Shown here piece after piece: positions 1-64,000 of a stretch of DNA of 64,000 nucleotides. Under the pieces are notes generated by a model that saw nothing but the letters and a program-made list of their open reading frames with translations, ran no database searches and was not told the origin of the DNA. A program made the translations under genes and the position numbers. Numbering within the stretch: position 1 is the stretch's first letter; every line of letters starts with the position of its first letter. This DNA comes from a virus, in IMG/VR virus record IMGVR_UViG_3300033141_003184, positions 4,936-68,935 of that record; one strand, written 5' to 3'.

Positions 1-2728
1 TCTGAATCTCTGCTTGAACAACTTCCATTTGTATAGAGAAATTACCCGTACTCTCAGCCAATGCTTTAAGAAATTTGACTGAAGTTTCATCACTAAATTT
101 TTGTAATTTCCGAGTTGCTTGATCCAACTTAATAATGAGATCATCCCATCCTTTTGTATTTACTTTCTCTGCCAGAAAAAGCTGATACAGCCCAGTCGAC
201 GTCTTTTGTATTTGAGCGTTTAATAAATCCTGCTTAGCAGACCATGTTCCAAGTGAATCCGATAAAGCTTTGGAATATTCTACTTGTCGTTGCATTTCTT
301 CGCTGGCTGCAGCCGCGGTGTACTCCTTTATTTTCTCTGAGAGAGTACCCATTTCAGTACGCAACTTAATAGTTTCCGCATTAGTCTCTCCTAATTTCCT
401 CTTTGCATTCTCATATCTCTTAATAAGTTCATCTAACCTATTTTTATGTATCTGCAGTATCTCATTATATATATTGAACGATTTTCCCAAGAGAATAGAC
501 TTCAAAGTAGCCGCATCAATATCCTGATTGAATTTAGTTATTTCTACTGTATCAAGAGAATTAAGTAACCTATCAATTTCTTCACGTAATCCCGGTATCT
601 CCTTCTTAGATTTAGCAAATCTATCAGTCAAAATATCTAATACTTTCTCCCATGCTGATGTCTTAGCAGTTACATCATCAAATCGTCCACCAAGTAACTG
701 AGCACGAACGTCAATCACTTTCATTTCCCTTTCCAATTCTTTTGTCGTCCGTAAGAATACCGGATCAACTCCAGCATGATCCTCTATACTCGGCATCCGC
801 TCTATCTCACCACCTATTTCCTTCCATATAGCAAGTAAAGCATCCAATTTAGTCTTCAATTTATCAACCTGCATAAACTTAACTAAATCACTCCGAGGCG
901 GAGTACCAAGTTGCTTCAATTGCCTCCGTATTTCGATTATCTCTTCTCCAATGACTTCTCTCATTGAACGGAGAGTGGTTAACGGTAATTTAGCAATCAG
1001 CTCATGCATCCTTTTTATAGCTCTCTCGGAAGTATCCAATTGTTCCATAACAGGTAGAACTTTAACATTAGTCTTACCAGCCGCCCTCGACCAAACCTGA
1101 GTGAACTTATTTACCTGTTTGTTTATATCACTGGTAGAAATGTTGAGAGCTACATCTATTGGAACCTCCTTTATTAATCCCAAATCCTTTAAGAAACTTC
1201 TAACCTGTTTAGTCCTTTCTTCAGCAATCTTGCTTGCGTCCTCCATTGTTTCGTTTATCTCCTTCTGTGTTGATACAACCTCTTCTCCTCGCTTCTTAAA
1301 TAAAGAATAAGTCCCAACCAATGCTCCAACAGCAACTACAAGAGCTCCAATCGGACCAAGTATCCCACTTACAGTTATTCCAACTGATACAAACGATCTT
1401 CCCACAAATGACAAAACAGGAATCAATGCCCACTTGAACAATCTGATCAGATTAGGAAGAATGTTATTTGTCAGGAACCCCAACACAAGATACAATGGTC
1501 CAGATGCTGCTGTTAACAATCCAATTCTCACTATCAACTTTTTAGTACTATCATCAAGAGCGGAAAACCAATCAGCAAGACGATTAACAATATTTGCCAA
1601 ATCACGAATCAACGGAATTATTTCCTTCCCAATTACCTTACCAAATTTTATTAAAGAAACGCTCGCCAATGACATAGCAGCATTCCATTGAAACTCGAAG
1701 GTAGTTGATGCTGCTTTCAATGCCCTTTCAAGATCACCCTGAGCATCTCTCACTTTCTGCATTACCTGATAATTATACTCATAGTTCTTTCCCATCAAAC
1801 TCAATACTCCGGTAATGGCTCTCACCCTCGGAAACACCCTCGATACAAGATCATCACCATATTCCACTTGTAACTGATTTATCTTCATGAGAGCAGCAAT
1901 CAATCCGCGTTTGGCAAGTAGATTTTTCATTTCCTCCATAGAAGTTCCCAAATCTTCTAATGCAGTTTTTGACTGTTCACTCGGATCAAGCATTGCTCTC
2001 AATACTCCAGCGAGGTAAGTAGAAGCATTAGCAGCTGATGCTCCTTGCAAAGTCATAGCCGCCATAGCTCCAGTAACCTGATCGAATGATACCCCCAATT
2101 CCGCCGCAATAGGGAGCACTTTACCTAAAGACGTGGCAAACTGCTCAGGATAAGCCTTTCCCTCTCTTACAGCGGCTATTAACTGATCCATAGCCTTTTT
2201 AGCGGTAAGCCCTGATCCACGATACGCATTTAGAGCAGATGTTAAAACATTAGCCACATCACTTGTTTTCCCTAAACCAGCAGAAGCTCCTTTCGCCGCT
2301 AACTCAACAATATCAAGAGCTTTAGCAGACTTAAACCCAGCTGATGCTACAAAATACAGTCCCTCTCCTAACTCCTTCGGAGTCTTAGCAACCTGAGGTC
2401 CCATTTGTAATAAAACATCACCCCACTGTTTTGTCTTCTCCTCAGCTATTCCAACCAACCCAGTTATCTTAGCCATGGAAAATTCAAAATCCTTAAAAGT
2501 TTTTGTAGCTACAGTACCAAAAGCAATCAATGGGACAGTCAACATTCGAGTAGCCCGATATCCGTAACTATAGAAGTTAATCATATGTCTACCAGCAGTT
2601 TGTATTCTGGTAGCTGCTTTGTCAGCAGCATCCTGCATAGAAACTGCCATAGTCCTGACTTTTACCTCAGCTTCATAAAGTTGTTTAGTATCAACTCCAA
2701 GAGTTATGATTAACTGCCCTAAATTCAT
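1..2728 (-). CDS. Tail tape measure protein, TP901-like (partial, runs off the left edge)
   Basis: ATG at 2728 overlaps the upstream stop and has an AGGAGG RBS. Translates MNLGQLIITLGVDT...TVPLIAFGTVATKTFKDFEFSMAKITGLVG, a typical TMP N-terminus. Follows the tail chaperones. Missing from the ORF track because it is truncated. Confidence 0.9.
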   Translation of the reverse strand, partial: MNLGQLIITLGVDTKQLYEAEVKVRTMAVSMQDAADKAATRIQTAGRHMINFYSYGYRATRMLTVPLIAFGTVATKTFKDFEFSMAKITGLVGIAEEKTKQWGDVLLQMGPQVAKTPKELGEGLYFVASAGFKSAKALDIVELAAKGASAGLGKTSDVANVLTSALNAYRGSGLTAKKAMDQLIAAVREGKAYPEQFATSLGKVLPIAAELGVSFDQVTGAMAAMTLQGASAANASTYLAGVLRAMLDPSEQSKTALEDLGTSMEEMKNLLAKRGLIAALMKINQLQVEYGDDLVSRVFPRVRAITGVLSLMGKNYEYNYQVMQKVRDAQGDLERALKAASTTFEFQWNAAMSLASVSLIKFGKVIGKEIIPLIRDLANIVNRLADWFSALDDSTKKLIVRIGLLTAASGPLYLVLGFLTNNILPNLIRLFKWALIPVLSFVGRSFVSVGITVSGILGPIGALVVAVGALVGTYSLFKKRGEEVVSTQKEINETMEDASKIAEERTKQVRSFLKDLGLIKEVPIDVALNISTSDINKQVNKFTQVWSRAAGKTNVKVLPVMEQLDTSERAIKRMHELIAKLPLTTLRSMREVIGEEIIEIRRQLKQLGTPPRSDLVKFMQVDKLKTKLDALLAIWKEIGGEIERMPSIEDHAGVDPVFLRTTKELEREMKVIDVRAQLLGGRFDDVTAKTSAWEKVLDILTDRFAKSKKEIPGLREEIDRLLNSLDTVEITKFNQDIDAATLKSILLGKSFNIYNEILQIHKNRLDELIKRYENAKRKLGETNAETIKLRTEMGTLSEKIKEYTAAAASEEMQRQVEYSKALSDSLGTWSAKQDLLNAQIQKTSTGLYQLFLAEKVNTKGWDDLIIKLDQATRKLQKFSDETSVKFLKALAESTGNFSIQMEVVQAEIQ

Positions 2729-3114
2729 TTATTTTCCTCCTTCTTTCTCCTGATACTCGCTGGTAATCTTTTTGAATCATTTAACCTCCTTTCCTTCGCC
2801 ACCTTCTCATTCTGAACACGAGCCATTCCCAATAGTAATTGCTTCATCTCCTCAACGCTCTGTTTCTTCACAGCAACTTTCCTTAATTCACCACTCCAAT
2901 CAGGCATAAAGTCAATAGGAGCCGTAAATTTAGGAATAGTCCCACGTTTCCGATAAATACTCAAATTCATATTCATCAACAATGACTTGAGAGTGGCAAA
3001 ATTGAAATCAGCCCTCCAATCACCTATCGGATCAATTCTATCGTATGCTTCCCACTCACTCAATTGTTCTGATGTTAATTGATCAAGCAGATAATCAGGA
3101 TGAGGGTACCCCAA
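2725..3114 (-). CDS. Tail assembly chaperone, frameshift extension (lambda gpGT-like)
   Basis: LGYPHPDYLLDQLTSEQLSEWEAY..DPIGDWRAD motif. Lies between the chaperone and TMP and is in the -1 frame of the upstream ORF. Confidence 0.8.
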   Translation of the reverse strand: MGYPHPDYLLDQLTSEQLSEWEAYDRIDPIGDWRADFNFATLKSLLMNMNLSIYRKRGTIPKFTAPIDFMPDWSGELRKVAVKKQSVEEMKQLLLGMARVQNEKVAKERRLNDSKRLPASIRRKKEENK

Positions 3115-3116
3115 CG

Positions 3117-3527
3117 CTAAACAGAGGCGGAAGTAGAATTGGCGGCTTGGCCGCCTCTTAAGTTTTTTGTGAGTGCCTCCTTATCTCCCTCAGTAATCTT
3201 ATTCAACTCCTGAGCAACACTTACAATTTTCTCCAATTTAGCCGCGCTCATATTCTGACTGAGAGTAGAAGCATCAGAAGGTTCCAACAGTAAATTTCCC
3301 TGTTCATCACAAACGGTCACAACCGCCAACTTTGCTCTGAAATCATCCAAAGCCTTCTCAAATCCACTTTCAGCGTTTTTACTCTCCACTATCAACGACT
3401 GTTCAAACCGATCTCTTTCCCTACCCGACATCTGCCTGACATATACAAAATCACCATCTCCCAAATCTACTTTCCTTATTTGGAAATCGTCTCGTTTTAA
3501 TAACTTCTTTCTGTCTAATAAAGCCAT
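3117..3527 (-). CDS. Tail assembly chaperone (lambda gpG-like)
   Basis: VYVRQMSGRERDRFEQS...FRAKLAVVTVCDEQGNLL; directly downstream of the tail tube gene. Confidence 0.85.
   Translation of the reverse strand: MALLDRKKLLKRDDFQIRKVDLGDGDFVYVRQMSGRERDRFEQSLIVESKNAESGFEKALDDFRAKLAVVTVCDEQGNLLLEPSDASTLSQNMSAAKLEKIVSVAQELNKITEGDKEALTKNLRGGQAANSTSASV
3123..3168 (-). other. Programmed -1 ribosomal frameshift signal
   Basis: Slippery A-AAA-AAC (3168-3162, minus) followed by stem GGCGGC-CAA-GCCGCC or the alternative AGAGGCGG/CCGCCTCT. The -1 frame reads KLKRRPSRQFYFRLCLALGYPHPD into the next ORF. Confidence 0.85.
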
Positions 3528-3574
3528 GATTAGTTCATTTTTAATTAATTAAATCCATGATTAGGATAAATTCA

Positions 3575-4003
3575 TCAACTACCAGAACCAGAATTTACTG
3601 TGACCTGACCACTAATCTGAATAGTAACATCAGCAGTGATCTTATCATCAGCAGGAATGGTTAATGGTAATTCTGTAACCAATCCCTCAAATTCCAAACT
3701 GGTATTGTCAGCATCAGGTAGAACGATTTCATAATTCTGTAAAGTATCAGACTCGAAATCGCTCTTCATCAGATCGTACGTAGTGCGGGTAAAATTCATA
3801 GAAAGTGTAATTGTACCCGCATTCCGAAATCCAGTGATAAATTCACGATACCCTCCCGTAGAATCGAGAGAAGTAACGTCAATAGTATCTCTGGACATTC
3901 CCGGTCCCGTAATGGAATTTATCTCCGAAATATTCTGCCAAGAAGACCCCGAAGAATCCCATCTACGAAACTTGGTTCCTACTCCAGCAACTGCGTTACT
4001 CAT
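3575..4003 (-). CDS. Major tail tube protein
   Basis: ISEINSITGPGMSRDTIDVTSLDSTGGYREFITG...AGTITLSMNF, lambda-like tail tube; AAGGAGGT RBS. Confidence 0.9.
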   Translation of the reverse strand: MSNAVAGVGTKFRRWDSSGSSWQNISEINSITGPGMSRDTIDVTSLDSTGGYREFITGFRNAGTITLSMNFTRTTYDLMKSDFESDTLQNYEIVLPDADNTSLEFEGLVTELPLTIPADDKITADVTIQISGQVTVNSGSGS

Positions 4004-4006
4004 AGT

Positions 4007-4402
4007 TTACCTCCTTTGTACATTAAAGTTAACAATAAAATTTACTCTTCCGTTCTCATCCCAATCCAGTAGGGCGGGTCCACTGGAACAGTAGATCACG
4101 GTATATAAAGTCCCATTCCATGTCTCGTTTCCTCTACCATGGAGCAGGGTCTTTATCATATTTATTAAAGACCATCCGGTAACATACTCTGTACTCCTCA
4201 CCCTTATCTGTATAGACGGATAGAAATATCCACCATCACCATCGAGAGTGAGTTGTGGAGAAAATCCACCAGAATCATATATAGTAGTACAATTAGCAGG
4301 AGTACTGGGTTGTAATCCTATGAACAGATTAGTTCCAAATACTAATCCAAGACTACTATCAGCTTCCAACATATCCTTTATGTCTTCCGATACCGGGTTC
4401 AT
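4007..4402 (-). CDS. Tail terminator / tail completion protein
   Basis: YPSIQIRVRS...LDWDENGRVNFIVNF; position just before the tail tube. Confidence 0.75.
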   Translation of the reverse strand: MNPVSEDIKDMLEADSSLGLVFGTNLFIGLQPSTPANCTTIYDSGGFSPQLTLDGDGGYFYPSIQIRVRSTEYVTGWSLINMIKTLLHGRGNETWNGTLYTVIYCSSGPALLDWDENGRVNFIVNFNVQRR

Positions 4403-4908
4403 AATCCTTTTATTTTACTCCTTATTATGTTTACAATCTCTCTCTTATTATTTTCTATCGCTCTTTGAAACCATTTTGGACCTGAATTATCCCTTTTCCA
4501 ATTCCTTGCCCCCAACTTCTCGTGAACTGGAGCCGCATAATTAACAGAATATCCCATTACCAACGTAGGCTTCTTTCTATTTTTTGTTATCAAAGCTTTA
4601 GATTCCTCCACCGCCATAGAATGCAACCTGGAATACTCTCCGGCTTTCTTTCCAACAAATTTGGGATTCTTCCCCTTCACAAATCCCTTTTTGGTAACAA
4701 CCACAAACCAACTCGCCCTCAAATTACCAAGATCAACAGGAGTCAAAGGTGGGGTAGTTTCTGTTTCTCTTCTTATCAATATAGCTGATTCAATGAGACC
4801 ATCAATCGTCACTCCTTCCATTTTATTAATAGCCTTATTCAAATTAGCTATCACTATATCTAACCCTTTAATCCCGGTTTTTCCTCCTACTCTTCTCATC
4901 ATTCCCAA
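4399..4908 (-). CDS. HK97 gp10-like neck protein
   Basis: TPVDLGNLRAS and GYSVNYAAPVHE motifs. Confidence 0.8.
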   Translation of the reverse strand: MGMMRRVGGKTGIKGLDIVIANLNKAINKMEGVTIDGLIESAILIRRETETTPPLTPVDLGNLRASWFVVVTKKGFVKGKNPKFVGKKAGEYSRLHSMAVEESKALITKNRKKPTLVMGYSVNYAAPVHEKLGARNWKRDNSGPKWFQRAIENNKREIVNIIRSKIKGL

Positions 4909-5315
4909 GTTATAAATGGTGTCAAATGAGCTTTTATAATATAAGTATCGTCGGAACCAATAGCAGGCGATTTTTCCACCCGTTTAATAATAAAAGCTGA
5001 CTCTTTTTTCGATGGATCGCTTTTTTCCTCAGAAGTGAGATCACTCAAACAACCCAAAAACAATACTCCTTCCACATCCAAATCACTGTCAGTATAAACA
5101 ACCGATCTGGATACTAACTTCCTCCCATCAACATTATTCTCTTCAACTACCTGATCCACATTTTCCCAACGACAAGATATCTCTACCGGAGAATCGTAAG
5201 TATTCTTCCCATAACCATCATTAACCGGATTTCCCCAATAGACAGCTGTTTGTTTATACATCCTACTCAAAAATAAACTAAAACTTGTCATCCTCATCAA
5301 AATTTGGTATAGCAA
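4899..5315 (-). CDS. Head closure protein
   Basis: QTAVYWGNPVNDGYG...PVEISCRWE; position in the neck cluster; true start probably a downstream ATG. Confidence 0.65.
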   Translation of the reverse strand: MLYQILMRMTSFSLFLSRMYKQTAVYWGNPVNDGYGKNTYDSPVEISCRWENVDQVVEENNVDGRKLVSRSVVYTDSDLDVEGVLFLGCLSDLTSEEKSDPSKKESAFIIKRVEKSPAIGSDDTYIIKAHLTPFITWE

Positions 5316-5667
5316 ACATCGAAGCCGAAGCCTTTCCTATGTTACCCATTTTTCCGGTAATATCCAACTGGAGAACGACTTGTCCATACGGAGTCGCTTC
5401 CAATTGTCTACCAAAAGTCCCTATGTAATCAATTTCAGCATCACCAATCTTTTCCCTTCTCGGTAATCTCTCCAAAGCGGATGCTATCAAATGAGCAGCA
5501 TACCACCGTTGTATTTCCCTTTTAAGAGCATCACTCAATTCGGTATCACCTTCAAATACTTTATCCATCAAAGCATCTGCTGTATCTATGAAAGTAAAAA
5601 TGGTACTATCAGATAACTCTGTACTACCAAGAATTACTTTTACCTCATCAACTGTAACTAAAGCCAT
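5278..5667 (-). CDS. Head-tail adaptor protein
   Basis: WYAAHLI...EKIGDAEIDY...LEATPYGQ..LQLD.TG pattern. Confidence 0.7.
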   Translation of the reverse strand: MALVTVDEVKVILGSTELSDSTIFTFIDTADALMDKVFEGDTELSDALKREIQRWYAAHLIASALERLPRREKIGDAEIDYIGTFGRQLEATPYGQVVLQLDITGKMGNIGKASASMFAIPNFDEDDKF

Positions 5668-5669
5668 AA

Positions 5670-6389
5670 TTATACATTTAATCTTTCTTTTACTCTACTC
5701 TTATATAATAGTGGATCAATGAAATTCAAAATCTCGCTATTCCATTTTAATCCCAACCAATCAATAGTCTCATATATCTGAGAATAATCACCATTGACCA
5801 TTCTCTGAGGCCACACCACTTTCACATTTAATCCCTCTGTGATCATCTCTACAAATCTCTTCTCGTGCTGATGCACCCACCATTTCCATCCATCAACCTC
5901 AGTCTTCACTCCAACAGCCCGGCGAAATACCTCCCGTCCAAACGCCCTCATAAAATTAGTATTTAAGCACGATTGAATAATATCACCAGTTCTTCTCCTT
6001 ACTATGATCCATTTAGCATTTGGAAAAGCATAATGCCAAATAGGCCACATAAGACAGGATTTAGCTCCCTTATACATCCATGGTCCACCTGAATACCCCT
6101 CTTCCATCATAATCCCCTCAACCCTCTTCTTCCAATCACGAGGAATTATAAGAGAATTAACATCAGGGAGTGGATACTGACCAAGCGGATCAACTCCAAT
6201 AGAACGGAGATACGGTTTCACTATAGTATCCCTTATCTTAACATTCTCAAACATCCCTTTTCTATTATTTTTATTTGGAGGAGACATCACTCCACCAAAC
6301 GCTCCACAAAGGTTTATTATACCAGCAACCATCGAAGTTCCGCTCCGAGCAGCTCCAGTAATCAATATTGGAGAAGGCATATTACTCAT
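5670..6389 (-). CDS. Sulfotransferase-family protein
   Basis: ILITGAARSGTSMV PAPS-binding loop; FPNAKWIIVRR. Confidence 0.75.
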   Translation of the reverse strand: MSNMPSPILITGAARSGTSMVAGIINLCGAFGGVMSPPNKNNRKGMFENVKIRDTIVKPYLRSIGVDPLGQYPLPDVNSLIIPRDWKKRVEGIMMEEGYSGGPWMYKGAKSCLMWPIWHYAFPNAKWIIVRRRTGDIIQSCLNTNFMRAFGREVFRRAVGVKTEVDGWKWWVHQHEKRFVEMITEGLNVKVVWPQRMVNGDYSQIYETIDWLGLKWNSEILNFIDPLLYKSRVKERLNV

Positions 6390-7069
6390 CGTATCATACT
6401 TTTAAAGCGTTTCTCATTTAATTGCAGCAATTCTCTATCAATCCTATCCTTTGTATGCCATTGATGTTGAACCACAATATCATCTCTCACAACGATAGGA
6501 ATACCCAATTTTTCAACCCTCAGTAAAAAAGCATCATCATCGTAAGCTAATCCGTCATAAAAATACCCAGGAAATCCACCGGCTTTTCGATAAGAACTCC
6601 TCGATATACATGAACAGAAATGATACTTTACATTCCTATGTTTACTATGTTGATACCATCTATCAAAATTACCATCTTTATCCAAACCTTCACAAGCAAC
6701 AACCACATATACATCACCACTATCATCAAGTTCAACATCAAACCCACTCAGTACATCATTCTTATGTCTACATTCAGGATTGGTCAAGACCAAGTATTTT
6801 CCATTGGAGTGTGAATATCCCCAATTAAACAAAGGAGCAGGATTTGTTACCGACATCGGAAACACAGAATGTACAAGTGGGAGGGATTGATGTCCAACCA
6901 AAACCTCAAGCAGCCTATTATGCAACACTTTATCACGAAAATTCTTAAAATCTTCAATCACAAAAACCTCAAAATCATCCCTCCCACCGTACAATCTTTC
7001 GAACGATTGCAAAGTCGACGCTAACTGATCCGCTCTATCGTAATATGGCATAAGAATACTATATTTCAT
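6386..7069 (-). CDS. Glycosyltransferase family 2
   Basis: YSILMPYYDR N-terminus; GGF...GLAYDDDAF...VQHQWH. Confidence 0.8.
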   Translation of the reverse strand: MKYSILMPYYDRADQLASTLQSFERLYGGRDDFEVFVIEDFKNFRDKVLHNRLLEVLVGHQSLPLVHSVFPMSVTNPAPLFNWGYSHSNGKYLVLTNPECRHKNDVLSGFDVELDDSGDVYVVVACEGLDKDGNFDRWYQHSKHRNVKYHFCSCISRSSYRKAGGFPGYFYDGLAYDDDAFLLRVEKLGIPIVVRDDIVVQHQWHTKDRIDRELLQLNEKRFKSMIR

Positions 7070-7992
7070 CTTAATCTCCCGTTTTTATCATAAACCTGAC
7101 GCATCCAAACAACTGTCCTCCTTACTCCTTCCTCTAACCTTACTTTTGGAGAATGATCAAACCATCTCTTTGCTTTAGAAAGATCAGGGAATTTACTCCT
7201 TACATTATGATCCTCTTCTTTCACCATCTCAACTAAAGAAGGATCACCACCAGTCTCCTTCAAAACAATTTCACTCAACTCTTCCACGCTCCTCACCTCT
7301 GTACCACCTACATTCACTACCTCTCTCTCCCGGAAAGACTCAACAGCATTGATCATTGTATGTATAAAATCATCTACATACATAAATGGGCGATAATAAT
7401 TCCGATACACTCGATACGGTAAATTAAATAATGCCCGATATACAAATAGACTAACAACACTACGATACGGAGTATAATACTCTCCAGGACCATACACATT
7501 AAAAAAACGCAATCGCATTATCCGAGAACCGTATCTTTTTTCAAAGTTCATACACTGTAATTCATTCACCCACTTTGTAATAGCATAATCATTTAACTGT
7601 AATACCGGAAAAGCCATCGGTAAATCTTCCTTCAAATGAGCATCCACTTGCTCCCCATATATTTCTGAAGAACTGGCAAATATCAAAGAAAACCGATAAA
7701 TCCTTTGTAATTCCAATATATTTCTTGTTCCAATCACATTCGTCATCCATAAGTTTTCAAAGTATTCCTCTCCATTAATCCTACCAAACTCAGCAGCCAG
7801 ATGAATAACCATATCAAACCCCAGTGAAAGTACTCTATCCACTTGTCGATATTCACGTACGTCCGCTCGAACATACTGAGAGTCACAATCGTGATCCAAA
7901 TCAGTTCCCCACACTTCATGCCCTCTTTCACGAAGAGCCTTTAATAATGGAACTCCTATTACTCCCTTACTTCCTGTGATCAGTATTTTCAT
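7066..7992 (-). CDS. NAD-dependent sugar epimerase/dehydratase
   Basis: ITGSKGVIG, HLAA, SSSEIYG, YAITK (YxxxK) and RFFNVYGPG motifs. Confidence 0.92.
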   Translation of the reverse strand: MKILITGSKGVIGVPLLKALRERGHEVWGTDLDHDCDSQYVRADVREYRQVDRVLSLGFDMVIHLAAEFGRINGEEYFENLWMTNVIGTRNILELQRIYRFSLIFASSSEIYGEQVDAHLKEDLPMAFPVLQLNDYAITKWVNELQCMNFEKRYGSRIMRLRFFNVYGPGEYYTPYRSVVSLFVYRALFNLPYRVYRNYYRPFMYVDDFIHTMINAVESFREREVVNVGGTEVRSVEELSEIVLKETGGDPSLVEMVKEEDHNVRSKFPDLSKAKRWFDHSPKVRLEEGVRRTVVWMRQVYDKNGRLR

Positions 7993-8530
7993 ATTTACTC
8001 CAAACTACAAAATAACAACGTTTATCCTTTTTATCTTTATGAAATTCATTATCAACGAATCCATCAAAACCTAATCTCAATAAATCATCTTCAAACCAAC
8101 GACTCCGATGAGTCTGCCCTTTATGATTACCAAAACCAGTTACATCAATATGCTGTTCTATATTTCCATTAGGTACCATCAATACAATCTTATCAAAATC
8201 TTCTTTTACTTTTCCTATCAATTCTATAGCATCCTTCTTTCTTAAATGCTCCAACGAATCAATAAACATCGCAACTTTACTTCCTCTTAAAGAAGGTAAC
8301 AACTCACGGTACCTTCTCATATCCCCACATACTTTTATACAATCGACACATGTTGCATTTCGAATATAAGGTTCAAACAATTCAATCCCAACTTTCAAAG
8401 GACAATTAACGCTATTTAATCTGTTAAAGAACCCAGCTCCAAATTCTATAGCAACATCAAATCCCTCCGTCTCCTTTCCCAACCAAGACAACCACTTATC
8501 ATGTTCTCCATACCCCTTAACTCTCTTCAT
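7967..8530 (-). CDS. SAM-dependent methyltransferase-like protein
   Basis: AIEFGAGF motif I, GIELFEPY, IDSLEHL..., LMVPNG. Confidence 0.7.
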   Translation of the reverse strand: MKRVKGYGEHDKWLSWLGKETEGFDVAIEFGAGFFNRLNSVNCPLKVGIELFEPYIRNATCVDCIKVCGDMRRYRELLPSLRGSKVAMFIDSLEHLRKKDAIELIGKVKEDFDKIVLMVPNGNIEQHIDVTGFGNHKGQTHRSRWFEDDLLRLGFDGFVDNEFHKDKKDKRCYFVVWSKYENTDHRK

Positions 8531-9191
8531 AACTATTCCAAATTAACCCCAATTCAGAACTTTTCTGTTCGTGTAATCGAGGTTTTCCAGACCATGCTAT
8601 TATATGAGCCCGATCCAATCCTCTTTTGTGTCTCCACATCATCTTACCAATAATATACCCAGACGGCAAATAATTTTGTATTCTATCAACTTCCCAACCT
8701 ACTTTTCGAATTATCCATCCCTGATCACCGTTCATACCAACCTTCTCATTTCGAAGAGAATAAATAATAGCTCCCGGGTCTTTCCGAAACTCATCGTAAA
8801 TATAACTCAACTTTGGAAACCTCCCCATCATTATTCCAGATGCCGGATGATCAGGCAACCTTTTATTAAATCCTGTCAACATTAGAAACCCCGGAGCATT
8901 ATCAGCTAAAGCAATCATATCATCAATGTTACGAAATACTACCGTATCCAAATCAAAGAATAGATAATTATCATCAGGCAAATCTGGACGAAACAATTCT
9001 ATTTTACTCCACCACCCAGGAAAATTATTCTTCAACGGTATTACTTTACATATACTCCGTACCTCCGGATCGTCAGTAAGACATATAAATTCATGAGACT
9101 TGATAGTATTTTTCTTTACTGCAACCTTTAATTTGGTCACATAATCCCGGGAAAAATCCCCACCAGTTTTATATACACAAATCACTTTCAT
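8517..9191 (-). CDS. Glycosyltransferase (GT-A fold, DxD)
   Basis: FICLTD, GWWSKIELF, FFDLDTVV, GDQGWI and GKPR motifs. Confidence 0.8.
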   Translation of the reverse strand: MKVICVYKTGGDFSRDYVTKLKVAVKKNTIKSHEFICLTDDPEVRSICKVIPLKNNFPGWWSKIELFRPDLPDDNYLFFDLDTVVFRNIDDMIALADNAPGFLMLTGFNKRLPDHPASGIMMGRFPKLSYIYDEFRKDPGAIIYSLRNEKVGMNGDQGWIIRKVGWEVDRIQNYLPSGYIIGKMMWRHKRGLDRAHIIAWSGKPRLHEQKSSELGLIWNSYEES

Positions 9192-9883
9192 ATTAACTCC
9201 TTCATAGAAACCTTAGGAAACACATCAATAGCACTATCCGGGTTTACATTCACTATCTCCACTCCCATTCTCTTCGCATCCTCAGCAATTCTCGAAAATC
9301 CGACGAGATGACGATGAAAAGGTAATTGTCTCTCCTTTCTCCTCTCATTTTTATCAATAGGAGTGTATTCACTATGCCAATGTTGTGATCCCACATTATC
9401 AAGCTTCATATCAAATCCCAATAAATATATTCTACCGACCCCAGTATGAACCGCTAATGATATAGCAGCTGCTCCACTATTTGCATTCCACCTCACCTTA
9501 CCTGGAGACTCACTTATTCCTAAACCATTCCTATTATCTTTTGGAAGGTACTTTACAGTCCAAGAGGAAGAGAATCGTTGATGGCAAGTAACCTTCAATC
9601 CTTTGAATTGTCTTATCCTCTCCTCATTCTCCAAATAAAATCTATTATCACCGAAGAACAAAATATCAACCCAATCACCGAGAAAAGCCGAAATATTAAC
9701 TCCTATTATATGTTTATCATGCAAAAACGATAAGTATGGAGAATATGCCTTCAATGGTAGAGATTTGTTTTTTACCGATTCAACTACATGATCTGGTATC
9801 TCAAATTCTCTAACTAATGATGGACCACCTCCTATGATCCAACACTGTCCTCCTTTCCACATCGAAGGCACCGTCCATACCAT
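9188..9883 (-). CDS. DUF115/MAF-like putative sugar transferase
   Basis: CWIIGGGPSL, IGVN, NSGAAAISLAVHTG..RIYLLGFDM motifs. Confidence 0.6.
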   Translation of the reverse strand: MVWTVPSMWKGGQCWIIGGGPSLVREFEIPDHVVESVKNKSLPLKAYSPYLSFLHDKHIIGVNISAFLGDWVDILFFGDNRFYLENEERIRQFKGLKVTCHQRFSSSWTVKYLPKDNRNGLGISESPGKVRWNANSGAAAISLAVHTGVGRIYLLGFDMKLDNVGSQHWHSEYTPIDKNERRKERQLPFHRHLVGFSRIAEDAKRMGVEIVNVNPDSAIDVFPKVSMKELI

Positions 9884-9884
9884 C

Positions 9885-10220
9885 TCATTTCAAACTTTCT
9901 ATTAGTTTTTCGGCTTCTCCCTTTGGTAAGGCTTTTTCATTTATAACCTTACCAGTTTCTGAATTGATTACATCAAACCAACCGCCACCACGATGTTTTA
10001 GAGAATAAACAACGGAAGATTCTCCTTCCTTTACCTCTTCTACTGTCTCCTTCTTTTTTTCCAATCCAAGAGGATCAACCGGTATAACTATATCACGGAA
10101 AGTTTCGGGAATATCAATCGGATCAGCCCAAAACTCCTGATTCGGTTTTATAATCTTCCCCTGGAAACGTAACGATCCACCACCGATTTTCTTAAATTTT
10201 ACCTTCTTATTCCTTTCCAT
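9885..10220 (-). CDS. Hypothetical capsid-associated protein
   Basis: Directly after the MCP; C-terminal KHRGGGWFDV module. Confidence 0.55.
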   Translation of the reverse strand: MERNKKVKFKKIGGGSLRFQGKIIKPNQEFWADPIDIPETFRDIVIPVDPLGLEKKKETVEEVKEGESSVVYSLKHRGGGWFDVINSETGKVINEKALPKGEAEKLIESLK

Positions 10221-10262
10221 AACTCAAAAGTTTAATTGTACATGATTAGTACAAATTAAGAA

Positions 10263-11345
10263 TTAAGCAAGATGAACAATTCCGCTCTTACCATTCTGAT
10301 CAGAACGAATCTGAGGAACCTGAATAGTAAGAACCTTATACTTATTTACAAACCTTCCTTCAGTAGTCCACTCAACATTCGTAATACCCATACCACGAAC
10401 CAAACGAACCACATCAGAAGTCATTTGTACAAGCAAAACGTTATTAGCAGGCAAAGTATCAATAACCTTTACCCCCTTGATACCGGAAACCTTCAAGATT
10501 CTTTCCCGGATGGTAGTGCCTGGAGTGGTTGTATCGTAATCCTCATCCAATATGGTTTCATATGCCGTAGGAATGTACAACATCCATGGTCCATAATGAT
10601 AGTTATTGATAGATTCCTGCTTCATGCTAATTACATCAGCAAGAATCTGAGCCGCAGTCTTTGAAGAACTATCCCAATTAGCACTCAACGACACTGTATT
10701 CCTATCAGGATGATTAATATAGGAATAAATAGTACCTCCACCAAAAGTGTAAGTAGTGTTGGTAAAGAGCATTTCTTCCAGCTTCTCATTCACTTTCCGG
10801 GCAGCCCTCTCAGCAGCTGTAGTATCCAACGGATTACCAAGAGAACGACTGGCGGCCAACACTCTTGCGTTAATCTCATAATCAACATGAATTATGGGAA
10901 TTGGCAGGTAATGAACTCCAAAACTCGGTCGATCACCCTGAGAACGAGTTACCCCGTCCATAGTGAGACTGGCTTCCATTGCGTCACTTACGTCATGCCA
11001 TTCAAGAACGGTTGTTCCCATAGCATTACCAAGGTTGTATACCAAACCATTAGCAACCAAATCCTGAACACCCCCAAGTCGAGACTCAGAAATCTTCAAA
11101 ATAGCTTCATCCAATTGCTTCCACTCATCCCTACGGAGAGTAGCATTGGTATTAATAGGAACAGCTTTATAACTGGTCGGTTTCTTAGGATCACCTCCTT
11201 TGAATACCGTAATATAAGCCCTTCCATCTTTCGGATTGATCCACGGTCTCATAGCTCCCGGGTCCATACGACCGTTAACTTGAAACATAGAAGCTACTTC
11301 TCCCTGAACTTGTCCTTTACTAATAAAATCAACATTAGTATTCAT
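10263..11345 (-). CDS. Major capsid protein (HK97 fold, Linocin/encapsulin-like)
   Basis: TLRRDEWKQLDEAI, LPIPIIHVDY, PLDTTAAERAARKV, QVPQIRSD..GKSGIVH; ATG at 11345 with GAAAGGAGG RBS. Confidence 0.9.
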   Translation of the reverse strand: MNTNVDFISKGQVQGEVASMFQVNGRMDPGAMRPWINPKDGRAYITVFKGGDPKKPTSYKAVPINTNATLRRDEWKQLDEAILKISESRLGGVQDLVANGLVYNLGNAMGTTVLEWHDVSDAMEASLTMDGVTRSQGDRPSFGVHYLPIPIIHVDYEINARVLAASRSLGNPLDTTAAERAARKVNEKLEEMLFTNTTYTFGGGTIYSYINHPDRNTVSLSANWDSSSKTAAQILADVISMKQESINNYHYGPWMLYIPTAYETILDEDYDTTTPGTTIRERILKVSGIKGVKVIDTLPANNVLLVQMTSDVVRLVRGMGITNVEWTTEGRFVNKYKVLTIQVPQIRSDQNGKSGIVHLA

Positions 11346-11364
11346 TTCTATTCCTCCTTTCATC

Positions 11365-11817
11365 TTATATTACACGTACTTTGATTCTACCCACTGCAAC
11401 AGCGGAATTACTCAGATCAACAGCCTCCAAAGCCACCGCCACAATAGATGCCGGGTACTCAATAGCAGTAGCCGTTGTAGCGGCATACTTCTGTAAGTGA
11501 CCAGCTCCATCACTTTCAAGAAAATCCCCGATAGAGACATTCTCTCCATCTTTCAATAATGCGTAAACTTCTTCTCCACGAACCGTTACCCAAACCTGCA
11601 CCTGATCGTCAGCAGAGTAATTATCATCAATACCATTACCCTGTAACTCATCTTCCAATGCAAACATCGGAAGAACAGGTTCTCCAGCACTGGAATGAGC
11701 TTGTACTTTCCCAGCACTGGTCAATTCGACAAGCATACCTGGAGTGATTGTTCCAGCAGCAACATATTCATTAACAATATCCAGGTACTTTTTCAGCTTA
11801 ATCGTGTTTTTTGCCAT
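11365..11817 (-). CDS. Capsid decoration/cement protein
   Basis: AAGTITPGMLVE...GDFLESDGAGHL; lies between protease and MCP; strong RBS. Confidence 0.75.
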   Translation of the reverse strand: MAKNTIKLKKYLDIVNEYVAAGTITPGMLVELTSAGKVQAHSSAGEPVLPMFALEDELQGNGIDDNYSADDQVQVWVTVRGEEVYALLKDGENVSIGDFLESDGAGHLQKYAATTATAIEYPASIVAVALEAVDLSNSAVAVGRIKVRVI

Positions 11818-11843
11818 TTTTTTACCTCCTTACATTTTTATAA

Positions 11844-13763
11844 TTAATTCTTCTGTTCAACTTCTACTCCAGGAGGGAGTAAAATTTCGTCAGAGCTATT
11901 CACTCCAATTCCACCAGCCAAGGAAAAATCAGGTTCCTGCGGTTTGGTGGATTCATACAATCTCAGGAGAAAATCATCAGAAAGTCCTTCCAAAGTTTCT
12001 GTAGGCCATTTGTCCTCCCCAACATTTGTCTGGATTTCTTTAATCAATTTCTCCCTCTTTTCTTTCTGTTCTTTCTTATAAGCCTCCAAAGCTCTTTTGT
12101 CTTCTTCAGAAAGAACATCAACTTTCTTCTCAATTTCAATAGGTTGTGCTATCTTATCGAGAAGATCAGCATCAAGAGTCATTAAAACCTCCTTGTCTTC
12201 TTCAGTAAATCGCCCATTGCTATTAGCAATAAGATCACTTACCTTCTGTTCGACTTCAGGAGTTTTTCCATCTTCTTTTTTCACTTTTCTGTCCTCCTCT
12301 TTTTTAGTTCGACAATTAGAAATATATTCTACGGACTTCCTCACTCGTGTCGGATCACCAATAAGTTCGATTTTCCCGCCTTCGTACTTATAGGATTGCT
12401 TCCACAAAGAGGACTCTCCCTTAGAATTCTTTGCATAAATAACTTCTCCATCATATATTTCTTCCGGATAATACCAAGCGATATCAGAGCTAATGGTATC
12501 AAAATAACGATACATCGCATCCAAAATCTCTCTATATCCAACACCTCCATTTATCTCAAATTCATTTACAGAATATCCCAAATTTCTCACCAAAGATACT
12601 AATTCTGATTCAATCAAACCCTGTGGAGCTTTTAATTTAGCATTAAACTCTTTATTCAATAAACTATAAGCTCTTCTCCTCGCTGCAGATAAAGTATTAG
12701 CCGGCACTCCCTTTACCTGAGCTCCACGTCCACTTATAACAGCTCTAAGAGCATGTTCATTAAGTTTACCAGTCTTTGGATTAACCACGGGTAACTTCAA
12801 ATCACCAAAAGTCTTAGCAGAACTCGATCCTATAAGATAGTGAGAAGCTATTCTTGCTTTTTCTTTAGAACTCAACTCATCCCACTGTTTATCAACTCCA
12901 AAATCACCTAATGATGGAGCCTTCCATTTTGTGGTTTCAGTCCCACTATATTTAAGAGCGTTGGTAATATATTGAACATTCACAAGTAACTCATCTTCAA
13001 TTCCCTGATTCACTCTTATTCCACAACCATCGTCTATGGAACATGCTCCCACAAGACCGGGTAATAAAGCCAGATGATCAGGTCTGTAATTCTTAGCGAT
13101 GTAATTATATTTTTCCCCATTCCACTCTCCTTCCACTTCTTCATTATCTGAAAACACTCCAACAGAAACTTCTATCATTTCCCCATTCTTTACGGAATCT
13201 AACAAGTCAGGAGAAACAACTTCCAAACGTTCAATATCTAACCAAGCCTCCGCTTTCAACCTTGATCCCTCTAATTGAGCATTGAATACCCTTCCAATTT
13301 CATACTCCTCCAAAACCTCCGGAGAGTTTGCGGAAATAAAGGAATCACCATCATCCTTTGGATGATTCAATACAATAGGTATTCCATTCCAAGCTTCCAC
13401 AACTTCCCCAAGTTCCTCGGCAAGATGCAATACTGCCCCAGCACTACCAACATGAACTCCCTCCTTAATCATCACAACAGGAACCACCAAATAATCTCTA
13501 CCATTGAGAGTTCTCTCCTCCGCTTCATATCCTTGAGCAAACGGATCGGAATCCATAGTTAAAAAAACATCTTCCATAATTCCAATATTAGCACTCAAAA
13601 CCCCATTAGCATATTTGACTGCTTTAGCATCACATTCCTTTTCACTTCCTCCATCAGCTAAACATTTCTTACGAACAGAGTTAGCTATGTTAACCCACCT
13701 TCTCTTCTGTTTATCAGTGAGCCCTTTCATATGTCGATCAACATCTTTTACAGTCCACGGCAT
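11844..13763 (-). CDS. Prohead protease/scaffold (DUF2213-like) with ChaB-like N-terminus and an extra internal domain
   Basis: WNGIPIVLNHP, EVSVG, PDHLALLP..VGACS..DGCG; coiled-coil scaffold C-terminus. Confidence 0.8.
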   Translation of the reverse strand: MPWTVKDVDRHMKGLTDKQKRRWVNIANSVRKKCLADGGSEKECDAKAVKYANGVLSANIGIMEDVFLTMDSDPFAQGYEAEERTLNGRDYLVVPVVMIKEGVHVGSAGAVLHLAEELGEVVEAWNGIPIVLNHPKDDGDSFISANSPEVLEEYEIGRVFNAQLEGSRLKAEAWLDIERLEVVSPDLLDSVKNGEMIEVSVGVFSDNEEVEGEWNGEKYNYIAKNYRPDHLALLPGLVGACSIDDGCGIRVNQGIEDELLVNVQYITNALKYSGTETTKWKAPSLGDFGVDKQWDELSSKEKARIASHYLIGSSSAKTFGDLKLPVVNPKTGKLNEHALRAVISGRGAQVKGVPANTLSAARRRAYSLLNKEFNAKLKAPQGLIESELVSLVRNLGYSVNEFEINGGVGYREILDAMYRYFDTISSDIAWYYPEEIYDGEVIYAKNSKGESSLWKQSYKYEGGKIELIGDPTRVRKSVEYISNCRTKKEEDRKVKKEDGKTPEVEQKVSDLIANSNGRFTEEDKEVLMTLDADLLDKIAQPIEIEKKVDVLSEEDKRALEAYKKEQKEKREKLIKEIQTNVGEDKWPTETLEGLSDDFLLRLYESTKPQEPDFSLAGGIGVNSSDEILLPPGVEVEQKN

Positions 13764-13790
13764 TTTTAATTCCTCCTATTATTTCGTTTT

Positions 13791-14036
13791 TCATATTTTA
13801 TCATCTATTTTTACCAACCGGTAATGTCCTATTTCTTTTCGAAGAATCTTATTTCCATCTTCATCAGTATCCATTATTAATTCTCCATTCTCATCTGTAG
13901 CATAACTTTGTATTTTAAGGATCACTGGATTACCAACGGTAATATCAATGTGTACAGAAAACACTTTTGGTATCTTATCAATACCAAATAACTCAAATAA
14001 CTTTTTTACTAATTCTGAATTATGCCCAATAGCCAT
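13791..14036 (-). CDS. Hypothetical protein
   Basis: 81-aa ORF filling the gap, co-directional with its neighbours. Confidence 0.55.
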   Translation of the reverse strand: MAIGHNSELVKKLFELFGIDKIPKVFSVHIDITVGNPVILKIQSYATDENGELIMDTDEDGNKILRKEIGHYRLVKIDDKI

Positions 14037-14043
14037 GACTTTA

Positions 14044-15012
14044 TTATTTAATTGTTTTTACATCTCTTTCCAATACAGGCAGAGCAACGCATCTACACAT
14101 CGGATGAACAGGAATCATCGGTTCAATTTCATCTAACGTATATATTTTACCTTCCAACCGAGCACAAATATCACAAACCCTATCATCACCAGCCGTAGAG
14201 AACTCCGCTCTGACTTTGACCCCAACAACTCCCCAATTTCTCATTTCCTGAACATTTGCCAAATGATACGCTCTTATTAACTCAGTTCGGGCAATCATTT
14301 CCGCCCTTCTCATAGCTGGAATGAATCTCCCCAAAGTATCAGTTATACCCAACTTTCCCATTCCAACCCCTTCAATAGTAGCAACCAATTTCCTCGCTAT
14401 CAATCTTGCTCCATCCCCCTGAATCATACCCTCTGCCAAAACACGAGCAATCTGAGAAGCCATAGCCTCTGTAACACCAACAAGATCAGTAAAAACCCGA
14501 GTAAAAAGAATTCCGACTCTATCCATATGAAAAGGAGTACTCATGGAAGCGGTTATTCCCCCTGTCTCCTCCAAAGACGGAACATCATACCCGGCAGCCC
14601 TCATCTCAGTCCTTGCCCTGGCAATACCTCTTTTGTAAGCATCCAAAACATAAAGATCAGTCCACGCTCCCATCAAAGGACGACCTAATTGCTCCATCTC
14701 GATTATCTCCAATATTCCTTTCTTAATCTCCTCCCTAATCCAGCTCATAAAAGCCTCTATTTGCTCTTCCGTAGTAAGAAAAGCAAATGCCCTATTACCC
14801 GGAGTTTGATAAACAGATGGTTTCTTCAGTCCAAATACATCTTCCTCATCAACTGACTTCCTTATTAACGATGATATCCCACGAAATCTCCTTCGCATAG
14901 CCCGAGCGAAGGCATTTCTCAAAGATAGAGTTCTCGTAGGATCATATCTCGAATAATCAGCAAACGTACAAACATGATCATAAGAACGTTGATATGTTTC
15001 TACCTCAATCAT
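14044..15012 (-). CDS. Head morphogenesis protein (Mu gpF/SPP1 gp7-like)
   Basis: RAEMIARTE, TAGDDRVCDIC and PVHPMCRC motifs. Confidence 0.9.
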   Translation of the reverse strand: MIEVETYQRSYDHVCTFADYSRYDPTRTLSLRNAFARAMRRRFRGISSLIRKSVDEEDVFGLKKPSVYQTPGNRAFAFLTTEEQIEAFMSWIREEIKKGILEIIEMEQLGRPLMGAWTDLYVLDAYKRGIARARTEMRAAGYDVPSLEETGGITASMSTPFHMDRVGILFTRVFTDLVGVTEAMASQIARVLAEGMIQGDGARLIARKLVATIEGVGMGKLGITDTLGRFIPAMRRAEMIARTELIRAYHLANVQEMRNWGVVGVKVRAEFSTAGDDRVCDICARLEGKIYTLDEIEPMIPVHPMCRCVALPVLERDVKTIK

Positions 15013-16445
15013 CTTACCATACTCCTATCTAATTCTTTTTGGACCTTACCATCAGGATTTGTTGCCTGTCCCTTCATTCTATCAACTATAGCTTGAGTCA
15101 ATTCCTCTTCTGCAATCTCCGCATCTCTCATTTTATTAATTAATTCAATCTGATCAGAAGTCAACCCAAGGAAAAATTGCATAAATGTACTCGGCGGAAT
15201 AATAGCTTCTGCCATAGGATTAAGAGTATACTCCCTCAGAGCAGTAGCCCTCGCTTTCCCAATATCAACTCTCGCTTTCTCACTCATGGAATAGAGATCA
15301 TCCCATTTTATAGTATATCCATCAGAAGGTTCTGGAAGAACTCCATGTTTTATAAGTTTATCAACCAACGGTCTCAAAATATGAGGTTCCACATGATCCT
15401 CTCTCCTTGCCTGAATAAACATCATCCACTCTCCACGATCCTCTGAAGAAGCCAGCTCTCCACGTTCACTACCAAGCAATATCCTTTGTGGAATCCCAGT
15501 AACAGCTGATATCATCTGAATCTGAATGTTAACATGGTTAGCCGGATCAGCTATTTGTTGAGCAAGAGATTCCAGTTCCAATCCCTCATTTACCAATATC
15601 CTTCTCAAATTATTTTCATACTCATCAATCTGATCCTTCAAATCCTGTTCAGTCTTTGAAGTCATCTGATAATTTGGAAGTATTTTTCCCTGATATCCAG
15701 GTCGTGCTCCCCTCCAAAACATCTCAGCATCACCACCAACCAATTTTTCCAAATCCATCAACCGATTATACACTGCTTGTAACTTTGGAATACCTTCTAC
15801 TTCCGATTCCAAAACATCCTCCACTACGTGAATAACCCGAGAATGATGAACCTTCACTGTTCTTGTATTGTTAGAAGCCGGATCAGTTGTAACTATGTCA
15901 TAAAATTCAGGCAAACCGTATCTCTTATCTTTATTATCACTAACGTACGAATTTATCTTAGCAGACTCCTCACTAAAAGGTTTTATATAGAACAACTTCC
16001 TTTTTCCGGACTTCACCGGCTTCGAGAAATCCTCAATTGTAGGAGTATCATCAAATCCCAACAATAGAACCCCGTACTTACCTATTCCTGCCAAACGATC
16101 AACCCTCGATAATACCGATTTCAAACCAAAGTCACGAAATAAATTAATCCAATCTTTTTCAAAAGTTGTCCTTTTTTCATCATTAGTCTCAATTAACTCT
16201 ATACTTCCCTGCCATGTCGCTTTTACCGGACGATCAATTATTGCCTTCGCTATATCTTGTCTCAAATACTTTGCATAATAATCAGAGAAGGTAATCTCCG
16301 TAGATGGATAACCGAGAGCTTTGTAAATCTCTCTATCTCCACCATACTGTTTCCCCAATTTAGACATCAGGGAAGCCCTTGTTACCAACATAGACAAGGC
16401 TTGTACTTTCTCTTCTAACGCTTGTATGGTCTTATTTTTTCTCAT
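15009..16445 (-). CDS. Portal protein (DUF1073-like)
   Basis: IAKAIIDRPV, VHHSRVIH, ISAVTGIPQRILLGSERGELAS; follows TerL. Confidence 0.88.
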   Translation of the reverse strand: MRKNKTIQALEEKVQALSMLVTRASLMSKLGKQYGGDREIYKALGYPSTEITFSDYYAKYLRQDIAKAIIDRPVKATWQGSIELIETNDEKRTTFEKDWINLFRDFGLKSVLSRVDRLAGIGKYGVLLLGFDDTPTIEDFSKPVKSGKRKLFYIKPFSEESAKINSYVSDNKDKRYGLPEFYDIVTTDPASNNTRTVKVHHSRVIHVVEDVLESEVEGIPKLQAVYNRLMDLEKLVGGDAEMFWRGARPGYQGKILPNYQMTSKTEQDLKDQIDEYENNLRRILVNEGLELESLAQQIADPANHVNIQIQMISAVTGIPQRILLGSERGELASSEDRGEWMMFIQARREDHVEPHILRPLVDKLIKHGVLPEPSDGYTIKWDDLYSMSEKARVDIGKARATALREYTLNPMAEAIIPPSTFMQFFLGLTSDQIELINKMRDAEIAEEELTQAIVDRMKGQATNPDGKVQKELDRSMVR

Positions 16446-16451
16446 TTTTAT

Positions 16452-17999
16452 TTATGTTATTCTCCTTACTCTTCTAACAGAAGTTAATTTGTTGAAAGCT
16501 CCACTCGCCGCATCAACCTGATCTTTATAAGTCGAATATGGAAAAAATCTATGTTCCTCCATAAAATCCCTATTCCACACCCCCCTTAGTAATAAAACAT
16601 TCCCATTATTTACCTGAACAGAATATGGATCAGCTCTAAATACTTTATCACCGGTAGGTCTCTCAGCATAACAAGAGAATCCGGCAAGATTCCTTATTGT
16701 AGCTTCAGCTGAATCCTTCCCACCCGATCCCGGTTCCTGTTCTATCCAAACTATTGTATTTACTCCATCAACCTCAGCAGTAGATCGTATGATCTCTTCT
16801 CTATCACTGCTATTCCATTGTCCCCTCTTTACATCCCTCACCAAAAACTTTCCATTCAACAAAAGACTCATTTTCACCCCAACAGTATAAGCTCCACCAT
16901 CTTGTGTAGCTGCTTTATCCCAATACCTTATAGTAGAAACGATATGAGACTCGTTTGGAGAAGTATCCACTATCATAAAATTACTAACTTTAAACATACC
17001 TCCACCTGGAGGAGTTGGATCCTGACCGATCTGTCCGGCATATCCATATTGACCAAGATCAGCCTCTAAATCATTCAATACCGACCAGGGCATTCTCGTC
17101 GGGTCCAATAGGTCATTCTTATAATTCTTTACAAGATGCGCCGGAGATACCTTTTTCTTAAACCTTCTTATTTCCCCAGGAAGACATATATGTTTTATAT
17201 TTTCCTTCCTCTTATCCAATAGATGACCCGCAGGATCATTCTGATGCAATCTCTGCATAATCAATATTGTCGGAGTGACCGCTTTATCAGTTTTTCTCGT
17301 AGGGAGAGTCTGTTCCATCCAACGGTTGGCATTAGCCAACTCAATTTCAGATGCCGACTGTTGTGGGTTAAGCGGATCATCAACAATCAAAATATCACCA
17401 TGAAACCCAGTTAAAGTACCTCCCACTGATGTGGAGTAACGATTACCCCCCTGAATCAACTTTGGTCTCCGTCCCGGAGAAGTCTCCTTTTTAATAATAA
17501 TACGGAAATTCGATTTTGTATCTTTATCCTCCCTTATGGAAATCTCCGGGTACATATCCTGAAAAGGTTTGGAACGAATCAAATCCCTGGAATATTCCGC
17601 GGACTCCAATGATAAAACAGATGAGTATGAAGCTGTAATAAATCGCATCCATGACCACTTTGTCCAACACCACACAGGAAACATTATCGAACAAGTAATC
17701 GTTTTTGTACTACCTGGCGGAACATTTATAACAAGATCGTACTCCCTCGGTTTCCTCTCAGCGACTCTCTCAGCTATCTTTTCCAATTCCCTGCATAGAT
17801 ATTCAATATGCCAATTCCCCTGAAATTCATGAGGAGAAACCTGATCCCAAAAATATTGAAGAAAATGATAAAGAGAACGATTATTGAGTTCCCTATCAAT
17901 AGCCACCGGATTCTGAATAGCCTTCAAAAGAAGATCAGACTTATCATCAGACGGTAATCCGGTCAACTTTACATCCGGTATATCAATTTGGGTCGACAT
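16452..17999 (-). CDS. terL: Terminase large subunit
   Basis: INVPPGSTKT Walker A, LIVDDP Walker B, IMQRLHQND, YWDKAAT, EQEPGSGGK and DQVDAAS nuclease motifs. Confidence 0.95.
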   Translation of the reverse strand: MSTQIDIPDVKLTGLPSDDKSDLLLKAIQNPVAIDRELNNRSLYHFLQYFWDQVSPHEFQGNWHIEYLCRELEKIAERVAERKPREYDLVINVPPGSTKTITCSIMFPVWCWTKWSWMRFITASYSSVLSLESAEYSRDLIRSKPFQDMYPEISIREDKDTKSNFRIIIKKETSPGRRPKLIQGGNRYSTSVGGTLTGFHGDILIVDDPLNPQQSASEIELANANRWMEQTLPTRKTDKAVTPTILIMQRLHQNDPAGHLLDKRKENIKHICLPGEIRRFKKKVSPAHLVKNYKNDLLDPTRMPWSVLNDLEADLGQYGYAGQIGQDPTPPGGGMFKVSNFMIVDTSPNESHIVSTIRYWDKAATQDGGAYTVGVKMSLLLNGKFLVRDVKRGQWNSSDREEIIRSTAEVDGVNTIVWIEQEPGSGGKDSAEATIRNLAGFSCYAERPTGDKVFRADPYSVQVNNGNVLLLRGVWNRDFMEEHRFFPYSTYKDQVDAASGAFNKLTSVRRVRRIT

Positions 18000-18588
18000 G
18001 TTCCTCCAATTGTTTTAATCCTATCCTCTTTAACATTTTTAATTCTTCTGTAGTCATTTTGGAAAAATCAATATTTGTCACCGACAATCTCTTTTCGGTT
18101 ATTTCTGTTCTCTGCACATCCGTCCAACGTCCCCGCTGACGCATTGACAACCATTTCATAGCCGCCCAGGAATCCGGTGGAAAGTATTTCTTTACCTTAA
18201 CCACTTCAACTCCATATTTTGTTTTCACCACCTGTTCAATCTCCTTTTCAAATCCGACCGCCCGCTTATAAAGAGCTTCTGCAACATTGGAATCCGCTTC
18301 CATCTTACCCATTTGTAGAGCTTCCCTAAACTCTTTTTTATCCTTTTTCCACATTTGGATGGTCGAATAACTGACTCCGATAATCTTAGCCATCTCCTCT
18401 TCAGTAGCTCCGAGCAAAGCCAACCGATACACCTGTTCCGGACGATCCTCTGTCCACTTTGACTTAAAAACCCCACTTTTACCGGATAACTTAATATCTT
18501 CCAAACCAATTACACCCTCATCCGGTCTCTTACTATCATTAAAGATTTTTGTAACTTTCACTCCTATGTCTATTTTGGAGTCTTTCAT
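17983..18588 (-). CDS. terS: Terminase small subunit
   Basis: HTH LALLGATEEEMAKIIGVSYSTIQMWK; ADSNVAEALYKRAVG..PPD; immediately upstream of terL. Confidence 0.85.
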   Translation of the reverse strand: MKDSKIDIGVKVTKIFNDSKRPDEGVIGLEDIKLSGKSGVFKSKWTEDRPEQVYRLALLGATEEEMAKIIGVSYSTIQMWKKDKKEFREALQMGKMEADSNVAEALYKRAVGFEKEIEQVVKTKYGVEVVKVKKYFPPDSWAAMKWLSMRQRGRWTDVQRTEITEKRLSVTNIDFSKMTTEELKMLKRIGLKQLEEHVDPN

Positions 18589-19141
18589 ATAATAAAAAAA
18601 TAAGTATTTCAAAACAAGGTCCTAAATTTACATTCAAATAAAATAAATTCCAACCACTACCAAAACCGATATTCACTTTATTAACCACCTGTTCATATGA
18701 TGTTTATTGGGAAAATTCCAAATAACACAACTTTATTATCATCTTTATAACCACTTTTACCAAATTCCAAAACAAAAACGTCAAATTTGTACAAACCAAA
18801 AAACAAGAAAATTCCAAAATCACACACCCCACCTAAATTTTTTGGAACAAACCAGTATCAATCATTCCAAAAAATTCCAAAAAATTCCCATTCCTGACTT
18901 CTCCTTATATATAAAAAACAAAACCGATACACTGGTTAATAACTATGAACTTTCACTTAAAAATTACCCAAATAATACAAAATTCTTATATAATCATATT
19001 CCTCTCCATATAAAAAATTCCACTCCCTACTCCAATATCAGATATTACCCAACCTATAAAAGTCGATTATACCGCCCTAAAAATCACTCATACATAAGAA
19101 ACATAAGAGTATAAATCATAGGATAAGTATATTAAAGACTC

Positions 19142-19278
19142 TTGGAAAATTCCAACCTATATTTTCCCGTAATATCTTTTATAAGAGATTTTGGAAGGTT
19201 CCAAGTCAGAATATGGAATAGAGTGTGTAAAATAGTATACCCGATTTTGGAATTTTCCAAAGTTTTAGAATTTTCCAA
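19142..19278. repeat. Array of 14-bp palindromic TTGGAA-NN-TTCCAA sites
   Basis: Copies at 19142-19155, 19191-19204 and 19247-19260, plus variant TTAGAATTTTCCAA at 19265-19278; extra TTCCAA half-sites between ~18645 and 18890. Confidence 0.85.
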
Positions 19279-19392
19279 AATGGTACGTCTGGTTTGTGGA
19301 GGGGTCGTTCCACCCCCCATTTATCCCCCATCCCCCAAATACCTACGTATCTATATATGATAATAATTAGATATGATCATCCCATATCAAAT

Positions 19393-19571
19393 TATCTAAA
19401 TAGATAGATATATTGATAATTTGATATGATCTTTAATCCCTTGATAGATAAATATTTATCTATTTATATATGATAATAAGTAAATATGATTGATCCCGGA
19501 TGGATGGATCAGATTATTTTTTATCCAAATATTCACATATCTATCTATCAATATATCTATCTATTTAGATA
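19393..19571. repeat. 26-bp perfect inverted repeat
   Basis: TATCTAAATAGATAGATATATTGATA (19393-19418) and its reverse complement (19546-19571); an overlapping 14-bp IR lies at 19383-19396/19415-19428. Confidence 0.85.
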
Positions 19572-19781
19572 TTTTAATATACCATATCCCTATCTTTAAT
19601 CAATCTAAATAAGGATAAGATGATCCTTATTTTTATTTAGATTTGATTTAGATAAGGATGGATTTATTTTTATTTAGATTGATTATAAATTATCAAAATA
19701 TGATAAAAATCATTTTTTTTATAAAAATATATCCTGATCTTTATATTGATAAAATTATTTATTAATCAAAATTTATCAATT

Positions 19782-20156
19782 ATGGATCAAAAAATCAAAT
19801 CCGATCCTGGGATTAAAGATCAATCCCAGGATCAAATGGATAAAAATCAGATCATTGATGATCTGATAAAATCCATCAAATCATTAAATCCTAATAAATC
19901 TATTATTAGGATATCCAAAAAATCAATTATCGAGATGATGATCCGATATCCTGGGGGATCATCCCTTAAAGATATGGGATTAATGATCAAAAAATTAGGG
20001 ATTGATGATGATCTGGATAAAAATATCAGGGTATCCCGATTATGGATATCAAAATTAGGATATCGGATTATAAGGATAGGGGATCGATATTATCCTGATC
20101 CTGATGATCCCAATAATCCTGATCATCCGGATTATCAAAAAAATCATAAAGGATAA
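19782..20156 (+). CDS. Small DUF3489-like winged-HTH protein, paralogue 1 (GAT-coded)
   Basis: ISKKSIIEMMIRYPGGSSL..M...IKKLGIDDDLDKNIRVSRLWISKLG aligns with 22911..23207 and 35167..35667. ATG at 19782 follows the leader AAAATTTATCAATT, also used at 20702. Confidence 0.8.
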   Translation: MDQKIKSDPGIKDQSQDQMDKNQIIDDLIKSIKSLNPNKSIIRISKKSIIEMMIRYPGGSSLKDMGLMIKKLGIDDDLDKNIRVSRLWISKLGYRIIRIGDRYYPDPDDPNNPDHPDYQKNHKG

Positions 20157-20175
20157 AAATTTTATGATTTTATAA

Positions 20176-20216
20176 AAGGATAAGATTTTATAATCTTATC
20201 CTTATTATCCTTTTTT
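20176..20216 (+). terminator. Probable intrinsic terminator
   Basis: AAGGATAAGATT-TTAT-AATCTTATCCTT hairpin, then a T tract, after the 19782 ORF. Confidence 0.6.
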
Positions 20217-20322
20217 ATGGGGATATCTAAGATATCCCTAAAGACCCCCTATGATCCTGATCCAAATCAGGATATCAGGATTTCATGGGATACGATCTTT
20301 GATATTTTGATATGGGATAAAT

Positions 20323-20428
20323 GGGATTGATATAATATTCCGGGATTTCATCAATTTCTCCGGATTCCCGATCGGATCAGGATCAATCCGGGATAGGGGA
20401 TGAAATCCGGGAATCAAGGATCAATCCC
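20323..20428 (+). ncRNA. Long irregular hairpin upstream of an early gene (possible processing site)
   Basis: Nested pairs GGGATTGAT/ATCAATCCC, ATTCCGGGATTTCATC/GATGAAATCCGGGAAT and CCGGATT/AATCCGG. Confidence 0.55.
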
Positions 20429-20465
20429 GGAAACTTTTGTCTAACTTTATAAAAATTTATTAATC

Positions 20466-20696
20466 ATGAAAAGTCCGTTAAAAGAGGCTTTAATGAAAGC
20501 CAGGAAAGATTATGAAAAAAAGGAAATGCCCGTGGATTATTATAAAATTAAAATCCTTGAGGCTTTGGAATCAGATTATGATGATGTCTATGATGAAATA
20601 AATATCATCAGAGCACTTTCAGAAGTCACCCGGGTGTTATCGGATGAATTATTGGAAGATATGAAAATCTTGGATAAAGAAGAATATTTTGATTAA
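20466..20696 (+). CDS. Hypothetical acidic early protein
   Basis: 76 aa, D/E-rich C-terminal half; TGTCTAAC leader. Confidence 0.75.
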   Translation: MKSPLKEALMKARKDYEKKEMPVDYYKIKILEALESDYDDVYDEINIIRALSEVTRVLSDELLEDMKILDKEEYFD

Positions 20697-20715
20697 TCTT
20701 AAAAATTTATCAATT

Positions 20716-20817
20716 ATGAAAACCATGGAAAGAAAAGCAGATATGAATAGATTGTTTGGATTGGCAATGTTTGTAATTGCAGTCATATCTTTGATGATTA
20801 TGATTGCATCAATCTGA
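20716..20817 (+). CDS. Small single-TM peptide (33 aa)
   Basis: MKTMERKADMNRLFGLAMFVIAVISLMIMIASI; same leader as the 19782 ORF; followed by a terminator. Confidence 0.6.
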   Translation: MKTMERKADMNRLFGLAMFVIAVISLMIMIASI

Positions 20818-20819
20818 TT

Positions 20820-20855
20820 AATAGGGGGATCAAAAATGATCCCCCTATTTTTTTT
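20820..20855 (+). terminator. Intrinsic terminator
   Basis: AATAGGGGGATCA-AAAA-TGATCCCCCTATT followed by a T run. Confidence 0.9.
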
Positions 20856-20994
20856 ATCATTTTATATCTTTATGAAACTACAGAAATAAATCCTATCAAT
20901 TATCTTTTTTGAAACTCAGGAATGCCCAGGAAATTACGGGAAAGAAAGTTGTGAATTAAATCTTTTGAAACTCCCAAAAAAATTCAATTATTTC

Positions 20995-21026
20995 TTTGGA
21001 TTTTCCCGGATTTCTCCTGATCTTTA
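20995..21026 (+). promoter_or_regulatory. Bacteroidota-type sigma70 promoter variant
   Basis: TTTG-N20-GATCTTTA, against the consensus TTTG-N19-21-TAnnTTTG. Confidence 0.5.
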
Positions 21027-21084
21027 ATATTGGATTAAAAGATATAATAAATTTCAATGTCTAACTTTATAAAATTAATTAATC

Positions 21085-21606
21085 ATGAAAACTTTAGAAG
21101 AATTATCAAAATCAAACGCCGATGAATATCGGGAAGAAGTCGAGGGATATATGATCTCGGCGACTGAAGCTCTGGTAAAAAGAGCATTCTTATTACGACA
21201 GAATGCTATTTATCGCTCGTGTAACCCGGGAATGCCGAAAGATAAGTCTCTTGATGAGACTGATCAAATCATTCGTGGAGGAGATCAATATCTGAGGGAA
21301 TATGAAGACATTATGATGATGTCTTGGAAAGTCTCCTCTGTGAATCTAAATGGGGTAAGGGAAGTCGTAGTCGAAAATGTTCCGGACGAACTCCTGGAAC
21401 TCGGAGAAAAGGCTATAAGGGATAACCTAAAAGGAAATCCCGATAATGAGAAGAGAGAAGGGAAAGGAACAATAATTGCTCCAATTACGAATTGGGCGGA
21501 GGTGTTTGAACTGGCATTATCATCATTATCTGAAATTCTTCCTCTTCCTTATGATATATTTGAGGGAGCATTTTGGATAGAAGATGGAAAATTCTATTTT
21601 AACTAA
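21085..21606 (+). CDS. Hypothetical early protein
   Basis: 173 aa; AATGTCTAAC leader. Confidence 0.8.
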   Translation: MKTLEELSKSNADEYREEVEGYMISATEALVKRAFLLRQNAIYRSCNPGMPKDKSLDETDQIIRGGDQYLREYEDIMMMSWKVSSVNLNGVREVVVENVPDELLELGEKAIRDNLKGNPDNEKREGKGTIIAPITNWAEVFELALSSLSEILPLPYDIFEGAFWIEDGKFYFN

Positions 21607-21655
21607 ATCAATAAAATCAAGTAACCATTGTTAAACTCAAAAAACAATTACAATC

Positions 21656-21901
21656 ATGAAAGCAACAATTCACTGCATGCCAGACATGTGTAAACAAAAA
21701 GACAACGAAAAATTGGATCAGTTTGATGATCTTCTATATGCCGGGATGAGCAATGAAACACTCGAGGGAGCTGAACTGGATATAAACGAACTCCTCCATG
21801 ATGTTTATCCTCGCTCCTATTACTACACAGCAATGGAAGATGATGAACTCAATATTTTGGAAGGAGGATCGTGTAGAGTACTTATATCATTCCATAAGTA
21901 G
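21656..21901 (+). CDS. Hypothetical acidic early protein
   Basis: 81 aa, acidic; AT-rich leader ACAATCATG. Confidence 0.75.
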   Translation: MKATIHCMPDMCKQKDNEKLDQFDDLLYAGMSNETLEGAELDINELLHDVYPRSYYYTAMEDDELNILEGGSCRVLISFHK

Positions 21902-21950
21902 GTTGGTCCATGAGGAGGATTTAGGAGGGTTCGATTCCCTCCCTAACCAC
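21901..21950 (+). ncRNA. tRNA-like element (acceptor stem plus T-arm, no anticodon arm)
   Basis: GGTTGG(21901-06)/CTAACC(21943-48) stacks on GGAGGG-TTCGATT-CCCTCC, 12 bp in total; small GG-containing D-like loop. Confidence 0.6.
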
Positions 21951-21975
21951 AATGTCTAACCAAAACATTCTAATT

Positions 21976-22257
21976 ATGGTATACAAAGATCAAATATTAA
22001 CTCATCCCGCGTATCCGGGAAGGCGGTTTAAGCAGGTAAATCGGAGAACCGCCAGGAAACTCTATGATCAAGGGAGACCTGTGTTACTCCATCCGAGTAA
22101 CATGATCTTCAATAACGTTTGGCAGGCTCCATTGGAAATTTCAAATGGAGACGGAATCGACTTCGAGACTCACTTATACAATTTTGAATTCTACATGCCT
22201 TCGGAACTCGGAAGGTATGTGCATTTCTTTGTTGATGTTAACCCTAAAAGCAAATAA
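21976..22257 (+). CDS. Hypothetical early protein
   Basis: FKQVNRRTARKLYDQG...ELGRYVHFF; ATG at 21976 follows the AATGTCTAAC leader. Confidence 0.75.
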   Translation: MVYKDQILTHPAYPGRRFKQVNRRTARKLYDQGRPVLLHPSNMIFNNVWQAPLEISNGDGIDFETHLYNFEFYMPSELGRYVHFFVDVNPKSK

Positions 22258-22283
22258 TTATAAAAGAATTAAATTATAAAATC

Positions 22284-22715
22284 ATGAAAACAAAAGACTT
22301 AAAACCAGGAATGCTCGTATTTCATCGAGAATGGGATCGACGTACAAGTAATCCAATGAAGGTTATTTCCCAGAATGGGAAGATAATGCTACTCCCGATC
22401 CCGAATCCGGAAAATCTCCCACCGACTGAACCATTAGCAGGTGGAGAATCAGACGATGGTTGGGAAGAATTGAAAAGAATGGAAACAATAAAGACTCTCT
22501 CTTTTCGAATGAAAAAGCTCTCCGACAAGGAAGTGGAAGAGCTTTATAAAGTGTGGCCGGCATTGGAAACTCCTTATGCTGTAGCAGAATTCGGATCATG
22601 GGGACTCATCACAATTCCAATGGTTCCAAATGGAGCTCAGATGTATTATGTAGAGATCGACATTGAAGGAGGAGGAAGAGATGTTTGGTATGAAATTATC
22701 GACTCCGTTATTTAG
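22284..22715 (+). CDS. Hypothetical early protein
   Basis: 143 aa; N-terminal DLKPGMLV SH3-like start. Confidence 0.7.
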   Translation: MKTKDLKPGMLVFHREWDRRTSNPMKVISQNGKIMLLPIPNPENLPPTEPLAGGESDDGWEELKRMETIKTLSFRMKKLSDKEVEELYKVWPALETPYAVAEFGSWGLITIPMVPNGAQMYYVEIDIEGGGRDVWYEIIDSVI

Positions 22716-22761
22716 ATTCATTATAAATTAGGGGGTCAGGGTCAAATTTTTCTCCGATTTC

Positions 22762-22793
22762 CTTGCCATTACCAAAATGACATCATATATTTA
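22762..22793 (+). promoter_or_regulatory. Bacteroidota-type promoter upstream of the ribozyme cassette
   Basis: CTTG-N20-TATATTTA. Confidence 0.5.
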
Positions 22794-22828
22794 TAGTGAT
22801 CTTTAGATCAGGAACAAATGAGTTCATT

Positions 22829-22888
22829 GACATTCTGATGAATCCAAAAGGACGAAACCGGGATTACGGGATAACCCCGGTCAATGTC
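22829..22888 (+). ncRNA. Type I hammerhead ribozyme (HHR1)
   Basis: Stem I GACATT/AATGTC; core CTGATGA 22835-41; stem II (A)TCC-AAAA-GGA(C); GAAA 22854-57; stem III ACCGGG-a-TTA/TAA-c-CCCGGT; GUC cleavage after 22882. The stem II closing pair is A.C rather than G-C. Confidence 0.85.
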
Positions 22889-22910
22889 TAACTCAAAAAA
22901 TTTTTAAGTT

Positions 22911-23207
22911 ATGGAAACTGTGGAAACTATTCAAGCAGCTGTAGTAAACCCCAAGGAAGGGAAAACTACCAGGGAAGCTCAGGAAACTGAGAAAAAACCC
23001 CGGGTTACAAAAAAGTCCGTGGTGATTGAATTGATCTCAAAAGGTGATGGAGCTACCGTCAACCAGATTGCAAAGGAAATTGTCAGGAGAGGGATCGACG
23101 CCGATCTTGAGAAAAACAAGAGAGTAGTACGTCTCTGGCTCAGCAAGCTCGGAATGCCTGTGCAACGAGATAAAGAGACCGGAAAGTACACTCCTGTTAA
23201 GAAGTAG
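22911..23207 (+). CDS. Small DUF3489-like winged-HTH protein, paralogue 2 (ribozyme-flanked)
   Basis: TKKSVVIELISKGDGATVNQIAKEIVRRGIDADLEKNKRVVRLWLSKLG. Confidence 0.85.
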   Translation: METVETIQAAVVNPKEGKTTREAQETEKKPRVTKKSVVIELISKGDGATVNQIAKEIVRRGIDADLEKNKRVVRLWLSKLGMPVQRDKETGKYTPVKK

Positions 23208-23271
23208 ACATTCTGATGAGACCTGATTAGGTCGAAACCCGGATCACCGAGTTGACCCGGGTCAATGTCTA
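23205..23271 (+). ncRNA. Type I hammerhead ribozyme (HHR2)
   Basis: Stem I TAGACATT/AATGTCTA; CTGATGA 23213-19; stem II GACCT-GATT-AGGTC; GAAA 23234-37; stem III ACCCGG-a-TCA/TGA-c-CCGGGT; GUC cleavage after 23263. The core is fully canonical. Confidence 0.95.
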
Positions 23272-23467
23272 AGAATAAAGCATGATTATTTGTTTTGGAC
23301 TTGATATAAAAACATAAAAAACACCCCAAAATTCGCCCGTACATTTTAATCTGATGGACTTTTACGGGTGGAGTAATGGTCTATATTGGATCGGGGGTGA
23401 AAGTCGCTCAGATCAAAAGGAATTTTTTTTCATTATATTTAATGTCTAACCCAAAAAACAAATGCCT

Positions 23468-23638
23468 ATGACGAAAGAACAAGAAAATGAATTAAAAAAG
23501 CTTCAGGAAAGAATAAATTTTCTGAAGGACCTCCTCTGTGATCCTAAGAGGATCGCTGCAGGAGACTTTTCCCGAAAAGAAATACGGGAAGAAATTCACG
23601 ATTTAGAAAAGTTTATTAACTCTCGAAAAACAAAGTAA
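23468..23638 (+). CDS. Small coiled-coil protein (56 aa)
   Basis: MTKEQENELKKLQERINFLKDLL...; preceded by the AATGTCTAAC leader; below the ORF-track cutoff. Confidence 0.65.
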   Translation: MTKEQENELKKLQERINFLKDLLCDPKRIAAGDFSRKEIREEIHDLEKFINSRKTK

Positions 23639-23639
23639 A

Positions 23640-24167
23640 ATGAAACATTTAATCAAATTTAATCATTCCGCAAGTAGCTTTCATGAAGCCATCGGAGTTG
23701 ATAAAAACGTTCAATTTGAAGTTTTGGAAAAATTGAAAGAGATGGACTTAGAGAGCTCTACTAACTCGGAGGTTGTTGAAAAAGCGTTTTCCGAATTCAA
23801 ATCAAAAGAGATCAAATCCGTGAGAGAAGTGTTGATTCCCTTATTACTTGGATTGAATATGTTTAACAAACTTGGAAAGGTTGCCCTCATGGCATCACAA
23901 GCACCGGAAGACGGGAAAGAAAGAGAACCAGTGATCGAGTTTGAATTCGATCACTCAAAAAGGAACTTAAATGAAGCCGTGTGGGGAGAGAATTACGAGG
24001 AGACTCTCTTAAAAGTTGGTTCGTGGGAGAAAGGATTTTTTCTAAAGAATGATAATGGAGAATATCTTTCACCATTATCAAAAGTGGTAGAAGATATATT
24101 AAAGGTGGGAGAGAGTGACGAAACCATTTTCTCCGCCTTCATCCTGCTTGGCTCGATAGGAAAGTAA
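23640..24167 (+). CDS. Hypothetical protein, F[ND]H-repeat family member 1
   Basis: IKFNHSASSFHEAIGVDK and internal repeat FEFDHSKRNLNEAV. Confidence 0.8.
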   Translation: MKHLIKFNHSASSFHEAIGVDKNVQFEVLEKLKEMDLESSTNSEVVEKAFSEFKSKEIKSVREVLIPLLLGLNMFNKLGKVALMASQAPEDGKEREPVIEFEFDHSKRNLNEAVWGENYEETLLKVGSWEKGFFLKNDNGEYLSPLSKVVEDILKVGESDETIFSAFILLGSIGK

Positions 24168-24196
24168 AGAAAGGGGAAAATTCCCCCTTTCTTTTT
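24166..24196 (+). terminator. Probable intrinsic terminator
   Basis: AAAGAAAGGGGAA...TTCCCCCTTTCTTT then T tract. Confidence 0.6.
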
Positions 24197-24220
24197 GTTT
24201 AACCGTAATATTATAAAATC

Positions 24221-24700
24221 ATGGAAATAAAAATAACATTTGACCATGACTCTCATTCTCTTGAGAGAGCTATTTTTATAAATGACAAACCATTGGAACG
24301 TTACCTACCATCAAAAGTAGGGAAAACGAAAATAGGAGTATTACTCTCCATGGAATTGAATTCCTCTAACGGCAAGAGTGATAACGAGATTAGTGATTCT
24401 TTACTGAAAATATCACTCATACCGGAGGAAACGAGAATATCGTCAGTTCTTACCTTGGGTATGCTGAGATTCAGTGAAAATCCAAAGATAAGAAACGTAT
24501 TAGAACAGAAGTTAAGGAAGATATCCAACGACATGGTTTATCTGTACGGAGCTAACTACCAAACGAGGTGGTCAAAAATAATAGAATTAATTCTAAAAGA
24601 GGAAGATAATGGAAATGATGTTTACTCCTTGTACCTGCTTGGAGTACTGCTCGGCTTTCATCCATTTGTAATAGAAAAGACTCATTCATTTCTTAATTAA
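24221..24700 (+). CDS. Hypothetical protein, F[ND]H-repeat family member 2
   Basis: ITFDHDSHSLERAIF N-terminus; WSKIIELILK. Confidence 0.75.
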   Translation: MEIKITFDHDSHSLERAIFINDKPLERYLPSKVGKTKIGVLLSMELNSSNGKSDNEISDSLLKISLIPEETRISSVLTLGMLRFSENPKIRNVLEQKLRKISNDMVYLYGANYQTRWSKIIELILKEEDNGNDVYSLYLLGVLLGFHPFVIEKTHSFLN

Positions 24701-24725
24701 AAAAATTAAAAATTTCGAGAAAAAA

Positions 24726-24757
24726 TTTGGGTCATAAAAATGTCCTGATTATCTTTA
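24726..24757 (+). promoter_or_regulatory. Bacteroidota-type promoter
   Basis: TTTG-N20-TATCTTTA. Confidence 0.55.
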
Positions 24758-24774
24758 TAAAAAGATGAGAAACT

Positions 24775-25005
24775 ATGACAATAAAATGTGAGAACTCGGT
24801 CTATTCATTTAGATATTTTGAAAAAAGACATAACGAAGCGATAGTACCAGGAATAAAGGTAACCGGGAAGAATGAAGCCATTCTATACCGGATAAACAAA
24901 ACCTGGATTTCCTATGAGGATGATCTGTTAATTCCAGCGGATCATATTTGGAAATTTATTGATATTATTGAACAAATCTACATCTTTGATGATCAAAAGA
25001 ATTAA
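24775..25005 (+). CDS. Hypothetical protein
   Basis: 76-aa ORF after the promoter. Confidence 0.6.
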   Translation: MTIKCENSVYSFRYFEKRHNEAIVPGIKVTGKNEAILYRINKTWISYEDDLLIPADHIWKFIDIIEQIYIFDDQKN

Positions 25006-25190
25006 AACGATGAAAAAGGAACAATTTATTAAACAACTCAATAAATTTATCAGGAAAAACATAAAAAAAGACTGTCGAGCTTGTGAAGAAGAAATGGAAA
25101 AAATTGAACTTGTAACCAGAAAAAGAATTCCATTTGTTGTAACTTTCAGACCTGATTATGACAGTGGAGAAGGATGGCATATTGAGGTAG

Positions 25191-27047
25191 ATGAGGAGTA
25201 AAAATTATAAATTAAAGAAAAGGATCGCTGAAGAACAAAATATCCCACAAGTATTCTCAGCGATCCTCCTGGAAGAGTCAAGCGTGGGGTATTATTTATG
25301 GAATGGTAACAATGTAGATCGGTGGATCAGGAAAGAGTGGATAAAGAAAATATGGGATGAGAAAAAAGAAATCGAGAAACCAAAAGATCATTATATATAC
25401 CATAGAAAAAAGAAGTTGAAGAAAGTGAACAAAGCTATTTATATAGAAGGAGATTTAATAAAGCTCACATTTAAGTTTTCATTTGATCTGTTAGATAAAG
25501 TAAGATCATTACCGGGTAGAAAATACTACAGCCAGGAAAAATACTGGACTGTTCCAATATATCCAAAAACGATTCATCTTCTAAAAGAATGGGGATTTGA
25601 ACTGGACGAAAGAATAAGAGAAGTACTCGAAAACAGGAAGAGAGACAAACTAAAAATATCGAGATTCAAAGGAGAGTTATATCCATTTCAGAAAGACGGA
25701 GTAGCTTTTGTAGAAGCCAATAATGGTAAGGCTCTTATTGCTGATGACATGGGTTTGGGAAAAACAATCCAGAGTATAGCATGGATTCAGATGCATCCGG
25801 AATTGACTCCGGTACTAATCGTGTGTCCGGCATCATTAAAGCTGAATTGGAAAAAAGAAATAGAAAAATTTACCGAAGGAAGAGATATAGAAATACTATC
25901 AGGAGTATTTCCATGGGAACCGACTGGCGATACTTTGATAATAAATTACGATATATTGACTCATTGGGAAAGTACTCTCAGTAAAACAAGACCACAAGTA
26001 TTGATTGCTGATGAGTGTCATTATTTTAAGAATCCTTCAGCAAGAAGAACAAAATCAATAATGAGATTAGGCAGAAGAATCCCTCATATAATTACTCTTT
26101 CGGGGACTCCAATACTAAATCGACCCATAGAAGCTTTCAATGCTCTTAAACTGATAGCACCTGACCTATTTCCAAGTTATTGGAAATATGCTCATCGTTA
26201 CTGCGGAGCAAAACATAATGGTTTTGGTTGGGATTTCTCAGGAGCTTCCCATACTGATGAACTTCACCATTTATTGAAATCGTCGGTAATGATAAGAAGA
26301 TTAAAAACAGATGTATTAAAGGAATTACCAGAAAAGATAAGATCGTTCATTCCAATAGAGTTAAAGAATAAAAAAGAATATGAATCAGCAGAAATAGATT
26401 TTGTAAGATTTATATACCAAACCAAAGGAAGAGAAGCCGCAAAGAAGATAAGAAATACATCAGCTCTATCATCTATCGAGGGATTAAAACAATTAGCTGT
26501 AAAAGGGAAAATAGATCAGGTAATAGAGTGGATCAAAGATTTTTTACAGATCGAAGACAAACTGGTCGTATTTGCCATACACCGGCATGTCATTGATTAT
26601 TTAATGGGAGTATTTGGCGATATAGCGGTTAAAGTAGATGGATCAGTGTCAGGAAAAAAAAGACAAGAAGCCATAGATAGATTTCAAAATGACGCAAAGA
26701 TAAAATTATTTATCGGAAATATTAGAGCTGCCGGAGTAGGCATAACCCTCACAGCTTCTTCGACAGTAGTTTTTATTGAATTACCATGGACTCCGGGAGA
26801 ATTAATTCAAGCTGAAGATAGAGTTCATAGGATAGGTCAAAGAGAATCGGTAAACATATATTATCTATTAGCCGTAGGAACAATAGAAGAGAGAATAGCA
26901 GGTATTATAGACAACAAAAGGAAAGTATTAGATCAGGTATTAGATGGGAAGGAACCAGAAAGAGATTCGCTTTTAAGAGAGTTATTAGATCAATATAAAA
27001 AAGAATTTAAGCAGGATTTCGAAGAAGAATATGATGTTCAACCATAA
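25191..27047 (+). CDS. SNF2-family helicase (SMARCAL1/HARP-like)
   Basis: LIADDMGLGKT, DECH, LSGTPILNRP and QAEDRVHRIGQ motifs; HARP-like N-domain. Confidence 0.95.
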   Translation: MRSKNYKLKKRIAEEQNIPQVFSAILLEESSVGYYLWNGNNVDRWIRKEWIKKIWDEKKEIEKPKDHYIYHRKKKLKKVNKAIYIEGDLIKLTFKFSFDLLDKVRSLPGRKYYSQEKYWTVPIYPKTIHLLKEWGFELDERIREVLENRKRDKLKISRFKGELYPFQKDGVAFVEANNGKALIADDMGLGKTIQSIAWIQMHPELTPVLIVCPASLKLNWKKEIEKFTEGRDIEILSGVFPWEPTGDTLIINYDILTHWESTLSKTRPQVLIADECHYFKNPSARRTKSIMRLGRRIPHIITLSGTPILNRPIEAFNALKLIAPDLFPSYWKYAHRYCGAKHNGFGWDFSGASHTDELHHLLKSSVMIRRLKTDVLKELPEKIRSFIPIELKNKKEYESAEIDFVRFIYQTKGREAAKKIRNTSALSSIEGLKQLAVKGKIDQVIEWIKDFLQIEDKLVVFAIHRHVIDYLMGVFGDIAVKVDGSVSGKKRQEAIDRFQNDAKIKLFIGNIRAAGVGITLTASSTVVFIELPWTPGELIQAEDRVHRIGQRESVNIYYLLAVGTIEERIAGIIDNKRKVLDQVLDGKEPERDSLLRELLDQYKKEFKQDFEEEYDVQP

Positions 27048-27059
27048 ATACTTAAAACT

Positions 27060-27275
27060 ATGAAAACAACAATCAACAAAAAAGTTTCGATGACCCTCGT
27101 AGGTCTGGATGGTAATGCTTTTTCCTTAATGGCAACATTCCGCAAGAATGCTCTTAAACAAGGGTGGAGTGAAGAAGAAGTAAACACAGTCCTTAATGAA
27201 TGCATGTCCGGTGATTATGATCACTTACTACAAACTCTAATTGCTTATACTACTGAAGACGAGAATGAAGAATAA
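27060..27275 (+). CDS. Conserved small hypothetical protein
   Basis: LVGLDGNAFSLM...SGDYDHLLQT motif familiar from phage proteins. Confidence 0.8.
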   Translation: MKTTINKKVSMTLVGLDGNAFSLMATFRKNALKQGWSEEEVNTVLNECMSGDYDHLLQTLIAYTTEDENEE

Positions 27276-27296
27276 ATCACTTAAAATCCTACAATC

Positions 27297-27956
27297 ATGA
27301 AAACAACAATCTCAAAAATCACAAGGAAAGATGTTTCTGGAACATACCTCCAGGGATACCTGTATGCCTCTTACAAAGAACTCGTGAAAGTCTTCGGAGA
27401 ACCCAACTATGGGAGATCTCCGGACGGCAAAATCCAAGTAGAATGGTGCTTAAAAATCAATGACACCATCGTTACAATCTACGATTACAAAGAGAATGTC
27501 CCTCCAGAAGAAGTCACAGAATGGCACATTGGAGGGAATTCCAGAGATGATGCTGCCACTGAAACAATCTCCTTCTTCCAAAAAGAAAGGAAGAAGCTGT
27601 ACAAAGTAGTTAACCAACTCGACAAGGAGAGCATAATACTCTCTATTGTTGAAACTAATAGATATCGACGAAAATATAACTACTCCGCTGATGAAGTCCA
27701 GCCGTGGGTGGAAACCCTTCCTAATAAAGGAGATTACATTGAGTTAGAAAATGCTCAGTGTACTGGGTTTTTCTCCGATCTTCTGTCCCGCTGGGGAACC
27801 AGGAAGGTGGGATATACTTATTGTCTTTTCATAAGCAAATGGAAAGACAAGGAAACTGGAGAAAGACTTTGTCATCTCTCTTTAGGAGATCAACAAACCA
27901 TCGGGAGAAGGTTTTATGGGATTTCTCCTAAAGTATCGAAAAACAGAAAATCATAA
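27297..27956 (+). CDS. Hypothetical two-domain protein
   Basis: GTYLQGY..ASYKELVKVFGEP..DGKIQVEW..TIYDYK..EWHIGG N-domain. Confidence 0.75.
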   Translation: MKTTISKITRKDVSGTYLQGYLYASYKELVKVFGEPNYGRSPDGKIQVEWCLKINDTIVTIYDYKENVPPEEVTEWHIGGNSRDDAATETISFFQKERKKLYKVVNQLDKESIILSIVETNRYRRKYNYSADEVQPWVETLPNKGDYIELENAQCTGFFSDLLSRWGTRKVGYTYCLFISKWKDKETGERLCHLSLGDQQTIGRRFYGISPKVSKNRKS

Positions 27957-28124
27957 AATCATGAAATACATTATCTACAACAGGCGTCTAAGGGGGTACT
28001 ATAAAGGTACCTCCCGGTATGCTGTAGAATACAGCAGTCGCAGAAGAGACGCAAAAGTTTTTCTTAAGAAACCTATTAAGAGAGACAAAGACGACGAAAT
28101 AATTAAATTAAAAAATTAAACATC

Positions 28125-28658
28125 ATGAAAACAACAATCAAATTCAATCACAATGCCGATTCTTTTGAAGAAAGTATCGGAGTTGACAAGAAGGTCTTCC
28201 TTAAAAAAATACAAGACCTTAGAGAAAACAATATCGGACCAGAGTTATCAAAGATCACTGAAGTCGTTCTCTCGGAATTCCCACCGGAAGAACAAGTATT
28301 CTTTATAGTAACTGCAGGAGCTTTTGAAGCCTACGAAATGTCCGATAAAAACAAGAAATTATTCTCACTCCTGCTTTTAACAGGTGATCCGAGTAGAGTA
28401 ACTGAAAAAGAATTAAAATTCTCATTTAATCATGAAGAGAAGATGTTCCTCAGTGCTATGTTCAAAAATCCAATGGATGCAGCCATCCTCGCCTTTCAAA
28501 AAATAAAGGACGGAGAAGAGAAATTTAGTAAAAAAAGTGCCCTATACGAATATTGGTTAACTGAATATGGATTAGAAGAGAGTCTTGTTTTAATATTCTT
28601 TCACTCAATGTTGGGGAATATTATAAAAGAAATAAGGCGAGAATATAAAAACTCATAG
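28125..28658 (+). CDS. Hypothetical protein, F[ND]H-repeat family member 3
   Basis: IKFNHNADSFEESIGVDK and internal repeat FSFNHEEKMFLSAM. Confidence 0.8.
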   Translation: MKTTIKFNHNADSFEESIGVDKKVFLKKIQDLRENNIGPELSKITEVVLSEFPPEEQVFFIVTAGAFEAYEMSDKNKKLFSLLLLTGDPSRVTEKELKFSFNHEEKMFLSAMFKNPMDAAILAFQKIKDGEEKFSKKSALYEYWLTEYGLEESLVLIFFHSMLGNIIKEIRREYKNS

Positions 28659-28696
28659 TTTCGAAAAATCTAAACACAGAAGTAAATAATCAAATT

Positions 28697-29011
28697 ATGA
28701 AAAAGAGAATAAGGGAAAAGAAGGAATATCAAACCTTCACCAAGAGGAATGTTAAAAAATTTATCGGAAAGAAAGTTAAATTCTATCAATTTCCATGGAC
28801 CGATAATCCAACAGTCGGTATAGGAATAATAGTCGGGTATGATACCGCTGGAGCAGCTATAGTAAAGGTAATCTCAGGATTCATCGGATGGAAGAGGATT
28901 ACTAACGGAAAAGAAGTTGTTGATAAAAGCAAATTTTTCCTTCCAATAGACGATGAAAACGATGAACTTTGGTTTATAGGAAGAGCTCATATTATAAAAG
29001 TCTATGAATGA
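28697..29011 (+). CDS. Hypothetical protein
   Basis: 104-aa ORF in the operon. Confidence 0.65.
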   Translation: MKKRIREKKEYQTFTKRNVKKFIGKKVKFYQFPWTDNPTVGIGIIVGYDTAGAAIVKVISGFIGWKRITNGKEVVDKSKFFLPIDDENDELWFIGRAHIIKVYE

Positions 29012-29435
29012 TTATAAGAACTACCTTAAACTAATTCAAAAAATAACCTGGTCATTCTATAAAACCACAGGGGTGGATTGGAATGATCTATTTCAAGAAG
29101 CTTTCTTTGGTTATTTGGAAGCTAAAGAGAAATATGATCCGAAGAAAGGAAAGTTTTCATCATTCTTATGGATCACTATATCAAGTAGATTAAAAAAGTA
29201 CCTACGAAAAGAAATGGAATTTAGGAAAATAGAAGTAGTAGATTGGGAATTAGAGTCATATTCGCCTCAAATTTCAATCGAAACCACAGAGATATTAAAC
29301 TCAATAGCTGAGAATATAGGAGAGTTTATTAATTTATCAAAGAAGGAAATCACAAAAAAGATTTACGAAGTAATGCTAAAGAAAGGATGGTCATTTACTA
29401 AAACCAAGGAAGTCCTACAAGAATTATGGATATAA
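29004..29435 (+). CDS. Sigma-70 region 2-containing protein (phage sigma factor-like)
   Basis: DWNDLFQEAFFGYLEAKEKYDPKKGKFSSFLW. Confidence 0.8.
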   Translation: MNDYKNYLKLIQKITWSFYKTTGVDWNDLFQEAFFGYLEAKEKYDPKKGKFSSFLWITISSRLKKYLRKEMEFRKIEVVDWELESYSPQISIETTEILNSIAENIGEFINLSKKEITKKIYEVMLKKGWSFTKTKEVLQELWI

Positions 29436-30355
29436 TAAGATTATACCAAGATTACGGAGTAAATTACAAAACAGAAGGACATAAACATTGTCGTCCAGGT
29501 TGGGTAAATACGGAATGTCCATTTTGTACCGGGAATCCTGGTTATCATTTGGGGTATAATCTTAAAGGAAACTTCTTTACTTGTTGGCGGTGCGGATGGC
29601 ATCCTGTTATTCCAACCATAGCGAAATTGATAGGAACTTCCGTTCAGGAAGCTAAGAGGATAGTATCCAGTTATGGAATGTACATTCCAAAGAACGAGAA
29701 GATAGAGCTAATAGAACAAAGGAATGAACACAAATTACCATCAGGAGCAGGTCCATTATCTCGTCAACATAAGAAGTACTTGGAAAAAAGGGGGTTTGAT
29801 CCTGATAAACTGGAGAGAGAGTGGAATTTGTTAGGAACGGGTCCGGTAAGCAAATTAGATAATTCCGATTATAAACATAGAATAATAATTCCATACATAT
29901 GGAAAAGACAACAAGTATCATTTCAATCACGTGATATTACTGGGAAATCACCAGCAAAATATAAAGCATGTCCAACTAACAGAGAGTTAATTCATCATAA
30001 ACATATACTCTATGGTGATGAACGATTGTGGGGAATGGAAGGTATATGCGTGGAAGGTCCGATAGATGTTTGGAAACTCGGAAAGAAGGCGTTTGCCGTA
30101 TCAGGAATAAAGTACACAAGATATCAATTACTGGAAATCTCAAGGAGATTTAAGCGAGTATTTGTTGTCTTTGATAATGAATCACAAGCAATCTCACAAG
30201 CTGAAAAATTAGCTGGTGATTTGCGATTTCTCGGTGTGGAAACCATAAGAATCCAAGTAGACGATGATCCGGGAAACATGAATTTAGATGATGCTGAGCA
30301 CTTTGTACGTCAATTATTATCAAGAAGATATAAAATAACGATAAAAAAATATTGA
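29426..30355 (+). CDS. DNA primase (Zn finger plus TOPRIM)
   Basis: CPFC...CWRCG; VEGPIDV; VFDNE; DDPG. Confidence 0.88.
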   Translation: MDIIRLYQDYGVNYKTEGHKHCRPGWVNTECPFCTGNPGYHLGYNLKGNFFTCWRCGWHPVIPTIAKLIGTSVQEAKRIVSSYGMYIPKNEKIELIEQRNEHKLPSGAGPLSRQHKKYLEKRGFDPDKLEREWNLLGTGPVSKLDNSDYKHRIIIPYIWKRQQVSFQSRDITGKSPAKYKACPTNRELIHHKHILYGDERLWGMEGICVEGPIDVWKLGKKAFAVSGIKYTRYQLLEISRRFKRVFVVFDNESQAISQAEKLAGDLRFLGVETIRIQVDDDPGNMNLDDAEHFVRQLLSRRYKITIKKY

Positions 30356-30362
30356 ATATTAT

Positions 30363-30393
30363 TTTGATCTTCAAGGATTTATATTTATTTTTG
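30363..30393 (+). promoter_or_regulatory. Canonical Bacteroidota sigma70 promoter
   Basis: TTTG(30363-66)-N19-TATTTTTG(30386-93). Confidence 0.65.
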
Positions 30394-30416
30394 GGTGATC
30401 CATAATTGATAAATTT

Positions 30417-30515
30417 AATGGTGATGAATATTAGTGAGACATAATTTTTAGGAAATCCCGGGAGGAGAACCTATCAACCATATTCATCACCATTCCTCCC
30501 GGGTATTTCCTTTTT
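30417..30515 (+). promoter_or_regulatory. Attenuator-like leader: terminator hairpin whose loop is complementary to the upstream leader
   Basis: AATGGTGATGAATAT(30417-31)/ATATTCATCACCATT(30480-94); stem AGGAAATCCCGGGAGGA/TCCTCCCGGGTATTTCCT plus T tract. Confidence 0.7.
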
Positions 30516-30535
30516 AATATTAAGAACTCTGACAA

Positions 30536-30883
30536 ATGTTACCTGATGGTTGGGAAATAAGGAGGGTTGGTCGTAGAATCTTATCACATCCGATTTTAAG
30601 TAAATCGGCTAAACTTCTTTATACATCTATATTATTGAATACAAATGATGGGAGAACAGTCAGAGATTTGGAAGATATGCGATATTCCCTTAAAATAACA
30701 AAATCTGATTTTGAAAGAGCTAAAAAAGAATTAATAGAATACGGATTAATCAAAAAAGAAAAAAGACACTGGATATTTTACAGGAACCCTCATCCCAGGA
30801 ATGGGAAGGTTATAAGAGATATATTAGATTGGTGTATGATGGTTCCTAAGGGAGAGGAATCTCCATGTATAAGTATGAATTAA
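30536..30883 (+). CDS. Small winged-HTH protein
   Basis: LSKSAKLLY...FERAKKELIEYGLIKK. Confidence 0.7.
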   Translation: MLPDGWEIRRVGRRILSHPILSKSAKLLYTSILLNTNDGRTVRDLEDMRYSLKITKSDFERAKKELIEYGLIKKEKRHWIFYRNPHPRNGKVIRDILDWCMMVPKGEESPCISMN

Positions 30884-30914
30884 ATAAATGTAAAAATAAT
30901 TTGGAGGATTAGTT

Positions 30915-32081
30915 ATGGAAAAGTATGATACTATGGAAAATGTTCTATTGGAGAAAGGTTGGAATGGTGTAATTCCATATCAATCACAATCAAACTATGT
31001 TTTATTTTCAAAAACCCTGAGCGACTCCTCAAAAGTGGCTTATTTCATCATGATTTCATTAATGGGAAGTGGAATAGAGGTATCACCAAAAATCATCCAG
31101 GAAAAAATGGGATGTGGAAAACAGAAAATGGGAACAATAACTAAAGAGTTGAGAAAAGAAGGATTATTAGAATCAATTCCAGATTATGACAAAAGTACAA
31201 AACGATTTATCGGATCACATTGGAAAGTGAATTTACCTGAAAATTCCAAATACCTACCAGACCACCAGACACCCCCGCCCACCAGACAACCCTGCCAAGC
31301 GGGGGTGTCTGGTCCTTACTTTACTAATAACATTAATACACATAATATCATAGATATTATATATACTAATAACATTAACAAAGAGTATATATCTAATATC
31401 ATTGGTCGAGATAAAAATTTACCTAAATCTTCCAAAAGAACTAATTCTTCCAAACCTCTTAGCAGGAAAAGTACAAAACCTAAACACATAACCGTCCAAC
31501 CCTTACTAAATTCCTCCTCCAATGAAATTATTTCAATGGAATCGGAATTTAGTTCAGAAACTAAGGAACACCCAAATTCGAAAACCAGAGAACACCCGCA
31601 AGTTTCACAAGAGGAACACCTCCAAATGTTAAAGTATGAACATCGGGCGAGGCGCCTCGCTCACGACATTCGTAGGTCAAAAAACATAAAGTTTACCACC
31701 AGACAAAAAAAGTCGTGGGCTATGGATATTAAGAGACTTGTCGAACAAAACGAGGTTTCTCTCCAACGCATAGATAAAGTTCTAAAGTGGTATGAGGGGA
31801 GACTCGGAGGAAGATATGTTCCAGTTGTTGAGTCGGGAAGAGCGTTCCGTGAGAAGTTTATTCGATTGGAGTTGGCTATGTATAGAGAAAAAAGAGAGGA
31901 AAGGGAAAGAAATCAAGAACAGAAAAGTTTTTATGGAGAACCAATAGAAACCAAACCAAAGACCCAACGAAAAATGAGTCCGGATATTATAACAAAAGAG
32001 GATAGACCTTCATTTCTTTATCCGTCCTGGAAGATTGTTGACGAAGAAGAAGAGGAACGGAGCTTATTAGAAAAGATTTAA
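30915..32081 (+). CDS. Replication initiator-like HTH protein
   Basis: N-terminal wHTH (LSDSSKVAY...KELRKEGLL), low-complexity linker with DNA repeats, C-terminal domain; upstream of the helicase. Confidence 0.7.
   Translation: MEKYDTMENVLLEKGWNGVIPYQSQSNYVLFSKTLSDSSKVAYFIMISLMGSGIEVSPKIIQEKMGCGKQKMGTITKELRKEGLLESIPDYDKSTKRFIGSHWKVNLPENSKYLPDHQTPPPTRQPCQAGVSGPYFTNNINTHNIIDIIYTNNINKEYISNIIGRDKNLPKSSKRTNSSKPLSRKSTKPKHITVQPLLNSSSNEIISMESEFSSETKEHPNSKTREHPQVSQEEHLQMLKYEHRARRLAHDIRRSKNIKFTTRQKKSWAMDIKRLVEQNEVSLQRIDKVLKWYEGRLGGRYVPVVESGRAFREKFIRLELAMYREKREERERNQEQKSFYGEPIETKPKTQRKMSPDIITKEDRPSFLYPSWKIVDEEEEERSLLEKI
31256..31627. repeat. Probable replication origin within the initiator gene
   Basis: 15-bp IR ACCAGACACCCCCGC (31264-78/31299-313); ACCAGAC x3; TACTAATAACATTAA x2 in an AT-rich tract; GAACACC x3 at ~24-bp spacing (31565-31620). 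Confidence 0.6.
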
Positions 32082-32150
32082 GGGATTTTTACGGGTCAGA
32101 TGGTATAAGACATTGGTGATGGAGTAAAAGCAAAAAGTACGTAGGTAAAA

Positions 32151-33710
32151 ATGGCTAATACAGACATGTTTGAGCGTAGGATCATAATCGGGCTGATAAC
32201 CTCCACTAAATTTCTCCAGAATATAGAAGAAGTTTGGGATTCATCATTATTGGAATCCTCCATAGCAAGAAGAGTAGCAGATTGGGTATGGGAATACTTT
32301 CAGAAATTTGGGAAAGCTCCGGGAAAGGATATGGAAAATATATATCTTTCCAAATTGAAGGATGGAGAGATACCTGATCAGTTATCGGACGAGATAGAAA
32401 GTGGAGTGTTGTCAGGGTTATCGGAAGAGAGTATAGAAGAACCTATTAATGTTGATTATCTGCTTGAGCAGACCTTCCGATATCTTAACGAAAGAAAGTT
32501 GTTACTACATGCCAGTGGGATTCGATCATTAATAGCAGAGGGAAAGCTGGAAGAGGCTAACAAATTGGCTTGTGGATATTCTCCGATAGAAAGTTCAGGA
32601 GAGACTGACATTGATTTATCAAATCCAAAAGTATTACCGAGGATTAAGAAAGCTTTTGATATTCCAAAGGATATTCTTGTAAAATATCCTAAACAGTTAG
32701 GAGAGTTTTGGAATCACCAGTTCATAAGGGGAGGATTCATAGCGTTTCTTGCTCCTGAAAAAAGAGGGAAATCATTTTGGTTGTTAGATGTAGCTGTAAG
32801 GGCATATAGACAAAAGAGAAGGGTGGCTTTCTTTCAGGCGGGTGATATGACTGAAGATCAACAATTAAGAAGGATAAGCATATATCTCACCAAAAAGAGT
32901 GATCTTGCTAAGTATTCGGGAAAACAATGGGAGGTGGTAAGAGATTGTGTTTATAATCAGTTAAATACTTGTAGTAAGAAGGAAAGGGAAAGTGATTTTG
33001 GAGTATTTGATGGAGAATCGAAGCATGATTTGAAAGAGAAGACGGTAGATGATCTCATAGAGGCCTATAAAAATAATCCTGATTACAAACCATGTTATAA
33101 TTGTCCGCAGTATGAGAGCAGTAGATGGGGAGTTCCTTGGGTGAAGGAATTAGACATGGGAGAACCACTAACGGCAAAAGAGGCTATGCGTAGTGTTCAG
33201 AAGTTTTTTGTGAAGAGTGGAAGATCGTTTAAGTTGTCTACTCATCCGAATAATACTTTAACAGTTCAAAAGATTAGATCGATCTTGATGCAGTGGGAAA
33301 AGAGGGATGGATTTGTTCCTGATTTGATCGTAATCGACTATGCTGACATTATGGATCATCCGGGAAGATTGGAATTCAGACATAAACAAAATGAGATTTG
33401 GAAGGGATTAAGAAGCATATCGCAAGAATGGCATTGTTTAGTAGTTACAGCTACCCAGGCTGATGCTGGTAGTTATAGAACGGAGATATTAAGAATGTCG
33501 AATTTCTCAGAGGATAAGCGTAAGCTTGCTCATGTGACAGCTATGTACGGATTAAATCAGGACCCGAGCGATAGAGAAAAGAAGATAGGATTAATGAGGA
33601 TAAACGAGATAGCTATAAGGGAAGGTGATTTTACAAGTTCAAATAAAATAACAATACTACAAGACTTAAAACGGGGACGACCGTTCTTAGGTAGTTTCTG
33701 GTCTATTTGA
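32151..33710 (+). CDS. DnaB-like replicative helicase
   Basis: APEKRGKS Walker A, IVIDYADIM Walker B, VVTATQ; Cys-rich insertion. Confidence 0.88.
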   Translation: MANTDMFERRIIIGLITSTKFLQNIEEVWDSSLLESSIARRVADWVWEYFQKFGKAPGKDMENIYLSKLKDGEIPDQLSDEIESGVLSGLSEESIEEPINVDYLLEQTFRYLNERKLLLHASGIRSLIAEGKLEEANKLACGYSPIESSGETDIDLSNPKVLPRIKKAFDIPKDILVKYPKQLGEFWNHQFIRGGFIAFLAPEKRGKSFWLLDVAVRAYRQKRRVAFFQAGDMTEDQQLRRISIYLTKKSDLAKYSGKQWEVVRDCVYNQLNTCSKKERESDFGVFDGESKHDLKEKTVDDLIEAYKNNPDYKPCYNCPQYESSRWGVPWVKELDMGEPLTAKEAMRSVQKFFVKSGRSFKLSTHPNNTLTVQKIRSILMQWEKRDGFVPDLIVIDYADIMDHPGRLEFRHKQNEIWKGLRSISQEWHCLVVTATQADAGSYRTEILRMSNFSEDKRKLAHVTAMYGLNQDPSDREKKIGLMRINEIAIREGDFTSSNKITILQDLKRGRPFLGSFWSI

Positions 33711-33943
33711 TGTTTAATTAAAATTTTTTGTTATGGAAGAGAATTACAAAAAAATCAGAAAGATTAACGAAGGAATACTTAATACTCTCAAGTACTTGAG
33801 AGAGATAGACCTTCCGGAGGATTCTCAACAAAGACTCATTCTCTATCTCACTAAAGTGAGCAAAGAACTTCAACTGGTTATGTTGGAACAGCTCCAATTA
33901 GAAGAAGAGTTAGTATGAAAATTAATCAGTAAAAATTAAAATT

Positions 33944-34306
33944 ATGTATGCAATCACAAAGGAATTTACATTTGCTGCTGGACATTTCTTGGAAAAGCTC
34001 CCTTTCGAGCATAAATGTTCCAGATTACACGGGCACAATTACTCAGTTATCGTGGAGTTACGTTCAGACTCTCTCAATGCATCAGATTTCGTATTGGATT
34101 ATGACGAGTTACGTCATTCAATCGGGAAATGGTTAGACGAGCATTGGGATCATAGGGTTCTTAATGATGTGATGTCTGTTAATCCATCTGCTGAGAATAT
34201 GGCAAAAGTATTATATCGGATATTCAAAACCTTATTTCCAAATCTCCTGTACTCTGTTACAGTAAAGGAGACAGATAAAACAACTGCTAAATATTGGGAA
34301 GAATGA
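33944..34306 (+). CDS. queD: 6-carboxytetrahydropterin synthase
   Basis: FAAGH...KCSRLHGHNY...DHRVLN...PSAEN...VKET. Confidence 0.93.
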   Translation: MYAITKEFTFAAGHFLEKLPFEHKCSRLHGHNYSVIVELRSDSLNASDFVLDYDELRHSIGKWLDEHWDHRVLNDVMSVNPSAENMAKVLYRIFKTLFPNLLYSVTVKETDKTTAKYWEE

Positions 34307-35091
34307 GTAAGAAAATAATTAGCTTTGGAGAATTAAGAAGTCCTTACGATAATTTAATTAGTCGCCTAAAGCCGGGAAAGGAAAATGAGCCAAAATTATT
34401 TGTGTCGGAATTATTTTCGGAAACTATACAAGGGGAGGGGGTTACAGTAGGTACTCCTGCTGTGTTCCTAAGATTAGGTGGGTGTACATTAAACTGCTCC
34501 TGGTGTGACACCAAAGAAATATGGAATACCGGTAAGAAGTATCCTATTTCTACATTGGCAGGAATTATGAATATCTCGGGAATTTTAGCAGACTTTACAT
34601 TCTATAACTCTTTTGTAATTACCGGTGGTAGTCCTCTGTTACAACAAAAGGGGATAATAAAGCTGTTACATACTATTAAAAGAGAGTTTAATATTTCTCC
34701 TTCTGTGGAAATAGAGAATGAGTGTGTAATCAAACCAGACAAAAGACTTATTCCTTTGGTTGATGTTTGGAATAATTCCCCAAAGTTGAGTAATTCCGGT
34801 AATCCAAAGGATAAAAGGTATAAGCCAGATATAATAGAATTCACTGCTAATCTTCCTAATTCATGGTTTAAGTTTGTAGCAGGTTCAGAAAAGGATATTA
34901 AAGAAATAATGGATGATTTTTTGTTCCCTAAACTGATTCGAAGGGAGCAGGTTTTGCTTATGCCGGAAGGAAACACCAGAAGGAAGCAAAGGGGAAATAG
35001 TGAAAGAGTAATTGAGTGGTGTAGAAAATATGGATTTCGTTATTCTCCACGACTCCAGGTTCTCCTTTGGGATGATTCTTTGTCGGTTTAA
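34303..35091 (+). CDS. queE: 7-carboxy-7-deazaguanine synthase (radical SAM)
   Basis: TIQGEG, FLRLGGCTLNCSWCDT (CxxxCxxC), ITGG.PLLQ, SPKL, LMPEG, SPRLQ. Confidence 0.92.
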   Translation: MSKKIISFGELRSPYDNLISRLKPGKENEPKLFVSELFSETIQGEGVTVGTPAVFLRLGGCTLNCSWCDTKEIWNTGKKYPISTLAGIMNISGILADFTFYNSFVITGGSPLLQQKGIIKLLHTIKREFNISPSVEIENECVIKPDKRLIPLVDVWNNSPKLSNSGNPKDKRYKPDIIEFTANLPNSWFKFVAGSEKDIKEIMDDFLFPKLIRREQVLLMPEGNTRRKQRGNSERVIEWCRKYGFRYSPRLQVLLWDDSLSV

Positions 35092-35166
35092 TTTTTCTCG
35101 AGAATTCCAAATTATTTTATTTGGTTTGGATATTATAATAATAGATAACTTAAAAAATATTTGATT

Positions 35167-35667
35167 ATGTCTACCAAAATTTCAAGAAAACAGCTTGAGA
35201 AGGTCGCTCAGGAACTGAATGACGTTCTCGGATTAAAGCCTCCGATATCTATTAGTAAAGATGACAGAAGATTATTGGAGGGTGTTCGTCGTGGTATCAG
35301 GTACATTGACTGGGAAGCCGATGAATTTTCTGAAGAGACTTCCGATCTTATCAATAAGATTATTGAGGATTGGGCAGAGGAATATGAGAAAAGGGAAGAA
35401 GAAAAGAAGAAGGCTAAAGAAAAAGAACCAAAAAAGAAAGAGAGGAAATCTAAGACCGGAGCGGTAACTAAGAAATCGGTTATTGTGGATATGATTTCCA
35501 GGGAAGGTGGAGCTTCTATTGAAGAAATCTCCAGAGAGATTGAACGACTCGGGATCGATTCAGATCACGAGAAAAACCTTCGGGTGGTTCGTCTTTGGTT
35601 ACGGAAGATGGGATATGATGTAAGATTAAAAGAAGTGGGAAATACTGATAAAATTCGTAAAAAGTGA
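35167..35667 (+). CDS. Two-domain protein with C-terminal DUF3489-like wHTH, paralogue 3
   Basis: C-terminus TKKSVIVDMISREGGASIEEISREIERLGIDSDHEKNLRVVRLWLRKMG. Confidence 0.8.
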   Translation: MSTKISRKQLEKVAQELNDVLGLKPPISISKDDRRLLEGVRRGIRYIDWEADEFSEETSDLINKIIEDWAEEYEKREEEKKKAKEKEPKKKERKSKTGAVTKKSVIVDMISREGGASIEEISREIERLGIDSDHEKNLRVVRLWLRKMGYDVRLKEVGNTDKIRKK

Positions 35668-36140
35668 TAAACGATTCTATTTATTCAAGTAGATCGTCAA
35701 TGTGGGAAACCCCGTGGGATTTGTTTCGATCTTTAGATAGGGAATTCCATTTCCAAGTGGATGTTTGCGCTATTAAGGAAAATGCTAAATGCCCTACTTT
35801 CTTCTCTCCGGAAATCAATGGTTTGAAACAAGACTGGACAAGGTTCTCTTCTTGTTTTATGAATCCCCCGTACGGAAGAGAAATAAGTCGTTGGGTAAGG
35901 AAAGCTTATGAGGAGTCAAAGAAGGGAACTACAGTAGTAGCTCTTCTACCAGCAAGGACTGATACCCGCTGGTTTCATAATTATATTTATAAAAAGGAAG
36001 GAGTAGAAATTCGGTTTCTAAAGGGGAGATTGAAATTTATGAATAGAACATTACCATCATATAGAAGTGATGGTAAATTTAGGATTTCGAATGCTCCATT
36101 TCCATCAATGATAGTGGTATTCAAAAACGGGGAAAAATGA
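35664..36140 (+). CDS. Phage N6-adenine DNA methyltransferase (T1/HP1 Dam-family)
   Basis: WETP..LF, DVCA..NAKC, MNPPYG, LLPARTDTRWFH, GRLKF, APFPS. Confidence 0.9.
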   Translation: MINDSIYSSRSSMWETPWDLFRSLDREFHFQVDVCAIKENAKCPTFFSPEINGLKQDWTRFSSCFMNPPYGREISRWVRKAYEESKKGTTVVALLPARTDTRWFHNYIYKKEGVEIRFLKGRLKFMNRTLPSYRSDGKFRISNAPFPSMIVVFKNGEK

Positions 36141-36143
36141 GCT

Positions 36144-36827
36144 ATGATGCGGACTTGTGCTGTTTGTGGGAGAAAGATGAAAGCAGTTAATTCCTCTCAT
36201 TTACGTAGTGTTCATAATATGACGAAAGAGGAGTATTTTAAATTATTTCCTGATGGTGATTTCGGACAGGATAAATATGAATTAACTAAGGAACAACGCA
36301 AGAAGATATCTGATGCTCAACGTGGTAGAAAAAAATCTCCGAAGGAGTTAAAGAAGATATCGAGACTTGGGTGGCATCACTCAGAAGAAACTAAAGCAAA
36401 GATGTCAGCTACCAGAAAAGGTAGGAAGGCTTGGAATAAAGGATTAACAGGTACATTTAAACATACAGAGGAATATAAAAGGAAGATGAGTAAACAACAA
36501 GCCAAATTGATCGCTGAAAGGAGTCGTGGATCACCTACTTCGATAGAGTTAAAAATTAAAGAGATTTTAATTGACATTGGGATAGAATTCAAACAACAAT
36601 TTATCATTGGTAGAAAGTTCTCAGTTGATTTTTTTGTCCCAAAAGCAAATCTCATTATTGAATGTAATGGAGATTACTGGCATAATAGGGAGGATATAAA
36701 AAAGAAGGATAAAAGAAAAATGAAATACTTGGAAGTTTGTGGATTTAATATCTTGATATTGTGGGAACATGAAATAAATTCTGATATTACTAAATGTAAA
36801 CAAAAGATAATTGATAGAATACAATGA
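36144..36827 (+). CDS. Free-standing homing endonuclease-like protein (Zn finger, NUMOD3, DUF559/Vsr-like nuclease)
   Basis: CAVC..HLRSVH; HHSEETKAKMS and HTEEYKRKMS; VDFF..IIECNGDYWH..LILWEHE. Confidence 0.85.
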   Translation: MMRTCAVCGRKMKAVNSSHLRSVHNMTKEEYFKLFPDGDFGQDKYELTKEQRKKISDAQRGRKKSPKELKKISRLGWHHSEETKAKMSATRKGRKAWNKGLTGTFKHTEEYKRKMSKQQAKLIAERSRGSPTSIELKIKEILIDIGIEFKQQFIIGRKFSVDFFVPKANLIIECNGDYWHNREDIKKKDKRKMKYLEVCGFNILILWEHEINSDITKCKQKIIDRIQ

Positions 36828-37690
36828 GAGATGGTGATTCTATAGATGGAAAAAGGATAGTATATAAAGTTGGAGATGATGAAAATCCAAGAGAAGTATA
36901 CGCATCAACGTACCAAATGAGGAACTTTTACGCTCAGTTTGCGGATGGTTTCTTTTCCTCATTGGACGTGATGAATTACATACAGCATCATGCAGCGGTT
37001 CTTAAAATGAAGAAAGGATGGCGGGTATTGGATGTTTGTTGTGGTAGGGGATTACTTCTACCAATGATAAGGTATTACCGTCCAGATATTGCTGAGTACA
37101 TTGGAATTGACTTATCAGAAAGAAATATTTCCGAGCAACTGCGACGATCCGGGATCAAGAAAATCGAGGATGTTCGCAAGTACTATCCATTCAAACTCAC
37201 TCATATCATAGATAGCGTGGAGTTTATGGATAAGTACATTAAATCAAACTCAGTGGATTTTATTGTTTACACATCCTCAATTGAACATATGCAGAAAGAT
37301 GTTGGGTATAAGTCTCTTCAGCATTGTTTTTCTGTATTGAAATCTGAGCATCAAATGTTCTTCTCTTGTCCAAATACTATTGACAAAGAAGATCCGTATG
37401 ATACTCAGTATGCTGCTCATGTGTATGAGTGGAATATCCACGAGCTTCGGAAAGCTTTGGAGGAAATCGGATTCGAGATTAAAGAGGAATATGGGTTAGT
37501 AGCTAAAGTAAAGAAGTTTGAGAGATGGTTAGAAGCGAGGGACGATCATGTATTAACTGAACAATATAAACAACTCAAAAAGTACCTTCCTACCGCTTGG
37601 TTAATGCCTTACATCTCTCTTCTTTACCCAGAAGCTGCTGATGAAGTGTTAATGATAGTGGAAAAACCATCAATCTATAAATTACTTTAA
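36824..37690 (+). CDS. Class I SAM-dependent methyltransferase
   Basis: VLDVCCGRG motif I, YIGIDLS, SSIEHM, SCPNT..HVYEW. Confidence 0.85.
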   Translation: MRDGDSIDGKRIVYKVGDDENPREVYASTYQMRNFYAQFADGFFSSLDVMNYIQHHAAVLKMKKGWRVLDVCCGRGLLLPMIRYYRPDIAEYIGIDLSERNISEQLRRSGIKKIEDVRKYYPFKLTHIIDSVEFMDKYIKSNSVDFIVYTSSIEHMQKDVGYKSLQHCFSVLKSEHQMFFSCPNTIDKEDPYDTQYAAHVYEWNIHELRKALEEIGFEIKEEYGLVAKVKKFERWLEARDDHVLTEQYKQLKKYLPTAWLMPYISLLYPEAADEVLMIVEKPSIYKLL

Positions 37691-37691
37691 T

Positions 37692-38261
37692 ATGAAAAGA
37701 TCAGATGAACAAAAAAAGATTGCTGAAAAGCTTGTAAGAGATCAACTTACAATGATTGGAGAGAATCCAGATAGGGAGGGATTACAGAAAACCCCCTACC
37801 GAATTGTAAAAATGTGGGATGAGATATTCTCTGGTTACGATAAGAAACCGGAGGATGTCCTTACTGTGTTTGATGCCGATGGGTATGATCAGATTATTCT
37901 CTTGAAAGATATTGAACTATATAGTATGTGCGAACACCATATGTTGCCTTTTTATGGTAGAGCTCATGTTGCTTATGTTCCATGGAGGAAAATTGTTGGT
38001 ATTTCTAAACTTGCTCGTTTGGTTGATATCTATGCCAAACGCCTTCAAATACAGGAACGAATAGGAGAACAGGTTACTGATGCTTTGATGAGATTGCTCG
38101 ATCCGAAGGGAGCAGCTTGTATTATTGAAGCTACCCATATGTGCATGCGCATGCGAGGAGTAGAGAAACAAAATTCCGTGATGGTTACTTCTTCCCTTGG
38201 TGGAGTGTTTCTCACCAAACCAGAGGCTCGAGAAGAATTAATGCAGCTAATAAGAAGATGA
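37692..38261 (+). CDS. folE: GTP cyclohydrolase I
   Basis: REGLQKTP.R, SMCEHHMLPF.G, GISKLAR, RLQIQER, HMCMRMRG. Confidence 0.96.
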   Translation: MKRSDEQKKIAEKLVRDQLTMIGENPDREGLQKTPYRIVKMWDEIFSGYDKKPEDVLTVFDADGYDQIILLKDIELYSMCEHHMLPFYGRAHVAYVPWRKIVGISKLARLVDIYAKRLQIQERIGEQVTDALMRLLDPKGAACIIEATHMCMRMRGVEKQNSVMVTSSLGGVFLTKPEAREELMQLIRR

Positions 38262-39322
38262 ATATATACCTTGCTGGTACTCCGGGAATAAGAAGTAGAG
38301 AGAGATTATGGCAGAAGATTACAAAAAGGAGGTTGTTATCATTTGGTGATATTCTATTAAATACGTTTAATGTAAGATATGCTTTTGAATTAATTGAGAA
38401 TGGAATGGGAAAAAAGGTAGAGTTATTTTTGGATTCCGGAGCCTTCTCCGCTTGGTCCAGAGGAGTGAAAATAGATATAGAGGAGTACATTTCTTTTATC
38501 AAAAAACACTCCGATGTCATTTCCATTTATGCAAATCTTGATGTAATTGGAGGAGACTCGGGAGTTCCTGGAGAAGAAACTGCTCGGAGAACCCTTGAGA
38601 ATCAACGCATAATGGAGAAGGCTGGATTATCTCCACTTCCTGTGTTTCATTATGGAGAACCATATGAATATCTTGAGAAGTACGTGGAAGAGTATGATTA
38701 TATAGCTTTGGGGGTAGCAGGTAATTCCGGAGTAAAGTTAGTTCCGTGGTTAAATGAATGTTTTTCCAAGTATATTTGTGATGAGGATGGACTTCCGAAA
38801 GTAAAGGTTCATGGATTTGCTGTAACTTCCCTAAAGTTAATGATCATGTATCCTTGGTTTAGCGTAGATAGCACTTCATGGGTTATTACCAGCAGGATGG
38901 GTTCTATATTCGTTCCCAGATATAGAAATGGAAAGTGGATATATGATGAACAATCTTGGAAGATAGCGGTTTCTGCGAGAAGTCCAAAGAAGAAAGTGAG
39001 TGGAATGCATATCACTACTCTATCTCCAAAGCAAAGGAAGGTATTTCTTGATTATATTCATTCTAAGGGATTTAGGTTGGGTAAGAGCGATTTTGTTTAT
39101 GTAGATAAGGGTAGGATGTTGTCAGAAGGAGAACGTTGGGCAGAGCCGGCAAAAAGGGGAGAAAATAAGAGGTTAATGGAAGTAATAGTAGAGCCGGGAT
39201 TATGTAATGTATATCAGATGAGAGATCAGATAAATATTATGTATTTTTTGGATTTGGAAAAAAGTTTGCCAGAGTGGCCTTGGTCATTTAAGAGAAAGGA
39301 GGTAGTAAATGGATTCTTCTAA
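38258..39322 (+). CDS. dpdA: DpdA-like DNA guanine transglycosylase (TGT fold)
   Basis: FLDSGAFSAW, NLDVIG, PVFHYGE, YIALG, VHGFA, PWFSVDSTSW; ATG at 38258 overlaps the folE stop. Confidence 0.85.
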   Translation: MNIYLAGTPGIRSRERLWQKITKRRLLSFGDILLNTFNVRYAFELIENGMGKKVELFLDSGAFSAWSRGVKIDIEEYISFIKKHSDVISIYANLDVIGGDSGVPGEETARRTLENQRIMEKAGLSPLPVFHYGEPYEYLEKYVEEYDYIALGVAGNSGVKLVPWLNECFSKYICDEDGLPKVKVHGFAVTSLKLMIMYPWFSVDSTSWVITSRMGSIFVPRYRNGKWIYDEQSWKIAVSARSPKKKVSGMHITTLSPKQRKVFLDYIHSKGFRLGKSDFVYVDKGRMLSEGERWAEPAKRGENKRLMEVIVEPGLCNVYQMRDQINIMYFLDLEKSLPEWPWSFKRKEVVNGFF

Positions 39323-39902
39323 ATGGAAAGATGATTTTCAGAAAGGAAAGAAGGATAGGGAGCTTGTTACAAAAAACATGAATGAGTTTCTTATTGAGCA
39401 CGATCTTATGATAATGCCTCTTCATAAATATATAAAGACTATGCGTCCGGTTGAGAAGTTTCATAATAATACTTCCAAAAATAGATTGGAAGAGGTGGGA
39501 TTCGTAAAAGCTATGGGATTAGATCATGTGATTTGTGATTTGAATGATGGAGTGACTCAACCGGTGATGATAAGATTTTCTAATGATTTTGGGGTTTACA
39601 TCAAATTACCTACTGATTTTATTGATAAACCGAAACAGTTTTTGAATATCATTGAAGATTACTGGTTTATTTTTGTTCTGAGAAGGGATGGTATTGTAAA
39701 AGATGCTTACGCAAGTATTATAACTGTAAAGGAAATAGTTTCTAAATATGGTATTGACTGGGGAGTATATGATTCTAAAGGAAATAAGAATAGGTTGTTT
39801 ATTCATATGAATCCATCGCTGTTTGATTATCGTCCACCCCATGAAGAAGATATATTTGGAGATAGCTTTGTTAAACAGTTATTGAGAAGACTATCGAGAT
39901 GA
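39309..39902 (+). CDS. Hypothetical protein
   Basis: 197 aa; AAGGAGGT RBS; no motif recognised with confidence. Confidence 0.7.
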   Translation: MDSSKWKDDFQKGKKDRELVTKNMNEFLIEHDLMIMPLHKYIKTMRPVEKFHNNTSKNRLEEVGFVKAMGLDHVICDLNDGVTQPVMIRFSNDFGVYIKLPTDFIDKPKQFLNIIEDYWFIFVLRRDGIVKDAYASIITVKEIVSKYGIDWGVYDSKGNKNRLFIHMNPSLFDYRPPHEEDIFGDSFVKQLLRRLSR

Positions 39903-40078
39903 AAATTTATTTTGCTACATGGCTTTATGATAGAACACTTGGTAATAGTCTCACAAGAAAAAGAGCGAGTACCAGATTGATTAGTTATTACTTCATTAAA
40001 GATCAGGAAATAACAGATGATCAATTGTTGAAATATATAAAGACCGGACGATTGGATACAAGAAAGAATAGACAATGA
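39899..40078 (+). CDS. 59-aa protein resembling the DpdA N-terminal module
   Basis: MKIYFATW...RLISYYF; ATGA overlaps at both ends; below the ORF-track cutoff. Confidence 0.75.
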   Translation: MKIYFATWLYDRTLGNSLTRKRASTRLISYYFIKDQEITDDQLLKYIKTGRLDTRKNRQ

Positions 40079-40281
40079 AAATATATTTTGCGGCGGTTCA
40101 TCCTGTCGAACTGCTTAATTATGTAGAGAATGTACTATTGAGTTATTATGATGTGATTGATACAAGAGTTCCGTTTAGACGAGAAACCTTTAATTATATA
40201 GAGTATGAAAATAAAAACACAAGAACTGGTAGAAGCCCTGGAAATAGTAAAACCAGGGTTAGCAAGAAAAGAGGTAATTGA
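40075..40281 (+). CDS. Small protein resembling the DpdA N-terminal module
   Basis: MKIYFAA...VLLSYYD..PFRRETFNYIE. Confidence 0.7.
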   Translation: MKIYFAAVHPVELLNYVENVLLSYYDVIDTRVPFRRETFNYIEYENKNTRTGRSPGNSKTRVSKKRGN

Positions 40282-41215
40282 GCAAACCACCTCTTTTGCC
40301 TTCCTTAATGGAAAAATAGTTACATATAATGACGAGTTCAGTATTTCTCATCCTTTGGATGGAGTGGAATTTGAGGGGGCTATACTTGCTGAGAATCTTT
40401 ATCAACTGTTAAAAAAGATGAAGATGGAAGAAATAGAGGTCGATGTGGATAACAGTAATATTGTTTTTCAGGCAGGTAGGATTAAAGCTGGGTTGGTAAT
40501 GCAATCCGAGATAAAATTGCCATTAGAAGAGATCGAGAAACCAAAAGATTGGGTTTCCTTACCTAAGGATTTCTCCAAATTTATTGCTTTGTCGGTTACT
40601 TCATGTTCTAAGGATATGAGCAAACCGGTATTGACTGCTATTCATGTTAACAAGGAGGGATATATGGAAGCATCGGACTCTTATCGGATTACAAGGTGCC
40701 AGTTTGATGGAGAGCTGCAAGATATAGAAACATTTCTTCTTCCGGCAACGTCAGCTGTAGAAGTAATGAAGATAAATCCGACTGAGATTTCTCAGAGTGA
40801 GAGCTGGGTTCATTTTCGAAATGAGATAGGAACGATATTCTCATGCAGAATTTTAGAAGGTGATTATCCGAATGCTTCGAGAGTGCTTAATACAAGTGGA
40901 AGGAAGATAGTGTTTCCAAAGAGATTGAGAGAATCAATGGAAAGAGCGAATATATTTGCAAAAAGGGATCATATTTTAGAGGAGTCGGTAAGAATGGAAT
41001 TCAAAAAGAAGTCGCTTATTGTTTCTGCTGATTCCCCTAATGGATGGTACGAGGAGAGATTGAATATCAGATATGATGGTGATGAGTTCACTATAATTAT
41101 ATCTCCATTTTTGTTAAAGGGTATTTTGGAGGAAATTAATGAATGTGAAGTATCGGATAGATTTATTAAGTTTGAAGGGGAAAATTGGATTTATGTAGCA
41201 GCTTTGATGATATGA
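40205..41215 (+). CDS. DNA polymerase sliding clamp (beta/DnaN-like)
   Basis: 336 aa; DMSKPVLTAIH, ASDSYRI, CRILEGDYPN. Confidence 0.85.
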   Translation: MKIKTQELVEALEIVKPGLARKEVIEQTTSFAFLNGKIVTYNDEFSISHPLDGVEFEGAILAENLYQLLKKMKMEEIEVDVDNSNIVFQAGRIKAGLVMQSEIKLPLEEIEKPKDWVSLPKDFSKFIALSVTSCSKDMSKPVLTAIHVNKEGYMEASDSYRITRCQFDGELQDIETFLLPATSAVEVMKINPTEISQSESWVHFRNEIGTIFSCRILEGDYPNASRVLNTSGRKIVFPKRLRESMERANIFAKRDHILEESVRMEFKKKSLIVSADSPNGWYEERLNIRYDGDEFTIIISPFLLKGILEEINECEVSDRFIKFEGENWIYVAALMI

Positions 41216-42441
41216 ATTTGGAAGGATTTTTTTCTAAAGAGGAAATAAAGACTGATCGTTTCTATGGGAAAACGTTAACCTGTGCCTCTTGTGGGCTATA
41301 TAAAACATGCAGGTCTCCAAAGATGAAACCTTACGGTAATTTTAGGAAGGGAATTTTGAATGTGGGTGAAAGTCCTGGAATTGAAGAAGATAAGACTGGT
41401 AAACCATGGCAGGGAAAAACAGGAAAACTCCTTCAGAGGGTGTATAGGAAATTTGGGATTGATTTGTTCGATGATTGCCTCAATATAAATGCTGTAAGTT
41501 GCAGAGCCGTTGATAAGAATGGGAATAATAGGACTCCGACTAATCACGAAATTGATTGTTGTAGAAAGAGGGTTCTATCGACAATACGAAAGTATGATCC
41601 CAAAGTAGTCGTATTACTTGGTGGATCGGCTTTGTATTCTGTCGTGGGATACAGATGGAGGGGATCACTCGGTGGAATAAATAAATGGAGAGGATTTCAT
41701 ATACCTGATGAGGAGTTTGGAGCATGGGTTTGTCCAGTATTCCATCCGAGCTATGTTGAACGATCGGAAAAGCATGTGACTACAATATGGGAGAATGATT
41801 TACAAAATATGATCGGATTGTTGGATGTTGCCTTGCCAAGACAAAAGAAACCAGAGATAGAGTTTATTGAGGACTTGTCAGTATTAAAAGAAATAAAGTC
41901 TGATAGAATTGCTTTTGATTATGAGACTACAGGAAAGAAACCGCAAGCTGTGGGTCATCGGATAGTTTGCGTTTCTGTAGCCGATACTCCAGATCACGCT
42001 TTCGTATTTATGATGCCTAAATCAAAAAAAGAGAGACAACCATTTATTGATTTACTAATTAATCCGGATATAAAGAAGATGGCTCATAACATGAAATTTG
42101 AGGATACCTGGACAACGGAAAAGTTAAGAGTAAGAGTAAAAGGTTGGGACTGGGATTCAATGATAGCAGCTCATATAGTTGACAATCGTTCGGGCATTAC
42201 CGGATTAAAATTCCAAACTTATATTAACATTGGAATATCGGGATATGATGAGGAAATATCTCCATACTTATCAGCTGATGGAGAACGTGGAGCAAACAGC
42301 ATGAATAGGGTAATGGAATTGACAAAAACCCAGAGTGGTCGTGAGAAATTGATGACTTACTGTGCTCTTGATAGTATATATGAATATAGACTTGCTATGA
42401 TTCAACAACGTCTAATAAGAATAGATCATTTACCATTTTAA
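41212..42441 (+). CDS. Family-4 uracil-DNA glycosylase domain fused to a 3'-5' exonuclease (N-half of split PolA)
   Basis: CASC..C, VGESPG..ED..GKPWQG..G, NAVSC, HPSY; then AFDYETTG, AHNMKFE, YCALD. Confidence 0.9.
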   Translation: MNLEGFFSKEEIKTDRFYGKTLTCASCGLYKTCRSPKMKPYGNFRKGILNVGESPGIEEDKTGKPWQGKTGKLLQRVYRKFGIDLFDDCLNINAVSCRAVDKNGNNRTPTNHEIDCCRKRVLSTIRKYDPKVVVLLGGSALYSVVGYRWRGSLGGINKWRGFHIPDEEFGAWVCPVFHPSYVERSEKHVTTIWENDLQNMIGLLDVALPRQKKPEIEFIEDLSVLKEIKSDRIAFDYETTGKKPQAVGHRIVCVSVADTPDHAFVFMMPKSKKERQPFIDLLINPDIKKMAHNMKFEDTWTTEKLRVRVKGWDWDSMIAAHIVDNRSGITGLKFQTYINIGISGYDEEISPYLSADGERGANSMNRVMELTKTQSGREKLMTYCALDSIYEYRLAMIQQRLIRIDHLPF

Positions 42442-42452
42442 TTTTTACTGAT

Positions 42453-42665
42453 ATGGAAATAAAAAATTATAAGACGTCATTATCACCAGGCGATACTGTA
42501 TATCATAAGTCGAGACCTGGTAAAATCATTGTTGTTGTAAAGATAGAATTTAATGATGACTCTTCAGAAGAACAAGCATTCTGCAGGTGGATAGATGAAT
42601 ATGATAAAATCCACTCATCATGGTTCTCTCTATCCGAACTGGAGAAAAGTGAAATTCCCTTTTGA
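42453..42665 (+). CDS. YodC/DUF2158-like small protein
   Basis: PGDTVYHKS...CRWID...WF..SEL. Confidence 0.65.
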   Translation: MEIKNYKTSLSPGDTVYHKSRPGKIIVVVKIEFNDDSSEEQAFCRWIDEYDKIHSSWFSLSELEKSEIPF

Positions 42666-42667
42666 TT

Positions 42668-44071
42668 ATGAATATGAATATGAACCCGAGATCAGAGGAA
42701 ATATATCAATTATTCCATAATGGAATCCTTGCTTTAGCTCAAGCGGAAAGGAATGGATTCCGTATTGATATGGAATATATTCAAAGAAAGAAAAAGCAGC
42801 TTTCCAAAAGAATAGAAATATTGGAAAGAAAATTTATGAATTCTAAGTTTTATAGAGAGTGGAAGCATTCTAAGAAGGGAAAATCTCCAAACATATATTC
42901 TAATCACCAGCTGGCTCATTTTCTTTATGATATAAAGAAGATAAAACCGGTACTTACTACCGGATCTGGTCAGGGATCAACTAATGAGGAAGCATTAAAA
43001 CAATTAAATATTCCGGAACTGAATCTTTTATTGGAAATAAGGAAGTTGAGAAAGCTGAGAGATACCTATTTGGAGAATTTTTCAAGAGAACAGGTCAATG
43101 GTTATATTCATCCATTTTTTAATCTTCATTTGGTAAGAACCGGAAGATCATCATCGGATAGTCCAAACTTTCAAAATATTCCGAAAAGGGATAAAGAATC
43201 AATGAGAATTATAAGGAAGGCATTATATCCACGACCTGGTCACCAATTAATGGAAGTTGACTATGGACAGTTGGAAGTGAGAATATCAGTTACTTATCAC
43301 CATGATCCTACTTTAGAAAGGTATCTCACTGATCCGAGAGCTGACATGCATCGTGATATGGCTAAACAAATATTCTTTCTAAAGGAATTCAATCCAACCA
43401 TTCCGGGTCACACTCTATTAAGGCAAGCTGCAAAAAATGGATTCGTATTTCCACAATTTTACGGGGATTATTATATAAATTGCGCTTATAATCTTGCTTG
43501 TAATTGGGGGAAGTTACCAGTTGGAAGATGGAAACCGAAACAGGGTATTGAATTTGAAGATGGATTTCTTTCTGATCATCTCATAAGGCACGGAGTAAAA
43601 TCCTTAAAATCGTTTGAGGATCATATACAAGATATAGAGGATGATTTTTGGAACAAGAGATTTCCCGTATATAAGAAATGGAAAGAGAAATGGTGGAATC
43701 TTTATCAAAAGTATGGGTATATTGATCTTCATACTGGATTTAGATGTTCTGGAGTGATGGGTAAGAATGATATTTCCAACTATCCGGTTCAGGGAACTGC
43801 TTTCCATTGTCTCTTATGGTCGTTTATAGAATTGGACAAAGAATTAAGAAAAAAAGGATATGACACAAGACTTATCGGGCAAATACATGACTCCATTATA
43901 TTGGATGTGAACCCGACCGAGTTGGAGAGAGTATATCTCTTAACCCGGGAAATAACTACAGAAAGATTACCAAAGGCATGGAATTGGATTACCGTTCCAT
44001 TGGAAGTTGATTTTGAGTTGAGTGATGTAGATAAGAGTTGGGCTGATAAGAAAGAATTTTTGATCGGTTAA
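42668..44071 (+). CDS. polA: DNA polymerase family A, polymerase domain
   Basis: TGRSSSDSPNFQNIP, VDYGQLEVR (motif A), RQAAK..F...YG (motif B), NYPVQGTA, QIHDS (motif C). Confidence 0.93.
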   Translation: MNMNMNPRSEEIYQLFHNGILALAQAERNGFRIDMEYIQRKKKQLSKRIEILERKFMNSKFYREWKHSKKGKSPNIYSNHQLAHFLYDIKKIKPVLTTGSGQGSTNEEALKQLNIPELNLLLEIRKLRKLRDTYLENFSREQVNGYIHPFFNLHLVRTGRSSSDSPNFQNIPKRDKESMRIIRKALYPRPGHQLMEVDYGQLEVRISVTYHHDPTLERYLTDPRADMHRDMAKQIFFLKEFNPTIPGHTLLRQAAKNGFVFPQFYGDYYINCAYNLACNWGKLPVGRWKPKQGIEFEDGFLSDHLIRHGVKSLKSFEDHIQDIEDDFWNKRFPVYKKWKEKWWNLYQKYGYIDLHTGFRCSGVMGKNDISNYPVQGTAFHCLLWSFIELDKELRKKGYDTRLIGQIHDSIILDVNPTELERVYLLTREITTERLPKAWNWITVPLEVDFELSDVDKSWADKKEFLIG

Positions 44072-44140
44072 TAAAATATTTTCTGACGTACTATTGATGT
44101 AATTAAAATATTTTGGATATAATAATAATGGATTAATAAA

Positions 44141-44599
44141 ATGATATTTAATGTTATGAAGAAGTTTATATTTCTTTTTGTCTTTGTATTATTCGGATTA
44201 TCCGGTAATGCTCAATGGTACTGTTCTATGGGAGTTACTAATATTGATGATCTCTCCGAAGAACAGTTGAATCTGGCTTACTCAAAGGCTGAGAAAATGA
44301 TAAAGAATGGTCAATTAATGACTTTCGGAGGACTTATAGTCGGATTAACTGGTTGGTTGATATCCGACGATGCCGTTAAGAGTTGGGAACCAACTGTTGA
44401 TCCGGATGTAGGTAACGGATACGAACTCGGTCTATTTATGATAATAGCTGGATTTGGAACAGCTGGTGTCGGAGTTCCTTTATGGATAGTTGGGAACTCA
44501 CGAAAGACCGACATTGAGATTGCTCTTATAAAATATAAACAAATGGGGAGGTTTGATAAAGACAATAAACTTGGCGTAGGATTAACTGTTAAATTTTAG
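44141..44599 (+). CDS. Secreted/membrane protein
   Basis: Signal peptide MKKFIFLFVFVLFGLSGNA-Q, two hydrophobic helices, C-terminus GVGLTVKF. Confidence 0.7.
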   Translation: MIFNVMKKFIFLFVFVLFGLSGNAQWYCSMGVTNIDDLSEEQLNLAYSKAEKMIKNGQLMTFGGLIVGLTGWLISDDAVKSWEPTVDPDVGNGYELGLFMIIAGFGTAGVGVPLWIVGNSRKTDIEIALIKYKQMGRFDKDNKLGVGLTVKF

Positions 44600-44603
44600 T
44601 GTT

Positions 44604-44894
44604 ATGAAGAAGACAGCTAAACTTATTAAAGACAACTTACCTGATTTTATTGGACATGCTGCTCTGTATCAGGTTGATCCTCCAATGGAAGGCGTTGAAT
44701 TAAAAAGTAATTCCAAAAGAGAATTCAATTATGTAGTTGTATCTACTGCTCATACATTCGGGTTAGAAACTTACATATTTGGGGCTGATGAAACAGGGGA
44801 TGTTTTCAATTGGTTGGAATTGGATGGAAGCATGAAAGGAACCTCATCACATAAGAAAGTTTTGAAAAACGCTGGATATGAACTTATACGTTAA
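44604..44894 (+). CDS. Hypothetical protein
   Basis: AALYQVDPP...YVVVS..ETYIF.ADE.G...W.EL.GS motif familiar from phage proteins. Confidence 0.7.
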   Translation: MKKTAKLIKDNLPDFIGHAALYQVDPPMEGVELKSNSKREFNYVVVSTAHTFGLETYIFGADETGDVFNWLELDGSMKGTSSHKKVLKNAGYELIR

Positions 44895-45789
44895 ATACAG
44901 ACCAAAGTCATTAGACGGAATAGTGGGGAACAAGGAGGTAGTTTCTACTTTGGAAAATATGTTGAGTGATCCGGAGGATGCTCCACAATCATTTTTGTTG
45001 CATGGACCCACTGGTTGTGGGAAAACAACTATTGGTAGAATAATAGCAAAAAGACTCGGATGCAAAGGAAATGATCTTATTGAATTGGATACCGCGGACT
45101 TCCGTGGTATTGATACTATTAGAGAAGTTAGGAAACAATCAATGTATAAACCAGTTGATGGGAATACGAGAATGTGGATAATTGATGAGTGTCATCAATT
45201 AACAAAAGATGCTCAGAATGCTCTTCTAAAAATGTTGGAGGATACTCCAAAACACACTCACTTTGTTTTGTGTACCACTGAACCACAAAAACTACTTCCC
45301 ACAATAAAGGGGAGATGTAGTCAATTTCAATTAAAACCACTTTCTGATAATGAAATGTTTAGATTGTTACGAAAGGTTACTCACTTGGAGGGTGAGAGGT
45401 TGGAAAAGGAGGTTTATAACCAGATCATTACCGATAGTTTCGGGTATCCGCGAAACGCCATCCAAATTTTGGAACAGGTACTCAAAGCCAATCCTGAATC
45501 AAGAATTAAGATTGCCAAACAGGTGGCGGAGGAACAAAGCCAGAGTATAGCTTTATGTAGAGCTTTGGTATCGGGTAAGAGTTGGAAAGTAGTGAGAAGT
45601 ATTTTATCAGGATTAAAAGACCAGGACCCAGAGAGTATAAGAAGACATGTATTGGGGTATTCTCAATCAGTTCTATTAAACGGGGATAATGAAAAAGTGG
45701 GTAGAATAATGGAAGAATTTATCGATCCGTTTTATAATTCCGGATTCCCTGGTTTGGTATATGCTTGTTATGCTGTAACAAAAGTTTAG
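44878..45789 (+). CDS. Clamp loader (DNA pol III gamma/tau-like AAA+)
   Basis: KYRPKSL, GPTGCGKTT, IIDECHQL, QNALLK.LE, TIKGRC. Confidence 0.92.
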   Translation: MNLYVKYRPKSLDGIVGNKEVVSTLENMLSDPEDAPQSFLLHGPTGCGKTTIGRIIAKRLGCKGNDLIELDTADFRGIDTIREVRKQSMYKPVDGNTRMWIIDECHQLTKDAQNALLKMLEDTPKHTHFVLCTTEPQKLLPTIKGRCSQFQLKPLSDNEMFRLLRKVTHLEGERLEKEVYNQIITDSFGYPRNAIQILEQVLKANPESRIKIAKQVAEEQSQSIALCRALVSGKSWKVVRSILSGLKDQDPESIRRHVLGYSQSVLLNGDNEKVGRIMEEFIDPFYNSGFPGLVYACYAVTKV

Positions 45790-45793
45790 TATT

Positions 45794-46093
45794 ATGAAAG
45801 TAAAGTTGGTAGAATTTAAGCAAAAGGTACATGATGGGAATTTTCCCATTTGGATTGTTTTATTGAGAGTGGAGCAGTACTTAATTGGGAGACGAAATCC
45901 GCCTCCACTCTACTATGCTTCTTGGACATCTAAACTGGCATCCGTTGAGTTCAGTTTTATAGAGAGATCGGATCATTACTTTTCATCTGTTGCTAAAGCT
46001 CGGAAAAGTGGATTACAGTCTCTTACAAAAGCAAATGATAGATTCTGGAAATTATTGCAAACACCTATAAAATTTGTTAGACATGAATTATGA
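45794..46093 (+). CDS. Hypothetical protein
   Basis: 99-aa ORF in the operon. Confidence 0.55.
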   Translation: MKVKLVEFKQKVHDGNFPIWIVLLRVEQYLIGRRNPPPLYYASWTSKLASVEFSFIERSDHYFSSVAKARKSGLQSLTKANDRFWKLLQTPIKFVRHEL

Positions 46094-46574
46094 AGATGAC
46101 ATTAAAATTGATGAACTTGCTCTTGATATAGAGTGGCTTGATCAACCGCGTCTGATGTTAAAATATACCAAATATCAGGCGGAAACAAGAAAACAAATGG
46201 ACCTTGCCAAAGAGAGATTGGAACTTGTGAAGGCTGAATTAGATAAAAAAATTCGTAGCGATCCAGAGAGCTATGGAATACGAAAGGTAACAGAAACAGT
46301 AGTAACGAATACTATTGTATTGACTGATGATTATCAAAAGGCAGTGGATGATTACCTTAACGCAAAATTTGAGTATGACGTAGCTTCAGGGATAGTCAAA
46401 GCTTTTGAACAAAGAAAATCATCTTTGGAGAATCTCGTGCGATTATTCGGTCAGGAATATTTTGCTGGACCATCCGCTCCACGTGATATATCAAAGGAGT
46501 GGGAGATAAGGGAAAGACAAAAAAGAGCAAATAAAAAGATAAAAATAAGAAACACAAAAAAGGACGAAGAATGA
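46083..46574 (+). CDS. UvsY-like recombination mediator
   Basis: Helical; KVTETVV...AFEQRKSSLENL; upstream of SSB and RecA. Confidence 0.6.
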   Translation: MNYEDDIKIDELALDIEWLDQPRLMLKYTKYQAETRKQMDLAKERLELVKAELDKKIRSDPESYGIRKVTETVVTNTIVLTDDYQKAVDDYLNAKFEYDVASGIVKAFEQRKSSLENLVRLFGQEYFAGPSAPRDISKEWEIRERQKRANKKIKIRNTKKDEE

Positions 46575-46756
46575 CTATATTAAAAATAATAGGGCTTATA
46601 CTTGGGACGATTGGTATTCTGTTATTTTTAGTCTTCTTATGGTATATATTTAGCTTCATACAAATGAAGGCTTGGATAGATTCCTTTAATAATACAATAA
46701 ATGAATTAATAACCAAACAAAAAATAAAAGATTATGAGCAAGCACAGAAAAACTAA
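46571..46756 (+). CDS. Small membrane protein
   Basis: N-terminal TM helix. Confidence 0.55.
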   Translation: MTILKIIGLILGTIGILLFLVFLWYIFSFIQMKAWIDSFNNTINELITKQKIKDYEQAQKN

Positions 46757-47798
46757 CTTCAGGAATGCGGTAACGAAGGATGCGAAGAGACAAAAAACCG
46801 CTCCTTCTACTTACGGATATCTGCTTTTGCCAAAGAATATATCCGTATTCAATCCAAAACCGGGTAGTCGGGTTAAATTGGATTTTATTCCGTATAAAGT
46901 GACTGATTCAAAACATCCTGATAGGGATGATGAAGATGGATTTGCTATTCCCGGTAGTTTATGGTATAAAAGACCATTCAAAATTCATAGAAACGTCGGA
47001 GTAAAGGACGAATCGGTGGTGTGTCCTACTACATTCGGTAAGAAATGTCCAATTTGCGAATATAGGGCAAAACGGATTAAAGAAGGAGCCGACAAAGAGG
47101 AAGTACGAGCTCTGAAGGCAAAAGACAGGAATCTCTATGTGGTAGTTCCTATTGACGATAAAGATCATGAAGAGAAGGTTCATATCTTTGATATTAGTCA
47201 ACATCTCTTTCAAAACCTTTTGAATTCGGAAGTCGAAGAAAACGACGAATATGGAAATTTTCCTGATTTGGAGAACGGATACACTCTTAAAATCAGGTTC
47301 TCATCCAAAACTATTGAAAATAGTCAACCATTTGCAGAAGCAAGTAGGATTGACTTCCTGGAAAGAGACGAAGAGTATGACGAATCAATTCTTGATGAGG
47401 TTCCAAATCTTGACGAGGTATTAAAAGTTTTACCATACAATGAATTGGAAAAGATTTTCTTTGAAATTGATGATGTCGATAATGGGGAACCAAAAGACCC
47501 GGAAGAGGAAGAAAAGGAATCGGAAGAAGCACCTCCCACTTCGATGAAGAGGAAGAAAAAGAGAGTGGTAAAGGAAGAATTGGAACCTGAACCAGGAGAA
47601 GAACCCGAAGAAGTGGAGGAACCTCCAAAGAAACGAATGAAGAAATCAGCAGGGTCATCGAAAGAGAAAGCTGATAATGATAGATGTCCATACGGTCATA
47701 AGTTCGGGATTGATACTGATAAATTCCCAGAGGATTGTGATGTATGTGATATATGGGATGAGTGTATTGAAGCAAAAGAAGCAAACGAGGAAAAATGA
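46734..47798 (+). CDS. Single-stranded DNA-binding protein (gp32-like)
   Basis: HRNVG...VCP...CPICE; acidic tail; terminal CPYGH..CDVC..C. Confidence 0.75.
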   Translation: MSKHRKTNFRNAVTKDAKRQKTAPSTYGYLLLPKNISVFNPKPGSRVKLDFIPYKVTDSKHPDRDDEDGFAIPGSLWYKRPFKIHRNVGVKDESVVCPTTFGKKCPICEYRAKRIKEGADKEEVRALKAKDRNLYVVVPIDDKDHEEKVHIFDISQHLFQNLLNSEVEENDEYGNFPDLENGYTLKIRFSSKTIENSQPFAEASRIDFLERDEEYDESILDEVPNLDEVLKVLPYNELEKIFFEIDDVDNGEPKDPEEEEKESEEAPPTSMKRKKKRVVKEELEPEPGEEPEEVEEPPKKRMKKSAGSSKEKADNDRCPYGHKFGIDTDKFPEDCDVCDIWDECIEAKEANEEK

Positions 47799-48214
47799 AG
47801 AGAATTTCCATTTTAGATATTGATAGAGCAAAGAGAAGAAAGAAAAAGACTAAATTGGTCGGAGTGGTATTATCAAAGGAGACTTTTGATTATTTCACTC
47901 TATACTGTTTAGCGGAGGATACTTCCAAAGCGGAAGTAATGAGAGAGTTATTACTTTCCCATTTTAATGAATCCGTATCTACGGAAGAGTTAATAAGAAA
48001 GGTTATACGTAGAGCATTGCTTGTTTTTGATGTTCTAAAGAAGAAAAAAGGAATATCTCTGGATGAGTTTCTTACCTCCCTACAAAAGGAGCTTATGGAG
48101 AGGGAAATTGATAAGGCATATATTAAAGTTATTATTGCTAATGTAAGAAAGTTAAGTGATGGAACGAACAAAACCACCGAAATTGAGTCAGCAGGTAAAA
48201 AAAAGAGTGAATGA
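47795..48214 (+). CDS. Hypothetical protein (possible ribbon-helix-helix)
   Basis: LVGVVLSKETFDYF.LYC...SKAEVMRELL. Confidence 0.55.
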   Translation: MKRISILDIDRAKRRKKKTKLVGVVLSKETFDYFTLYCLAEDTSKAEVMRELLLSHFNESVSTEELIRKVIRRALLVFDVLKKKKGISLDEFLTSLQKELMEREIDKAYIKVIIANVRKLSDGTNKTTEIESAGKKKSE

Positions 48215-49229
48215 GAATACAGGTAAGAAAGAACAAAAGGAGTATGAGGGATCAGATATTTTTATTTCCACTGGATCGACTTTGCTCGATCTTGCCATCA
48301 GTGGTGGTAGAGTGAGAGGTGGAGGCATACCAGCTGGGATACTTGTGGAAGTATTTGGTCCGCCAAGTTCGGGAAAGACTGTTTTGTTATCAGAGATTGC
48401 TGGTAATATACAATCACGCGGTGGAAGTGTGATGTTCCATGATCCGGAGGGAAGGTTGAATAAGAGCTTTGCGAGCATTTTTGGGTTAGACATTGATTCT
48501 ATGCTTTATTCTATGCCCGACACTGTTACCGAAGTCTTTTCTTTGGTTCGGAGTTGGGCACCTTCCCAATCCGGTAAAGTACATGGGATTTTTGCGGATT
48601 CATTGGCTGCTCTCAGTACCGATTTAGAGATGGAGAAGAATGAAGGTGATAAGATGGGGATGCGTAGGGCAAAGGAATTTTCAGAGGAGTTGAGAAAGAC
48701 ATGTAGAGTACTCACCAAAAATAATTATCTGATGGTTGTGAGCAACCAGATAAGGGAAAATGTTGATGCCGTAGCATACGGAGAAAAGTACCGTACTCCA
48801 GGTGGGAGAGCTGTTGGTTTTTATTCTTCTTTACGTCTCCGATTCAAACTGATTGAGAAGGTAAAAAGAGAAATAACTTTTCATGAGAAGAAGATCAGTC
48901 AGATAGTGGGAGTCAGATCGGAGGTAGAAGTGTATAAATCGTCCGTCTGGAAACCATACGGAAAAGCTCCTCTTACCATATTATTTGAGTATGGAATTGA
49001 TGATATTCGTGAGAATTTGCAATACTTAAAGAAATATTACGGGTTACGTAAGTATGGTTTCATGAGAGATGGAGAACTAATTGGATTAAGTGTATCAATG
49101 AATGATTCCATAAAAGAAGTAGAAGACAAAAACTGGGAAAATGATGTACGAATGAATGTGATCAACTTATGGGAAGAGATAAATGGAAAGTTTTCATCAA
49201 TAGAATTATCACGTAAAAAGAGACATTGA
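48156..49229 (+). CDS. recA: RecA/UvsX-like recombinase
   Basis: ISTGSTLLDLAI.GG, FGPPSSGKT, DSLAAL, NQIRE, TPGGRA..FYSSLRL. Confidence 0.92.
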   Translation: MMERTKPPKLSQQVKKRVNENTGKKEQKEYEGSDIFISTGSTLLDLAISGGRVRGGGIPAGILVEVFGPPSSGKTVLLSEIAGNIQSRGGSVMFHDPEGRLNKSFASIFGLDIDSMLYSMPDTVTEVFSLVRSWAPSQSGKVHGIFADSLAALSTDLEMEKNEGDKMGMRRAKEFSEELRKTCRVLTKNNYLMVVSNQIRENVDAVAYGEKYRTPGGRAVGFYSSLRLRFKLIEKVKREITFHEKKISQIVGVRSEVEVYKSSVWKPYGKAPLTILFEYGIDDIRENLQYLKKYYGLRKYGFMRDGELIGLSVSMNDSIKEVEDKNWENDVRMNVINLWEEINGKFSSIELSRKKRH

Positions 49230-49230
49230 A

Positions 49231-49767
49231 ATGATTATACTAACGAATGATCCTTCTTTTACTGCATGGGGGTGGGGAGTAGTTCAAGTGACAAAAAACA
49301 AGATATCTATATTAGACGTCGGTTGCATCAAAACTCAACCTGAGTATAAAAAGAAGAGAATAAGGAAATCTGATGATCGCGTTCGTCGAGCTGAAGAAAT
49401 ATCAGCACTTCTACTTAATATTATTAAACGATATAAAGTTAATTGGATTGTTTCGGAATTGCCGCATGGCAGTCAGAGCGCATCTGCAGCGGTAATGTTG
49501 GGAATTACCGCAGGAATTCTCACCGGATTAGGAAAAGCATTGGGTATTCCTGTAGAATGGTGGTCAGAGGGAGATGCAAAGAAAGCCATCGCTCATCGTA
49601 GAAGTGTGAGCAAACAGGTAATGGTAGACTCTATTGACAAAATCTACCACCCACCATTTACAAAAATAGAGTATATTGATGAAGCCATTGCTGATGCTTT
49701 AGCTATTTTTCATGTAGCAAGGGATCAATCTATGGTAATACAAGCAGCATTAAAAGGAATACAATAA
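49231..49767 (+). CDS. RuvC-like Holliday junction resolvase
   Basis: NDPSFTAWGWG, VSELP, SKQVM, IADALAI. Confidence 0.82.
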   Translation: MIILTNDPSFTAWGWGVVQVTKNKISILDVGCIKTQPEYKKKRIRKSDDRVRRAEEISALLLNIIKRYKVNWIVSELPHGSQSASAAVMLGITAGILTGLGKALGIPVEWWSEGDAKKAIAHRRSVSKQVMVDSIDKIYHPPFTKIEYIDEAIADALAIFHVARDQSMVIQAALKGIQ

Positions 49768-49771
49768 TAAA

Positions 49772-50035
49772 ATGAAGATAAAACTGTTATTTGGAGAAGA
49801 TAATAAAGAGGAAAAGGAAAATAGAAGTGGTGGTAAAAGAATGGTAAAAGAGGATTGTCTTAGATATTTGAATAAGAGAGTACGAGTTACATATACTTCT
49901 AAGGCAATTAAAGCAGAAAGTTCTCAAGTCGGTGTGATTAAAGCTACCTTAAAAGCATTTTTGGTACTGGATGTAAGTGATGAAAAGGAAATTATTATCA
50001 AATACGATCAAATAAAATCAATAAGAATTGTGTAA
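49772..50035 (+). CDS. Hypothetical protein (Sm/Hfq-like fold possible)
   Basis: YLNKRVRV...GVI....AFLVL....IIIKYDQIKSI. Confidence 0.55.
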   Translation: MKIKLLFGEDNKEEKENRSGGKRMVKEDCLRYLNKRVRVTYTSKAIKAESSQVGVIKATLKAFLVLDVSDEKEIIIKYDQIKSIRIV

Positions 50036-50039
50036 TATA

Positions 50040-51095
50040 ATGATTAAAAAACTACACGTACAAAACTTCCAAAGTCATAAGAATTCTACATTAGAGTTCT
50101 CACCCGGGGTCAATATTATTGTAGGTTCCAGTGACTCGGGAAAGAGTACTATCATTAGAGCACTAAAATGGTTGGTATGGAATCGTCCGTTAGGAGATAG
50201 CTTTCGTAGCCATTGGGGAGGAAAAACGGTTGTTTCCGTTCATTTGGAAGAAAATGATATAATTGTCAGATCGAAGGATAAGCAGGAAGAATATTGGTTG
50301 AATGATCAACAGTTCCTTGCTTTCAGAACAGAGGTACCGGATGAAGTAAAGAGAATACTAAATATAGATGAGATAAATTTACAACAACAACTGGATAGCC
50401 CTTTCCTTCTTACTTTATCACCCGGAGAAGTGGCTCAGAAATTCAATAAAATAGCTCACCTCGATCAGATAGACGAAGGATTATCTTTTATAAGAAAGGA
50501 AATTCGGGAGGTAAATGGTGAGTTAAAGTACACCAAATCAGAATTAGATAGTCTCAGAGAAGAATTAAAACAATATGATTTTGTGAAGCAGATGGAAGCG
50601 GATTTGGAAGTGATAGATCAACAATATAAAGAGGTGACCTCTTTAGACAAGACAATACGAGAGCTGACATCAATCACATTGACAATTGATGAGGTTCAAC
50701 ATCAGATAAAAGAAACCAAAGAATTACTTAAATTGGAAGGAAGGGTTAACTCATTAATATCATTATATGACGAGATAGAATCAGTGGAGAGAAATAATGA
50801 GATGTTATCAGAAACTATCACGGAAATAAAATCAGTGAAATCTTTAATATCAAAAACATCCTATATAATTGATTTAACCCCTAAAGTGGACCAGAGTATC
50901 CAATTAATTAAAAAAGTCGATCAGAGCCAAAAAAACATGGGGAATTTGGAGAAAATTTTGGGTGATATAAAATATACTAAATCAAAGATAAGGGAGATGT
51001 TAAAATCATATAAGGATTTGGAAGAAAAATTTCATGAGGAAATGGGTGATACCTGTCCTCTCTGTGGACAACCCATAAAACATTTGAAGATATGA
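50040..51095 (+). CDS. SbcC/Rad50 N-terminal half
   Basis: NFQSH..LEFSPGVNIIVGSSDSGKS Walker A; coiled coil; terminal CPLCG zinc hook. Confidence 0.88.
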   Translation: MIKKLHVQNFQSHKNSTLEFSPGVNIIVGSSDSGKSTIIRALKWLVWNRPLGDSFRSHWGGKTVVSVHLEENDIIVRSKDKQEEYWLNDQQFLAFRTEVPDEVKRILNIDEINLQQQLDSPFLLTLSPGEVAQKFNKIAHLDQIDEGLSFIRKEIREVNGELKYTKSELDSLREELKQYDFVKQMEADLEVIDQQYKEVTSLDKTIRELTSITLTIDEVQHQIKETKELLKLEGRVNSLISLYDEIESVERNNEMLSETITEIKSVKSLISKTSYIIDLTPKVDQSIQLIKKVDQSQKNMGNLEKILGDIKYTKSKIREMLKSYKDLEEKFHEEMGDTCPLCGQPIKHLKI

Positions 51096-51982
51096 AACCA
51101 ACATTAATACTTACTGGTGATTGGCATTTACGAGAAGATACTCCGATTTGTCGGACTGATGATTTTCAATCAGCTCAATGGGAGAAAGTAAGGTTTGTTG
51201 TAGATTTATCATTAAAATATAACATTCCGATAGTTCACTCCGGTGATCTCTTCAATCATTGGAAGCCTTCACCTGCTTTACTTTCCAGAACCATAGAGGA
51301 ATTCAAAAGGTTAAAAGAACCATTCTATACTATTTATGGAAATCACGATTTACCACAACATAATCTTGATCTTCAGTATAAATGTGGAATATATACCCTT
51401 GTCCAAGCGGGAGTTGTAGAGTTACTGGATGGTACTCATTGGTTACAAAATCCAAAATCTCCATCATTGGTTGTGCCTGGAAGTGGAGAGTACCCAAGTA
51501 GATATGATAAAACTATTTTAGTTTGGCACGTAATGACATACCAAGGAAAAAAACCATGGCCAGGCATAACTGATACTCCAGCGAGAGGGTTATTAAGAAA
51601 GTATCCGGAGTATGATCTGATAGTAACCGGACACAATCATAAGACTTTCATAGAGACTTATGAGGATAGAATATTAGTAAATCCGGGAAGCCTTACAAGA
51701 CAATCCGCTGATCAAGTAGATCACGTTCCAGCGGTTTACCTTTGGTTTGGTAGTGAGAATTCGGTAAAACGGATAAAACTACCATTTAAGGAGAATGCTA
51801 TAGTAAGAGAACATATAGCATCGGTGGAGGAGAGGAATAAGCGGATTGATGCTTTTGTATCAAAATTAAATGGAGAATGGAGTGTAGAAGCGAGTTTTGT
51901 AGAAAATATGGAGAGATTTTTGATGGTAAATAATATTGATAAGAGAGTGAGAGAAGTGGTGTATAAAGCAATAGGAATGTAA
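51092..51982 (+). CDS. SbcD/Mre11 metallophosphoesterase nuclease
   Basis: GDWHL, GDLFN, GNHD, GHNH, NPGSL. Confidence 0.9.
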   Translation: MKPTLILTGDWHLREDTPICRTDDFQSAQWEKVRFVVDLSLKYNIPIVHSGDLFNHWKPSPALLSRTIEEFKRLKEPFYTIYGNHDLPQHNLDLQYKCGIYTLVQAGVVELLDGTHWLQNPKSPSLVVPGSGEYPSRYDKTILVWHVMTYQGKKPWPGITDTPARGLLRKYPEYDLIVTGHNHKTFIETYEDRILVNPGSLTRQSADQVDHVPAVYLWFGSENSVKRIKLPFKENAIVREHIASVEERNKRIDAFVSKLNGEWSVEASFVENMERFLMVNNIDKRVREVVYKAIGM

Positions 51983-51983
51983 T

Positions 51984-52217
51984 ATGGGTAAAGAAATATT
52001 GATACGATCGGTCAGAGCCTGCAATAAACATTTGTCAGTGGATTACCTTTCTTATAAAAGTGATATGTCATTATTAAGACTGATGAATCCACTGGAAAGA
52101 GAATTCTTTGCTAAGCGATTATTGAATGAAAAGAAATTAACTAAATCACAATATAATAGTTTATTTGAGATAAACCCCAAAAACAAAAAACCAGAAGCAT
52201 GGAAACTAAAGATTTAA
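51984..52217 (+). CDS. Hypothetical protein
   Basis: 77-aa ORF in the operon. Confidence 0.5.
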   Translation: MGKEILIRSVRACNKHLSVDYLSYKSDMSLLRLMNPLEREFFAKRLLNEKKLTKSQYNSLFEINPKNKKPEAWKLKI

Positions 52218-52432
52218 TGAGATTAAAAGAGGAAATTGAAAAGAAAAAGATAGAGAAGGCAGAATTACAAGGAAAGTTGAATTCTCTTATGGAAACTCTA
52301 AAGAATGATTGGAATTGTAAATCAATAGAAGAGGCTGAAAAGCTATTAAGAGAAATGAAAGATAATCTGTCAAAAATGGAAAAAGATTTACAAGATGGAT
52401 TAAAAGAGTTGGAGGAGAAGTACTATGATTGA
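52199..52432 (+). CDS. Coiled-coil protein (possible Rad50 arm segment)
   Basis: Heptad pattern throughout. Confidence 0.65.
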   Translation: METKDLMRLKEEIEKKKIEKAELQGKLNSLMETLKNDWNCKSIEEAEKLLREMKDNLSKMEKDLQDGLKELEEKYYD

Positions 52433-53042
52433 ATTAGCTCAAGCATGGAATGATCTAAATAAGTTGAAGGGTAAGGTGGATCATATCAGATCAGGTATTC
52501 AGGAAAAGAAAAAAAGACTAAGAAAACTGACTGATGATCTGAAAGTTCTGGAACAAGCAAATGAGATAATAAAAGAGGTTGGATTAAAGACACAAGAACA
52601 GTTAGAATATCATATTTCGGATATAACTTCTCTTGCGTTGGAATCAGTATTTGAAGATGAAGCATATAAATTAATCGCGAAATTTACTCAACGCAGGAAT
52701 AAAACCGAGTGTGATCTTTTATTTGAAAAAGACGGAGAGGAAGTCGATCCACTAAATGCTTCCGGTGGTGGAGCGGTTGATGTAGCCGCCTTTGCTTTGA
52801 GAATTGCTCTTTGGAGTATGATGAATCCAAAAACGAGAGCTACTATAGTGTTAGATGAACCTCTCAGATTCTTGTCGGTTGACTTGCAAGATAAAGCAAG
52901 TCAAATGATAAAAGAATTAAGTGAGAAACTCGGGATACAGTTTATTATCATTACTCACGAAGATACATTAACTCAATATGCAGATCGGGTATTTACAGTT
53001 ATAAAACAAAGAAATAAATCATCGAAAGTCATACAATCATGA
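52425..53042 (+). CDS. SbcC/Rad50 C-terminal half
   Basis: ASGGG signature, FALRIAL, VLDEP Walker B, IITH. Confidence 0.88.
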   Translation: MIELAQAWNDLNKLKGKVDHIRSGIQEKKKRLRKLTDDLKVLEQANEIIKEVGLKTQEQLEYHISDITSLALESVFEDEAYKLIAKFTQRRNKTECDLLFEKDGEEVDPLNASGGGAVDVAAFALRIALWSMMNPKTRATIVLDEPLRFLSVDLQDKASQMIKELSEKLGIQFIIITHEDTLTQYADRVFTVIKQRNKSSKVIQS

Positions 53043-53570
53043 ACAACAAAGAAGAAAATAAAGGCTATCAGGAATTACAAATATTTGATGATTGGTCTAC
53101 AAGATTTGAATTGGGAGGAAAGCCTCTGGATTTTACCAAACATTATGATATTATAACTCTTAATGGATTAGTATATAAAAATTGCGCAGTTCGTTGTTTA
53201 ATATGCTCTCATAGAATTTTGGACAGAATTTTGGGAGGAATGAAAAGTTGGACAACACGTATTCCTTATTTTGAAACTGATGGCTTAGATATAATGTTGC
53301 AATCAGGTTTTCTAATGAAAATTAGTGAAATATGAGATGTAATAATTGTAAATATCTCAAGAAATTCACCAGAATTGTGGATGATATAAAAAGATATTAT
53401 CCGTATTGTTCCTTAATGTTTATTTCACTTGAATGGGAAGAAAATATCATCAGACCTACACATACGGATAGTCTGACTGTTATAACTCCTTTCGACTGTC
53501 CATTGCGACAGAAAAGAAGGGTAAAAAATCATGAAAAACATTTTGAATTTTCAATAAAATAAAAATAATT

Positions 53571-54245
53571 ATGAAAACAATTTATTTACAAGGAGAATAT
53601 GGAGAAGAAAAGTACTTCTATGATAATCTTGAAGAACTATTCGATGAGTTTCAGAAAAGGGGTATTAAAATAGGAAAAAATATTTTTATGGGAGATAAGG
53701 TTTCTATTGGATGTGGTGTTTCTATTGGAAACAACGTTTCCATTGGAGATGGGATTTCCATTGGAGATGGGGTTTCTATTGAAGTTGGAGTCTCTATTGG
53801 AGATAAAACCTTCATTGATAAGAGGGCTTCTATTGATTGTTGGACTTTTATTGGGTATGGGACTACTATTGGAGCGGAAACTCTTATCGGATATAGAGCT
53901 ACCATTGGCCCAGAAGTGTTTATTAAGGAAAGAACCTTTATTGGCAATGATGTTTCCATTGGATGTAGAACTCGCATTGGATATAGAGTTTTTGTTAATG
54001 ACAGAGCTAACATTGAACGTGATGTCTTCATTGGAGATAGAATTGTTATTGGAGAATATGCAAAAGTTGATAAGGACACTAAATTAACTTTTGGAATTTA
54101 CATTAGTGATTCTGGATATCCTGTAACTTACGTTGGGAATAGTAGAATTTCTATTGGAGAGGAAACGTATACAATTGAACAGTGGAAGAAATTAGGAAGA
54201 CGGAGAGAGGATATTGAAGTTGTTGAAAAATTTCTAAATTTATAA
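53571..54245 (+). CDS. Hexapeptide-repeat (left-handed beta-helix) protein
   Basis: Long run of [IV]G-x-x-[VT]-x repeats. Confidence 0.85.
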   Translation: MKTIYLQGEYGEEKYFYDNLEELFDEFQKRGIKIGKNIFMGDKVSIGCGVSIGNNVSIGDGISIGDGVSIEVGVSIGDKTFIDKRASIDCWTFIGYGTTIGAETLIGYRATIGPEVFIKERTFIGNDVSIGCRTRIGYRVFVNDRANIERDVFIGDRIVIGEYAKVDKDTKLTFGIYISDSGYPVTYVGNSRISIGEETYTIEQWKKLGRRREDIEVVEKFLNL

Positions 54246-54342
54246 AAACGAGAAAGTATGAAAACAAAAGAAAAAGCACAACAAAACAAAGTAATTGAAT
54301 TCGGGAAAGGTCTTCAAAGATTAGGAGAGAAACTTCAGAAAT

Positions 54343-54651
54343 ATGGAAAAATTACTACCATGTCCATTCTGTGGAGAAATGGCAATAATAAATAAAAAGG
54401 ATGCTGCATTTGTAATAATGTGTCCGAAGTGCATTACAATACAGATTATATCGGTTGAGAAAGAGACGGCAATCAAAGTATGGAATACCCGCTCCTGTTA
54501 TCCCACTGAGTTTGTTGAGTGGATAACAACAAGATATGTTTACACTAAAGATGGCTATTTGTCTACAAAAGAACGAAACAATCCAATTAAATTTTATACA
54601 ATTGAAGAAATCTATAAGCTATGGAAAGAAAAGAAGAAGAATATTGGGTGA
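54343..54651 (+). CDS. Lar-like (restriction alleviation) zinc-ribbon protein
   Basis: LLPCPFCG...CPKC...AIKVWNTR. Confidence 0.75.
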   Translation: MEKLLPCPFCGEMAIINKKDAAFVIMCPKCITIQIISVEKETAIKVWNTRSCYPTEFVEWITTRYVYTKDGYLSTKERNNPIKFYTIEEIYKLWKEKKKNIG

Positions 54652-54936
54652 AAAGTTACGAATTCTGATATCTTTGAATCGATTACATAAAGTTATAAAA
54701 ATGTTAAAAATTAATTATTATGAGATATTATTCTAATTATAAACGGATAATTGCCATTAAAGAAAGAAGTGCCGGTAACGAAACTGTCGGTGATATGTGG
54801 CTTGAAACCAAATCATTCGATAAAGAAACTCCTGTGTGTGAGATAATTGAATGGGCTGAAAGTTGTTCCGGTAGGTTAATAATTACAATTGATGAAGATA
54901 CAGTTGATACCAAGGTTCATCATTAAAGAAAAGATC

Positions 54937-55323
54937 ATGAAAGAAGATTATTGTAGTTACAATTTAAGTAAGTTGGCTAAAGAAAAAGGATTTAACTGGC
55001 CGGTAAGAATGGTGTGGGCTAAGACTGAGTCGGATACAAGACTATTGATAAAAGCAGGTGAAAGGAGATGGAATGATAAGGCATTTGAAAATGAAGATGT
55101 TATTTCTGCTCCAACCCATTGTCATCTGGCAAAATGGCTGAGAGAAAAGCATCATTTTATGGTATCAGTCATTGATATTTTTCAAAAGAAATATGTCTAT
55201 TATGCTCATTTTCTTGACGATGAACAGGAGTATGGAATGACGAAAGAATATGAATCTTATTACGATGCTTTTGAAGCAGGATTGATGGAAGCATTGAAAA
55301 CAATAAAAACAAAACAATTATGA
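54937..55323 (+). CDS. Conserved hypothetical phage protein
   Basis: CSYNLSKLAKEKGF...SAPT...AKWLREKH...YESYYDAFEAGL.EALK. Confidence 0.75.
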   Translation: MKEDYCSYNLSKLAKEKGFNWPVRMVWAKTESDTRLLIKAGERRWNDKAFENEDVISAPTHCHLAKWLREKHHFMVSVIDIFQKKYVYYAHFLDDEQEYGMTKEYESYYDAFEAGLMEALKTIKTKQL

Positions 55324-55555
55324 GCACACATATAGCAACATTGGAAGGATTAAAAGAAGAAGGATCAGGTAAGACCAAAACTTCAATGAGTATAACAAGA
55401 TTCTGGGGAGGTCCCGAAAAAGGCAGAATGATACAATTGACCATAAATAATTCGGAAGGATATATACAATTAACGAAAAAAGAAATTAATAAACTGATCA
55501 AAATATTATTTGATTCAATTAATGAATGAAAGTTATGTAATTAAGTTATATAATC

Positions 55556-55852
55556 ATGAAAGAAAAAATAAAAGAAAAACTATTAAGCAGAGGTTTTGAT
55601 GAATTGTATTTACAAAGCAGTGAAAAATTAATTGATGCCGTGATTGAAGAAGTTCAAAGGCTAAAAAATGACACGAACATAGCAACCGCTGTTCCCTACC
55701 AGTTATGTCCGAAATGTCAGGGAACCGGTGAAGTATATGTTCAAAATTGGTATGGTAGTCCAACATCTATATCTTCTGGGGCACAAATTTGTAATATATG
55801 TGGTGGCCGTGGAATAATACCTATGCATGTAATACCCAAGGACAAAGAATAA
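55556..55852 (+). CDS. DnaJ-type zinc-finger small protein
   Basis: CPKCQGTG...CNICGGRG. Confidence 0.7.
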   Translation: MKEKIKEKLLSRGFDELYLQSSEKLIDAVIEEVQRLKNDTNIATAVPYQLCPKCQGTGEVYVQNWYGSPTSISSGAQICNICGGRGIIPMHVIPKDKE

Positions 55853-56544
55853 TGAGACTAATTAAACCAGGTTATCAAATTTTAACTAAGGTGAATGGTA
55901 AAGAAATTCTTAAAAGAATAGAATTTGCTGGTAGAGTATCTCATAAAAGCGAAGATAAAATCACAAAAGATTCTGCCGAGAAATTTGTAAAAATGATTAT
56001 AAATATGGGACACTTGTCTGTTATAGAACATGAAAGTTTTTCTGTAAAGTTTATAACAGATAGGGGTATTTCCCATGAACTGGTCAGGCATAGACTGGCT
56101 TCTTTTACCCAAGAAAGCACAAGGTATTGCAATTACCTTAAAAACAAATTCGGAAATCAACTTACTTTTATTATTCCTTTTTGGTTGGAATTAGAAGAAG
56201 GGAACTATCATATATTAGAAGATAATCTTGTTATTGATACACCTAATGGGATTCTACGTTTTGAAGATTTTAATAGAGATGAATTAATTTATTTATACAC
56301 TTTACATCAAATAGAAAAGAATTATAATGAATTAATTACATTAAGATGGGGACCTGAAAAAGCCAGAAGTATTTTGCCAAATTCCTTAAAGACTGAAATT
56401 GTAGTTACAGCAAATCTAAGAGAATGGAGACATATCTTCAAAGAGAGAACATCAAACGCTGCCCATCCACAAATGAGAGAAATCATGATTCCTCTTTTAA
56501 AGGAAGTAAAGGAAAAAATACCGGTTGTATTCGATGATATTTAA
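55852..56544 (+). CDS. thyX: Flavin-dependent thymidylate synthase
   Basis: GHLSVIEH, RGISHELVRHRLASFTQESTRY, ARSILP, NLREWRH, AHPQMRE. Confidence 0.95.
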   Translation: MRLIKPGYQILTKVNGKEILKRIEFAGRVSHKSEDKITKDSAEKFVKMIINMGHLSVIEHESFSVKFITDRGISHELVRHRLASFTQESTRYCNYLKNKFGNQLTFIIPFWLELEEGNYHILEDNLVIDTPNGILRFEDFNRDELIYLYTLHQIEKNYNELITLRWGPEKARSILPNSLKTEIVVTANLREWRHIFKERTSNAAHPQMREIMIPLLKEVKEKIPVVFDDI

Positions 56545-56590
56545 TTCCATGAATAGAAATAAATTTTCAACAATTAAAATAGACTATAGT

Positions 56591-56875
56591 ATGAAAACTA
56601 ATTTTAAATTACCTACAAAAGTAAAATATTTTTTATATACTTTGTTAGTAGCTGTTATTCTCCAATCGTGTGATGGAAATATACATTTTTCAACAAAAGA
56701 TAAAAAGAAGTTTACAGTAGTTGCAGAATATGGAAGCGGTTGGAAATACCGAGCAAATTATATCCAGGTAGATAGTTTGAAAATTGAAAACATAAGGTCA
56801 GCAACTTTATGGATTGACGGCATAAAAATAAATGTGATAGCGGATAGGATTAGCTTTTATTCTAATAACCGCTAA
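56591..56875 (+). CDS. Putative lipoprotein
   Basis: Hydrophobic stretch ending in lipobox ILQSC. Confidence 0.6.
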   Translation: MKTNFKLPTKVKYFLYTLLVAVILQSCDGNIHFSTKDKKKFTVVAEYGSGWKYRANYIQVDSLKIENIRSATLWIDGIKINVIADRISFYSNNR

Positions 56876-57114
56876 TTCTCGGATAGCGGGAACTAAAACA
56901 TAGAAAAATGAAAGCAGTTGTTGTAAAAGTAAAACCAGAAAGGAAATTAAAACCAAACGAAGAAATCGCTGGTATCGTTACATTCGTAAAAGATAATAAA
57001 GTAACAATCATCATAGAAGTAAATGTATGGGATAGCGCATCACAGCCAGCCAAAGTTCAGTTAGTAGATACGATTGTAGATTTAGATTAGAAACAAAATT
57101 AAAAATACAGAAAA

Positions 57115-57486
57115 ATGAAACCCAAAATAAAGATGAGTAAAAATAGAAAAATATCGTGGACGGAAGTTAAAGAAAAATATCTTGAATTTCACAAAATAGA
57201 TAAATATTCTGAGAATATGTCCATTGACATTGATTTTGGATATTGGTTAGTAAATGAAGCATTTATACAGAAGACTGATGAGTTTTGTGAATGGAAGCAT
57301 AACGTTTACACTGATCTTTTCAGAACTGAATGTGGGAAGAATGTTTATAAACACGTAGGTATAAAATGGAATTTTTGTCCTTATTGTGGCAGAAAAATAA
57401 AAATTTTGGGTGATTGCTATATCTGTGGCGATTTTTCTTCATTTCGGAGTTTGGACAACAGTGAAATTAATAAACTAAAAACATAA
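57115..57486 (+). CDS. Zinc-ribbon hypothetical protein
   Basis: CEW...TECG...FCPYCGRKI. Confidence 0.65.
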   Translation: MKPKIKMSKNRKISWTEVKEKYLEFHKIDKYSENMSIDIDFGYWLVNEAFIQKTDEFCEWKHNVYTDLFRTECGKNVYKHVGIKWNFCPYCGRKIKILGDCYICGDFSSFRSLDNSEINKLKT

Positions 57487-57491
57487 ATAAA

Positions 57492-57731
57492 ATGGATCAA
57501 ATAATGAATCTTTATCGGGTTACTCTCAAAGGCATGACCAGCACTGCAACTGGAATTGCTGAGGGTATAAGTTATGTTATAGCTCCAGATGCCGGGGAGG
57601 CGTATCAAAAGGTCAGGGAAAGGTTGGACAAAAAAGATATTGGGTTTAAGAAAGATAGAATATTAGATAAGGTTGAGCTGATTGCAAGCACGGACGAGTT
57701 CTCCGGGATTGATACGTTGCTTTATTTATAA
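57492..57731 (+). CDS. Hypothetical protein
   Basis: LYRVTL...YVIA.D..EAY..V. Confidence 0.65.
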   Translation: MDQIMNLYRVTLKGMTSTATGIAEGISYVIAPDAGEAYQKVRERLDKKDIGFKKDRILDKVELIASTDEFSGIDTLLYL

Positions 57732-57743
57732 AACAAAAAACAA

Positions 57744-58217
57744 ATGAAATTAATAACATTATTTTTTAGCCTTGCCGTATTTACTGGATATGTTGCATAC
57801 ATAACCATAAGATTCGGCTGGCTGAGATCAATTTCCATTTCATGGTATCACTTGAAAGTCGGTGAAAGATGGAAATTCACAGTAGCTTTATGGCTATTTT
57901 CTATTCCCTTAGCCATAGCCGGAGATACGGCATTATCCTTTCTTGCGGCAGCGGGGATATGTTTTTGTGGCGCTGCTGGAGATGCGAAAAATGATGAGGT
58001 AACAGAACGAGTGCATGTAATAGGAGCTACAGGTGGTATAATTCTGGGTATAGCTGCTATGATCTTAGATTTTGGATTATGGTATTTGGCATTGTCTTAT
58101 ATAGTGTTTGCATATTATATGATAAGAAAACAAGTGAAAAATCATACATTTTGGATCGAAGTATCAGCATTTTATTTGATCTGGCTTGGAATATTAATTA
58201 ATTTACTGAAAAAATAA
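57744..58217 (+). CDS. Multi-pass membrane protein
   Basis: About five hydrophobic helices. Confidence 0.75.
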   Translation: MKLITLFFSLAVFTGYVAYITIRFGWLRSISISWYHLKVGERWKFTVALWLFSIPLAIAGDTALSFLAAAGICFCGAAGDAKNDEVTERVHVIGATGGIILGIAAMILDFGLWYLALSYIVFAYYMIRKQVKNHTFWIEVSAFYLIWLGILINLLKK

Positions 58218-58223
58218 ACAGTT

Positions 58224-58748
58224 ATGAAAACAAAGATTTTTATACTATTATTCATTCCTTTCGTTACTTCCTGTAACTGGGGGAGAATCTGCTCACGACA
58301 TTTTCCTCCAACGATAGATACTGTTATTGTAATAAAAGATTCAGTTCATATCGAGTACAGGGATTCATTAATTCCGTATGCTCTACCACCAGATACAGTA
58401 GAAATCACTCATATAGACAGTATACCTATAACCCTTCCAGGACCTGTGATTAAAACAGATACAATGATTGCAGAGAATGATTTTTGTATAGCCTACTCTT
58501 GGTTGACATTGTATCAAAGAGTGATGCAACGTCATTTACAATTAGAAACAAAAGATACTACTCTAATGTTTCAATTAGATAGTGCTGTAAAAGAGTCAAA
58601 GTACTGGCATAATCAATATACAACTATTACAGAGAAACAAAAAATTATAGTAAAACAACATGTGAAAAACCGGTGGATTTGGTTCCTGGTTGGACTTACC
58701 GTCGGACTGATTATTGCTTTCCTTGTTGCTATCTGGGCAATGAAATAA
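58224..58748 (+). CDS. Candidate unimolecular spanin
   Basis: N-terminal lipobox FVTSC plus C-terminal TM WIWFLVGLTVGLIIAFLVAIW. Confidence 0.6.
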   Translation: MKTKIFILLFIPFVTSCNWGRICSRHFPPTIDTVIVIKDSVHIEYRDSLIPYALPPDTVEITHIDSIPITLPGPVIKTDTMIAENDFCIAYSWLTLYQRVMQRHLQLETKDTTLMFQLDSAVKESKYWHNQYTTITEKQKIIVKQHVKNRWIWFLVGLTVGLIIAFLVAIWAMK

Positions 58749-58761
58749 ATGATAACAATCT

Positions 58762-59220
58762 ATGGAATGGTCACTATCAACGAAACTCAAGATATTAAGA
58801 ATCCTAAGACCGATAGTAGAAATAATAGAAGATAAAGAATTTGTTAATTGGATAAAAGAAGAATACTCGAGAACGTTATATGAAGCGTTGGGACGAACTA
58901 ACAAAACTGAATTAATATTAAAAACAGTATTCGATTTCTATAATATTGACGAAGAAGTACTAAGTAAAAATAAATCATCAAGAAAAGTATTTTGGGTAAA
59001 AACAAGATATGTAATAGCGAACTTATTGTTAAAATACTCCGATCTATCGTATCGGGAAGTCGGACATATAATTAATAGAGATAGATGCACAGTCATCCAT
59101 GCTGAAAAGAAATTGGATGACTGGGAGTTCACTAAATCAGTAGAATGGATGGAATATAAGAAAATTGAAAAAATTCTTATTAAAGAAATAGAGTACTTAA
59201 ATAGTATTTCTACTGCTTAA
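58762..59220 (+). CDS. DnaA C-terminal HTH domain protein
   Basis: VFDFYNI....L....R....V..R.....L.....LSYREVG..INRDRCTVIHA. Confidence 0.8.
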   Translation: MEWSLSTKLKILRILRPIVEIIEDKEFVNWIKEEYSRTLYEALGRTNKTELILKTVFDFYNIDEEVLSKNKSSRKVFWVKTRYVIANLLLKYSDLSYREVGHIINRDRCTVIHAEKKLDDWEFTKSVEWMEYKKIEKILIKEIEYLNSISTA

Positions 59221-59237
59221 AAGAAAAACTGCCAATT

Positions 59238-59660
59238 TTAATACGGTATCCATAATAATTTCTTTGAATTTCTAACGTCCACATGAACCCATGTCGGCGT
59301 TGCCATCTCTACGGCCCTGATCCCTCCCTGATAGAAATAATGCTCATTATCTCTAATAATTTTTCTGATCTCTGCGGGATCAATGCCGGCGATCTGAATG
59401 TCAATGGCCCTGCCAAACTTATGCTGGGACAGTTTCGCTCCTATCTCTGTATCTGGCGGGCGGAACCCGGATAATTGTCTGTCCCCTCCGTGGTACCAAT
59501 TATTAATGATCACAGGCCGTCCGAAATGGTCTCGCAGGAATTGTGCTACATTGATAATTTTTTCATCCAGAAACCACAAGCTCTTTTCCTGAAATTCATT
59601 ATATATGCTTTCGGGAACGAATTCATCCAGAAAAAAGTCATGTGATAATTGTATTCTCAT
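59238..59660 (-). CDS. Endolysin, peptidase M15 family
   Basis: SGFR, SQHKFGRAID and WVHVD motifs. Confidence 0.88.
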   Translation of the reverse strand: MRIQLSHDFFLDEFVPESIYNEFQEKSLWFLDEKIINVAQFLRDHFGRPVIINNWYHGGDRQLSGFRPPDTEIGAKLSQHKFGRAIDIQIAGIDPAEIRKIIRDNEHYFYQGGIRAVEMATPTWVHVDVRNSKKLLWIPY

Positions 59661-59899
59661 TTCTTTTCCTGAAACCCTCCTTTTTTCAATAATTCGTTCT
59701 TTTCGTGGGAACCAAGGGAACTACCGAAATAATACCCTACAACGGACGTGAAAGATCCGATCAAAGCACCAATCACAAGATTCAACATGTCCTTGTTCTC
59801 TTCCGGGATTGCTATATATACGAGCAATATCAGAAGACCGAAAAATCCCAGGACTATAAGCGATCCCAGAATGTACTGAAAAATAATTTTTCCTTTCAT
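59657..59899 (-). CDS. Holin
   Basis: Two TMs; VVGYYFGSS motif; next to the endolysin. Confidence 0.78.
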   Translation of the reverse strand: MKGKIIFQYILGSLIVLGFFGLLILLVYIAIPEENKDMLNLVIGALIGSFTSVVGYYFGSSLGSHEKNELLKKGGFQEKK

Positions 59900-59901
59900 A
59901 A

Positions 59902-60099
59902 CTATTCTTTTTTGAAATAATTACCATTCATTAACAAACACCATACCAGAAGCCCCAGGAACCATATTCCATAAGCCAAACCATTCCACTTGCCGGGACT
60001 GGCGGCAATTAATCCTAATATCAGCGAAACAGCTGATACAACCAGCACACCCCATCCGGTGACTGTAAATTGCGCAATTTTTTTAACTAACTTTTTCAT
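59902..60099 (-). CDS. Small two-TM membrane protein
   Basis: Hydrophobic; within the lysis cluster. Confidence 0.6.
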   Translation of the reverse strand: MKKLVKKIAQFTVTGWGVLVVSAVSLILGLIAASPGKWNGLAYGIWFLGLLVWCLLMNGNYFKKE

Positions 60100-60407
60100 A
60101 ACATAAATTTTAGAATGAAACTTAATAATATTGCAATAGTACTTACTAATACCCCTATTGCCCAACGGTTAATTTTCTTTATCTTTTCTTCTCCTTTTTT
60201 TTCACCTTCAAAAAATTCTATAGTTTTCACCAATGCAGATACTGTCGTAGTAAGTTCTTTCATATCCTTGCTCAGGTCATTAATGGAATCGATCATGGCA
60301 TTCTGTCTCTCTTCAATTCTGGAAACGGTAACACTTAATGGTTCTCTGCCATTACCTTTCATTACCATTTTTTCTAATGTTTCAAGTCTCTCATTAATTT
60401 CTTTCAT
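60096..60407 (-). CDS. Coiled-coil protein with C-terminal TM (XhlA-like lysis accessory)
   Basis: GNGREPL..VSRIEERQ; terminal TM. Confidence 0.6.
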   Translation of the reverse strand: MKEINERLETLEKMVMKGNGREPLSVTVSRIEERQNAMIDSINDLSKDMKELTTTVSALVKTIEFFEGEKKGEEKIKKINRWAIGVLVSTIAILLSFILKFML

Positions 60408-60422
60408 TTGAAATATTTTTAA

Positions 60423-62510
60423 TCAGCGTATTATTTTCATTCTCCAAAAATCATATCTGTCATTTCCACCAAGAAAATATATATAACCATTCAAATAACA
60501 ACTTGACATTCCTTGTGCTCCGTATGGCAAATCTGGCCCTCGTCGCCATTCGTTATTAGCAATATTGTATATGTATATTCTTTTGGATCTACCAGCAAGA
60601 TCATTTAATGGTACTCCATGTTGTCCTCCAATTACCCATATTTCACCATTGATTACTTCACATTCCTTATATGCTGAAGCATAAGGTATTGGTGCAATAG
60701 TATCCCAAGTGTCTGTCGCAATATCATAAGAATAGCATGATGTTACAGGTGGAACATAGTCATATCCCGTCATTGTATTATGCGCTGATATTGCATATAA
60801 TTTCCTATTATAAGCACATCCAAAATCACCCAATAATTTTGGTTCAGGCATTTTTGCCAATGTTGTATCCCATGTATCTGTCTCTGTATCATAGACATAT
60901 AGATAATTGTTTGGTGAGTTTCCGCCCATGCAATATATTTTATTGCCCACTACCGCCGAACCCATATCTTCCACACCGCCAATAGGTATTCTTGCCTTTG
61001 CTGTATCCCATGTATCTGTATTGGGATTATATTCATATACTCTATCTGATTTATAACTATTTCTACCTAATCCTCCAATAAGATATAGCTTTCCATTTAC
61101 TTCTCTTAATATTGGACTTTGTAATTCAGTATCATTAGTTGTGCTCGGATCGTCTGGGACAGGTGTTTTTTCAGTCCATATATTTGTCTCAGGATCATAC
61201 TCCCAATTAGGTATATAAGACATTCCTCCACCATAGGCACCCCCCATAAAATATATTTTTCCATTACAAGTTTCTAATCCTTCTTGATTAATAAAATATT
61301 TTATTTTTGATATTGACGGAGTTGGCAGTCTCTCATAGATTGTTGGGTAATAATTTTCTATCCAATCATTATAATCTTTTAAAATACTGTTAAGCGTTGA
61401 TACCTCATCCGCCGTTAATGCCGCTCCTATATATGCTTCCATGCAATAATTAAATGTTTTACTATGTTCAATATATTCATTGTGATATATTGGTTCATTA
61501 TGATTTCCAAACATATATAAATTAACATCTGGTAATGAAGTAGGATTTCTCGAACTATTGCCTAATAATATCCCGTCTCCATATAAACTATAAGTATTAT
61601 TAACTCTTGTCATAGTTACATTACGAATATCATTATCTGTATTAATATCTACACCAATAGTATTATGCACTTGTATATGTATTGTGGTATCGTTACTTTG
61701 AGCTAAATTTACATATCTATAACTACTGCCATCATAATGTCGAATACCAAATACGGTAGTTCCTTTTAAATCCTCATAAGCAAAATAAGCTCCATAAGTA
61801 GCATTAATCGAATCAAGATGTATTCTGTCAGAATATGGAGCATATCTGAGATTAACATAACCGGCTCCAGTTCCTGCAATTCCAACATAAGGCATAAAAT
61901 CAGCATTATTTACATAACTTATATCATCCATCAACGTATCTATTTCAAAACTGCAATAATCAAGAGTGATCCAATCCCATTTTGCATTTATGGTATCATT
62001 CGTTGCAAACATCCAAAATCTATCAAGTTTATCCCAAATACCAGCATCTTTTAATCGTTCTACAACTTCATTTTGTTTTAGAACGACATCTAATGGAGGT
62101 TTACGATCAAATTTGGCATATATTTTTTGATAATTCGTATCAAGATCGTAATTATATACTTCATCTTTACTTTTTTGGTATGGAGAAATATTGAAATACT
62201 TTGTTAATGAATCAGTCGTCAATAAATATACTATATTTCCATTTCTTTTTATTTGGACAATTGTGTCCCCATTCCCCCCTATCTGTATGCCGCCATTAGC
62301 ATGGATGGGATCAGCGAAGGTAGCACGAGGGAGAGCATAACTCTTGTAATTCTTATCCCCAACGGTAATTTTCAGGGTATCTCCATATACTTTTGCGTTG
62401 GTGATTGTGTCACCTGTTTTGCTTATCTGCACTCCTTTGGGATGTAGTGCCTGACTATAACCACCCAATGAAAGGAGAATTAAACCTATAATTGCAATTA
62501 ACTTTTTCAT
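60423..62510 (-). CDS. Signal-peptide protein with central beta-sandwich and C-terminal Kelch propeller
   Basis: MKKLIAIIGLILLSLGGYS-Q; about six Kelch repeats (NGKIYFMGG...YDPETNIW). Confidence 0.8.
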   Translation of the reverse strand: MKKLIAIIGLILLSLGGYSQALHPKGVQISKTGDTITNAKVYGDTLKITVGDKNYKSYALPRATFADPIHANGGIQIGGNGDTIVQIKRNGNIVYLLTTDSLTKYFNISPYQKSKDEVYNYDLDTNYQKIYAKFDRKPPLDVVLKQNEVVERLKDAGIWDKLDRFWMFATNDTINAKWDWITLDYCSFEIDTLMDDISYVNNADFMPYVGIAGTGAGYVNLRYAPYSDRIHLDSINATYGAYFAYEDLKGTTVFGIRHYDGSSYRYVNLAQSNDTTIHIQVHNTIGVDINTDNDIRNVTMTRVNNTYSLYGDGILLGNSSRNPTSLPDVNLYMFGNHNEPIYHNEYIEHSKTFNYCMEAYIGAALTADEVSTLNSILKDYNDWIENYYPTIYERLPTPSISKIKYFINQEGLETCNGKIYFMGGAYGGGMSYIPNWEYDPETNIWTEKTPVPDDPSTTNDTELQSPILREVNGKLYLIGGLGRNSYKSDRVYEYNPNTDTWDTAKARIPIGGVEDMGSAVVGNKIYCMGGNSPNNYLYVYDTETDTWDTTLAKMPEPKLLGDFGCAYNRKLYAISAHNTMTGYDYVPPVTSCYSYDIATDTWDTIAPIPYASAYKECEVINGEIWVIGGQHGVPLNDLAGRSKRIYIYNIANNEWRRGPDLPYGAQGMSSCYLNGYIYFLGGNDRYDFWRMKIIR

Positions 62511-62722
62511 GACTCTTGACTTATTAATTCGTAATCAATATCTTCTGTTCCCGCACCGGCAAGGAATAACGTCAAATCCCCTCCTGTTTTATATTTATCT
62601 TTCACTATTTTTCCATCTCTCACACCTTCCCGATAATAAATGTCTCCATCTTTCCAATAACGAAATGTTGGAGTTGGAGTCGATGCTGATGATCCGCTTA
62701 CTGTTACTTTTATTGAGCTCAT
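62507..62722 (-). CDS. Hypothetical protein
   Basis: 71-aa ORF with overlapping start/stop. Confidence 0.55.
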   Translation of the reverse strand: MSSIKVTVSGSSASTPTPTFRYWKDGDIYYREGVRDGKIVKDKYKTGGDLTLFLAGAGTEDIDYELISQES

Positions 62723-63063
62723 ACGCTTGAATTTAGAATGAATACATCTGCTTGTCCATATCTGTATCTCTTCGGTGTATAATTAGCATCTGTTTCAGTT
62801 GTTTTTACCTGTGCTGCATATACACCGGTGCGTACATTAGTATAGGTTCCATCAATAATTATATCACAAATTCCAGATGTGGCATCTGTTTTTGTGATAG
62901 TCCCGCCAGATAATGTACATGTAATCATTATGGACTTGTCAAATTTATTGAAAATTTTAATTTCAATATCATCCAACGTATCCAGATCAAGAGCATTATC
63001 ATCTTCATCCACAATAGTGAATGTCAACGGGATGCTTTCATTTTGATAGTAAGTTTCCATCAT
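62719..63063 (-). CDS. BppU-like Ig-fold structural protein
   Basis: LTFTIVDEDDNALDL...G.ITKTDATSG...GVYAAQV. Confidence 0.6.
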   Translation of the reverse strand: MMETYYQNESIPLTFTIVDEDDNALDLDTLDDIEIKIFNKFDKSIMITCTLSGGTITKTDATSGICDIIIDGTYTNVRTGVYAAQVKTTETDANYTPKRYRYGQADVFILNSSV

Positions 63064-63216
63064 CTTTTATTTTTCTAATTTCATAACCTTCCGGTAGCAC
63101 AACCATATCAATGCATTCTTCCGGGATGCGTATTTCTTTTATTTCAGGCACCTTCAATGATATTATATCATCCCCTGAAACATGGAAATCATATACTTTC
63201 TGTTTCTTTTTTTTCA

Positions 63217-63513
63217 TCACTCTATCTTTTTTTCAAGTATATCCCATACCTGTCCCATTATCAATGGCGGAAACAATTCCCCTACTTTCTTTTTCAAGTA
63301 AGATATATCCTCCACACTCAGATCAACTTCTTCCGCCTCGTCTAATTTACGAAAAATTTCGTAGTTCTTGTACTTTCTCTCCGGTTTCTCATCTTTTCCC
63401 GGAGTGAGTATTGCCTGAATGCATACATCTTTTACACTCATCGCCCTGTTCTGAATCTTTAACGGCGTCTTGCCGTCAATGTCTTTTAGTACTGCATTTA
63501 ATTTTATTTTCAT
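63217..63513 (-). CDS. Tail-fibre-associated small protein
   Basis: LKDIDGK...VDLSVEDI..LKKKVG..FPPLIMGQ..DILE; follows the tail protein. Confidence 0.6.
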   Translation of the reverse strand: MKIKLNAVLKDIDGKTPLKIQNRAMSVKDVCIQAILTPGKDEKPERKYKNYEIFRKLDEAEEVDLSVEDISYLKKKVGELFPPLIMGQVWDILEKKIE

Positions 63514-63520
63514 AATTATT

Positions 63521-64000
63521 TTAAGTTATGGTTACTTCATCAACAATATCATATATGGTACCACATATATAGAATTTCTTTGCTTCCGCCAAATACGGGT
63601 TCCCATCAACCGATCGTCCCCACAATGTAATCACATCTCCGGCGGATAATGTAATATCCGTATATTTCGTTTGGTATGAAGTGCTGGTAGTGGTTGCGTA
63701 ACTCCCGGAAACTTCATCCCCGTTTTTCTTAATAATAAAATCTGATTGATGTCCGGCAGTACCAGAATGATATTCGTAATGAAAACGAACAATCAAATTA
63801 TCTCTTACATTGCTTCCCATTGTAAGTGTATAGAAAAGATCATAATCAGTTTCATCAGTAGAATATACATTGCCAGTATTGTCCCCACATAGATAATTAT
63901 AAGAGAGTGTATATCCCTTCACAAATTTTCCACGTATCCCCACTTCTCCATCAGGATTAATGTAAAAATTATAAGCATGAATACCTCCGTCACCAGCAAA
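63521..64000 (-). CDS. C-terminus of a tail/receptor-binding protein (partial)
   Basis: Frame appears open to the right edge; Thr/Ser/Tyr-rich beta domain (KNGDEV...DITLSAGDVITLWG). Confidence 0.55.
   Translation of the reverse strand, partial: FAGDGGIHAYNFYINPDGEVGIRGKFVKGYTLSYNYLCGDNTGNVYSTDETDYDLFYTLTMGSNVRDNLIVRFHYEYHSGTAGHQSDFIIKKNGDEVSGSYATTTSTSYQTKYTDITLSAGDVITLWGRSVDGNPYLAEAKKFYICGTIYDIVDEVTIT

What the first reader, a model, noticed from the sequence alone, without database searches (positions are those of the whole stretch)
19349..20430. About 1 kb written in a GAT-only alphabet at the probable first-injected genome end
Seen: from 19349 almost every G run is followed by AT and every C run is preceded by AT, on both strands. 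GC is absent, and GT/AC, GAA/TTC and GAG/CTC nearly so. By eye only two violations occur between ~19585 and 20240. The rule starts abruptly, relaxes to G-then-A at ~20285-20430, then fades. The segment lies between terS and the first early gene. Inference: this is strong selection on k-mer content, with three possible explanations. (a) Every G sits in the context modified by the phage DpdA or Dam-family enzyme, so all possible restriction or PAM sites are shielded. (b) The leading DNA has purged all other recognition sites. (c) GAT is the unmodified context that host RNA polymerase needs. Known: T7 and T5 avoid restriction sites in first-entering DNA, but I know of nothing this extreme.
Basis: partly seen in the sequence, partly recalled or inferred. 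Interest (0 to 1): 0.92.

Follow-up and report, generated by a model that had tools for sequence, protein, structure and literature searches.

The report
Phage DNA block with single G-context
About 1 kb of this uncultured phage's DNA, next to its packaging genes, allows G and C in almost only one neighbour context (G…AT / AT…C), even inside a real gene, and related phages have similar blocks with other allowed contexts, which suggests strong DNA-level selection tied to how the phage chemically modifies its guanines.

Summary
In window 19349-20240, 142 of 148 G/C runs obey "G-run then AT / AT then C-run", against 16.4% elsewhere (binomial tail about 1e-102). GC is absent from all 1082 bp, where 20.6 copies are expected. 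The block is unique in the 68.9-kb genome. It starts abruptly on the terS side and decays gradually over about 1 kb into the + strand genes. It contains a conserved winged-helix gene recoded to fit the rule.

Relatives carry blocks at the same place with other rules: GAT (G002), strict GA with no GG (L089/L095), and GA-avoiding/GT-rich (G001, G004). Some close relatives have none.

The phage encodes a 7-deazaguanine pathway with DpdA. Published DpdA motifs are also defined by the base after G (GA).

My best reading (about 0.4) is a genome-end block selected so that every G:C run sits in the context the phage's own modification enzyme reads. Three things are not shown: that this is the first-injected end, which enzyme sets the rule, and whether the allowed context is the modified or the unmodified one. 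A Dam/GATC rule is disfavoured.

The scan's other notes on this genome concern the recoded gene, not relatives. I found no published equivalent.

The parts
16452..17999 (-). terminase large subunit gene
   Evidence: phrog_38, E 2.8e-81. It was used to fetch relatives.
17983..18612 (-). terminase small subunit gene. It is transcribed away from the block.
   Evidence: phrog_309, E 6.7e-36
18613..19297 (.). terS-upstream spacer that obeys no G-context rule. It carries repeated TTGGAAnnTTCCAA-type palindromes (for example 19142-19155, 19189-19205, 19245-19261, 19263-19279) and a strong C-over-G skew. It may be a terminase or regulator binding region (inference).
   Evidence: Repeat families D3, D5, I15, I16, I19 and I23. 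GC skew is -0.5 to -0.68. GAT fraction is 0.13-0.16, at background.
19298..19348 (.). G/C-run boundary element (GGGG..., CCCCCC, ATCCCCC x2). The rule starts directly after it.
   Evidence: Sequence and TRF row 19323-19337. Comparable G/C-run elements sit at the block onset in G001, G002 and G003.
19349..20240 (.). Core of the restricted-alphabet block: G runs followed by AT and C runs preceded by AT.
   Evidence: 142 of 148 runs comply. See the trinucleotide table. There is no periodicity of GAT/ATC: 0 of 40 lags reach |z|>3. There is no tandem array.
19337..19595 (.). Four copies of a 41-nt repeat, partly arranged as a 60-nt inverted pair (19369-19428 and 19536-19595). They may be early promoters or protein-binding sites (inference).
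   Evidence: Families D1 and I1. Promoter-like matches do not exceed the shuffles: 16 found against a mean of 17.5.
19782..20156 (+). First + strand gene. It encodes a 124-aa winged-helix-type protein written almost wholly within the rule, with 2 violating codons.
   Evidence: Translation. It aligns with two paralogues and two orthologues, with 12 invariant columns. A+V+T+E make up 2 of 124 residues, against 37 of 98 and 45 of 168 in the paralogues. In the model, 67 residues have pLDDT >= 90.
20176..20203 (+). terminator-like hairpin after the gene
20241..20430 (.). Relaxed tail. G-then-A still holds, and GAA/TTC are admitted. It contains a long hairpin at 20322-20430.
   Evidence: Inverted pair I2. 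RNA fold -56.5 kcal/mol, z -3.2.
20431..21500 (.). Decay zone inside the next + strand genes, where GA and GAT remain above background.
   Evidence: Per 300 bp, GA is 0.77, 0.69, 0.71 and 0.64, and GAT is 0.50, 0.44, 0.29 and 0.16. Background is 0.50 and 0.165.
33944..39322 (+). 7-deazaguanine cluster, in order:
- QueD 33944-34306
- QueE 34294-35091
- winged-helix paralogue 35161-35667
- Dam-family methyltransferase 35664-36140
- HNH/Vsr-like endonuclease 36144-36827
- class I methyltransferase 36824-37690
- FolE 37692-38261
- DpdA 38141-39322

There is no QueC. The enzymes here are candidates for setting the allowed context.
   Evidence: QueD has the CxxxHGH motif. QueC (PF06508) is absent from the whole record.

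Best explanation
The block is a position-specific product of selection on double-stranded DNA. It lies next to the packaging genes, most likely at a fixed genome end.

In this stretch every G:C run has been forced into one 3'-neighbour context (G...AT, read on either strand). That neighbour is the same variable that phage DpdA guanine transglycosylases read when they swap G for a 7-deazaguanine.

Most likely every G run in the block carries a modified G at its 3' end. The DNA that is exposed first, or longest, before phage counter-defences act would then offer no unmodified G-containing recognition site.

The pressure falls off with distance from the sharp boundary.

What is shown:
- the rule itself and its strand symmetry
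- its uniqueness in the genome
- its polarity
- its override of protein coding
- its recurrence with other rules in relatives
- the presence of DpdA

What is inferred:
- that the boundary is a physical end
- that this end enters first
- that DpdA, rather than a methyltransferase, sets the rule
- that the allowed context is the modified one
For: 1. The rule is strand-symmetric and indifferent to coding. This points to duplex DNA, not RNA or protein.

2. It overrides protein sequence but respects function.
   - The winged-helix gene keeps 12 invariant family columns and folds with 67 residues at pLDDT >= 90.
   - It has lost A, T, F and C entirely and keeps one V and one E.
   - Changes such as E to D and A to S need transversions and are conservative. 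That looks like selection, not a transition-only mutation burst.

3. The block is unique in the genome. Its onset is sharp and its decay is one-sided. G002 and L089 show the same polarity.

4. It is not a tandem array or a phased array.

5. Independent assemblies carry blocks at the same place with different rules:
   - G002 follows GAT (up to 0.90 per 300 bp).
   - L089/L095 follow strict GA, with 181 of 183 G runs of length 1.
   - G001 and G004 are GA-depleted (GA 0.00-0.25 against 0.42 genome-wide).

6. The rule goes with the modification system.
   - G000, G002 and G003 share a DpdA (57-62% identity) and a class I methyltransferase.
   - G001 and G004 have a DpdA only 30-35% identical and a QueC-like gene.

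7. Published DpdA motifs have the same form, G defined by its 3' neighbour.
   - Iggy has strict GA with about 97% of sites modified. CAjan has GA plus GGC (and GGT).
   - The modification protects against restriction enzymes and Cas9 in vitro (PMC10484667, passages read).
   - G000 DpdA is 31-33% identical to those two enzymes.

8. There is precedent that only the first-entering DNA needs to escape restriction.
   - T5 first-step-transfer DNA: bioRxiv 10.1101/866236, passages read.
   - Autographiviridae leading region: PMC12455610, abstract read.

9. Weak support for an end or break here: only 4 of 38 metagenome contigs extend more than 1.7 kb upstream of terL, against 13 of 38 downstream (Fisher p 0.026).
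Against: - No terminus data exist. No sequencing run was listed. The record closes into a circle, and its end repeat lies inside an ORF of at least 621 aa. Headful packaging with permuted ends is therefore not excluded.
- In G000, 25 of 76 G runs in the core are longer than one. About a third of the G residues are followed by G, not AT, and a simple GA(T) motif would leave them unmodified.
- Iggy, the one phage with a proven strict GA motif, has no GA-only block. Its last 500-bp window has the lowest GA fraction of its genome (0.039 against 0.171, z -3.5). CAjan shows only a mild dip (z -2.3).
- DpdA is not sufficient. G007 (DpdA 56% identical) and G006 (38%) have no block.
- The closest TerL relatives with enough upstream sequence (L077, L079, L024) have no block.
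- The link between system and rule rests on 3 genomes against 2. These also differ in replication genes, so it may be a single phylogenetic contrast.
- A DNA amino-methyltransferase is present in all 3 GA(T)-type genomes (PF05869 in G000, PF01555 in G002 and G003). Of the three methyltransferase families searched, none was found in the 2 GA-avoiding genomes. DpdA is therefore not the only candidate.
- Near-total compliance needs a strong cost per non-compliant G. Ordinary site-specific restriction does not obviously supply that.
Confidence: 0.4

Rival explanations
1. Modification-free island. The allowed context is the one the phage's transglycosylase does not touch. The block would then be the only stretch of virion DNA with ordinary guanines. 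Two reasons are possible. Host RNA polymerase, terminase or an end-binding protein may need to read it. Or modification-dependent host defences (type IV enzymes, deazaguanine glycosylases) may otherwise hit the first DNA to enter.
For: - Iggy, with a proven GA motif, has a GA-poor end. About 330 terminal bp are almost free of GA.
- The G001 and G004 blocks are best described as GA-avoiding, with GT, GC and GG all tolerated. That is the pattern expected when one narrow motif is purged.
- Defence glycosylases that destroy 7-deazaguanine DNA exist, and phages escape them by losing DpdA activity (bioRxiv 10.1101/2025.10.29.685425, passages read). Such a threat acts at every modified G and could give the strong per-site cost that is needed.
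- The G000 gene set (FolE, QueD, QueE, no QueC) matches in outline that of Cellulophaga phage phiST, which replaces all G (PMC10516641, passages read).
Against: - For G000 and L089, the enzyme would have to modify G in nearly every context except GAT (or GA). No DpdA of that kind has been described.
- G000 DpdA resembles the DpdA1/2-type enzymes (31-36% identity), which modify a minority of G.
- The G000 QueD is a true QueD (CxxxHGH), not the phiST-type DpdL.
Confidence: 0.2
2. General purge of defence recognition sequences from an exposed region, unrelated to the phage's own modification. GAT/ATC is simply the residue that the local host population's systems do not use.
For: - The genome shows site avoidance elsewhere. 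CTAG has 0 copies in 68.9 kb, and GGCC has O/E 0.37.
- Leading-region motif loss is documented in other phages.
Against: - A purge would more simply end in pure A/T. Instead G+C stays at about 25% and is concentrated in one context, with GAT/ATC 3.5-fold enriched.
- Palindromes that the alphabet allows are kept: GATC 20, GATATC 6, CCGG 2, TCGA 2.
- It is hard to see how unrelated host systems would produce clean single-context rules that differ between sister lineages.
Confidence: 0.1
3. Mutational origin. End-proximal DNA is repeatedly exposed to a context-specific mutator, for example as single strands after resection. Candidates are a cytosine deaminase or biased repair. The mutator erodes every C/G except in its non-preferred context, and purifying selection keeps only what the gene and cis sites need.
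For: - The decay with distance from a sharp boundary suits a process that starts at a DNA end.
- G+C is lowered to 0.155-0.335 within the block.
- Different hosts could carry mutators with different context preferences, which would explain the different rules.
Against: - The survival rule in G000 needs a -2 base dependence: ATC kept but TTC, CTC and GTC lost. It also needs tolerance of CC. That is odd for a deaminase.
- Amino-acid replacements in the gene are conservative and often need transversions (E to D, A to S), not the C-to-T/G-to-A outcomes (E to K, A to T/V).
- G+C in the block is close to that of the flanking intergenic DNA, 0.27-0.31.
Confidence: 0.1
4. A cis-acting site: a packaging (pac), replication-origin or injection-stop region densely bound by a GAT- or GATC-reading protein. 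Candidates are a Dam/SeqA-like system or the phage's own winged-helix proteins.
For: - The block lies next to terS. It has many direct and inverted repeats and a winged-helix gene with a paralogue in the modification cluster.
- G000 has a Dam-family gene.
- The T5 injection-stop region is likewise a repeat-rich stretch at the first-entering end.
Against: - A need for many GAT sites does not explain the loss of every other G context.
- There is no phasing (0 of 40 lags) and no array.
- Only 20 of 73 GAT are GATC.
- PF05869 Dam is absent from G002, which has the block.
- The rule runs through a protein-coding gene and fades gradually into the next genes.
Confidence: 0.08
5. Assembly or sequencing artefact.
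For: - Low-complexity DNA is hard to assemble.
- Many contigs of relatives break in or near the block.
Against: - The same kind of block, with a homologous gene inside it, is present in independent assemblies (G002, L089, L095).
- The gene inside G000's block is intact and homologous to two paralogues elsewhere in the genome.
Confidence: 0.01

Closest known systems
Restriction-motif loss in first-entering phage DNA (T5 first-step-transfer region; leading region of T7-like Autographiviridae)
   Same: Only a short stretch at one place in the genome is under special pressure on its sequence content, and the rest of the genome is not. The stretch lies where early genes begin. The logic is that DNA present before counter-defence is expressed must itself be invisible to defence.
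   Different: - Those cases concern the absence of one or a few specific recognition motifs. Here nearly all G/C contexts but one are removed over about 1 kb.
- A gene is recoded and the allowed context changes between relatives.
- Entry order and termini are not known for this phage.
Sequence-specific 7-deazaguanine modification by phage DpdA (iggy: GA; CAjan: GA, GGC, GGT)
   Same: The phage has DpdA, FolE, QueD and QueE. The rule in the block is defined by the base(s) 3' of G on both strands, which is the form of the published motifs.
   Different: - No modification data exist for this phage.
- Iggy and CAjan have no GA-only block, and iggy's end is GA-poor.
- QueC is absent here and a class I methyltransferase is present, so the inserted base is unknown.
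P1 pac site with clustered Dam (GATC) sites
   Same: A GATC-containing region next to packaging genes in a phage that encodes a Dam-family enzyme. The comparison with P1 is recalled, not taken from a call.
   Different: - The rule here is GAT, not GATC (20 of 73).
- It spans about 1 kb, excludes all other G contexts, and occurs in G002 without a PF05869 Dam.
T5 injection stop signal region
   Same: A repeat- and palindrome-rich stretch at the boundary of the first-entering DNA. The block here has four 41-nt repeats and several long inverted repeats.
   Different: No compositional single-context rule is reported in the passages I read. DnaA boxes were not looked for here. Two-step entry is not known for this phage.

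Membership tests
Leading-region (first-injected) defence-motif avoidance, as in T5 and T7-like phages | The region lies at the physical genome end that enters the cell first | not testable with these tools
   No sequencing run was listed. The contig end repeat is an assembly overlap inside an ORF. The only evidence is positional: the block is next to terS, at the divergence of the two gene arms. Weak contig-break evidence exists.
Leading-region (first-injected) defence-motif avoidance, as in T5 and T7-like phages | Sequence motifs are depleted there but not in the rest of the genome | tested here: met
   14 of 32 symmetric trinucleotides occur 0-3 times in the core. The block is the only such stretch in 68.9 kb. 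Among 216 background windows the maximum GAT fraction is 0.32, against 0.92-0.98 in the block.
Leading-region (first-injected) defence-motif avoidance, as in T5 and T7-like phages | The region encodes early or anti-defence functions | tested here: inconclusive
   The region holds one gene, a winged-helix-type protein of unknown role. It has no PHROG or Pfam hit above threshold. Foldseek gave no match at E <= 0.001, and the weak top rows are winged-helix regulators.
Phage DpdA 7-deazaguanine DNA modification system | A DpdA (TGT-like transglycosylase) gene | tested here: met
   Window 38141-39322 matches phrog_887 at E 3e-58. It is 31% identical to iggy DpdA and 33% to CAjan DpdA. It has no Pfam hit.
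Phage DpdA 7-deazaguanine DNA modification system | Genes for precursor synthesis (FolE, QueD, QueE, QueC) | tested here: inconclusive
   FolE, QueD and QueE are present. QueC (PF06508) is absent from the whole record, while the control search hit 13 of 14 genomes. The pathway may stop at CDG or rely on the host.
Phage DpdA 7-deazaguanine DNA modification system | Modified guanines in virion DNA, in a defined sequence motif | not testable with these tools
   This is an uncultured phage with no reads. The motif is inferred only from the block's rule.
Dam/GATC-controlled site (P1 pac type) | The site is made of GATC motifs, and a Dam enzyme goes with it | tested here: not met
   GATC makes up 20 of 73 GAT in the core, against 273 of 1415 elsewhere. 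PF05869 Dam is found only in G000, in 0 of 4 relatives including G002, which has a GAT block.
Tandem-repeat or iteron array | Head-to-tail copies of a unit, or regular spacing | tested here: not met
   TRF finds only 14 short rows of 1.9-6.8 copies, and none spans the block. Autocorrelation of GAT/ATC positions shows 0 of 40 lags with |z|>3.
Known RNA families (Rfam) | A match at the gathering score | tested here: not met
   Six matches at E <= 1 in 18500-21200, all far below their gathering scores.

The most novel reading that the evidence does not exclude
The block is a dedicated, fast-evolving genome-end cassette. Its G-context is tuned to the phage's own guanine-modifying enzyme and can sit in either of two states.

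- Fully modifiable: GA/GAT-only blocks, as in G000, G002 and L089. Every G run is shielded from restriction enzymes and CRISPR nucleases.
- Fully unmodifiable: GA-free blocks, as in G001 and G004, and more weakly the iggy end. The first DNA in the cell escapes defences that hunt modified bases.

Lineages flip between the states, or lose the block, as host defences change. On this reading the block sequence would reveal a phage's modification motif directly from its genome.
Probability: 0.2. Interest if true: 0.95.

Novelty: new variant of a known kind. Interest (0 to 1): 0.85.

Why it matters
If the reading is right, three things follow.

- Pressure on the DNA of one short genome stretch can be strong enough to rewrite a protein's amino-acid make-up.
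- It links two known phage strategies: base modification, and keeping the exposed DNA free of targets.
- It gives a purely computational way to read the target motif of a modification enzyme from an uncultured phage genome, because the allowed context in the block would be the motif or its complement set.

It also marks a probable fixed genome end and the first-acting gene in a clade that has no cultured member.

Even without a mechanism, a 1-kb natural sequence that uses G and C in one context only, with a working gene inside it, is an unusual case of a constrained genetic alphabet.

Tried and rejected
- **Close cultured relatives.** A DNA search of the 7-kb neighbourhood against 50,697 phage records gave no match. 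The best cultured TerL relatives are Cellulophaga phages at 39% identity, so no terminus information can be borrowed.
- **Read evidence for termini.** No run was listed for window 18600-20600.
- **More DpdA-bearing relatives.**
  - The single-protein scan with G000 DpdA matched no pattern.
  - The scan with G001 DpdA gave only itself and one 37-kb contig.
- **TerL tree.**
  - The careful search did not finish, so the quick tree was used.
  - 53 rows with at least 55% identity were used. Of these, 33 had too little upstream DNA to classify.
  - Block types are not clustered: GT needs 5 changes for 5 rows and strong GA needs 4 for 4. I do not draw an order of events from this.
- **Genome-wide palindrome avoidance as a test of the motif.** GATC O/E is 0.76-0.91 in all six genomes, so it is not informative.
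- **Promoter scan.** Matches do not exceed the shuffles.
- **Rfam.** Nothing near the gathering scores.
- **Fold of the block's gene.** The topology is winged-helix, but there is no significant PDB match.
- **Weaker 'GT-type' blocks.**
  - Only G001 passes a 0.75 threshold genome-wide. G004 peaks at 0.74-0.76.
  - L094, L109, L078 and L080 (0.66-0.72) are on short contigs, and I count them as weak.
  - L087's GTA/TAC stretch is largely a tandem repeat and may be a different thing.
- **Supplementary files** of the cited papers were not opened. Motif tables there may bear on DpdA specificity.
- **Searches for a published equivalent** and of this scan's notes found none. These were word searches of an open-access library only.
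Full report
**What is there**

The window is bases 4936-68935 of a 68,935-bp viral record. The record's 114-bp end repeat lies inside an ORF of at least 621 aa, so it is an assembly overlap and not a terminus.

Genes left of about 18600 are on the minus strand. They include portal 15009-16445, terL 16452-17999 and terS 17983-18612. From 19782 rightwards the genes are on the plus strand. They include a helicase, primase, DnaB-like helicase, sliding clamp, a split UDG-exonuclease/PolA, clamp loader, RecA, SbcCD-like proteins and ThyX. The finding lies at the point where the two arms diverge.

- The fraction of G runs followed by AT plus C runs preceded by AT is 0.171 for the window. It is 0.88-1.00 in the four 200-bp bins from 19401 and 0.79 in the next.
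- In 19349-20240, 142 of 148 runs comply, against 16.4% elsewhere (log10 binomial tail -101.8). In 19349-20430, 175 of 193 are GAT-type and 187 of 193 are GA-type.
- GC does not occur in the 1082 bp, where 20.6 copies are expected. GT occurs twice (55 expected) and AC four times (53 expected).
- In the core, 14 of 32 strand-symmetric trinucleotides occur 0-3 times.
- The block is the only such stretch in the genome.

**Anatomy and polarity**

- On the terS side the rule starts within one 300-bp step (GAT 0.16 to 0.92). It begins right after a G/C-run element at 19298-19348.
- On the other side it decays. GAT per 300 bp is 0.94, 0.50, 0.44, 0.29, 0.16. GA returns to the 0.50 background only near 21500.
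- Inside the block are:
  - four copies of a 41-nt repeat, partly inverted;
  - several long hairpins;
  - a gene at 19782-20156;
  - a terminator-like hairpin;
  - a long hairpin at 20322-20430.
- GAT/ATC positions show no phasing (0 of 40 lags with |z|>3).
- There is no tandem array and no Rfam family near threshold.

**A real gene is written in the restricted alphabet**

The 124-aa product aligns with two paralogues in this genome (22911-23207, and the C-terminus of 35161-35667 in the deazaguanine cluster). It also aligns with orthologues in G002 and G003, with 12 invariant columns.

It has no A, T, F or C, one V and one E. A+V+T+E make up 2 of 124 residues, against 37 of 98 and 45 of 168 in the paralogues. 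One of the two rule violations in the gene (20029, GTA) falls at an alignment position where three of the four relatives also have Val.

Replacements are conservative and often need transversions, for example LEKN to LDKN and GGA(T/S) to GGSS. The G003 orthologue uses ordinary codons and the G002 orthologue is intermediate. The model has 67 residues at pLDDT >= 90 and a helix-helix-helix-hairpin topology. Foldseek gives only weak rows (E >= 0.14), nearly all winged-helix regulators.

So the pressure acts on DNA and is balanced against protein function. This agrees with earlier first-reader notes on this genome, which I re-tested here.

**Relatives**

TerL searches gave 43 viral and 80 metagenome loci. 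Blocks occur at the same place, upstream of terS, in several of them:

| Genome / locus | Rule | Detail |
|---|---|---|
| G002 (TerL 68%) | GAT | About 1.2 kb, up to 0.90 per 300 bp, same sharp-then-graded shape, homologous gene inside |
| L089/L095 | Strict GA | At least 1.4 kb, GA 0.87-1.00 per 200-bp bin (1.00 in 4 of the 7 bins); 181 of 183 G runs are single; GAA allowed; holds a 206-aa ORF |
| G001, L015, G004 | GA-avoiding | GA/TC-containing trinucleotides depleted about 3-10 fold, GT raised to 0.6-0.83 |
| G003 | Weak GA bias | 0.70 |

- Several loci with at least 2 kb of upstream DNA have no block: L077, L079, L024, L012, L085, L105, L017, L020, L131, L027 and L125.
- On a quick TerL tree the block types are interspersed.
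- Contigs of this clade rarely extend more than 1.7 kb upstream of terL (4 of 38, against 13 of 38 downstream, p 0.026). This fits either a physical end or DNA that is hard to assemble.

**The modification genes**

G000 has QueD (true CxxxHGH motif), QueE, FolE and a DpdA. It also has a PF05869 Dam-family methyltransferase, an HNH/Vsr-like endonuclease and a class I methyltransferase. It has no QueC anywhere in the record.

| Genomes | Block type | DpdA identity to G000 | Other genes |
|---|---|---|---|
| G000, G002, G003 | GA(T) | 57-62% (G002, G003) | Class I methyltransferase |
| G001, G004 | GA-avoiding | 30-35% | QueC-like gene shown for G001 |
| G005 | No block | No DpdA | |

It rests on 3 genomes against 2, which also differ in their replication genes.

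Two further caveats apply:
- DpdA alone is not sufficient. G007 (56% identical) and G006 (38%) have no block.
- A DNA amino-methyltransferase of some family is present in all three GA(T)-type genomes. None of the three families searched was found in the two GA-avoiding genomes. A methyltransferase therefore remains a candidate. A GATC rule does not fit, because only 20 of 73 GAT are GATC.

**Comparison with what is known**

Published DpdA motifs are defined by the base 3' of the modified G. Iggy has strict GA with about 97% of sites modified. CAjan has GA plus GGC (and GGT). The modification blocks restriction enzymes and Cas9 in vitro (PMC10484667, passages). The rule in the block has the same form.

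That only first-entering DNA must evade restriction is known for T5 (bioRxiv 10.1101/866236, passages). It is also known for T7-like phages (PMC12455610, abstract).

Iggy and CAjan share this phage's two-armed layout but have no GA-only block. Iggy's last 500-bp window has the lowest GA fraction of its genome (0.039 against 0.171). Its terminal 330 bp or so are nearly GA-free, with G8 runs. CAjan shows a mild dip.

Glycosylases that attack 7-deazaguanine DNA exist (bioRxiv 10.1101/2025.10.29.685425, passages). Selection could therefore favour either a fully modified or a modification-free exposed stretch.

**Verdict**

The feature is real, highly non-random, conserved in kind and variable in rule. 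I know of no description of it: literature searches and searches of the scan's notes found none.

The best-supported explanation is selection on a genome-end stretch to match the context read by the phage's own DNA-modifying enzyme. Most likely every G run carries a deazaguanine (confidence about 0.4). The mirror reading, allowed context = unmodified, gets about 0.2. A generic purge, a context-specific mutator and a cis-acting protein-binding site get about 0.1 each or less.

Four things remain unshown: the physical end, the order of entry, the enzyme responsible, and the sign of the effect. Modification mapping and terminus mapping would settle them.

Noticed in passing
whole G000 record; also G002 and G003: CTAG has 0 copies in the 68.9-kb genome (O/E 0.00), 4 in G002 and 3 in G003, against 22, 14 and 88 in G001, G004 and G005. 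GGCC has O/E 0.30-0.50 in five of the six genomes. This suggests restriction-type avoidance genome-wide, separate from the block.
   Followed up: partly
window 18613-19348: The terS-upstream spacer has five or six TTGGAAnnTTCCAA-type palindromes and a strong C-over-G skew (GC skew down to -0.68). It ends in a G/C-run element with ATCCCCC x2. Relatives have similar TTCCAAAA motifs and G/C runs at the block onset. These may be terminase or regulator sites.
   Followed up: partly
window 19782-20156, 22911-23207, 35161-35667; G001, G002 and G004 deazaguanine clusters: One winged-helix family has three copies in this genome. tblastn with the cluster copy places a member beside or between the deazaguanine genes in G001, G002 and G004; in G003 the best match lies instead at the block orthologue. 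Pfam DUF3489 matches are below the cut-off. The family may be an accessory or regulator of the modification system.
   Followed up: partly
window 33944-39902: The deazaguanine cluster has no QueC in the whole record. It has a true QueD (CxxxHGH) and a class I methyltransferase that is not the published DpdM family (DUF3109). A Dam-family gene is followed by an HNH/Vsr-like endonuclease. The inserted base is unknown, possibly CDG or a derivative.
   Followed up: partly
G003:C1:3276-5404 (L051, L054, L056): The DpdA homologue of G003 matches in two pieces, separated by about 900 bp, inside one 676-aa open frame. This suggests an inserted element such as an intein.
   Followed up: no
L089 185-805 (+): A 206-aa ORF rich in K, E, N, S, I, D, Q and L lies wholly inside the strict GA/TC block of L089 and points towards terS. 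It would be a second gene coded in a restricted alphabet, if real.
   Followed up: no
L087 about 1370-1720: About 350 bp upstream of terS use G/C almost only as GTA/TAC. Much of it is tandem ATACC/ATACA-type repeats and their inverse. It may be an iteron array rather than the same phenomenon.
   Followed up: no
L161 (iggy 59400-60628): The right end of Pseudomonas phage iggy is nearly free of GA/TC over about 330 bp and carries two G8 runs. Its last 500-bp window has the lowest GA fraction of the genome. GA is the proven DpdA motif of this phage.
   Followed up: partly
window 19762-19784, 20446-20468; L026: A TTTATTAATCA-like motif lies just upstream of the ATG of several + strand genes here and in G003 (family D8).
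   Followed up: no
window 20322-20430: A long imperfect hairpin (arms of 44 nt; RNA fold -56.5 kcal/mol, z -3.2) closes the block just before the next gene's leader.
   Followed up: partly

Follow-up and report, generated by a model that had tools for sequence, protein, structure and literature searches.

Winged helix-turn-helix paralogs of an uncultured phage: a long form within a deazaguanine modification island and two short copies in the early region

Introduction

That a phage can make a protein which binds its modified genome has a functional precedent in TF1 of phage SPO1. This histone-like phage protein, on which Grove and Jia reportedly published in 1996, prefers the hydroxymethyluracil DNA of its own phage. 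It belongs to the HU-type (type II DNA-binding) proteins, whereas the phage family presented below is built on a winged helix. A second point of comparison is provided by the phage 7-deazaguanine clusters, which comprise FolE, QueD, QueE, QueC, DpdA, DpdL, DpdM and DpdN and include versions that lack QueC (PMC10516641). The main text of the same article describes no winged helix-turn-helix (wHTH) partner of these clusters, the words 'winged' and 'DNA-binding' occurring 0 times in it. Finally, the modification-dependent nucleases are modular proteins that couple a sensor to a nuclease, the sensor in one such study being an inactivated EndoIII (PMC12191111).

Here we analyze a 64,000-nucleotide stretch (the window) of a complete phage genome of 68.9 kb. 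An earlier note on this DNA had proposed that three of its ORFs share one DNA-binding domain and may form one system that reads or shields modified phage DNA. Part of that interpretation is supported, namely a single basic wHTH family with a long form in a deazaguanine cluster, while the single system, the link to hammerhead ribozymes, the link to a Dam methyltransferase and a general tie to the chemistry are not. The cluster has FolE, QueD, QueE-like and DpdA-like proteins in common with the known ones; going by sequence comparison, the new features include the three-part long form ORF3, the methyltransferase that follows its domain and their setting in a 7-deazaguanine cluster devoid of QueC.

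Results

Three paralogs of one winged-helix family

The three wHTH paralogs are real and each sits in the context first claimed for it. When all six frames of the full 68,935-bp record were searched with the profile, exactly three copies of the domain were recovered:

19782..20156, plus strand: ORF1, a short wHTH protein of 124 aa, the first plus-strand gene past the terS spacer
22911..23207, plus strand: ORF2, a short wHTH protein of 98 aa with a Lys- and Glu-rich N-terminus
35167..35667, plus strand: ORF3, the 'long form', 166 aa, with an N-domain, a linker and a C-terminal wHTH; its slot is syntenic in relatives

The sequence they have in common spans some 65 aa at the C-terminus, where a three-way alignment shows 25 invariant columns, and the similarity is significant in pairwise tblastn (E 4e-17 for ORF2-ORF3, 6e-12 for ORF1-ORF3 and 2e-8 for ORF1-ORF2). 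In the tree of the family the three fall into different old subfamilies, a newly recognized feature that, as far as the tree goes, makes them separate lineages and speaks against the proposal of one system.

The family comprises 112 clusters at E<=1e-3 among 1.84 billion proteins, with members seen only in uncultured viral or metagenomic DNA; in essence it is a family of uncultured phages. In 107 of the 112 clusters the domain occupies the C-terminus. It is predicted to adopt a wHTH topology (H1-beta-H2-H3-beta-hairpin, pLDDT 90.1), its structural neighbors being all winged helices (Fur, forkhead, H5, ArgR, MecI), and it is basic, with a net charge whose median is +6 and which is above zero in 99% of 102 domains, in line with the single family originally proposed. 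Conservation is strongest at the TKK of the H1 cap, the GxDxD loop and the KN..LW..K.G of helix 3, where the residues are almost invariant across 111 clusters. From the predicted fold and the charge we infer that the domain would bind nucleic acids.

The suggested resemblance to DUF3489 (PF11994), an uncharacterized bacterial and phage wHTH family, proved a real match for ORF2 and ORF3, albeit under threshold (20.1 and 20.5 bits where 29.5 is required, over profile positions 3-31 of 68), and was not found for ORF1. It is the sole recurring Pfam family, matching 57 of 111 members at E<=0.01 (best 3e-5); moreover, a DUF3489 protein is the top BFVD structural match (E 0.016) and DUF3489 clusters are the nearest Atlas structures (TM ~0.5). 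The likeness is confined to the N-terminal 'TKKS...GAT' half, with the KN.RV.RLW..K.G helix of the phage family lying outside the match, and the phage family would be best regarded as a remote, sub-threshold relative. DUF3489 has no known function, a full-text literature search having returned a bare mention only. Linker histone H1/H5 and the forkhead proteins have the same fold (Foldseek E 0.04-0.1 for FoxP, FoxA and FoxO; Z 4.7 for H5, 1hst), and linker histones likewise carry a lysine-rich tail beside the winged helix. However, the tail is N-terminal in the phage proteins and combined with acidic runs, the matches are at the level of the common fold only, and the Linker_histone Pfam model gave no match even at E<=10.

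Set in a neighborhood that looks non-phage, fusions of the wHTH to a NucS_C PD-(D/E)xK-type nuclease (26.3 bits, cut-off 24) occur in P0027, P0031 and L056. The wHTH is the presumptive targeting module of these fusions. By analogy, their layout may be compared to that of the modification-dependent nucleases without implying that modified DNA is sensed, the module joined to the nuclease being a wHTH here and an inactivated EndoIII in PMC12191111.

ORF1 opens the early operon within GAT-only DNA

17983..18612, minus strand: terminase small subunit, terS (phrog_309, E 7e-36)
19349..20430, no strand assigned: GAT-only DNA, with AT after G-runs and before C-runs; GATC-rich

The terS gene marks a strand switch from which the early operon runs divergently, and the GC skew changes sign at ~19-20 kb. 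ORF1 is wholly contained in the GAT-only stretch, as had been claimed: AT follows 92 of 97 G-runs and precedes 83 of 92 C-runs. Correspondingly, the dinucleotide GC occurs 0 times against 21 expected, GT 2 against 55 and AC 4 against 53; there are 27 GATC sites between 19375 and 20419, and 400-nt windows score 0.97-0.98 for the GAT rule against a genome median of 0.18. The amino-acid alphabet of ORF1 is recoded, with Ala/Thr/Val/Cys/Glu at 1.6%, whereas the median for the family is 33%.

A first early gene of the TKKS type is present in G000, G001 and G002, the position being kept in 3/3 complete or near-complete relatives. When the 12 ORFs from ORF1 to SNF2 were taken, only the wHTH genes had a clear match in G001 and G002. 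GAT-type recoding of the first early gene recurs in G002 (rule score 0.84) and the clusters P0020, P0093 and P0095 have the corresponding composition (Ala/Thr/Val/Cys/Glu ~2%).

ORF2 lies between two hammerhead-type ribozyme candidates

22811..22887, plus strand: HH1, hammerhead-type ribozyme candidate with the core CUGAUGA...GAAAC...GUC; predicted cut after 22882
23190..23268, plus strand: HH2, hammerhead-type ribozyme candidate overlapping the ORF2 stop codon; predicted cut after 23263

The pattern CTGATGA-N6-30-CGAAAC has exactly two occurrences in the 64 kb (22835 and 23213) against 0.04 expected by chance, and both flank ORF2. The claim of a gene between hammerheads holds to this extent, but both candidates score under the Rfam cut-off: no family was reached at gathering scores, and in E-value mode RAGATH-1-hammerhead gave 20.5 bits for HH1 and 26.6 bits (E 0.076) for HH2 against a cut-off of 56.3. 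The canonical fold of HH1 has -13.8 kcal/mol against an MFE of -15.7, with a weak stem II that reads as 3 bp plus an A.C mismatch, whereas the MFE structure of HH2 is itself a three-stem type-I hammerhead (-24.8 kcal/mol, z -3.6). The RNA between the two predicted cuts, 381 nt long, would carry ORF2. The post-cleavage leader AATGTCTAA stands in front of several early genes, and an AAUGU(C/U)UAAC leader is common to five early sites.

ORF2 groups with P0002 and P0003 (SH-aLRT 98). No hammerhead core was detected in any retrieved locus of the relatives, leaving this genome as the only one in which hammerheads flank the gene; the wider wHTH-ribozyme association that had been envisaged is therefore not supported. 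In G001 a twister-sister ribozyme lies in the early operon, two genes downstream of the wHTH gene.

The long form and its modification island

33944..34306, plus strand: queD (PTPS, E 8e-30)
34294..35091, plus strand: queE-like radical-SAM gene (Fer4_12 and Radical_SAM)
35664..36140, plus strand: Dam-family N6-adenine methyltransferase (Dam PF05869, E 8e-33)
36144..36827, plus strand: homing-endonuclease-like gene (NUMOD3 and DUF559)
36824..37690, plus strand: class-I SAM methyltransferase (Methyltransf_23, E 1e-13)
37692..38261, plus strand: folE (FolE NF006825, 251 bits, cut-off 174)
38258..39322, plus strand: DpdA-like transglycosylase gene of the TGT family (phrog_887 queuine tRNA-ribosyltransferase, E 5e-57)

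With these neighbors, the placement of ORF3 between queE and the Dam-family gene in a deazaguanine cluster is confirmed. The top NCBIfam matches of the queE-like gene are all QueE models, each under its equivalog cut-off, and QueC is absent from the complete genome. The class-I Rossmann methyltransferase differs from DpdM, which is a DUF3109 protein (PMC10516641). The phage also encodes its own sigma factor. ORF3 (structure model pLDDT 89.7) consists of a 3-helix N-domain (residues ~1-65), a charged helical linker with a short acidic and a lysine-rich part, and the wHTH (~95-166; 35446-35664). The N-domain is common to 27 other representative clusters of the 112, can be aligned across 36 long forms and has no convincing structural match (Z <= 5.1). 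Many long forms have Asp/Glu runs reaching ~100 residues.

The genomic contexts examined cover about a dozen of the 112 clusters. The domain is encoded within the replication/modification region of 12 contigs; in 11 of them the class-I methyltransferase gene, whose product is 55-70% identical across relatives, is found downstream of the wHTH gene, and the twelfth contig ends at the wHTH gene. The methyltransferase directly adjoins the wHTH gene in nine and is 1-1.2 kb off in this window and L023, while in L020 the pair is intact although queD and queE have moved. These synteny counts are not independent, because every context belongs to a single broad phage clade whose members have a replication module in common (SNF2, primase, DnaB, clamp and PolA). 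The Dam and NUMOD3/DUF559 genes occupy their position only in this genome and no Dam homolog was detected in any related locus examined; the Dam link is accordingly not supported.

Islands of the methyltransferase, QueC and rSAM/PLP types are interleaved on the primase, clamp and DnaB trees, with starred branches of the latter two forcing at least two changes of island type, and near-identical backbones bear different islands. For instance, the N-domains of L036 (QueC) and L029 (rSAM/PLP) are 82% identical but their C-domains 22%, whereas the same-type pair L019/L018 has 46% and 52%, respectively. These comparisons support a long-form C-domain that would travel with the modification island and not with the replication backbone. 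As the C-domain adjoins an island gene, block recombination at the repetitive, low-complexity linker would mimic such a swap even with no functional link.

A general tie to deazaguanine chemistry is not supported: the long form is a conserved cluster member in this phage clade, but five methyltransferase/DpdA-bearing records (two >=90% complete and one 88%) have the TKKS domain nowhere. Among 16 loci ascertained by the methyltransferase, five lack such a protein; one, L073, encodes a lysine-rich counterpart whose C-domain is different. C-domains of several kinds, unrelated to one another, occur in the QueC-type islands (18% identity between L022 and L025). In G008 the long form ends in a different domain, and the first early gene has that same domain (E 1e-12); such a matched early paralog was found in this one of the four other-type records that are near-complete or cover the early junction, and not in G007, G009 and G012.

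Discussion

Our tentative preference, held at a little below even confidence, is for a long-form adaptor tied to the island together with early short DNA-binding copies, the three old subfamilies having separate jobs. ORF1 is the conserved opening gene of the early operon diverging from terS, and ORF2 would be an additional, lineage-specific short copy whose place between two hammerhead-type ribozymes would be coincidental, the ribozymes being part of a general scheme of early-transcript processing.

An alternative, which we consider rather unlikely, is that these are ordinary phage regulators or nucleoid-type proteins, functionally separate from modification, whose place in the cluster is inherited gene order; the C-domain swap would then be linker recombination, and the GAT-only DNA and ribozymes early-region traits that overlap two of the copies. 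The generic wHTH regulators among the structural matches, the single clade behind all contexts, the clusters without the domain, the heterogeneous C-domains of the QueC islands and the occurrence of ribozymes and the shared leader at other early genes are all consistent with this, and the phage's sigma factor leads one to expect phage-specific transcription control. However, a near-invariant helix 3 across the family would be unusual given diverse operators. Further, the TKKS domain adjoins the methyltransferase even where the wHTH protein has no N-domain HMM match, those domains clustering with representatives that bear other N-terminal modules, and it stays there in the rearranged L020. An early gene 15-20 kb away also matches the C-domain type of the long form in two different types. 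The matched paralogs, the tracking of island type by C-domain type over near-identical backbones, the early genes in DNA with every G in a single context (G000 and G002), the three further clusters recoded by composition and the nuclease fusion, with a layout like the sensor-plus-nuclease one of PMC12191111, would also fit a reader or shield that tells the phage's own 7-deazaguanine-type DNA from unmodified DNA; early copies would act on the genome as it enters, the long form during modification. We nevertheless regard this as doubtful: the chemistry occurs in records without the domain, domain and chemistry are not one-to-one among QueC islands, three records have no early paralog, and QueC is missing in a phage whose methyltransferase is unlike the DpdM of PMC10516641.

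Two further readings are very improbable. Short forms binding processed early RNAs (ribozyme products with the shared leader) instead of DNA would agree with the predicted excision of ORF2 on its own RNA, the leader at the early sites and, as a lead only, an OST-HTH cluster among the Atlas structural neighbors (TM 0.58); but both the long form and the nuclease fusion speak for DNA, the G001 ribozyme does not adjoin the wHTH gene and no RNA-binding family scored above a threshold. We give equally little credence to an anti-defence decoy, in which wHTH-tethered acidic stretches mimic DNA and inhibit host nucleases or silencers. It draws on the long Asp/Glu runs of many long forms, yet the acidic segment of ORF3 itself is short, stretches of acidic residues alternate with basic ones, a pattern common to many disordered linkers, and profile and structure searches revealed no similarity to known DNA mimics.

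Under the favored adaptor explanation, the long form, at the junction of replication genes and DNA-modification island, would most likely be a DNA-tethering adaptor working with the island. The N-domain, coming with the replication backbone, might dock on a conserved phage partner, which is a guess given the lack of a convincing structural match, while the wHTH, coming with the island, would bind phage DNA. The short forms would be free, early-made copies of the same module that probably bind the incoming phage genome, regulating or coating it. The early timing of expression, the N-domain partner and any dependence on modification are likewise what we infer. That the DNA-binding end changes with the modification genes hints that ORF3-type proteins may act on the modified DNA of the phage.

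The wHTH domain and its three copies

Three open reading frames of the window encode a winged helix-turn-helix (wHTH) domain of a type that we designate TKKS after its motif:

19782-20156, + strand: ORF1, open frame of 124 aa
22911-23207, + strand: ORF2, open frame of 98 aa
35167-35667, + strand: ORF3, open frame of 166 aa

The kinship of these ORFs, first noticed from the sequence alone, is confirmed at these coordinates: a three-way alignment yields a common block of ~65 residues with 25 invariant columns, and pairwise tblastn comparisons are significant in every combination (ORF2-ORF3, E 4e-17; ORF1-ORF3, E 6e-12; ORF1-ORF2, E 2e-8). A six-frame profile search of the whole source record (68,935 bp, complete, with terminal repeats), of which the window covers bases 4936-68935, recovered exactly these three copies of the domain.

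An AlphaFold2 prediction from a 9-sequence alignment gave a winged helix of the H1-strand-H2-H3-beta-hairpin topology with a pLDDT of 90.1, its predicted elements being helices at 6-14, 22-31 and 38-51, a bridge at 20 and strands at 56-58 and 65-67. The same topology recurs in a model of full-length ORF3 (pLDDT 89.7), which additionally has a 3-helix N-domain. The structural neighbors of the wHTH domain recovered by Foldseek and VIA-align are generic winged helices only, namely Fur, forkhead, histone H5, ArgR and MecI (Foldseek E 0.025 or worse; VIA-align Z ~5), and Foldseek returned 0 matches at E<=1e-3 against PDB and BFVD. A wide VIA-align search with full-length ORF3 gave no convincing match for the N-domain (Z <= 5.4). 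The best-conserved positions are the TKK capping H1, a GxDxD loop and a KN..LW..K.G pattern along helix 3, the usual recognition helix of winged helices. The domain is basic, with a median net charge of +6 and a positive charge in 99% of 102 domains. This charge and a nuclease fusion described below lend indirect support to a presumed role in nucleic-acid binding.

Among sequence databases, the domain profile found nothing significant in PDB (best E 1.4), NCBIfam had no match for ORF2 or ORF3, and PHROGs gave only weak matches to phrog_10315, a family of unknown function (E 4e-4 and 2e-3). The earlier note had likened the domain by eye to DUF3489 (PF11994). The match is real in ORF2 and ORF3, but it lies below the gathering cut-off (20.1 and 20.5 bits, respectively, vs 29.5) and spans only positions 4-31 and 3-31 of the 68-position profile, and ORF1 has no match even at E<=10. 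A six-frame search of the genome with DUF3489 likewise gave 20.7 and 18.1 bits, below the same cut-off. Across the family, 57 of 111 members match it at E<=0.01 (best 3e-5); the top structural match among the viral models of BFVD is a DUF3489 protein (E 0.016, TM 0.57), and comparison with Atlas models of DUF3489 gave TM values of 0.42-0.51. Because the matches are sub-threshold, partial and absent from ORF1, we regard DUF3489 as the closest known relative rather than the family itself. Full-text search found DUF3489 named in just one paper, PMC4520260. The likeness to linker histone H5 is at the level of the fold only (Z 4.7): the H1/H5 profile (PF00538) matches none of ORF1-ORF3 at E<=10 and none of the 111 members at E<=0.01.

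Size, distribution and architectures of the family

An exhaustive profile search of 1.84 billion representative sequences recovered 112 clusters at E<=1e-3, 99 of them at E<=1e-10; the nearest Atlas clusters are 96-100% viral. No account of the family in print was found by full-text search. The 50,697 GenBank phage records have no match for positions 19000-36200 (megablast) or for ORF2 or ORF3 (tblastn), and no relative could be confirmed among the genomes of 185,579 species, which were scanned with patterns of A3 and of A13, the group of the nuclease fusion. An IMG/VR scan with the early-1 subfamily returned only G001, a related virus genome. From metagenomes, a scan produced 10 loci, with L056 and L058 as new true members and L057 as G001 again; the other seven were dropped as marginal or as chance 'SRLWISKLG' matches in glycosyltransferase-like proteins. 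Two further loci, L002 and L003, are weak leads at 30% identity.

The wHTH domain is C-terminal in 107 of the 112 clusters. Short forms, such as ORF1 and ORF2, are ~80-140 aa long with a lysine-rich N-terminus, and long forms share the layout of ORF3, in which an N-domain with the conserved motif ..aAkELN.vlGL.P.I...D.fS..T.. is followed by acidic and lysine-rich linkers, sometimes a middle domain, and then the wHTH. Other N-terminal modules are also seen, including a NucS_C nuclease in the clusters P0027 and P0031. L056 encodes such a NucS_C-wHTH fusion (26.3 bits vs a cut-off of 24) in a neighborhood that does not look like a phage, with beta-lactamase-family, BlaI-like and BlaR1-like genes.

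In a quick tree of the domain, with SH-aLRT support only and 76 of 123 forks open, ORF3 falls within a starred group that takes in nearly all long forms (40 of 42). Outside this group, in different clusters, are placed ORF1, ORF2 and the early genes of G001 and of a second related genome, G002. Therefore, with many forks open, the three paralogs appear to be old, and recent gene conversion among them is ruled out by their placement in different subfamilies.

The long form in the deazaguanine cluster

ORF3 is flanked by a QueE-like radical-SAM gene and by a Dam-family methyltransferase (MTase), with FolE and a TGT-family DpdA-like gene downstream, so the deazaguanine context claimed for it is borne out, the QueE-like call being below the equivalog cut-offs. 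FolE scores above its NCBIfam cut-off, and PTPS/QueD is recognized at E 8e-30. The QueE-like protein passes the cut-offs of radical-SAM Pfam families, and its top NCBIfam matches are all QueE. The DpdA-like protein matches phrog_887, 'queuine tRNA-ribosyltransferase' (E 5e-57), and has no Pfam or NCBIfam match. QueC is needed for preQ0; a search with PF06508 found none in the complete genome of the window, the control matching in 14 of 14 genomes.

The cluster also encodes a class-I MTase (36824-37690) that matches Methyltransf_23, 25, 11 and 12 and whose nearest solved sequences are mRNA cap guanine-N7 MTase (weakly, E 3e-5) and generic MTases. As DpdM, the dPreQ1 methyltransferase defined together with DpdL and DpdN in PMC10516641, has there a DUF3109 fold with a CxxxCxxCC motif, it can be ruled out as the identity of this protein, which is thus a different enzyme. 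A complex prediction for ORF3 with this MTase scored 0.00, which weighs neither way on binding. The MTase recurs beside DpdA in remoter phages that lack the wHTH protein (L076, L077, L078 and L081), in the order DpdA, MTase, QueD, QueE, FolE in L076 and L081, and it may act in QueC-less deazaguanine pathways as an enzyme not yet described. The 2023 survey of phage 7-deazaguanine pathways (PMC10516641) covers the enzymes that make and insert the base; its main text contains neither 'winged' nor 'DNA-binding'.

Several other features of these genomes are worth recording. In the window genome only, ORF3 and the MTase are separated by the Dam-family MTase and a NUMOD3/DUF559 homing-endonuclease-like gene (35664-36827), which together look like a mobile insertion. 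G001 (L009:3434-5413) and L015 have a DpdA-like gene of 659 aa with a ~300-aa insert, vs the 354-aa protein of the window; in tblastn the insert splits the homology into 3384-4027 and 4949-5410, and it looks like an intein or a homing-endonuclease insertion. In G001, G002 and L015 the one-piece match of DnaB covers no more than roughly the N-terminal 150 residues, suggestive of an interruption of this kind. The window further encodes a sigma-70 region-2 protein (29004-29435) and, in the polymerase region, an ORF (41185-42441) with a UDG-superfamily domain (E 2e-21) and a 3'-5' exonuclease domain.

Exchange of the C-terminal domain with the island type

Relatives obtained by IMG/VR pattern scans form a phage clade sharing SNF2, sigma factor, primase, DnaB, an island of DNA-modification genes, clamp and PolA. 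The TKKS domain occurs in this region on 12 contigs, and a class-I MTase lies downstream in 11 of them, the 12th stopping at the wHTH gene; the association with a deazaguanine cluster thus extends beyond the window, within one clade. The MTase directly adjoins the wHTH gene in 9 contigs, the gap being 1.2 kb in the window, with the Dam and homing-endonuclease-like genes inside it, and ~1 kb in L023. Even in L020 (DnaB, wHTH, MTase, QueD, QueE) the pair is kept and queD/queE are relocated. Dam proved not to be a conserved partner: no homolog was found in any relative, and the adjacency to Dam noted earlier is peculiar to this genome. In L020, L021, L024 and L027 the N-domain HMM has no match, and their wHTH domains cluster with representatives bearing other N-terminal modules.

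A further 14 loci have the N-domain but neither the TKKS domain nor the MTase. Here the N-domain and linkers are kept and the protein ends in a different domain of ~60-70 aa, which in L038 is TrmB/HTH_24-like at a sub-threshold score. The gene of this protein is followed by QueC (E 3e-54) or by a pair of radical-SAM and PLP enzymes, giving islands of MTase, QueC and rSAM/PLP types. In the third type (L029:4664-6507 and L037:6060-9306), radical-SAM enzymes and a PLP-dependent enzyme follow the N-domain protein, and FolE, QueD, QueE and DpdA were not detected; this island may represent another route of DNA hypermodification, carried on nearly the same backbone as the QueC-type L036.

Quick trees built from primase, clamp and DnaB show the three island types intermingled: the MTase-type L019 is sister to the rSAM-type L037 (SH-aLRT 99), L036 groups with the rSAM-type L029 (SH-aLRT 97), and the starred branches of the clamp and DnaB trees require at least 2 island changes. 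The two ends of the long form behave differently across such pairs.

Identity of the N-domain and the C-domain in pairs of long forms (loci; island types; N-domain; C-domain)
L036 / L029; QueC / rSAM-PLP; 82%; 22%
L019 / L037; MTase / rSAM-PLP; 55%; 20%
L019 / L018; MTase / MTase; 46%; 52%
L037 / L029; rSAM-PLP / rSAM-PLP; 46%; 45%

This pattern places the breakpoint within the gene, in the linker, so that the N-domain follows the backbone and the C-domain follows the island.

The first early gene and GAT-only DNA

ORF1 lies entirely within a stretch (19349-20430) of what the earlier note had called GAT-only DNA: AT follows the G-run in 92 of 97 cases and precedes the C-run in 83 of 92. GC occurs 0 times vs 21 expected, GT 2 vs 55 and AC 4 vs 53, and there are 27 GATC sites. 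In 400-nt windows the rule scores 0.97-0.98 in the stretch vs a genome median of 0.18. The protein is correspondingly skewed, with Ala, Thr, Val, Cys and Glu making up 1.6% of its residues vs a family median of 33%, and the conserved residues of the family are kept.

In the window genome, G001 (100% complete) and G002 (94% complete), the first ORF past a 1.1-1.2-kb spacer, divergent from the terminase small subunit gene terS, is a short TKKS-type gene. Comparison of 12 ORFs from the interval between ORF1 and SNF2 with G001 and G002 gave clear matches for the two wHTH genes alone and a marginal one for another ORF (E 2e-4). The GAT rule recurs at the early-gene position of G002, where it scores 0.84 and where words such as ATCAGGAT, found 8 times in each genome, are common to the window genome and G002. 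It is weak in G001 (0.40) and absent in a fourth genome, G008. The clusters P0020, P0093 and P0095 contain ~2% of the five 'forbidden' amino acids. The first early wHTH protein of G002 (39688-40089, - strand) is likewise skewed in composition, being rich in D, L, N, P, I and K. GATC is frequent in its gene and in the spacer (to 41307; 15 sites in 1.2 kb of spacer), and a homolog of the window's Dam was not found in G002.

G008 has a QueC-type island and a long form with a different C-domain, which reappears in the first early gene of that genome (E 1e-12; 92 aa, separated from terS by a 1.9-kb spacer). Two domain types thus show agreement between the C-domain of the long form and the early gene, over a distance of ~15-20 kb.

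Among other early genes, the ORFs at 23640-24167 and 28125-28658, in the early and middle regions of the window, are a paralog pair sharing an N-terminal module of ~57 aa (44% identity, E 3e-7) that begins MK..IKFNH.A.SF.E.IGVDK, and the early region of G001 (L001:12921-13700) has overlapping ORFs of pentapeptide-like ANLQG/ADLQR repeats.

Ribozymes and a shared leader in the early operons

At gathering thresholds, Rfam has no match anywhere in the window. Looser filters reveal two hammerhead-type matches, one on each side of ORF2:

22811-22887, + strand: HH1, 20.5 bits vs the RAGATH-1-hammerhead cut-off of 56.3, predicted cut after 22882
23190-23268, + strand: HH2, 26.6 bits vs the same cut-off, predicted cut after 23263

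Other hammerhead models also score below cut-off (Hammerhead_1, 16.7 vs 34; HH9, 16.4 vs 52). Both candidates carry the CUGAUGA ... GAAA core and a GUC cleavage triplet, and the pattern CTGATGA-N6-30-CGAAAC occurs exactly 2 times in 64 kb vs 0.04 expected. The minimum free energy (MFE) fold of HH2 is a textbook three-stem type-I hammerhead with stem I open (z -3.6). The canonical fold of HH1 is 1.9 kcal/mol above its MFE, and its stem II is weak (3 bp, with an A.C mismatch at the base). The hammerhead context of the earlier note holds, with these caveats. The two predicted cuts would free a 381-nt RNA carrying ORF2.

The proposed association of hammerheads with the wHTH gene is not upheld elsewhere: no hammerhead core occurs in the fetched loci of relatives. 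Neither G001 nor G002 has homologs of the early genes on either side of ORF2. The early operon of G001 does contain a ribozyme of another class:

L010:7132-7202: twister-sister ribozyme, 51.2 bits vs an Rfam gathering score of 34, E 3e-8

It lies between the second and third early genes, two genes downstream of the wHTH gene, and ends in CAATGTTTAAC, ~20 nt ahead of a likely start codon; this sequence closely resembles AATGTCTAAC, which follows both hammerheads of the window. Different ribozyme classes seem to deliver the same 5' leader. The leader AATGTCTAA is found 6 times in the window vs 1.1 expected, and 5 of these are on the + strand within 21056-23449, including those directly after both hammerhead cuts:

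21056, + strand: leader
21951, + strand: leader
22883, + strand: leader, after the HH1 cut
23264, + strand: leader, after the HH2 cut
23441, + strand: leader

Where the downstream ORF is clear, the leader is just upstream of the start codon or overlaps it. Its presence at other early genes, and the twister-sister of G001, indicate that ribozyme-plus-leader processing belongs to the early operons and not to the wHTH gene. The 177 nt from the HH2 cut to the next leader (23264-23440) lack an ORF and may be a processed non-coding RNA.

What the family might do

The earlier note had united the three contexts in one system that reads or shields modified phage DNA. As a single system this is not supported, given the old and separate paralogs and the exceptions below. 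The reading that we tentatively favor, at somewhat short of an even chance, is a family of DNA-binding modules in which the long form would act as an adaptor at the junction of backbone and island, and the short forms would be free copies of the DNA-binding module made early. That the proteins are ordinary regulators, with the C-domain swap a product of block recombination at the repetitive linker, is unlikely in our view. Operators of diverse sequence would fit somewhat poorly with a helix 3 that is near-invariant across the family.

The strong form of the earlier idea, that the wHTH domain discriminates modified from unmodified DNA, would account for the nuclease fusion, for the GAT-only DNA with its single G context, and for the exchange of the C-domain together with the matching early copies. 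SPO1 TF1 is a precedent for a phage protein binding its own modified genome. It is weakened by several exceptions. Sampling by the MTase gave 16 loci: 10 are wHTH contigs already described, L073 encodes an analogous protein that is rich in lysine and ends in another C-domain, and 5 have no such protein, DpdA lying upstream of the MTase in 4 of those; the TKKS domain is nowhere in five such records (two at least 90% complete, one 88%). The QueC islands have several unrelated C-domains (18% identity between L022 and L025), and no early paralog of their own C-domain was found in G007 and G009, where the early junction is covered, or in G012 (93% complete). We consider this discrimination improbable. 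Equally doubtful is its extension, in which the TKKS wHTH and its replacement C-domains are phage 'readers' of their own guanine modification that bacteria captured as a nuclease sensor. At the replisome, on the side of the modification island, the long form would then read or organize newly modified DNA. The incoming modified genome would be recognized by the first early protein at a dedicated zone, the GAT-only DNA that also encodes this protein, where every G has one sequence context. In bacteria, the sensor of a NucS-type, modification-dependent nuclease would be this reader, captured. A modular sensor-plus-nuclease model of modification-dependent nucleases is restated in PMC12191111.

Significance

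Regardless of modification dependence, these analyses delimit a family (112 clusters) whose three-part architecture is stereotyped, identify a gene conserved as the first early gene in a phage clade, link that gene to unusual GAT-only DNA in at least 2 genomes, and support the class-I methyltransferase as a recurrent, undescribed member of QueC-less DpdA clusters. The family offers a concrete, cloneable candidate for a DNA-binding partner of deazaguanine clusters, and the different islands on near-identical backbones, with the DNA-binding end of one protein changing along with them, amount to a natural experiment. If binding were modification-dependent, the domain could serve as an affinity reagent and as a handle on how phages distinguish self from host DNA. 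Were the reader view true, 7-deazaguanine-type DNA would gain its first described reader domain, and the word-restricted zones beside the packaging genes of such phages would be explained.

What the first reader, a model, noticed from the sequence alone, without database searches (positions are those of the whole stretch)
22829..23271. Gene bracketed by two hammerhead ribozymes: candidate self-excising, circularisable phage mRNA
Seen: two type I hammerheads in the same orientation flank the 98-aa ORF 22911-23207. HHR1 cuts after C22882, 28 nt before the ATG, and HHR2 cuts after C23263. Their stems II and III differ in sequence but keep pairing, including an A.C mismatch at the same stem III position, which points to selection on structure. 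The released RNA (22883-23263, 381 nt) starts AAUGUCUA and ends GGGUC. Because both cut sites are followed by the same AAUGUCUA, the 5' end can pair with HHR2 stem I (UAGACAUU) and rebuild a full hammerhead across the junction. Known: hammerhead cleavage leaves 5'-OH and 2',3'-cyclic phosphate ends, which the ribozyme or RtcB can ligate; retrozymes and viroid-like RNAs circularise this way. Inference: the phage makes a discrete, possibly circular and stabilised mRNA for one DNA-binding protein.
Basis: partly seen in the sequence, partly recalled or inferred. Interest (0 to 1): 0.95.

Follow-up and report, generated by a model that had tools for sequence, protein, structure and literature searches.

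The report
Two hammerhead ribozymes bracketing a phage gene
Two real self-cutting hammerhead RNAs flank a small gene in this phage, but this is a known way for phages to chop a long message into single-gene pieces, and nothing here shows the piece becomes a circle.

Summary
Two type I hammerheads (HHR1 22829-22888, cut after C22882; HHR2 23205-23271, cut after C23263) flank ORF 22911-23207. A covariance model built only from related phages finds exactly these two sites in the 64-kb window (54.7 bits, E 1.8e-11; 42.2 bits, E 2.8e-8). The fold shows strong covariation across 15 copies.

In nine phage contigs the same ribozyme sits in tandem series of 2-5. Each copy starts at the stop codon of one ORF and cuts about 20-29 nt before the next ATG, and the bracketed genes differ. 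Perreault et al. 2011 (PMC3088659) described this layout in prophages. They proposed single-gene mRNA processing, considered circles and detected none.

The shared AAUGUCUA after both cuts is a recurrent leader. It occurs at five + strand sites, three of them without a ribozyme. In a relative it follows a twister-sister ribozyme.

HHR1 is the weak copy: A.C at 10.1/11.1, a 3-bp stem II and a competing fold. Homologues of the gene elsewhere lack both ribozymes.

Circularisation is geometrically possible but untested. This scan has noted similar arrays on other DNA.

The parts
20820..20849 (+). Strong intrinsic-terminator-like hairpin with a T run. It is the likely upstream boundary of the operon that holds the two hammerheads.
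   Evidence: 13 pairs followed by TTTTTTAT.
22819..22895 (+). HHR1 with its outer helix. GAGUU (22819-22823) pairs with AACUC (22891-22895) and extends stem I across an internal loop.
   Evidence: Constrained fold and MFE.
22829..22888 (+). HHR1, a type I hammerhead. The predicted cut lies between C22882 and A22883. It has A.C at 10.1/11.1 and a 3-bp stem II.
   Evidence: 42.2 bits, E 2.8e-8 with a model that never saw it. The canonical fold lies 4 kcal/mol above the MFE.
22883..22910 (+). 28-nt leader that starts AAUGUCUAAC. It would be the 5'-OH end of the released mRNA.
22911..23207 (+). ORF P0001, 98 aa, with a disordered N-terminus and a winged-helix-like, DUF3489-like domain. Its stop codon UAG (23205-23207) forms the first three bases of HHR2 stem I.
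   Evidence: - Translation.
- DUF3489 at 20.1 bits, below the 29.5 cut-off; 8 of 10 family members hit DUF3489.
- AF2 model with H-H-H-strand-strand topology and pLDDT 86-93 for residues 31-80.
- Foldseek top rows are wHTH regulators, all at E >= 0.043.
23205..23271 (+). HHR2, a fully canonical type I hammerhead with an 8-bp stem I. The predicted cut lies between C23263 and A23264.
   Evidence: 54.7 bits, E 1.8e-11; the MFE is the hammerhead fold.
23264..23440 (+). 177-nt stretch released downstream of HHR2. It starts with the same leader, has no ORF of 40 aa or more that starts and ends inside it on the + strand, and is structured. The next leader copy is at 23441.
   Evidence: (no ORF of 40 aa or more lying wholly inside on the + strand), and (MFE -39.2 kcal/mol, z -2.2).
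24166..24194 (+). Terminator-like hairpin with a T run. It is the likely downstream boundary of the operon.

Best explanation
The two hammerheads are punctuation marks in a phage operon of about 3.3 kb (roughly 20850-24194, + strand).

Proposed mechanism:
- As RNA polymerase passes each ribozyme, the RNA folds and cuts itself. This needs no host nuclease.
- HHR2 starts on the stop codon of the 98-aa gene and cuts 56 nt after it. The gene's mRNA therefore ends in a folded ribozyme with a 2',3'-cyclic phosphate.
- HHR1 cuts 28 nt before the start codon. The mRNA therefore begins with a 5'-OH on the standard leader AAUGUCUAAC that other genes of this operon also carry.
- The product is a discrete linear single-gene mRNA of 381 nt. 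Its stability and translation are uncoupled from those of its neighbours.
- The RNA downstream of HHR2 likewise starts with the leader.

Shown here: the motifs, their covariation, their recurrence in series in related phages, and their fixed placement (stop codon, then ribozyme, then leader, then ATG).

Inferred: cleavage itself, co-transcription of the operon, and the effect on stability or translation.

HHR1 is the less certain partner.
For: 1. Both motifs are found by model R2, which was trained only on other phages. They are the only 2 hits in 64 kb on both strands.

2. Covariation across 15 copies:
   - 96.1% of 257 cells are paired.
   - 14 of 18 pairs carry double changes.
   - 0 of 500 shuffles reach the observed values.
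   - Slid controls give 19.6-36.9% paired.

3. All 15 R1 hits in 85 sources (906 kb) lie on the helicase-gene strand. Eighteen more hits were found in 6 of 80 further loci.

4. Nine contigs carry 2-5 copies in series: the window, L029/L152, L044, L067, L043/L161, L150, L136, L134 and L122.

5. Placement over 15 inter-ribozyme intervals in 8 contigs (with for L067):
   - 10 intervals hold a single ORF.
   - In 12, the first ATG is 20-29 nt after the cut.
   - In 12, the next ribozyme starts within -9 to +11 nt of the end of the last ORF.

6. Only weak terminator-like + strand sites, both inside ORFs (21169-21185 and 22192-22221), lie between the strong ones at 20820-20849 and 24166-24194.

7. 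Perreault et al. 2011 report this layout in prophages. They also report in vitro cleavage at all sites for three tandem arrangements, and in vivo cleavage in E. coli for one (passages).

8. The leader recurs without ribozymes. In relative L001 it follows a twister-sister hit (51.2 bits, gathering score 34). That ribozyme's published cut site, CGCUC|AU (PMC5660989), would leave 5'-AAUGUUUAACU.
Against: - No RNA data. No sequencing run could be listed, so cleavage, operon structure and product ends are unobserved.
- HHR1 departs from the family. It has A.C at 10.1/11.1 (1 of 15 copies). Perreault et al. used that feature to reject candidates.
- HHR1 has only 3 pairs in stem II, and its hammerhead fold is about 0.2% of the predicted ensemble.
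- HHR1 lies 113 nt after the upstream stop codon, not on it.
- Rfam gathering scores are not reached.
- Most helicase relatives show no such ribozyme. R1 hits occur in only 7 of 80 loci, many with short upstream flanks.
- The nearest syntenic genome, G001, has none. The device is therefore dispensable.
Confidence: 0.6

Rival explanations
1. Only HHR2 works. HHR1 is a decaying or very slow copy. The gene's 5' end would then be set by a promoter or by read-through, and HHR2 alone would form the 3' end, doing the job of the terminator that follows the homologous gene in relative L001. No excised unit would exist.
For: - HHR1 is the only one of 15 copies with a mismatch at 10.1/11.1.
- Its stem II has 3 pairs, and its canonical fold is 4 kcal/mol above the MFE.
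- It scores 12.5 bits below HHR2 with R2.
- It is not placed on a stop codon as the others are.
- A TTGCCA-17-TATATT promoter-like site lies at 22763-22791.
- In L001 the homologue has a hairpin and T run directly downstream and no ribozyme.
Against: - HHR1 keeps every invariant core base, the A15.1-U16.1 pair, C17, a 6-bp stem I with an outer helix, and a 6+3-bp stem III.
- Two stem III pairs differ from HHR2 by compensatory double changes. That would not be expected if the structure had been freed from selection.
- Perreault et al. state that stem II is often only two pairs, and that variants in phage contexts were often active.
- The promoter-like match is no more than chance gives: 2 found against 3.7 expected.
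Confidence: 0.22
2. After double cleavage, the 381-nt RNA is closed into a circle by reverse hammerhead ligation within the re-formed HHR2, or by a host RtcB-type ligase. The result would be an exonuclease-resistant, translatable circular mRNA.
For: - The ends fit. Both cuts are followed by the same 9 bases, AAUGUCUAA, of which the first 8 (AAUGUCUA) can pair with HHR2 stem I. In the linear MFE, nt 1-8 pair with HHR2's stem I strand.
- In 4 of 6 adjacent ribozyme pairs in four contigs the junction stem I would be 6/6 paired, against 32% of 114 cross-locus combinations.
- All five L136 copies share one stem I.
- Type I hammerhead units of animal retrozymes are circularised in vitro by RtcB (30-80%) and weakly by themselves (1-3%) (PMC7229834).
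- RtcB is common in bacteria. The family was found in 10 of 14 control genomes.
Against: - The shared end sequence has a simpler cause: the leader also occurs at sites without ribozymes.
- In 2 of 6 adjacent pairs the junction would have only 4 of 6 pairs and none next to the core.
- Paralogy within a genome inflates the agreement between copies.
- The phage encodes no RtcB or RNA_ligase family protein.
- Perreault et al. could not detect circular or spliced products from tandem phage hammerheads (data not shown in that paper).
- No reading frame stays open around the circle.
- Terminating ribosomes at UAG 23205-23207 would unwind the junction helix.
Confidence: 0.1
3. The ribozymes act mainly as translation or 5'-end devices rather than separators. 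Cleavage would free an otherwise sequestered leader, or the folded ribozyme would promote initiation on the next ORF, with cutting gated by the ribosome that terminates on the stop codon inside stem I.
For: - The cut is at a fixed short distance (20-29 nt) from the next ATG in 12 of 15 intervals, and the stop codon sits in or beside stem I.
- Ribozymes placed a few nt before ORFs promote translation in some RNA viruses (PMC13725137, passages).
Against: - This does not exclude the main reading, and nothing here measures translation.
- HHR2 is followed by a leader but no ORF of 40 aa or more before the next leader at 23441.
- HHR1 is not on a stop codon.
Confidence: 0.15

Closest known systems
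Clustered hammerhead ribozymes flanking single genes or short gene blocks in prophages and phages (Perreault et al. 2011, PLoS Comput Biol, PMC3088659; passages read)
   Same: - Several same-strand hammerheads lie inside one transcription unit.
- They flank single genes or short blocks whose identity is not constant.
- The proposed role is processing of long phage transcripts into single-gene mRNAs.
- Circular or spliced products were explicitly considered there.
   Different: - This subfamily is type I with a long stem III, and it does not reach any Rfam gathering score.
- Each copy is wedged between a stop codon and a conserved leader.
- In this window the same leader also follows a tRNA-like element and a promoter-like region.
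- I could not see that paper's figures or its Dataset S1, so I cannot say whether this subfamily is already in its alignments.
Retrozymes and viroid-like circular RNAs made by paired hammerheads (PMC4918200 search listing only; PMC7229834 passages; PMC7761336 passages)
   Same: Two same-sense hammerheads release a unit RNA with 5'-OH and cyclic-phosphate ends. Those ends can re-pair into a hammerhead, which is a substrate for RtcB-type ligases.
   Different: - Those units are non-coding tandem or LTR-flanked repeats of eukaryotes, or replicating RNAs.
- Here the cargo is a unique protein-coding gene in a dsDNA phage operon, and the flanks are not repeats beyond the ribozymes.
- No circle has been seen here.
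Twister-sister ribozyme (Rfam RF02681; PMC5660989 passages)
   Same: In relative L001 a twister-sister ribozyme occupies the equivalent slot, between a stop codon and a leader. Its published C|A cut site would leave the same kind of 5' end (AAUGUUUAACU).
   Different: It is a different ribozyme class. It is present in the relative (51.2 bits) and not in this window.
Synthetic ribozyme insulators such as RiboJ, and tRNA punctuation of mitochondrial transcripts (both recalled, not from a call)
   Same: A self-cleaving or tRNA-shaped element standardises the 5' end of each message and uncouples neighbouring genes.
   Different: These are analogies only. One is engineered and the other is organellar.

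Membership tests
Hammerhead ribozyme, type I | Invariant core: C3 U4 G5 A6 N7 G8 A9, then G12 A13 A14 | tested here: met
   Both copies have CUGAUGA and GAA at the right places. These columns are invariant in the alignments.
Hammerhead ribozyme, type I | A15.1-U16.1 pair and H17 (not G) at the cut site | tested here: met
   A22857-U22881 with C22882, and A23237-U23262 with C23263. The A-U pair is present in 15 of 15 copies.
Hammerhead ribozyme, type I | Three helices around the core, supported by covariation, with helix I open-ended | tested here: met
   - 96.1% of cells are paired, and 14 of 18 pairs carry double changes.
- Slid controls give 19.6-36.9% paired.
- Caveat: the alignment was fitted to the model.
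Hammerhead ribozyme, type I | Standard pair next to the core in stem II (10.1-11.1, usually G-C) | tested here: not met
   HHR2 has G-C. HHR1 has A.C and is the only one of 15 copies without G-C. The feature is therefore met by HHR2 only. Perreault et al. rejected hits with such mispairs unless activity could be measured.
Hammerhead ribozyme, type I | Score at or above an Rfam hammerhead gathering threshold | tested here: not met
   - 0 hits at gathering threshold.
- RF03152 scores 26.6 and 20.5 bits against 56.3.
- RF00163 scores 16.7 bits against 34.
- RF02275 scores 16.4 bits against 52.
Hammerhead ribozyme, type I | Site-specific self-cleavage | not testable with these tools
   This needs in vitro transcription or end mapping.
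Clustered phage hammerheads flanking genes (Perreault 2011) | Two or more same-strand hammerheads within one operon that flank single genes or short blocks of varying identity | tested here: met
   Window. Eight further contigs carry 2-5 copies. Ten of 15 intervals hold a single ORF, and the ORFs differ between contigs.
Hammerhead-derived circular RNA (retrozyme or viroid-like) | Released unit whose two ends can re-form a complete hammerhead | tested here: met
   The first 9 bases after both cuts are identical (AAUGUCUAA), and the first 8 of them can pair with HHR2 stem I. In the linear MFE, nt 1-8 pair with nt 330-323.
Hammerhead-derived circular RNA (retrozyme or viroid-like) | Observed covalently closed RNA (junction reads, RNase R resistance) | not testable with these tools
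   No sequencing run was listed, so no reads could be laid.
Hammerhead-derived circular RNA (retrozyme or viroid-like) | Conservation of the bracket around the same cargo in relatives | tested here: not met
   Homologue loci L001 and L006 (54% identity) and L003/L004 (30%) have no hammerhead. The whole genome G001 has 0 R2 hits.
DUF3489 / winged-helix DNA-binding domain (the ORF) | Pfam gathering score for PF11994 | tested here: not met
   20.1 bits against 29.5. Eight of 10 family members hit it, with best E 4.9e-5.
DUF3489 / winged-helix DNA-binding domain (the ORF) | Three helices followed by a beta-hairpin wing, and similarity to solved wHTH domains | tested here: inconclusive
   - The AF2 model has helices 34-43, 50-59 and 66-79 and strands 84-86 and 93-95.
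- Foldseek top rows are Fur, BlaI/MecI, IclR and forkhead domains, but the best E is 0.043.
- There is no PDB sequence hit.

The most novel reading that the evidence does not exclude
The 381-nt RNA cut out by the two hammerheads is closed in the infected cell by a host RtcB-type ligase, or by HHR2 running in reverse. The result would be a circular, exonuclease-resistant mRNA for a small DNA-binding protein. The within-genome uniformity of stem I in such arrays (window 2 of 2, L067 2 of 2, L136 5 of 5) would then be maintained partly so that any excised unit can close on itself.
Probability: 0.08. Interest if true: 0.8.

Novelty: new member of a known kind. Interest (0 to 1): 0.35.

Why it matters
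The biological role of genomic hammerheads in phages is still called unclear in reviews (PMC6765202). This locus is a clean, compact test case. It is 450 nt long and holds one fully canonical and one borderline ribozyme around one small gene. Relatives show the same slot filled by other devices.

The locus could be used to measure three things:
- what ribozyme punctuation does to mRNA half-life and translation;
- whether a 10.1/11.1 mismatch is tolerated in vivo;
- whether any circular product forms.

It also shows that a whole subfamily of phage type I hammerheads falls below the Rfam thresholds. That matters for annotation. It does not by itself change what is known about how such arrays work.

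Tried and rejected
- **RNA evidence.** The look-up of sequencing runs on 21500-24500 listed no run and no RNA holder. Read laying could therefore not be used, and this is no evidence either way.
- **Closest relatives of the gene.** P0002 (94% identity) and P0003 (88%) come.
- **Protein-based locus scans.** These gave few loci: 1 and 3 in viral contigs, 2 in metagenome contigs and 0 in genome contigs.
- **DNA similarity to deposited phages.** There was no match. The helicase has no relative above 40% identity there, so the host stays unknown.
- **Exact-stem pattern.** The pattern taken from the window found 0 stretches in viral contigs.
- **Loose pattern.** It gave more than 111 stretches. Of the 80 listed, only 6 loci held model hits. 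The others are presumably chance matches of a loose pattern.
- **Trans-cleavage idea.** The lead came from earlier scan notes: one ribozyme cutting the other leader copies. I rejected it. The leader copies at 20438, 21056, 21627, 21951 and 23441 lack the stem III 3' strand upstream, and in a type I hammerhead that strand is tethered by loop III.
- **Endless translation around a circle.** Rejected. All three frames contain stops.
- **Mobile-cassette idea** (gene plus two ribozyme repeats moving as a unit). I found nothing for it. Relatives bracket unrelated genes in operon register with stop codons, and I did not pursue it further.
- **Minus-strand 'terminator' at 22882-22856**. This is just HHR1 stem III read backwards.
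- **DUF2693 RNA match** (19 bits against 81.3). I take it as chance.
- **Other Rfam families.** None appear in 19300-25300 at E <= 5 apart from the weak hammerhead rows, terminator-like rows and other weak rows (E 0.0088-4.8) that I take as chance, including a 17-nt tmRNA match on the T-loop of the tRNA-like element.
- **Rfam gathering on 13 related loci.** It found only one type II hammerhead, in L022.
- **Supplementary files.** Those of the papers were closed. Perreault's Dataset S1 and figures may already contain this subfamily.
Full report
**What is there.** The window is part of a complete 68,935-base virus record with direct terminal repeats and 36% G+C.

At 22829-22888 and 23205-23271, on the + strand, lie two hammerhead motifs of open-stem-I (type I) topology.
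- HHR1 reads: stem I GACAUU/AAUGUC, core CUGAUGA, stem II A-UCC-AAAA-GGA-C, GAA, stem III ACCGGG/CCCGGU, C17.
- HHR2 reads: stem I UAGACAUU/AAUGUCUA, core CUGAUGA, stem II GACC/GGUC, GAA, stem III ACCCGG/CCGGGU, C17.
- The predicted cuts follow C22882 and C23263.
- Between them lie a 28-nt leader, the 98-codon ORF 22911-23207, and HHR2 itself. HHR2's first three bases are the ORF's stop codon.
So is the A.C mismatch at the seventh position of both stems III.

**Is it more than chance?**
- A simple descriptor finds only these two compact hits in the whole genome.
- Over 87 sources (915 kb) it finds 14 hits, against none in five block shuffles.
- Rfam does not help. Nothing reaches a gathering score. 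The best sub-threshold rows are RAGATH-1-hammerhead at 26.6 and 20.5 bits against 56.3.
- I therefore built covariance models of my own.
  - R1 was built from 8 copies including the window's two. It gave 15 hits at E <= 1 in 85 sources (906 kb), all on the strand of the neighbouring helicase gene.
  - R2 was built from 11 copies of other phages only. In the window it gave exactly two hits at E <= 10: HHR2 at 54.7 bits (E 1.8e-11) and HHR1 at 42.2 bits (E 2.8e-8).
- On the 15-copy alignment, 96.1% of cells are standard pairs. Fourteen of 18 pairs show changes on both sides, and no shuffle of 500 reaches the observed values. Partners slid by 1-3 columns give only 19.6-36.9% pairing. That alignment was fitted to the model, which favours the structure.

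**The two copies are not equal.**
- HHR2 is canonical, and its minimum-energy fold is the hammerhead. About a third of the predicted ensemble has that fold.
- HHR1 has A.C at 10.1/11.1. It is the only one of 15 copies without G-C there.
- HHR1 has only three pairs in stem II, and a competing fold lies 4 kcal/mol below the hammerhead.
- HHR1 lies 113 nt after the upstream stop codon, not on it.
- HHR1 keeps all invariant core bases and has an outer helix that extends stem I.
- Perreault et al. used a mispair at 10.1/11.1 to reject candidates. They note, however, that such variants in prophage contexts were often tested as likely functional variants.

**Context in relatives.** The gene family (alignment A1) is small and rare.
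- The homologue loci whose DNA I could read have no hammerhead on either side: L001/L002/L005, which are one contig; L006; and the distant L003/L004.
- In L001 the homologue is followed by a hairpin and a T run. That whole 77,650-base genome has no R2 hit.
- Relatives found through the neighbouring SNF2-type helicase, and through a hammerhead-plus-leader pattern, show the ribozyme in series.
  - L029 (the same contig as L152) has three copies, L044 three and L067 two.
  - L043 (the same contig as L161) has two. One is a truncated remnant that lacks the cut site.
  - L150 has four copies, L136 five, L134 two and L122 two.
- Over 15 inter-ribozyme intervals in 8 contigs:
  - 10 hold one ORF, and the others hold two or three ORFs or are unclear;
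  - in 12, the first ATG is 20-29 nt after the cut;
  - in 12, the next ribozyme begins within -9 to +11 nt of the end of the last ORF.
- The bracketed ORFs are unrelated to P0001. None of these loci was retrieved by A1.
- The bracket is therefore a property of operon architecture in this group of phages, not of this gene.

**The shared sequence after the cuts.**
- AATGTCTAA occurs six times exactly in the window, against 1.13 expected. None of 100 shuffles reaches six.
- Five copies are on the + strand, at 21056, 21951, 22883, 23264 and 23441. Variants lie at 20436, 21627 and 24194. Most of them, including all exact copies that precede an ORF, lie 21-30 nt before an ATG.
- Only two of these copies follow hammerheads.
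  - One follows a tRNA-like element with a T-arm, at 21901-21950.
  - One lies in the spacer after the strong terminator at 20820-20849.
- Related phages carry variants of the leader after their hammerheads, for example UAUGUCAAACUAAAAA.
- In L001, AAUGUUUAACU follows a twister-sister ribozyme that scores 51.2 bits against a gathering score of 34.
  - The published cut site of that class is the C-A step of CGCUC|AU (PMC5660989).
  - Read onto the Rfam alignment, this puts the cut directly before AAUGUUUAACU.
- The simplest reading is that the leader is constrained for its own reasons, and that each ribozyme uses its first bases as the 3' strand of its outer helix. What the leader does is not settled here. 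It could be a translation-initiation region, a promoter element or a protein site.

**Operon.** Only weak terminator-like + strand sites, both inside ORFs (21169-21185 and 22192-22221), lie between the strong hairpins at 20820-20849 and 24166-24194. Sigma-70-like promoter matches are no more frequent than in shuffles. Co-transcription of about 21056-24194 is thus plausible but is inferred.

**Mechanism proposed.**
- Co-transcriptional self-cleavage at both sites yields a linear 381-nt monocistronic mRNA.
- It would have a 5'-OH on the standard leader and a 3' end that is a folded ribozyme carrying a 2',3'-cyclic phosphate.
- The downstream RNA would again start with the leader.
- From established hammerhead chemistry, and from recalled work on 5'-OH mRNAs and ribozyme insulators in E. 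coli, such ends should uncouple the gene's stability and translation from its neighbours. That step is inferred.
[quoted passage not shown] They showed cleavage at all sites in vitro for three tandem arrangements. A 2019 review still lists this as a suggestion needing work (PMC6765202).

**The circle.**
- For it:
  - The geometry is right, because the released RNA's 5' end is predicted to pair with HHR2's stem I.
  - Animal type I hammerhead units are closed efficiently by RtcB in vitro, but only 1-3% by themselves (PMC7229834).
- Against it:
  - The leader explains the shared ends.
  - In 2 of 6 adjacent pairs in relatives the junction helix would be imperfect next to the core.
  - The phage has no RtcB or RNA-ligase family gene.
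  - Perreault et al. report that they could not detect circular or spliced products.
- No RNA data could be obtained. I put a biologically meaningful circle at about one in ten.

**The protein.**
- P0001 has a disordered N-terminal third and a C-terminal domain with three helices and a two-strand wing (pLDDT 86-93 for residues 31-80).
- Pfam DUF3489 is hit below threshold by 8 of 10 family members.
- Foldseek's top rows are winged-helix regulators, at E >= 0.043.
- There is no PDB sequence hit.
- DNA binding is likely but not shown.
- A paralogue at 19782-20156 aligns with the family at 31% identity.

**Novelty.**
- The kind is known (Perreault 2011).
- This scan has noted comparable arrays, including arrays that mix tRNA-like elements and ribozymes, on other DNA.
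- What this case adds:
  - a hammerhead subfamily below the Rfam thresholds;
  - a very regular order of stop codon, ribozyme, leader and ATG;
  - the same leader behind three different kinds of upstream element, across this phage and a relative.
- In my searches I saw no paper reporting a natural hammerhead-made circular mRNA in a phage. Those searches cover only the held library.

Noticed in passing
window 21056, 21951, 22883, 23264, 23441 (exact); 20436, 21627, 24194 (variants): A leader, AAUGUCUAAC-like, sits 21-30 nt before most start codons of this operon. It occurs 6 times exactly against 1.13 expected. It appears behind hammerheads, behind a tRNA-like element, and in a spacer after a terminator. 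Its function is unknown.
   Followed up: partly
window 21901-21950: A tRNA-like element lies between two ORFs and ends 1-2 nt before a leader copy. It has a 6-bp acceptor-like stem, a small hairpin and a T-arm (GGAGGG-UUCGAUU-CCCUCC). ARAGORN calls no tRNA, and its fold energy is not unusual (z -0.7).
   Followed up: partly
L001 3968-4038 (also G001:C1:65131-65201): A twister-sister ribozyme (51.2 bits, above gathering) sits between a stop codon and a leader in the relative that carries the P0001 homologue. It is the only copy in that 77.6-kb genome. A tRNA-like T-arm (GAAAG-UUCGAUC-CUUUC) lies at about L001 3803-3819, before another gene.
   Followed up: partly
window 23264-23440: The 177 nt released downstream of HHR2 hold no ORF of 40 aa or more that starts and ends inside the stretch on the + strand; one 11-codon ORF starts at 23282. 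The stretch folds into a long-range helix (CACCCC/GGGGGUG) that encloses hairpins (z -2.2). It could be a small RNA, an unrecognised processing element or a decayed gene.
   Followed up: partly
L043 20-81, compared with L044 4196-4290: This hammerhead copy lacks the cut-site base, the 3' strand of stem I, the leader and the next gene's start codon, all of which L044 has. It appears to be a deletion of roughly 38 nt.
   Followed up: partly
L136 1256-2961: Five hammerheads lie in series. All five use the same stem I (GGUUAA/UUAACC) and a different leader (UUAACCAUAA...), with the ATG 20-22 nt after each cut. Stem I is thus uniform within a genome although the sequence differs between phages.
   Followed up: no
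L022 5493-5569 and 5921-5976: A type II hammerhead (Rfam 42.1 bits, above gathering) lies about 430 nt upstream of a type I copy on the same strand. The two topologies are mixed in one array.
   Followed up: no
window 23205-23207 and the equivalent sites in L029, L044, L067 and L134: The upstream ORF's stop codon (UAG or UAA) forms or abuts the first bases of stem I. A terminating ribosome would therefore cover the ribozyme's 5' strand and core.
   Followed up: partly
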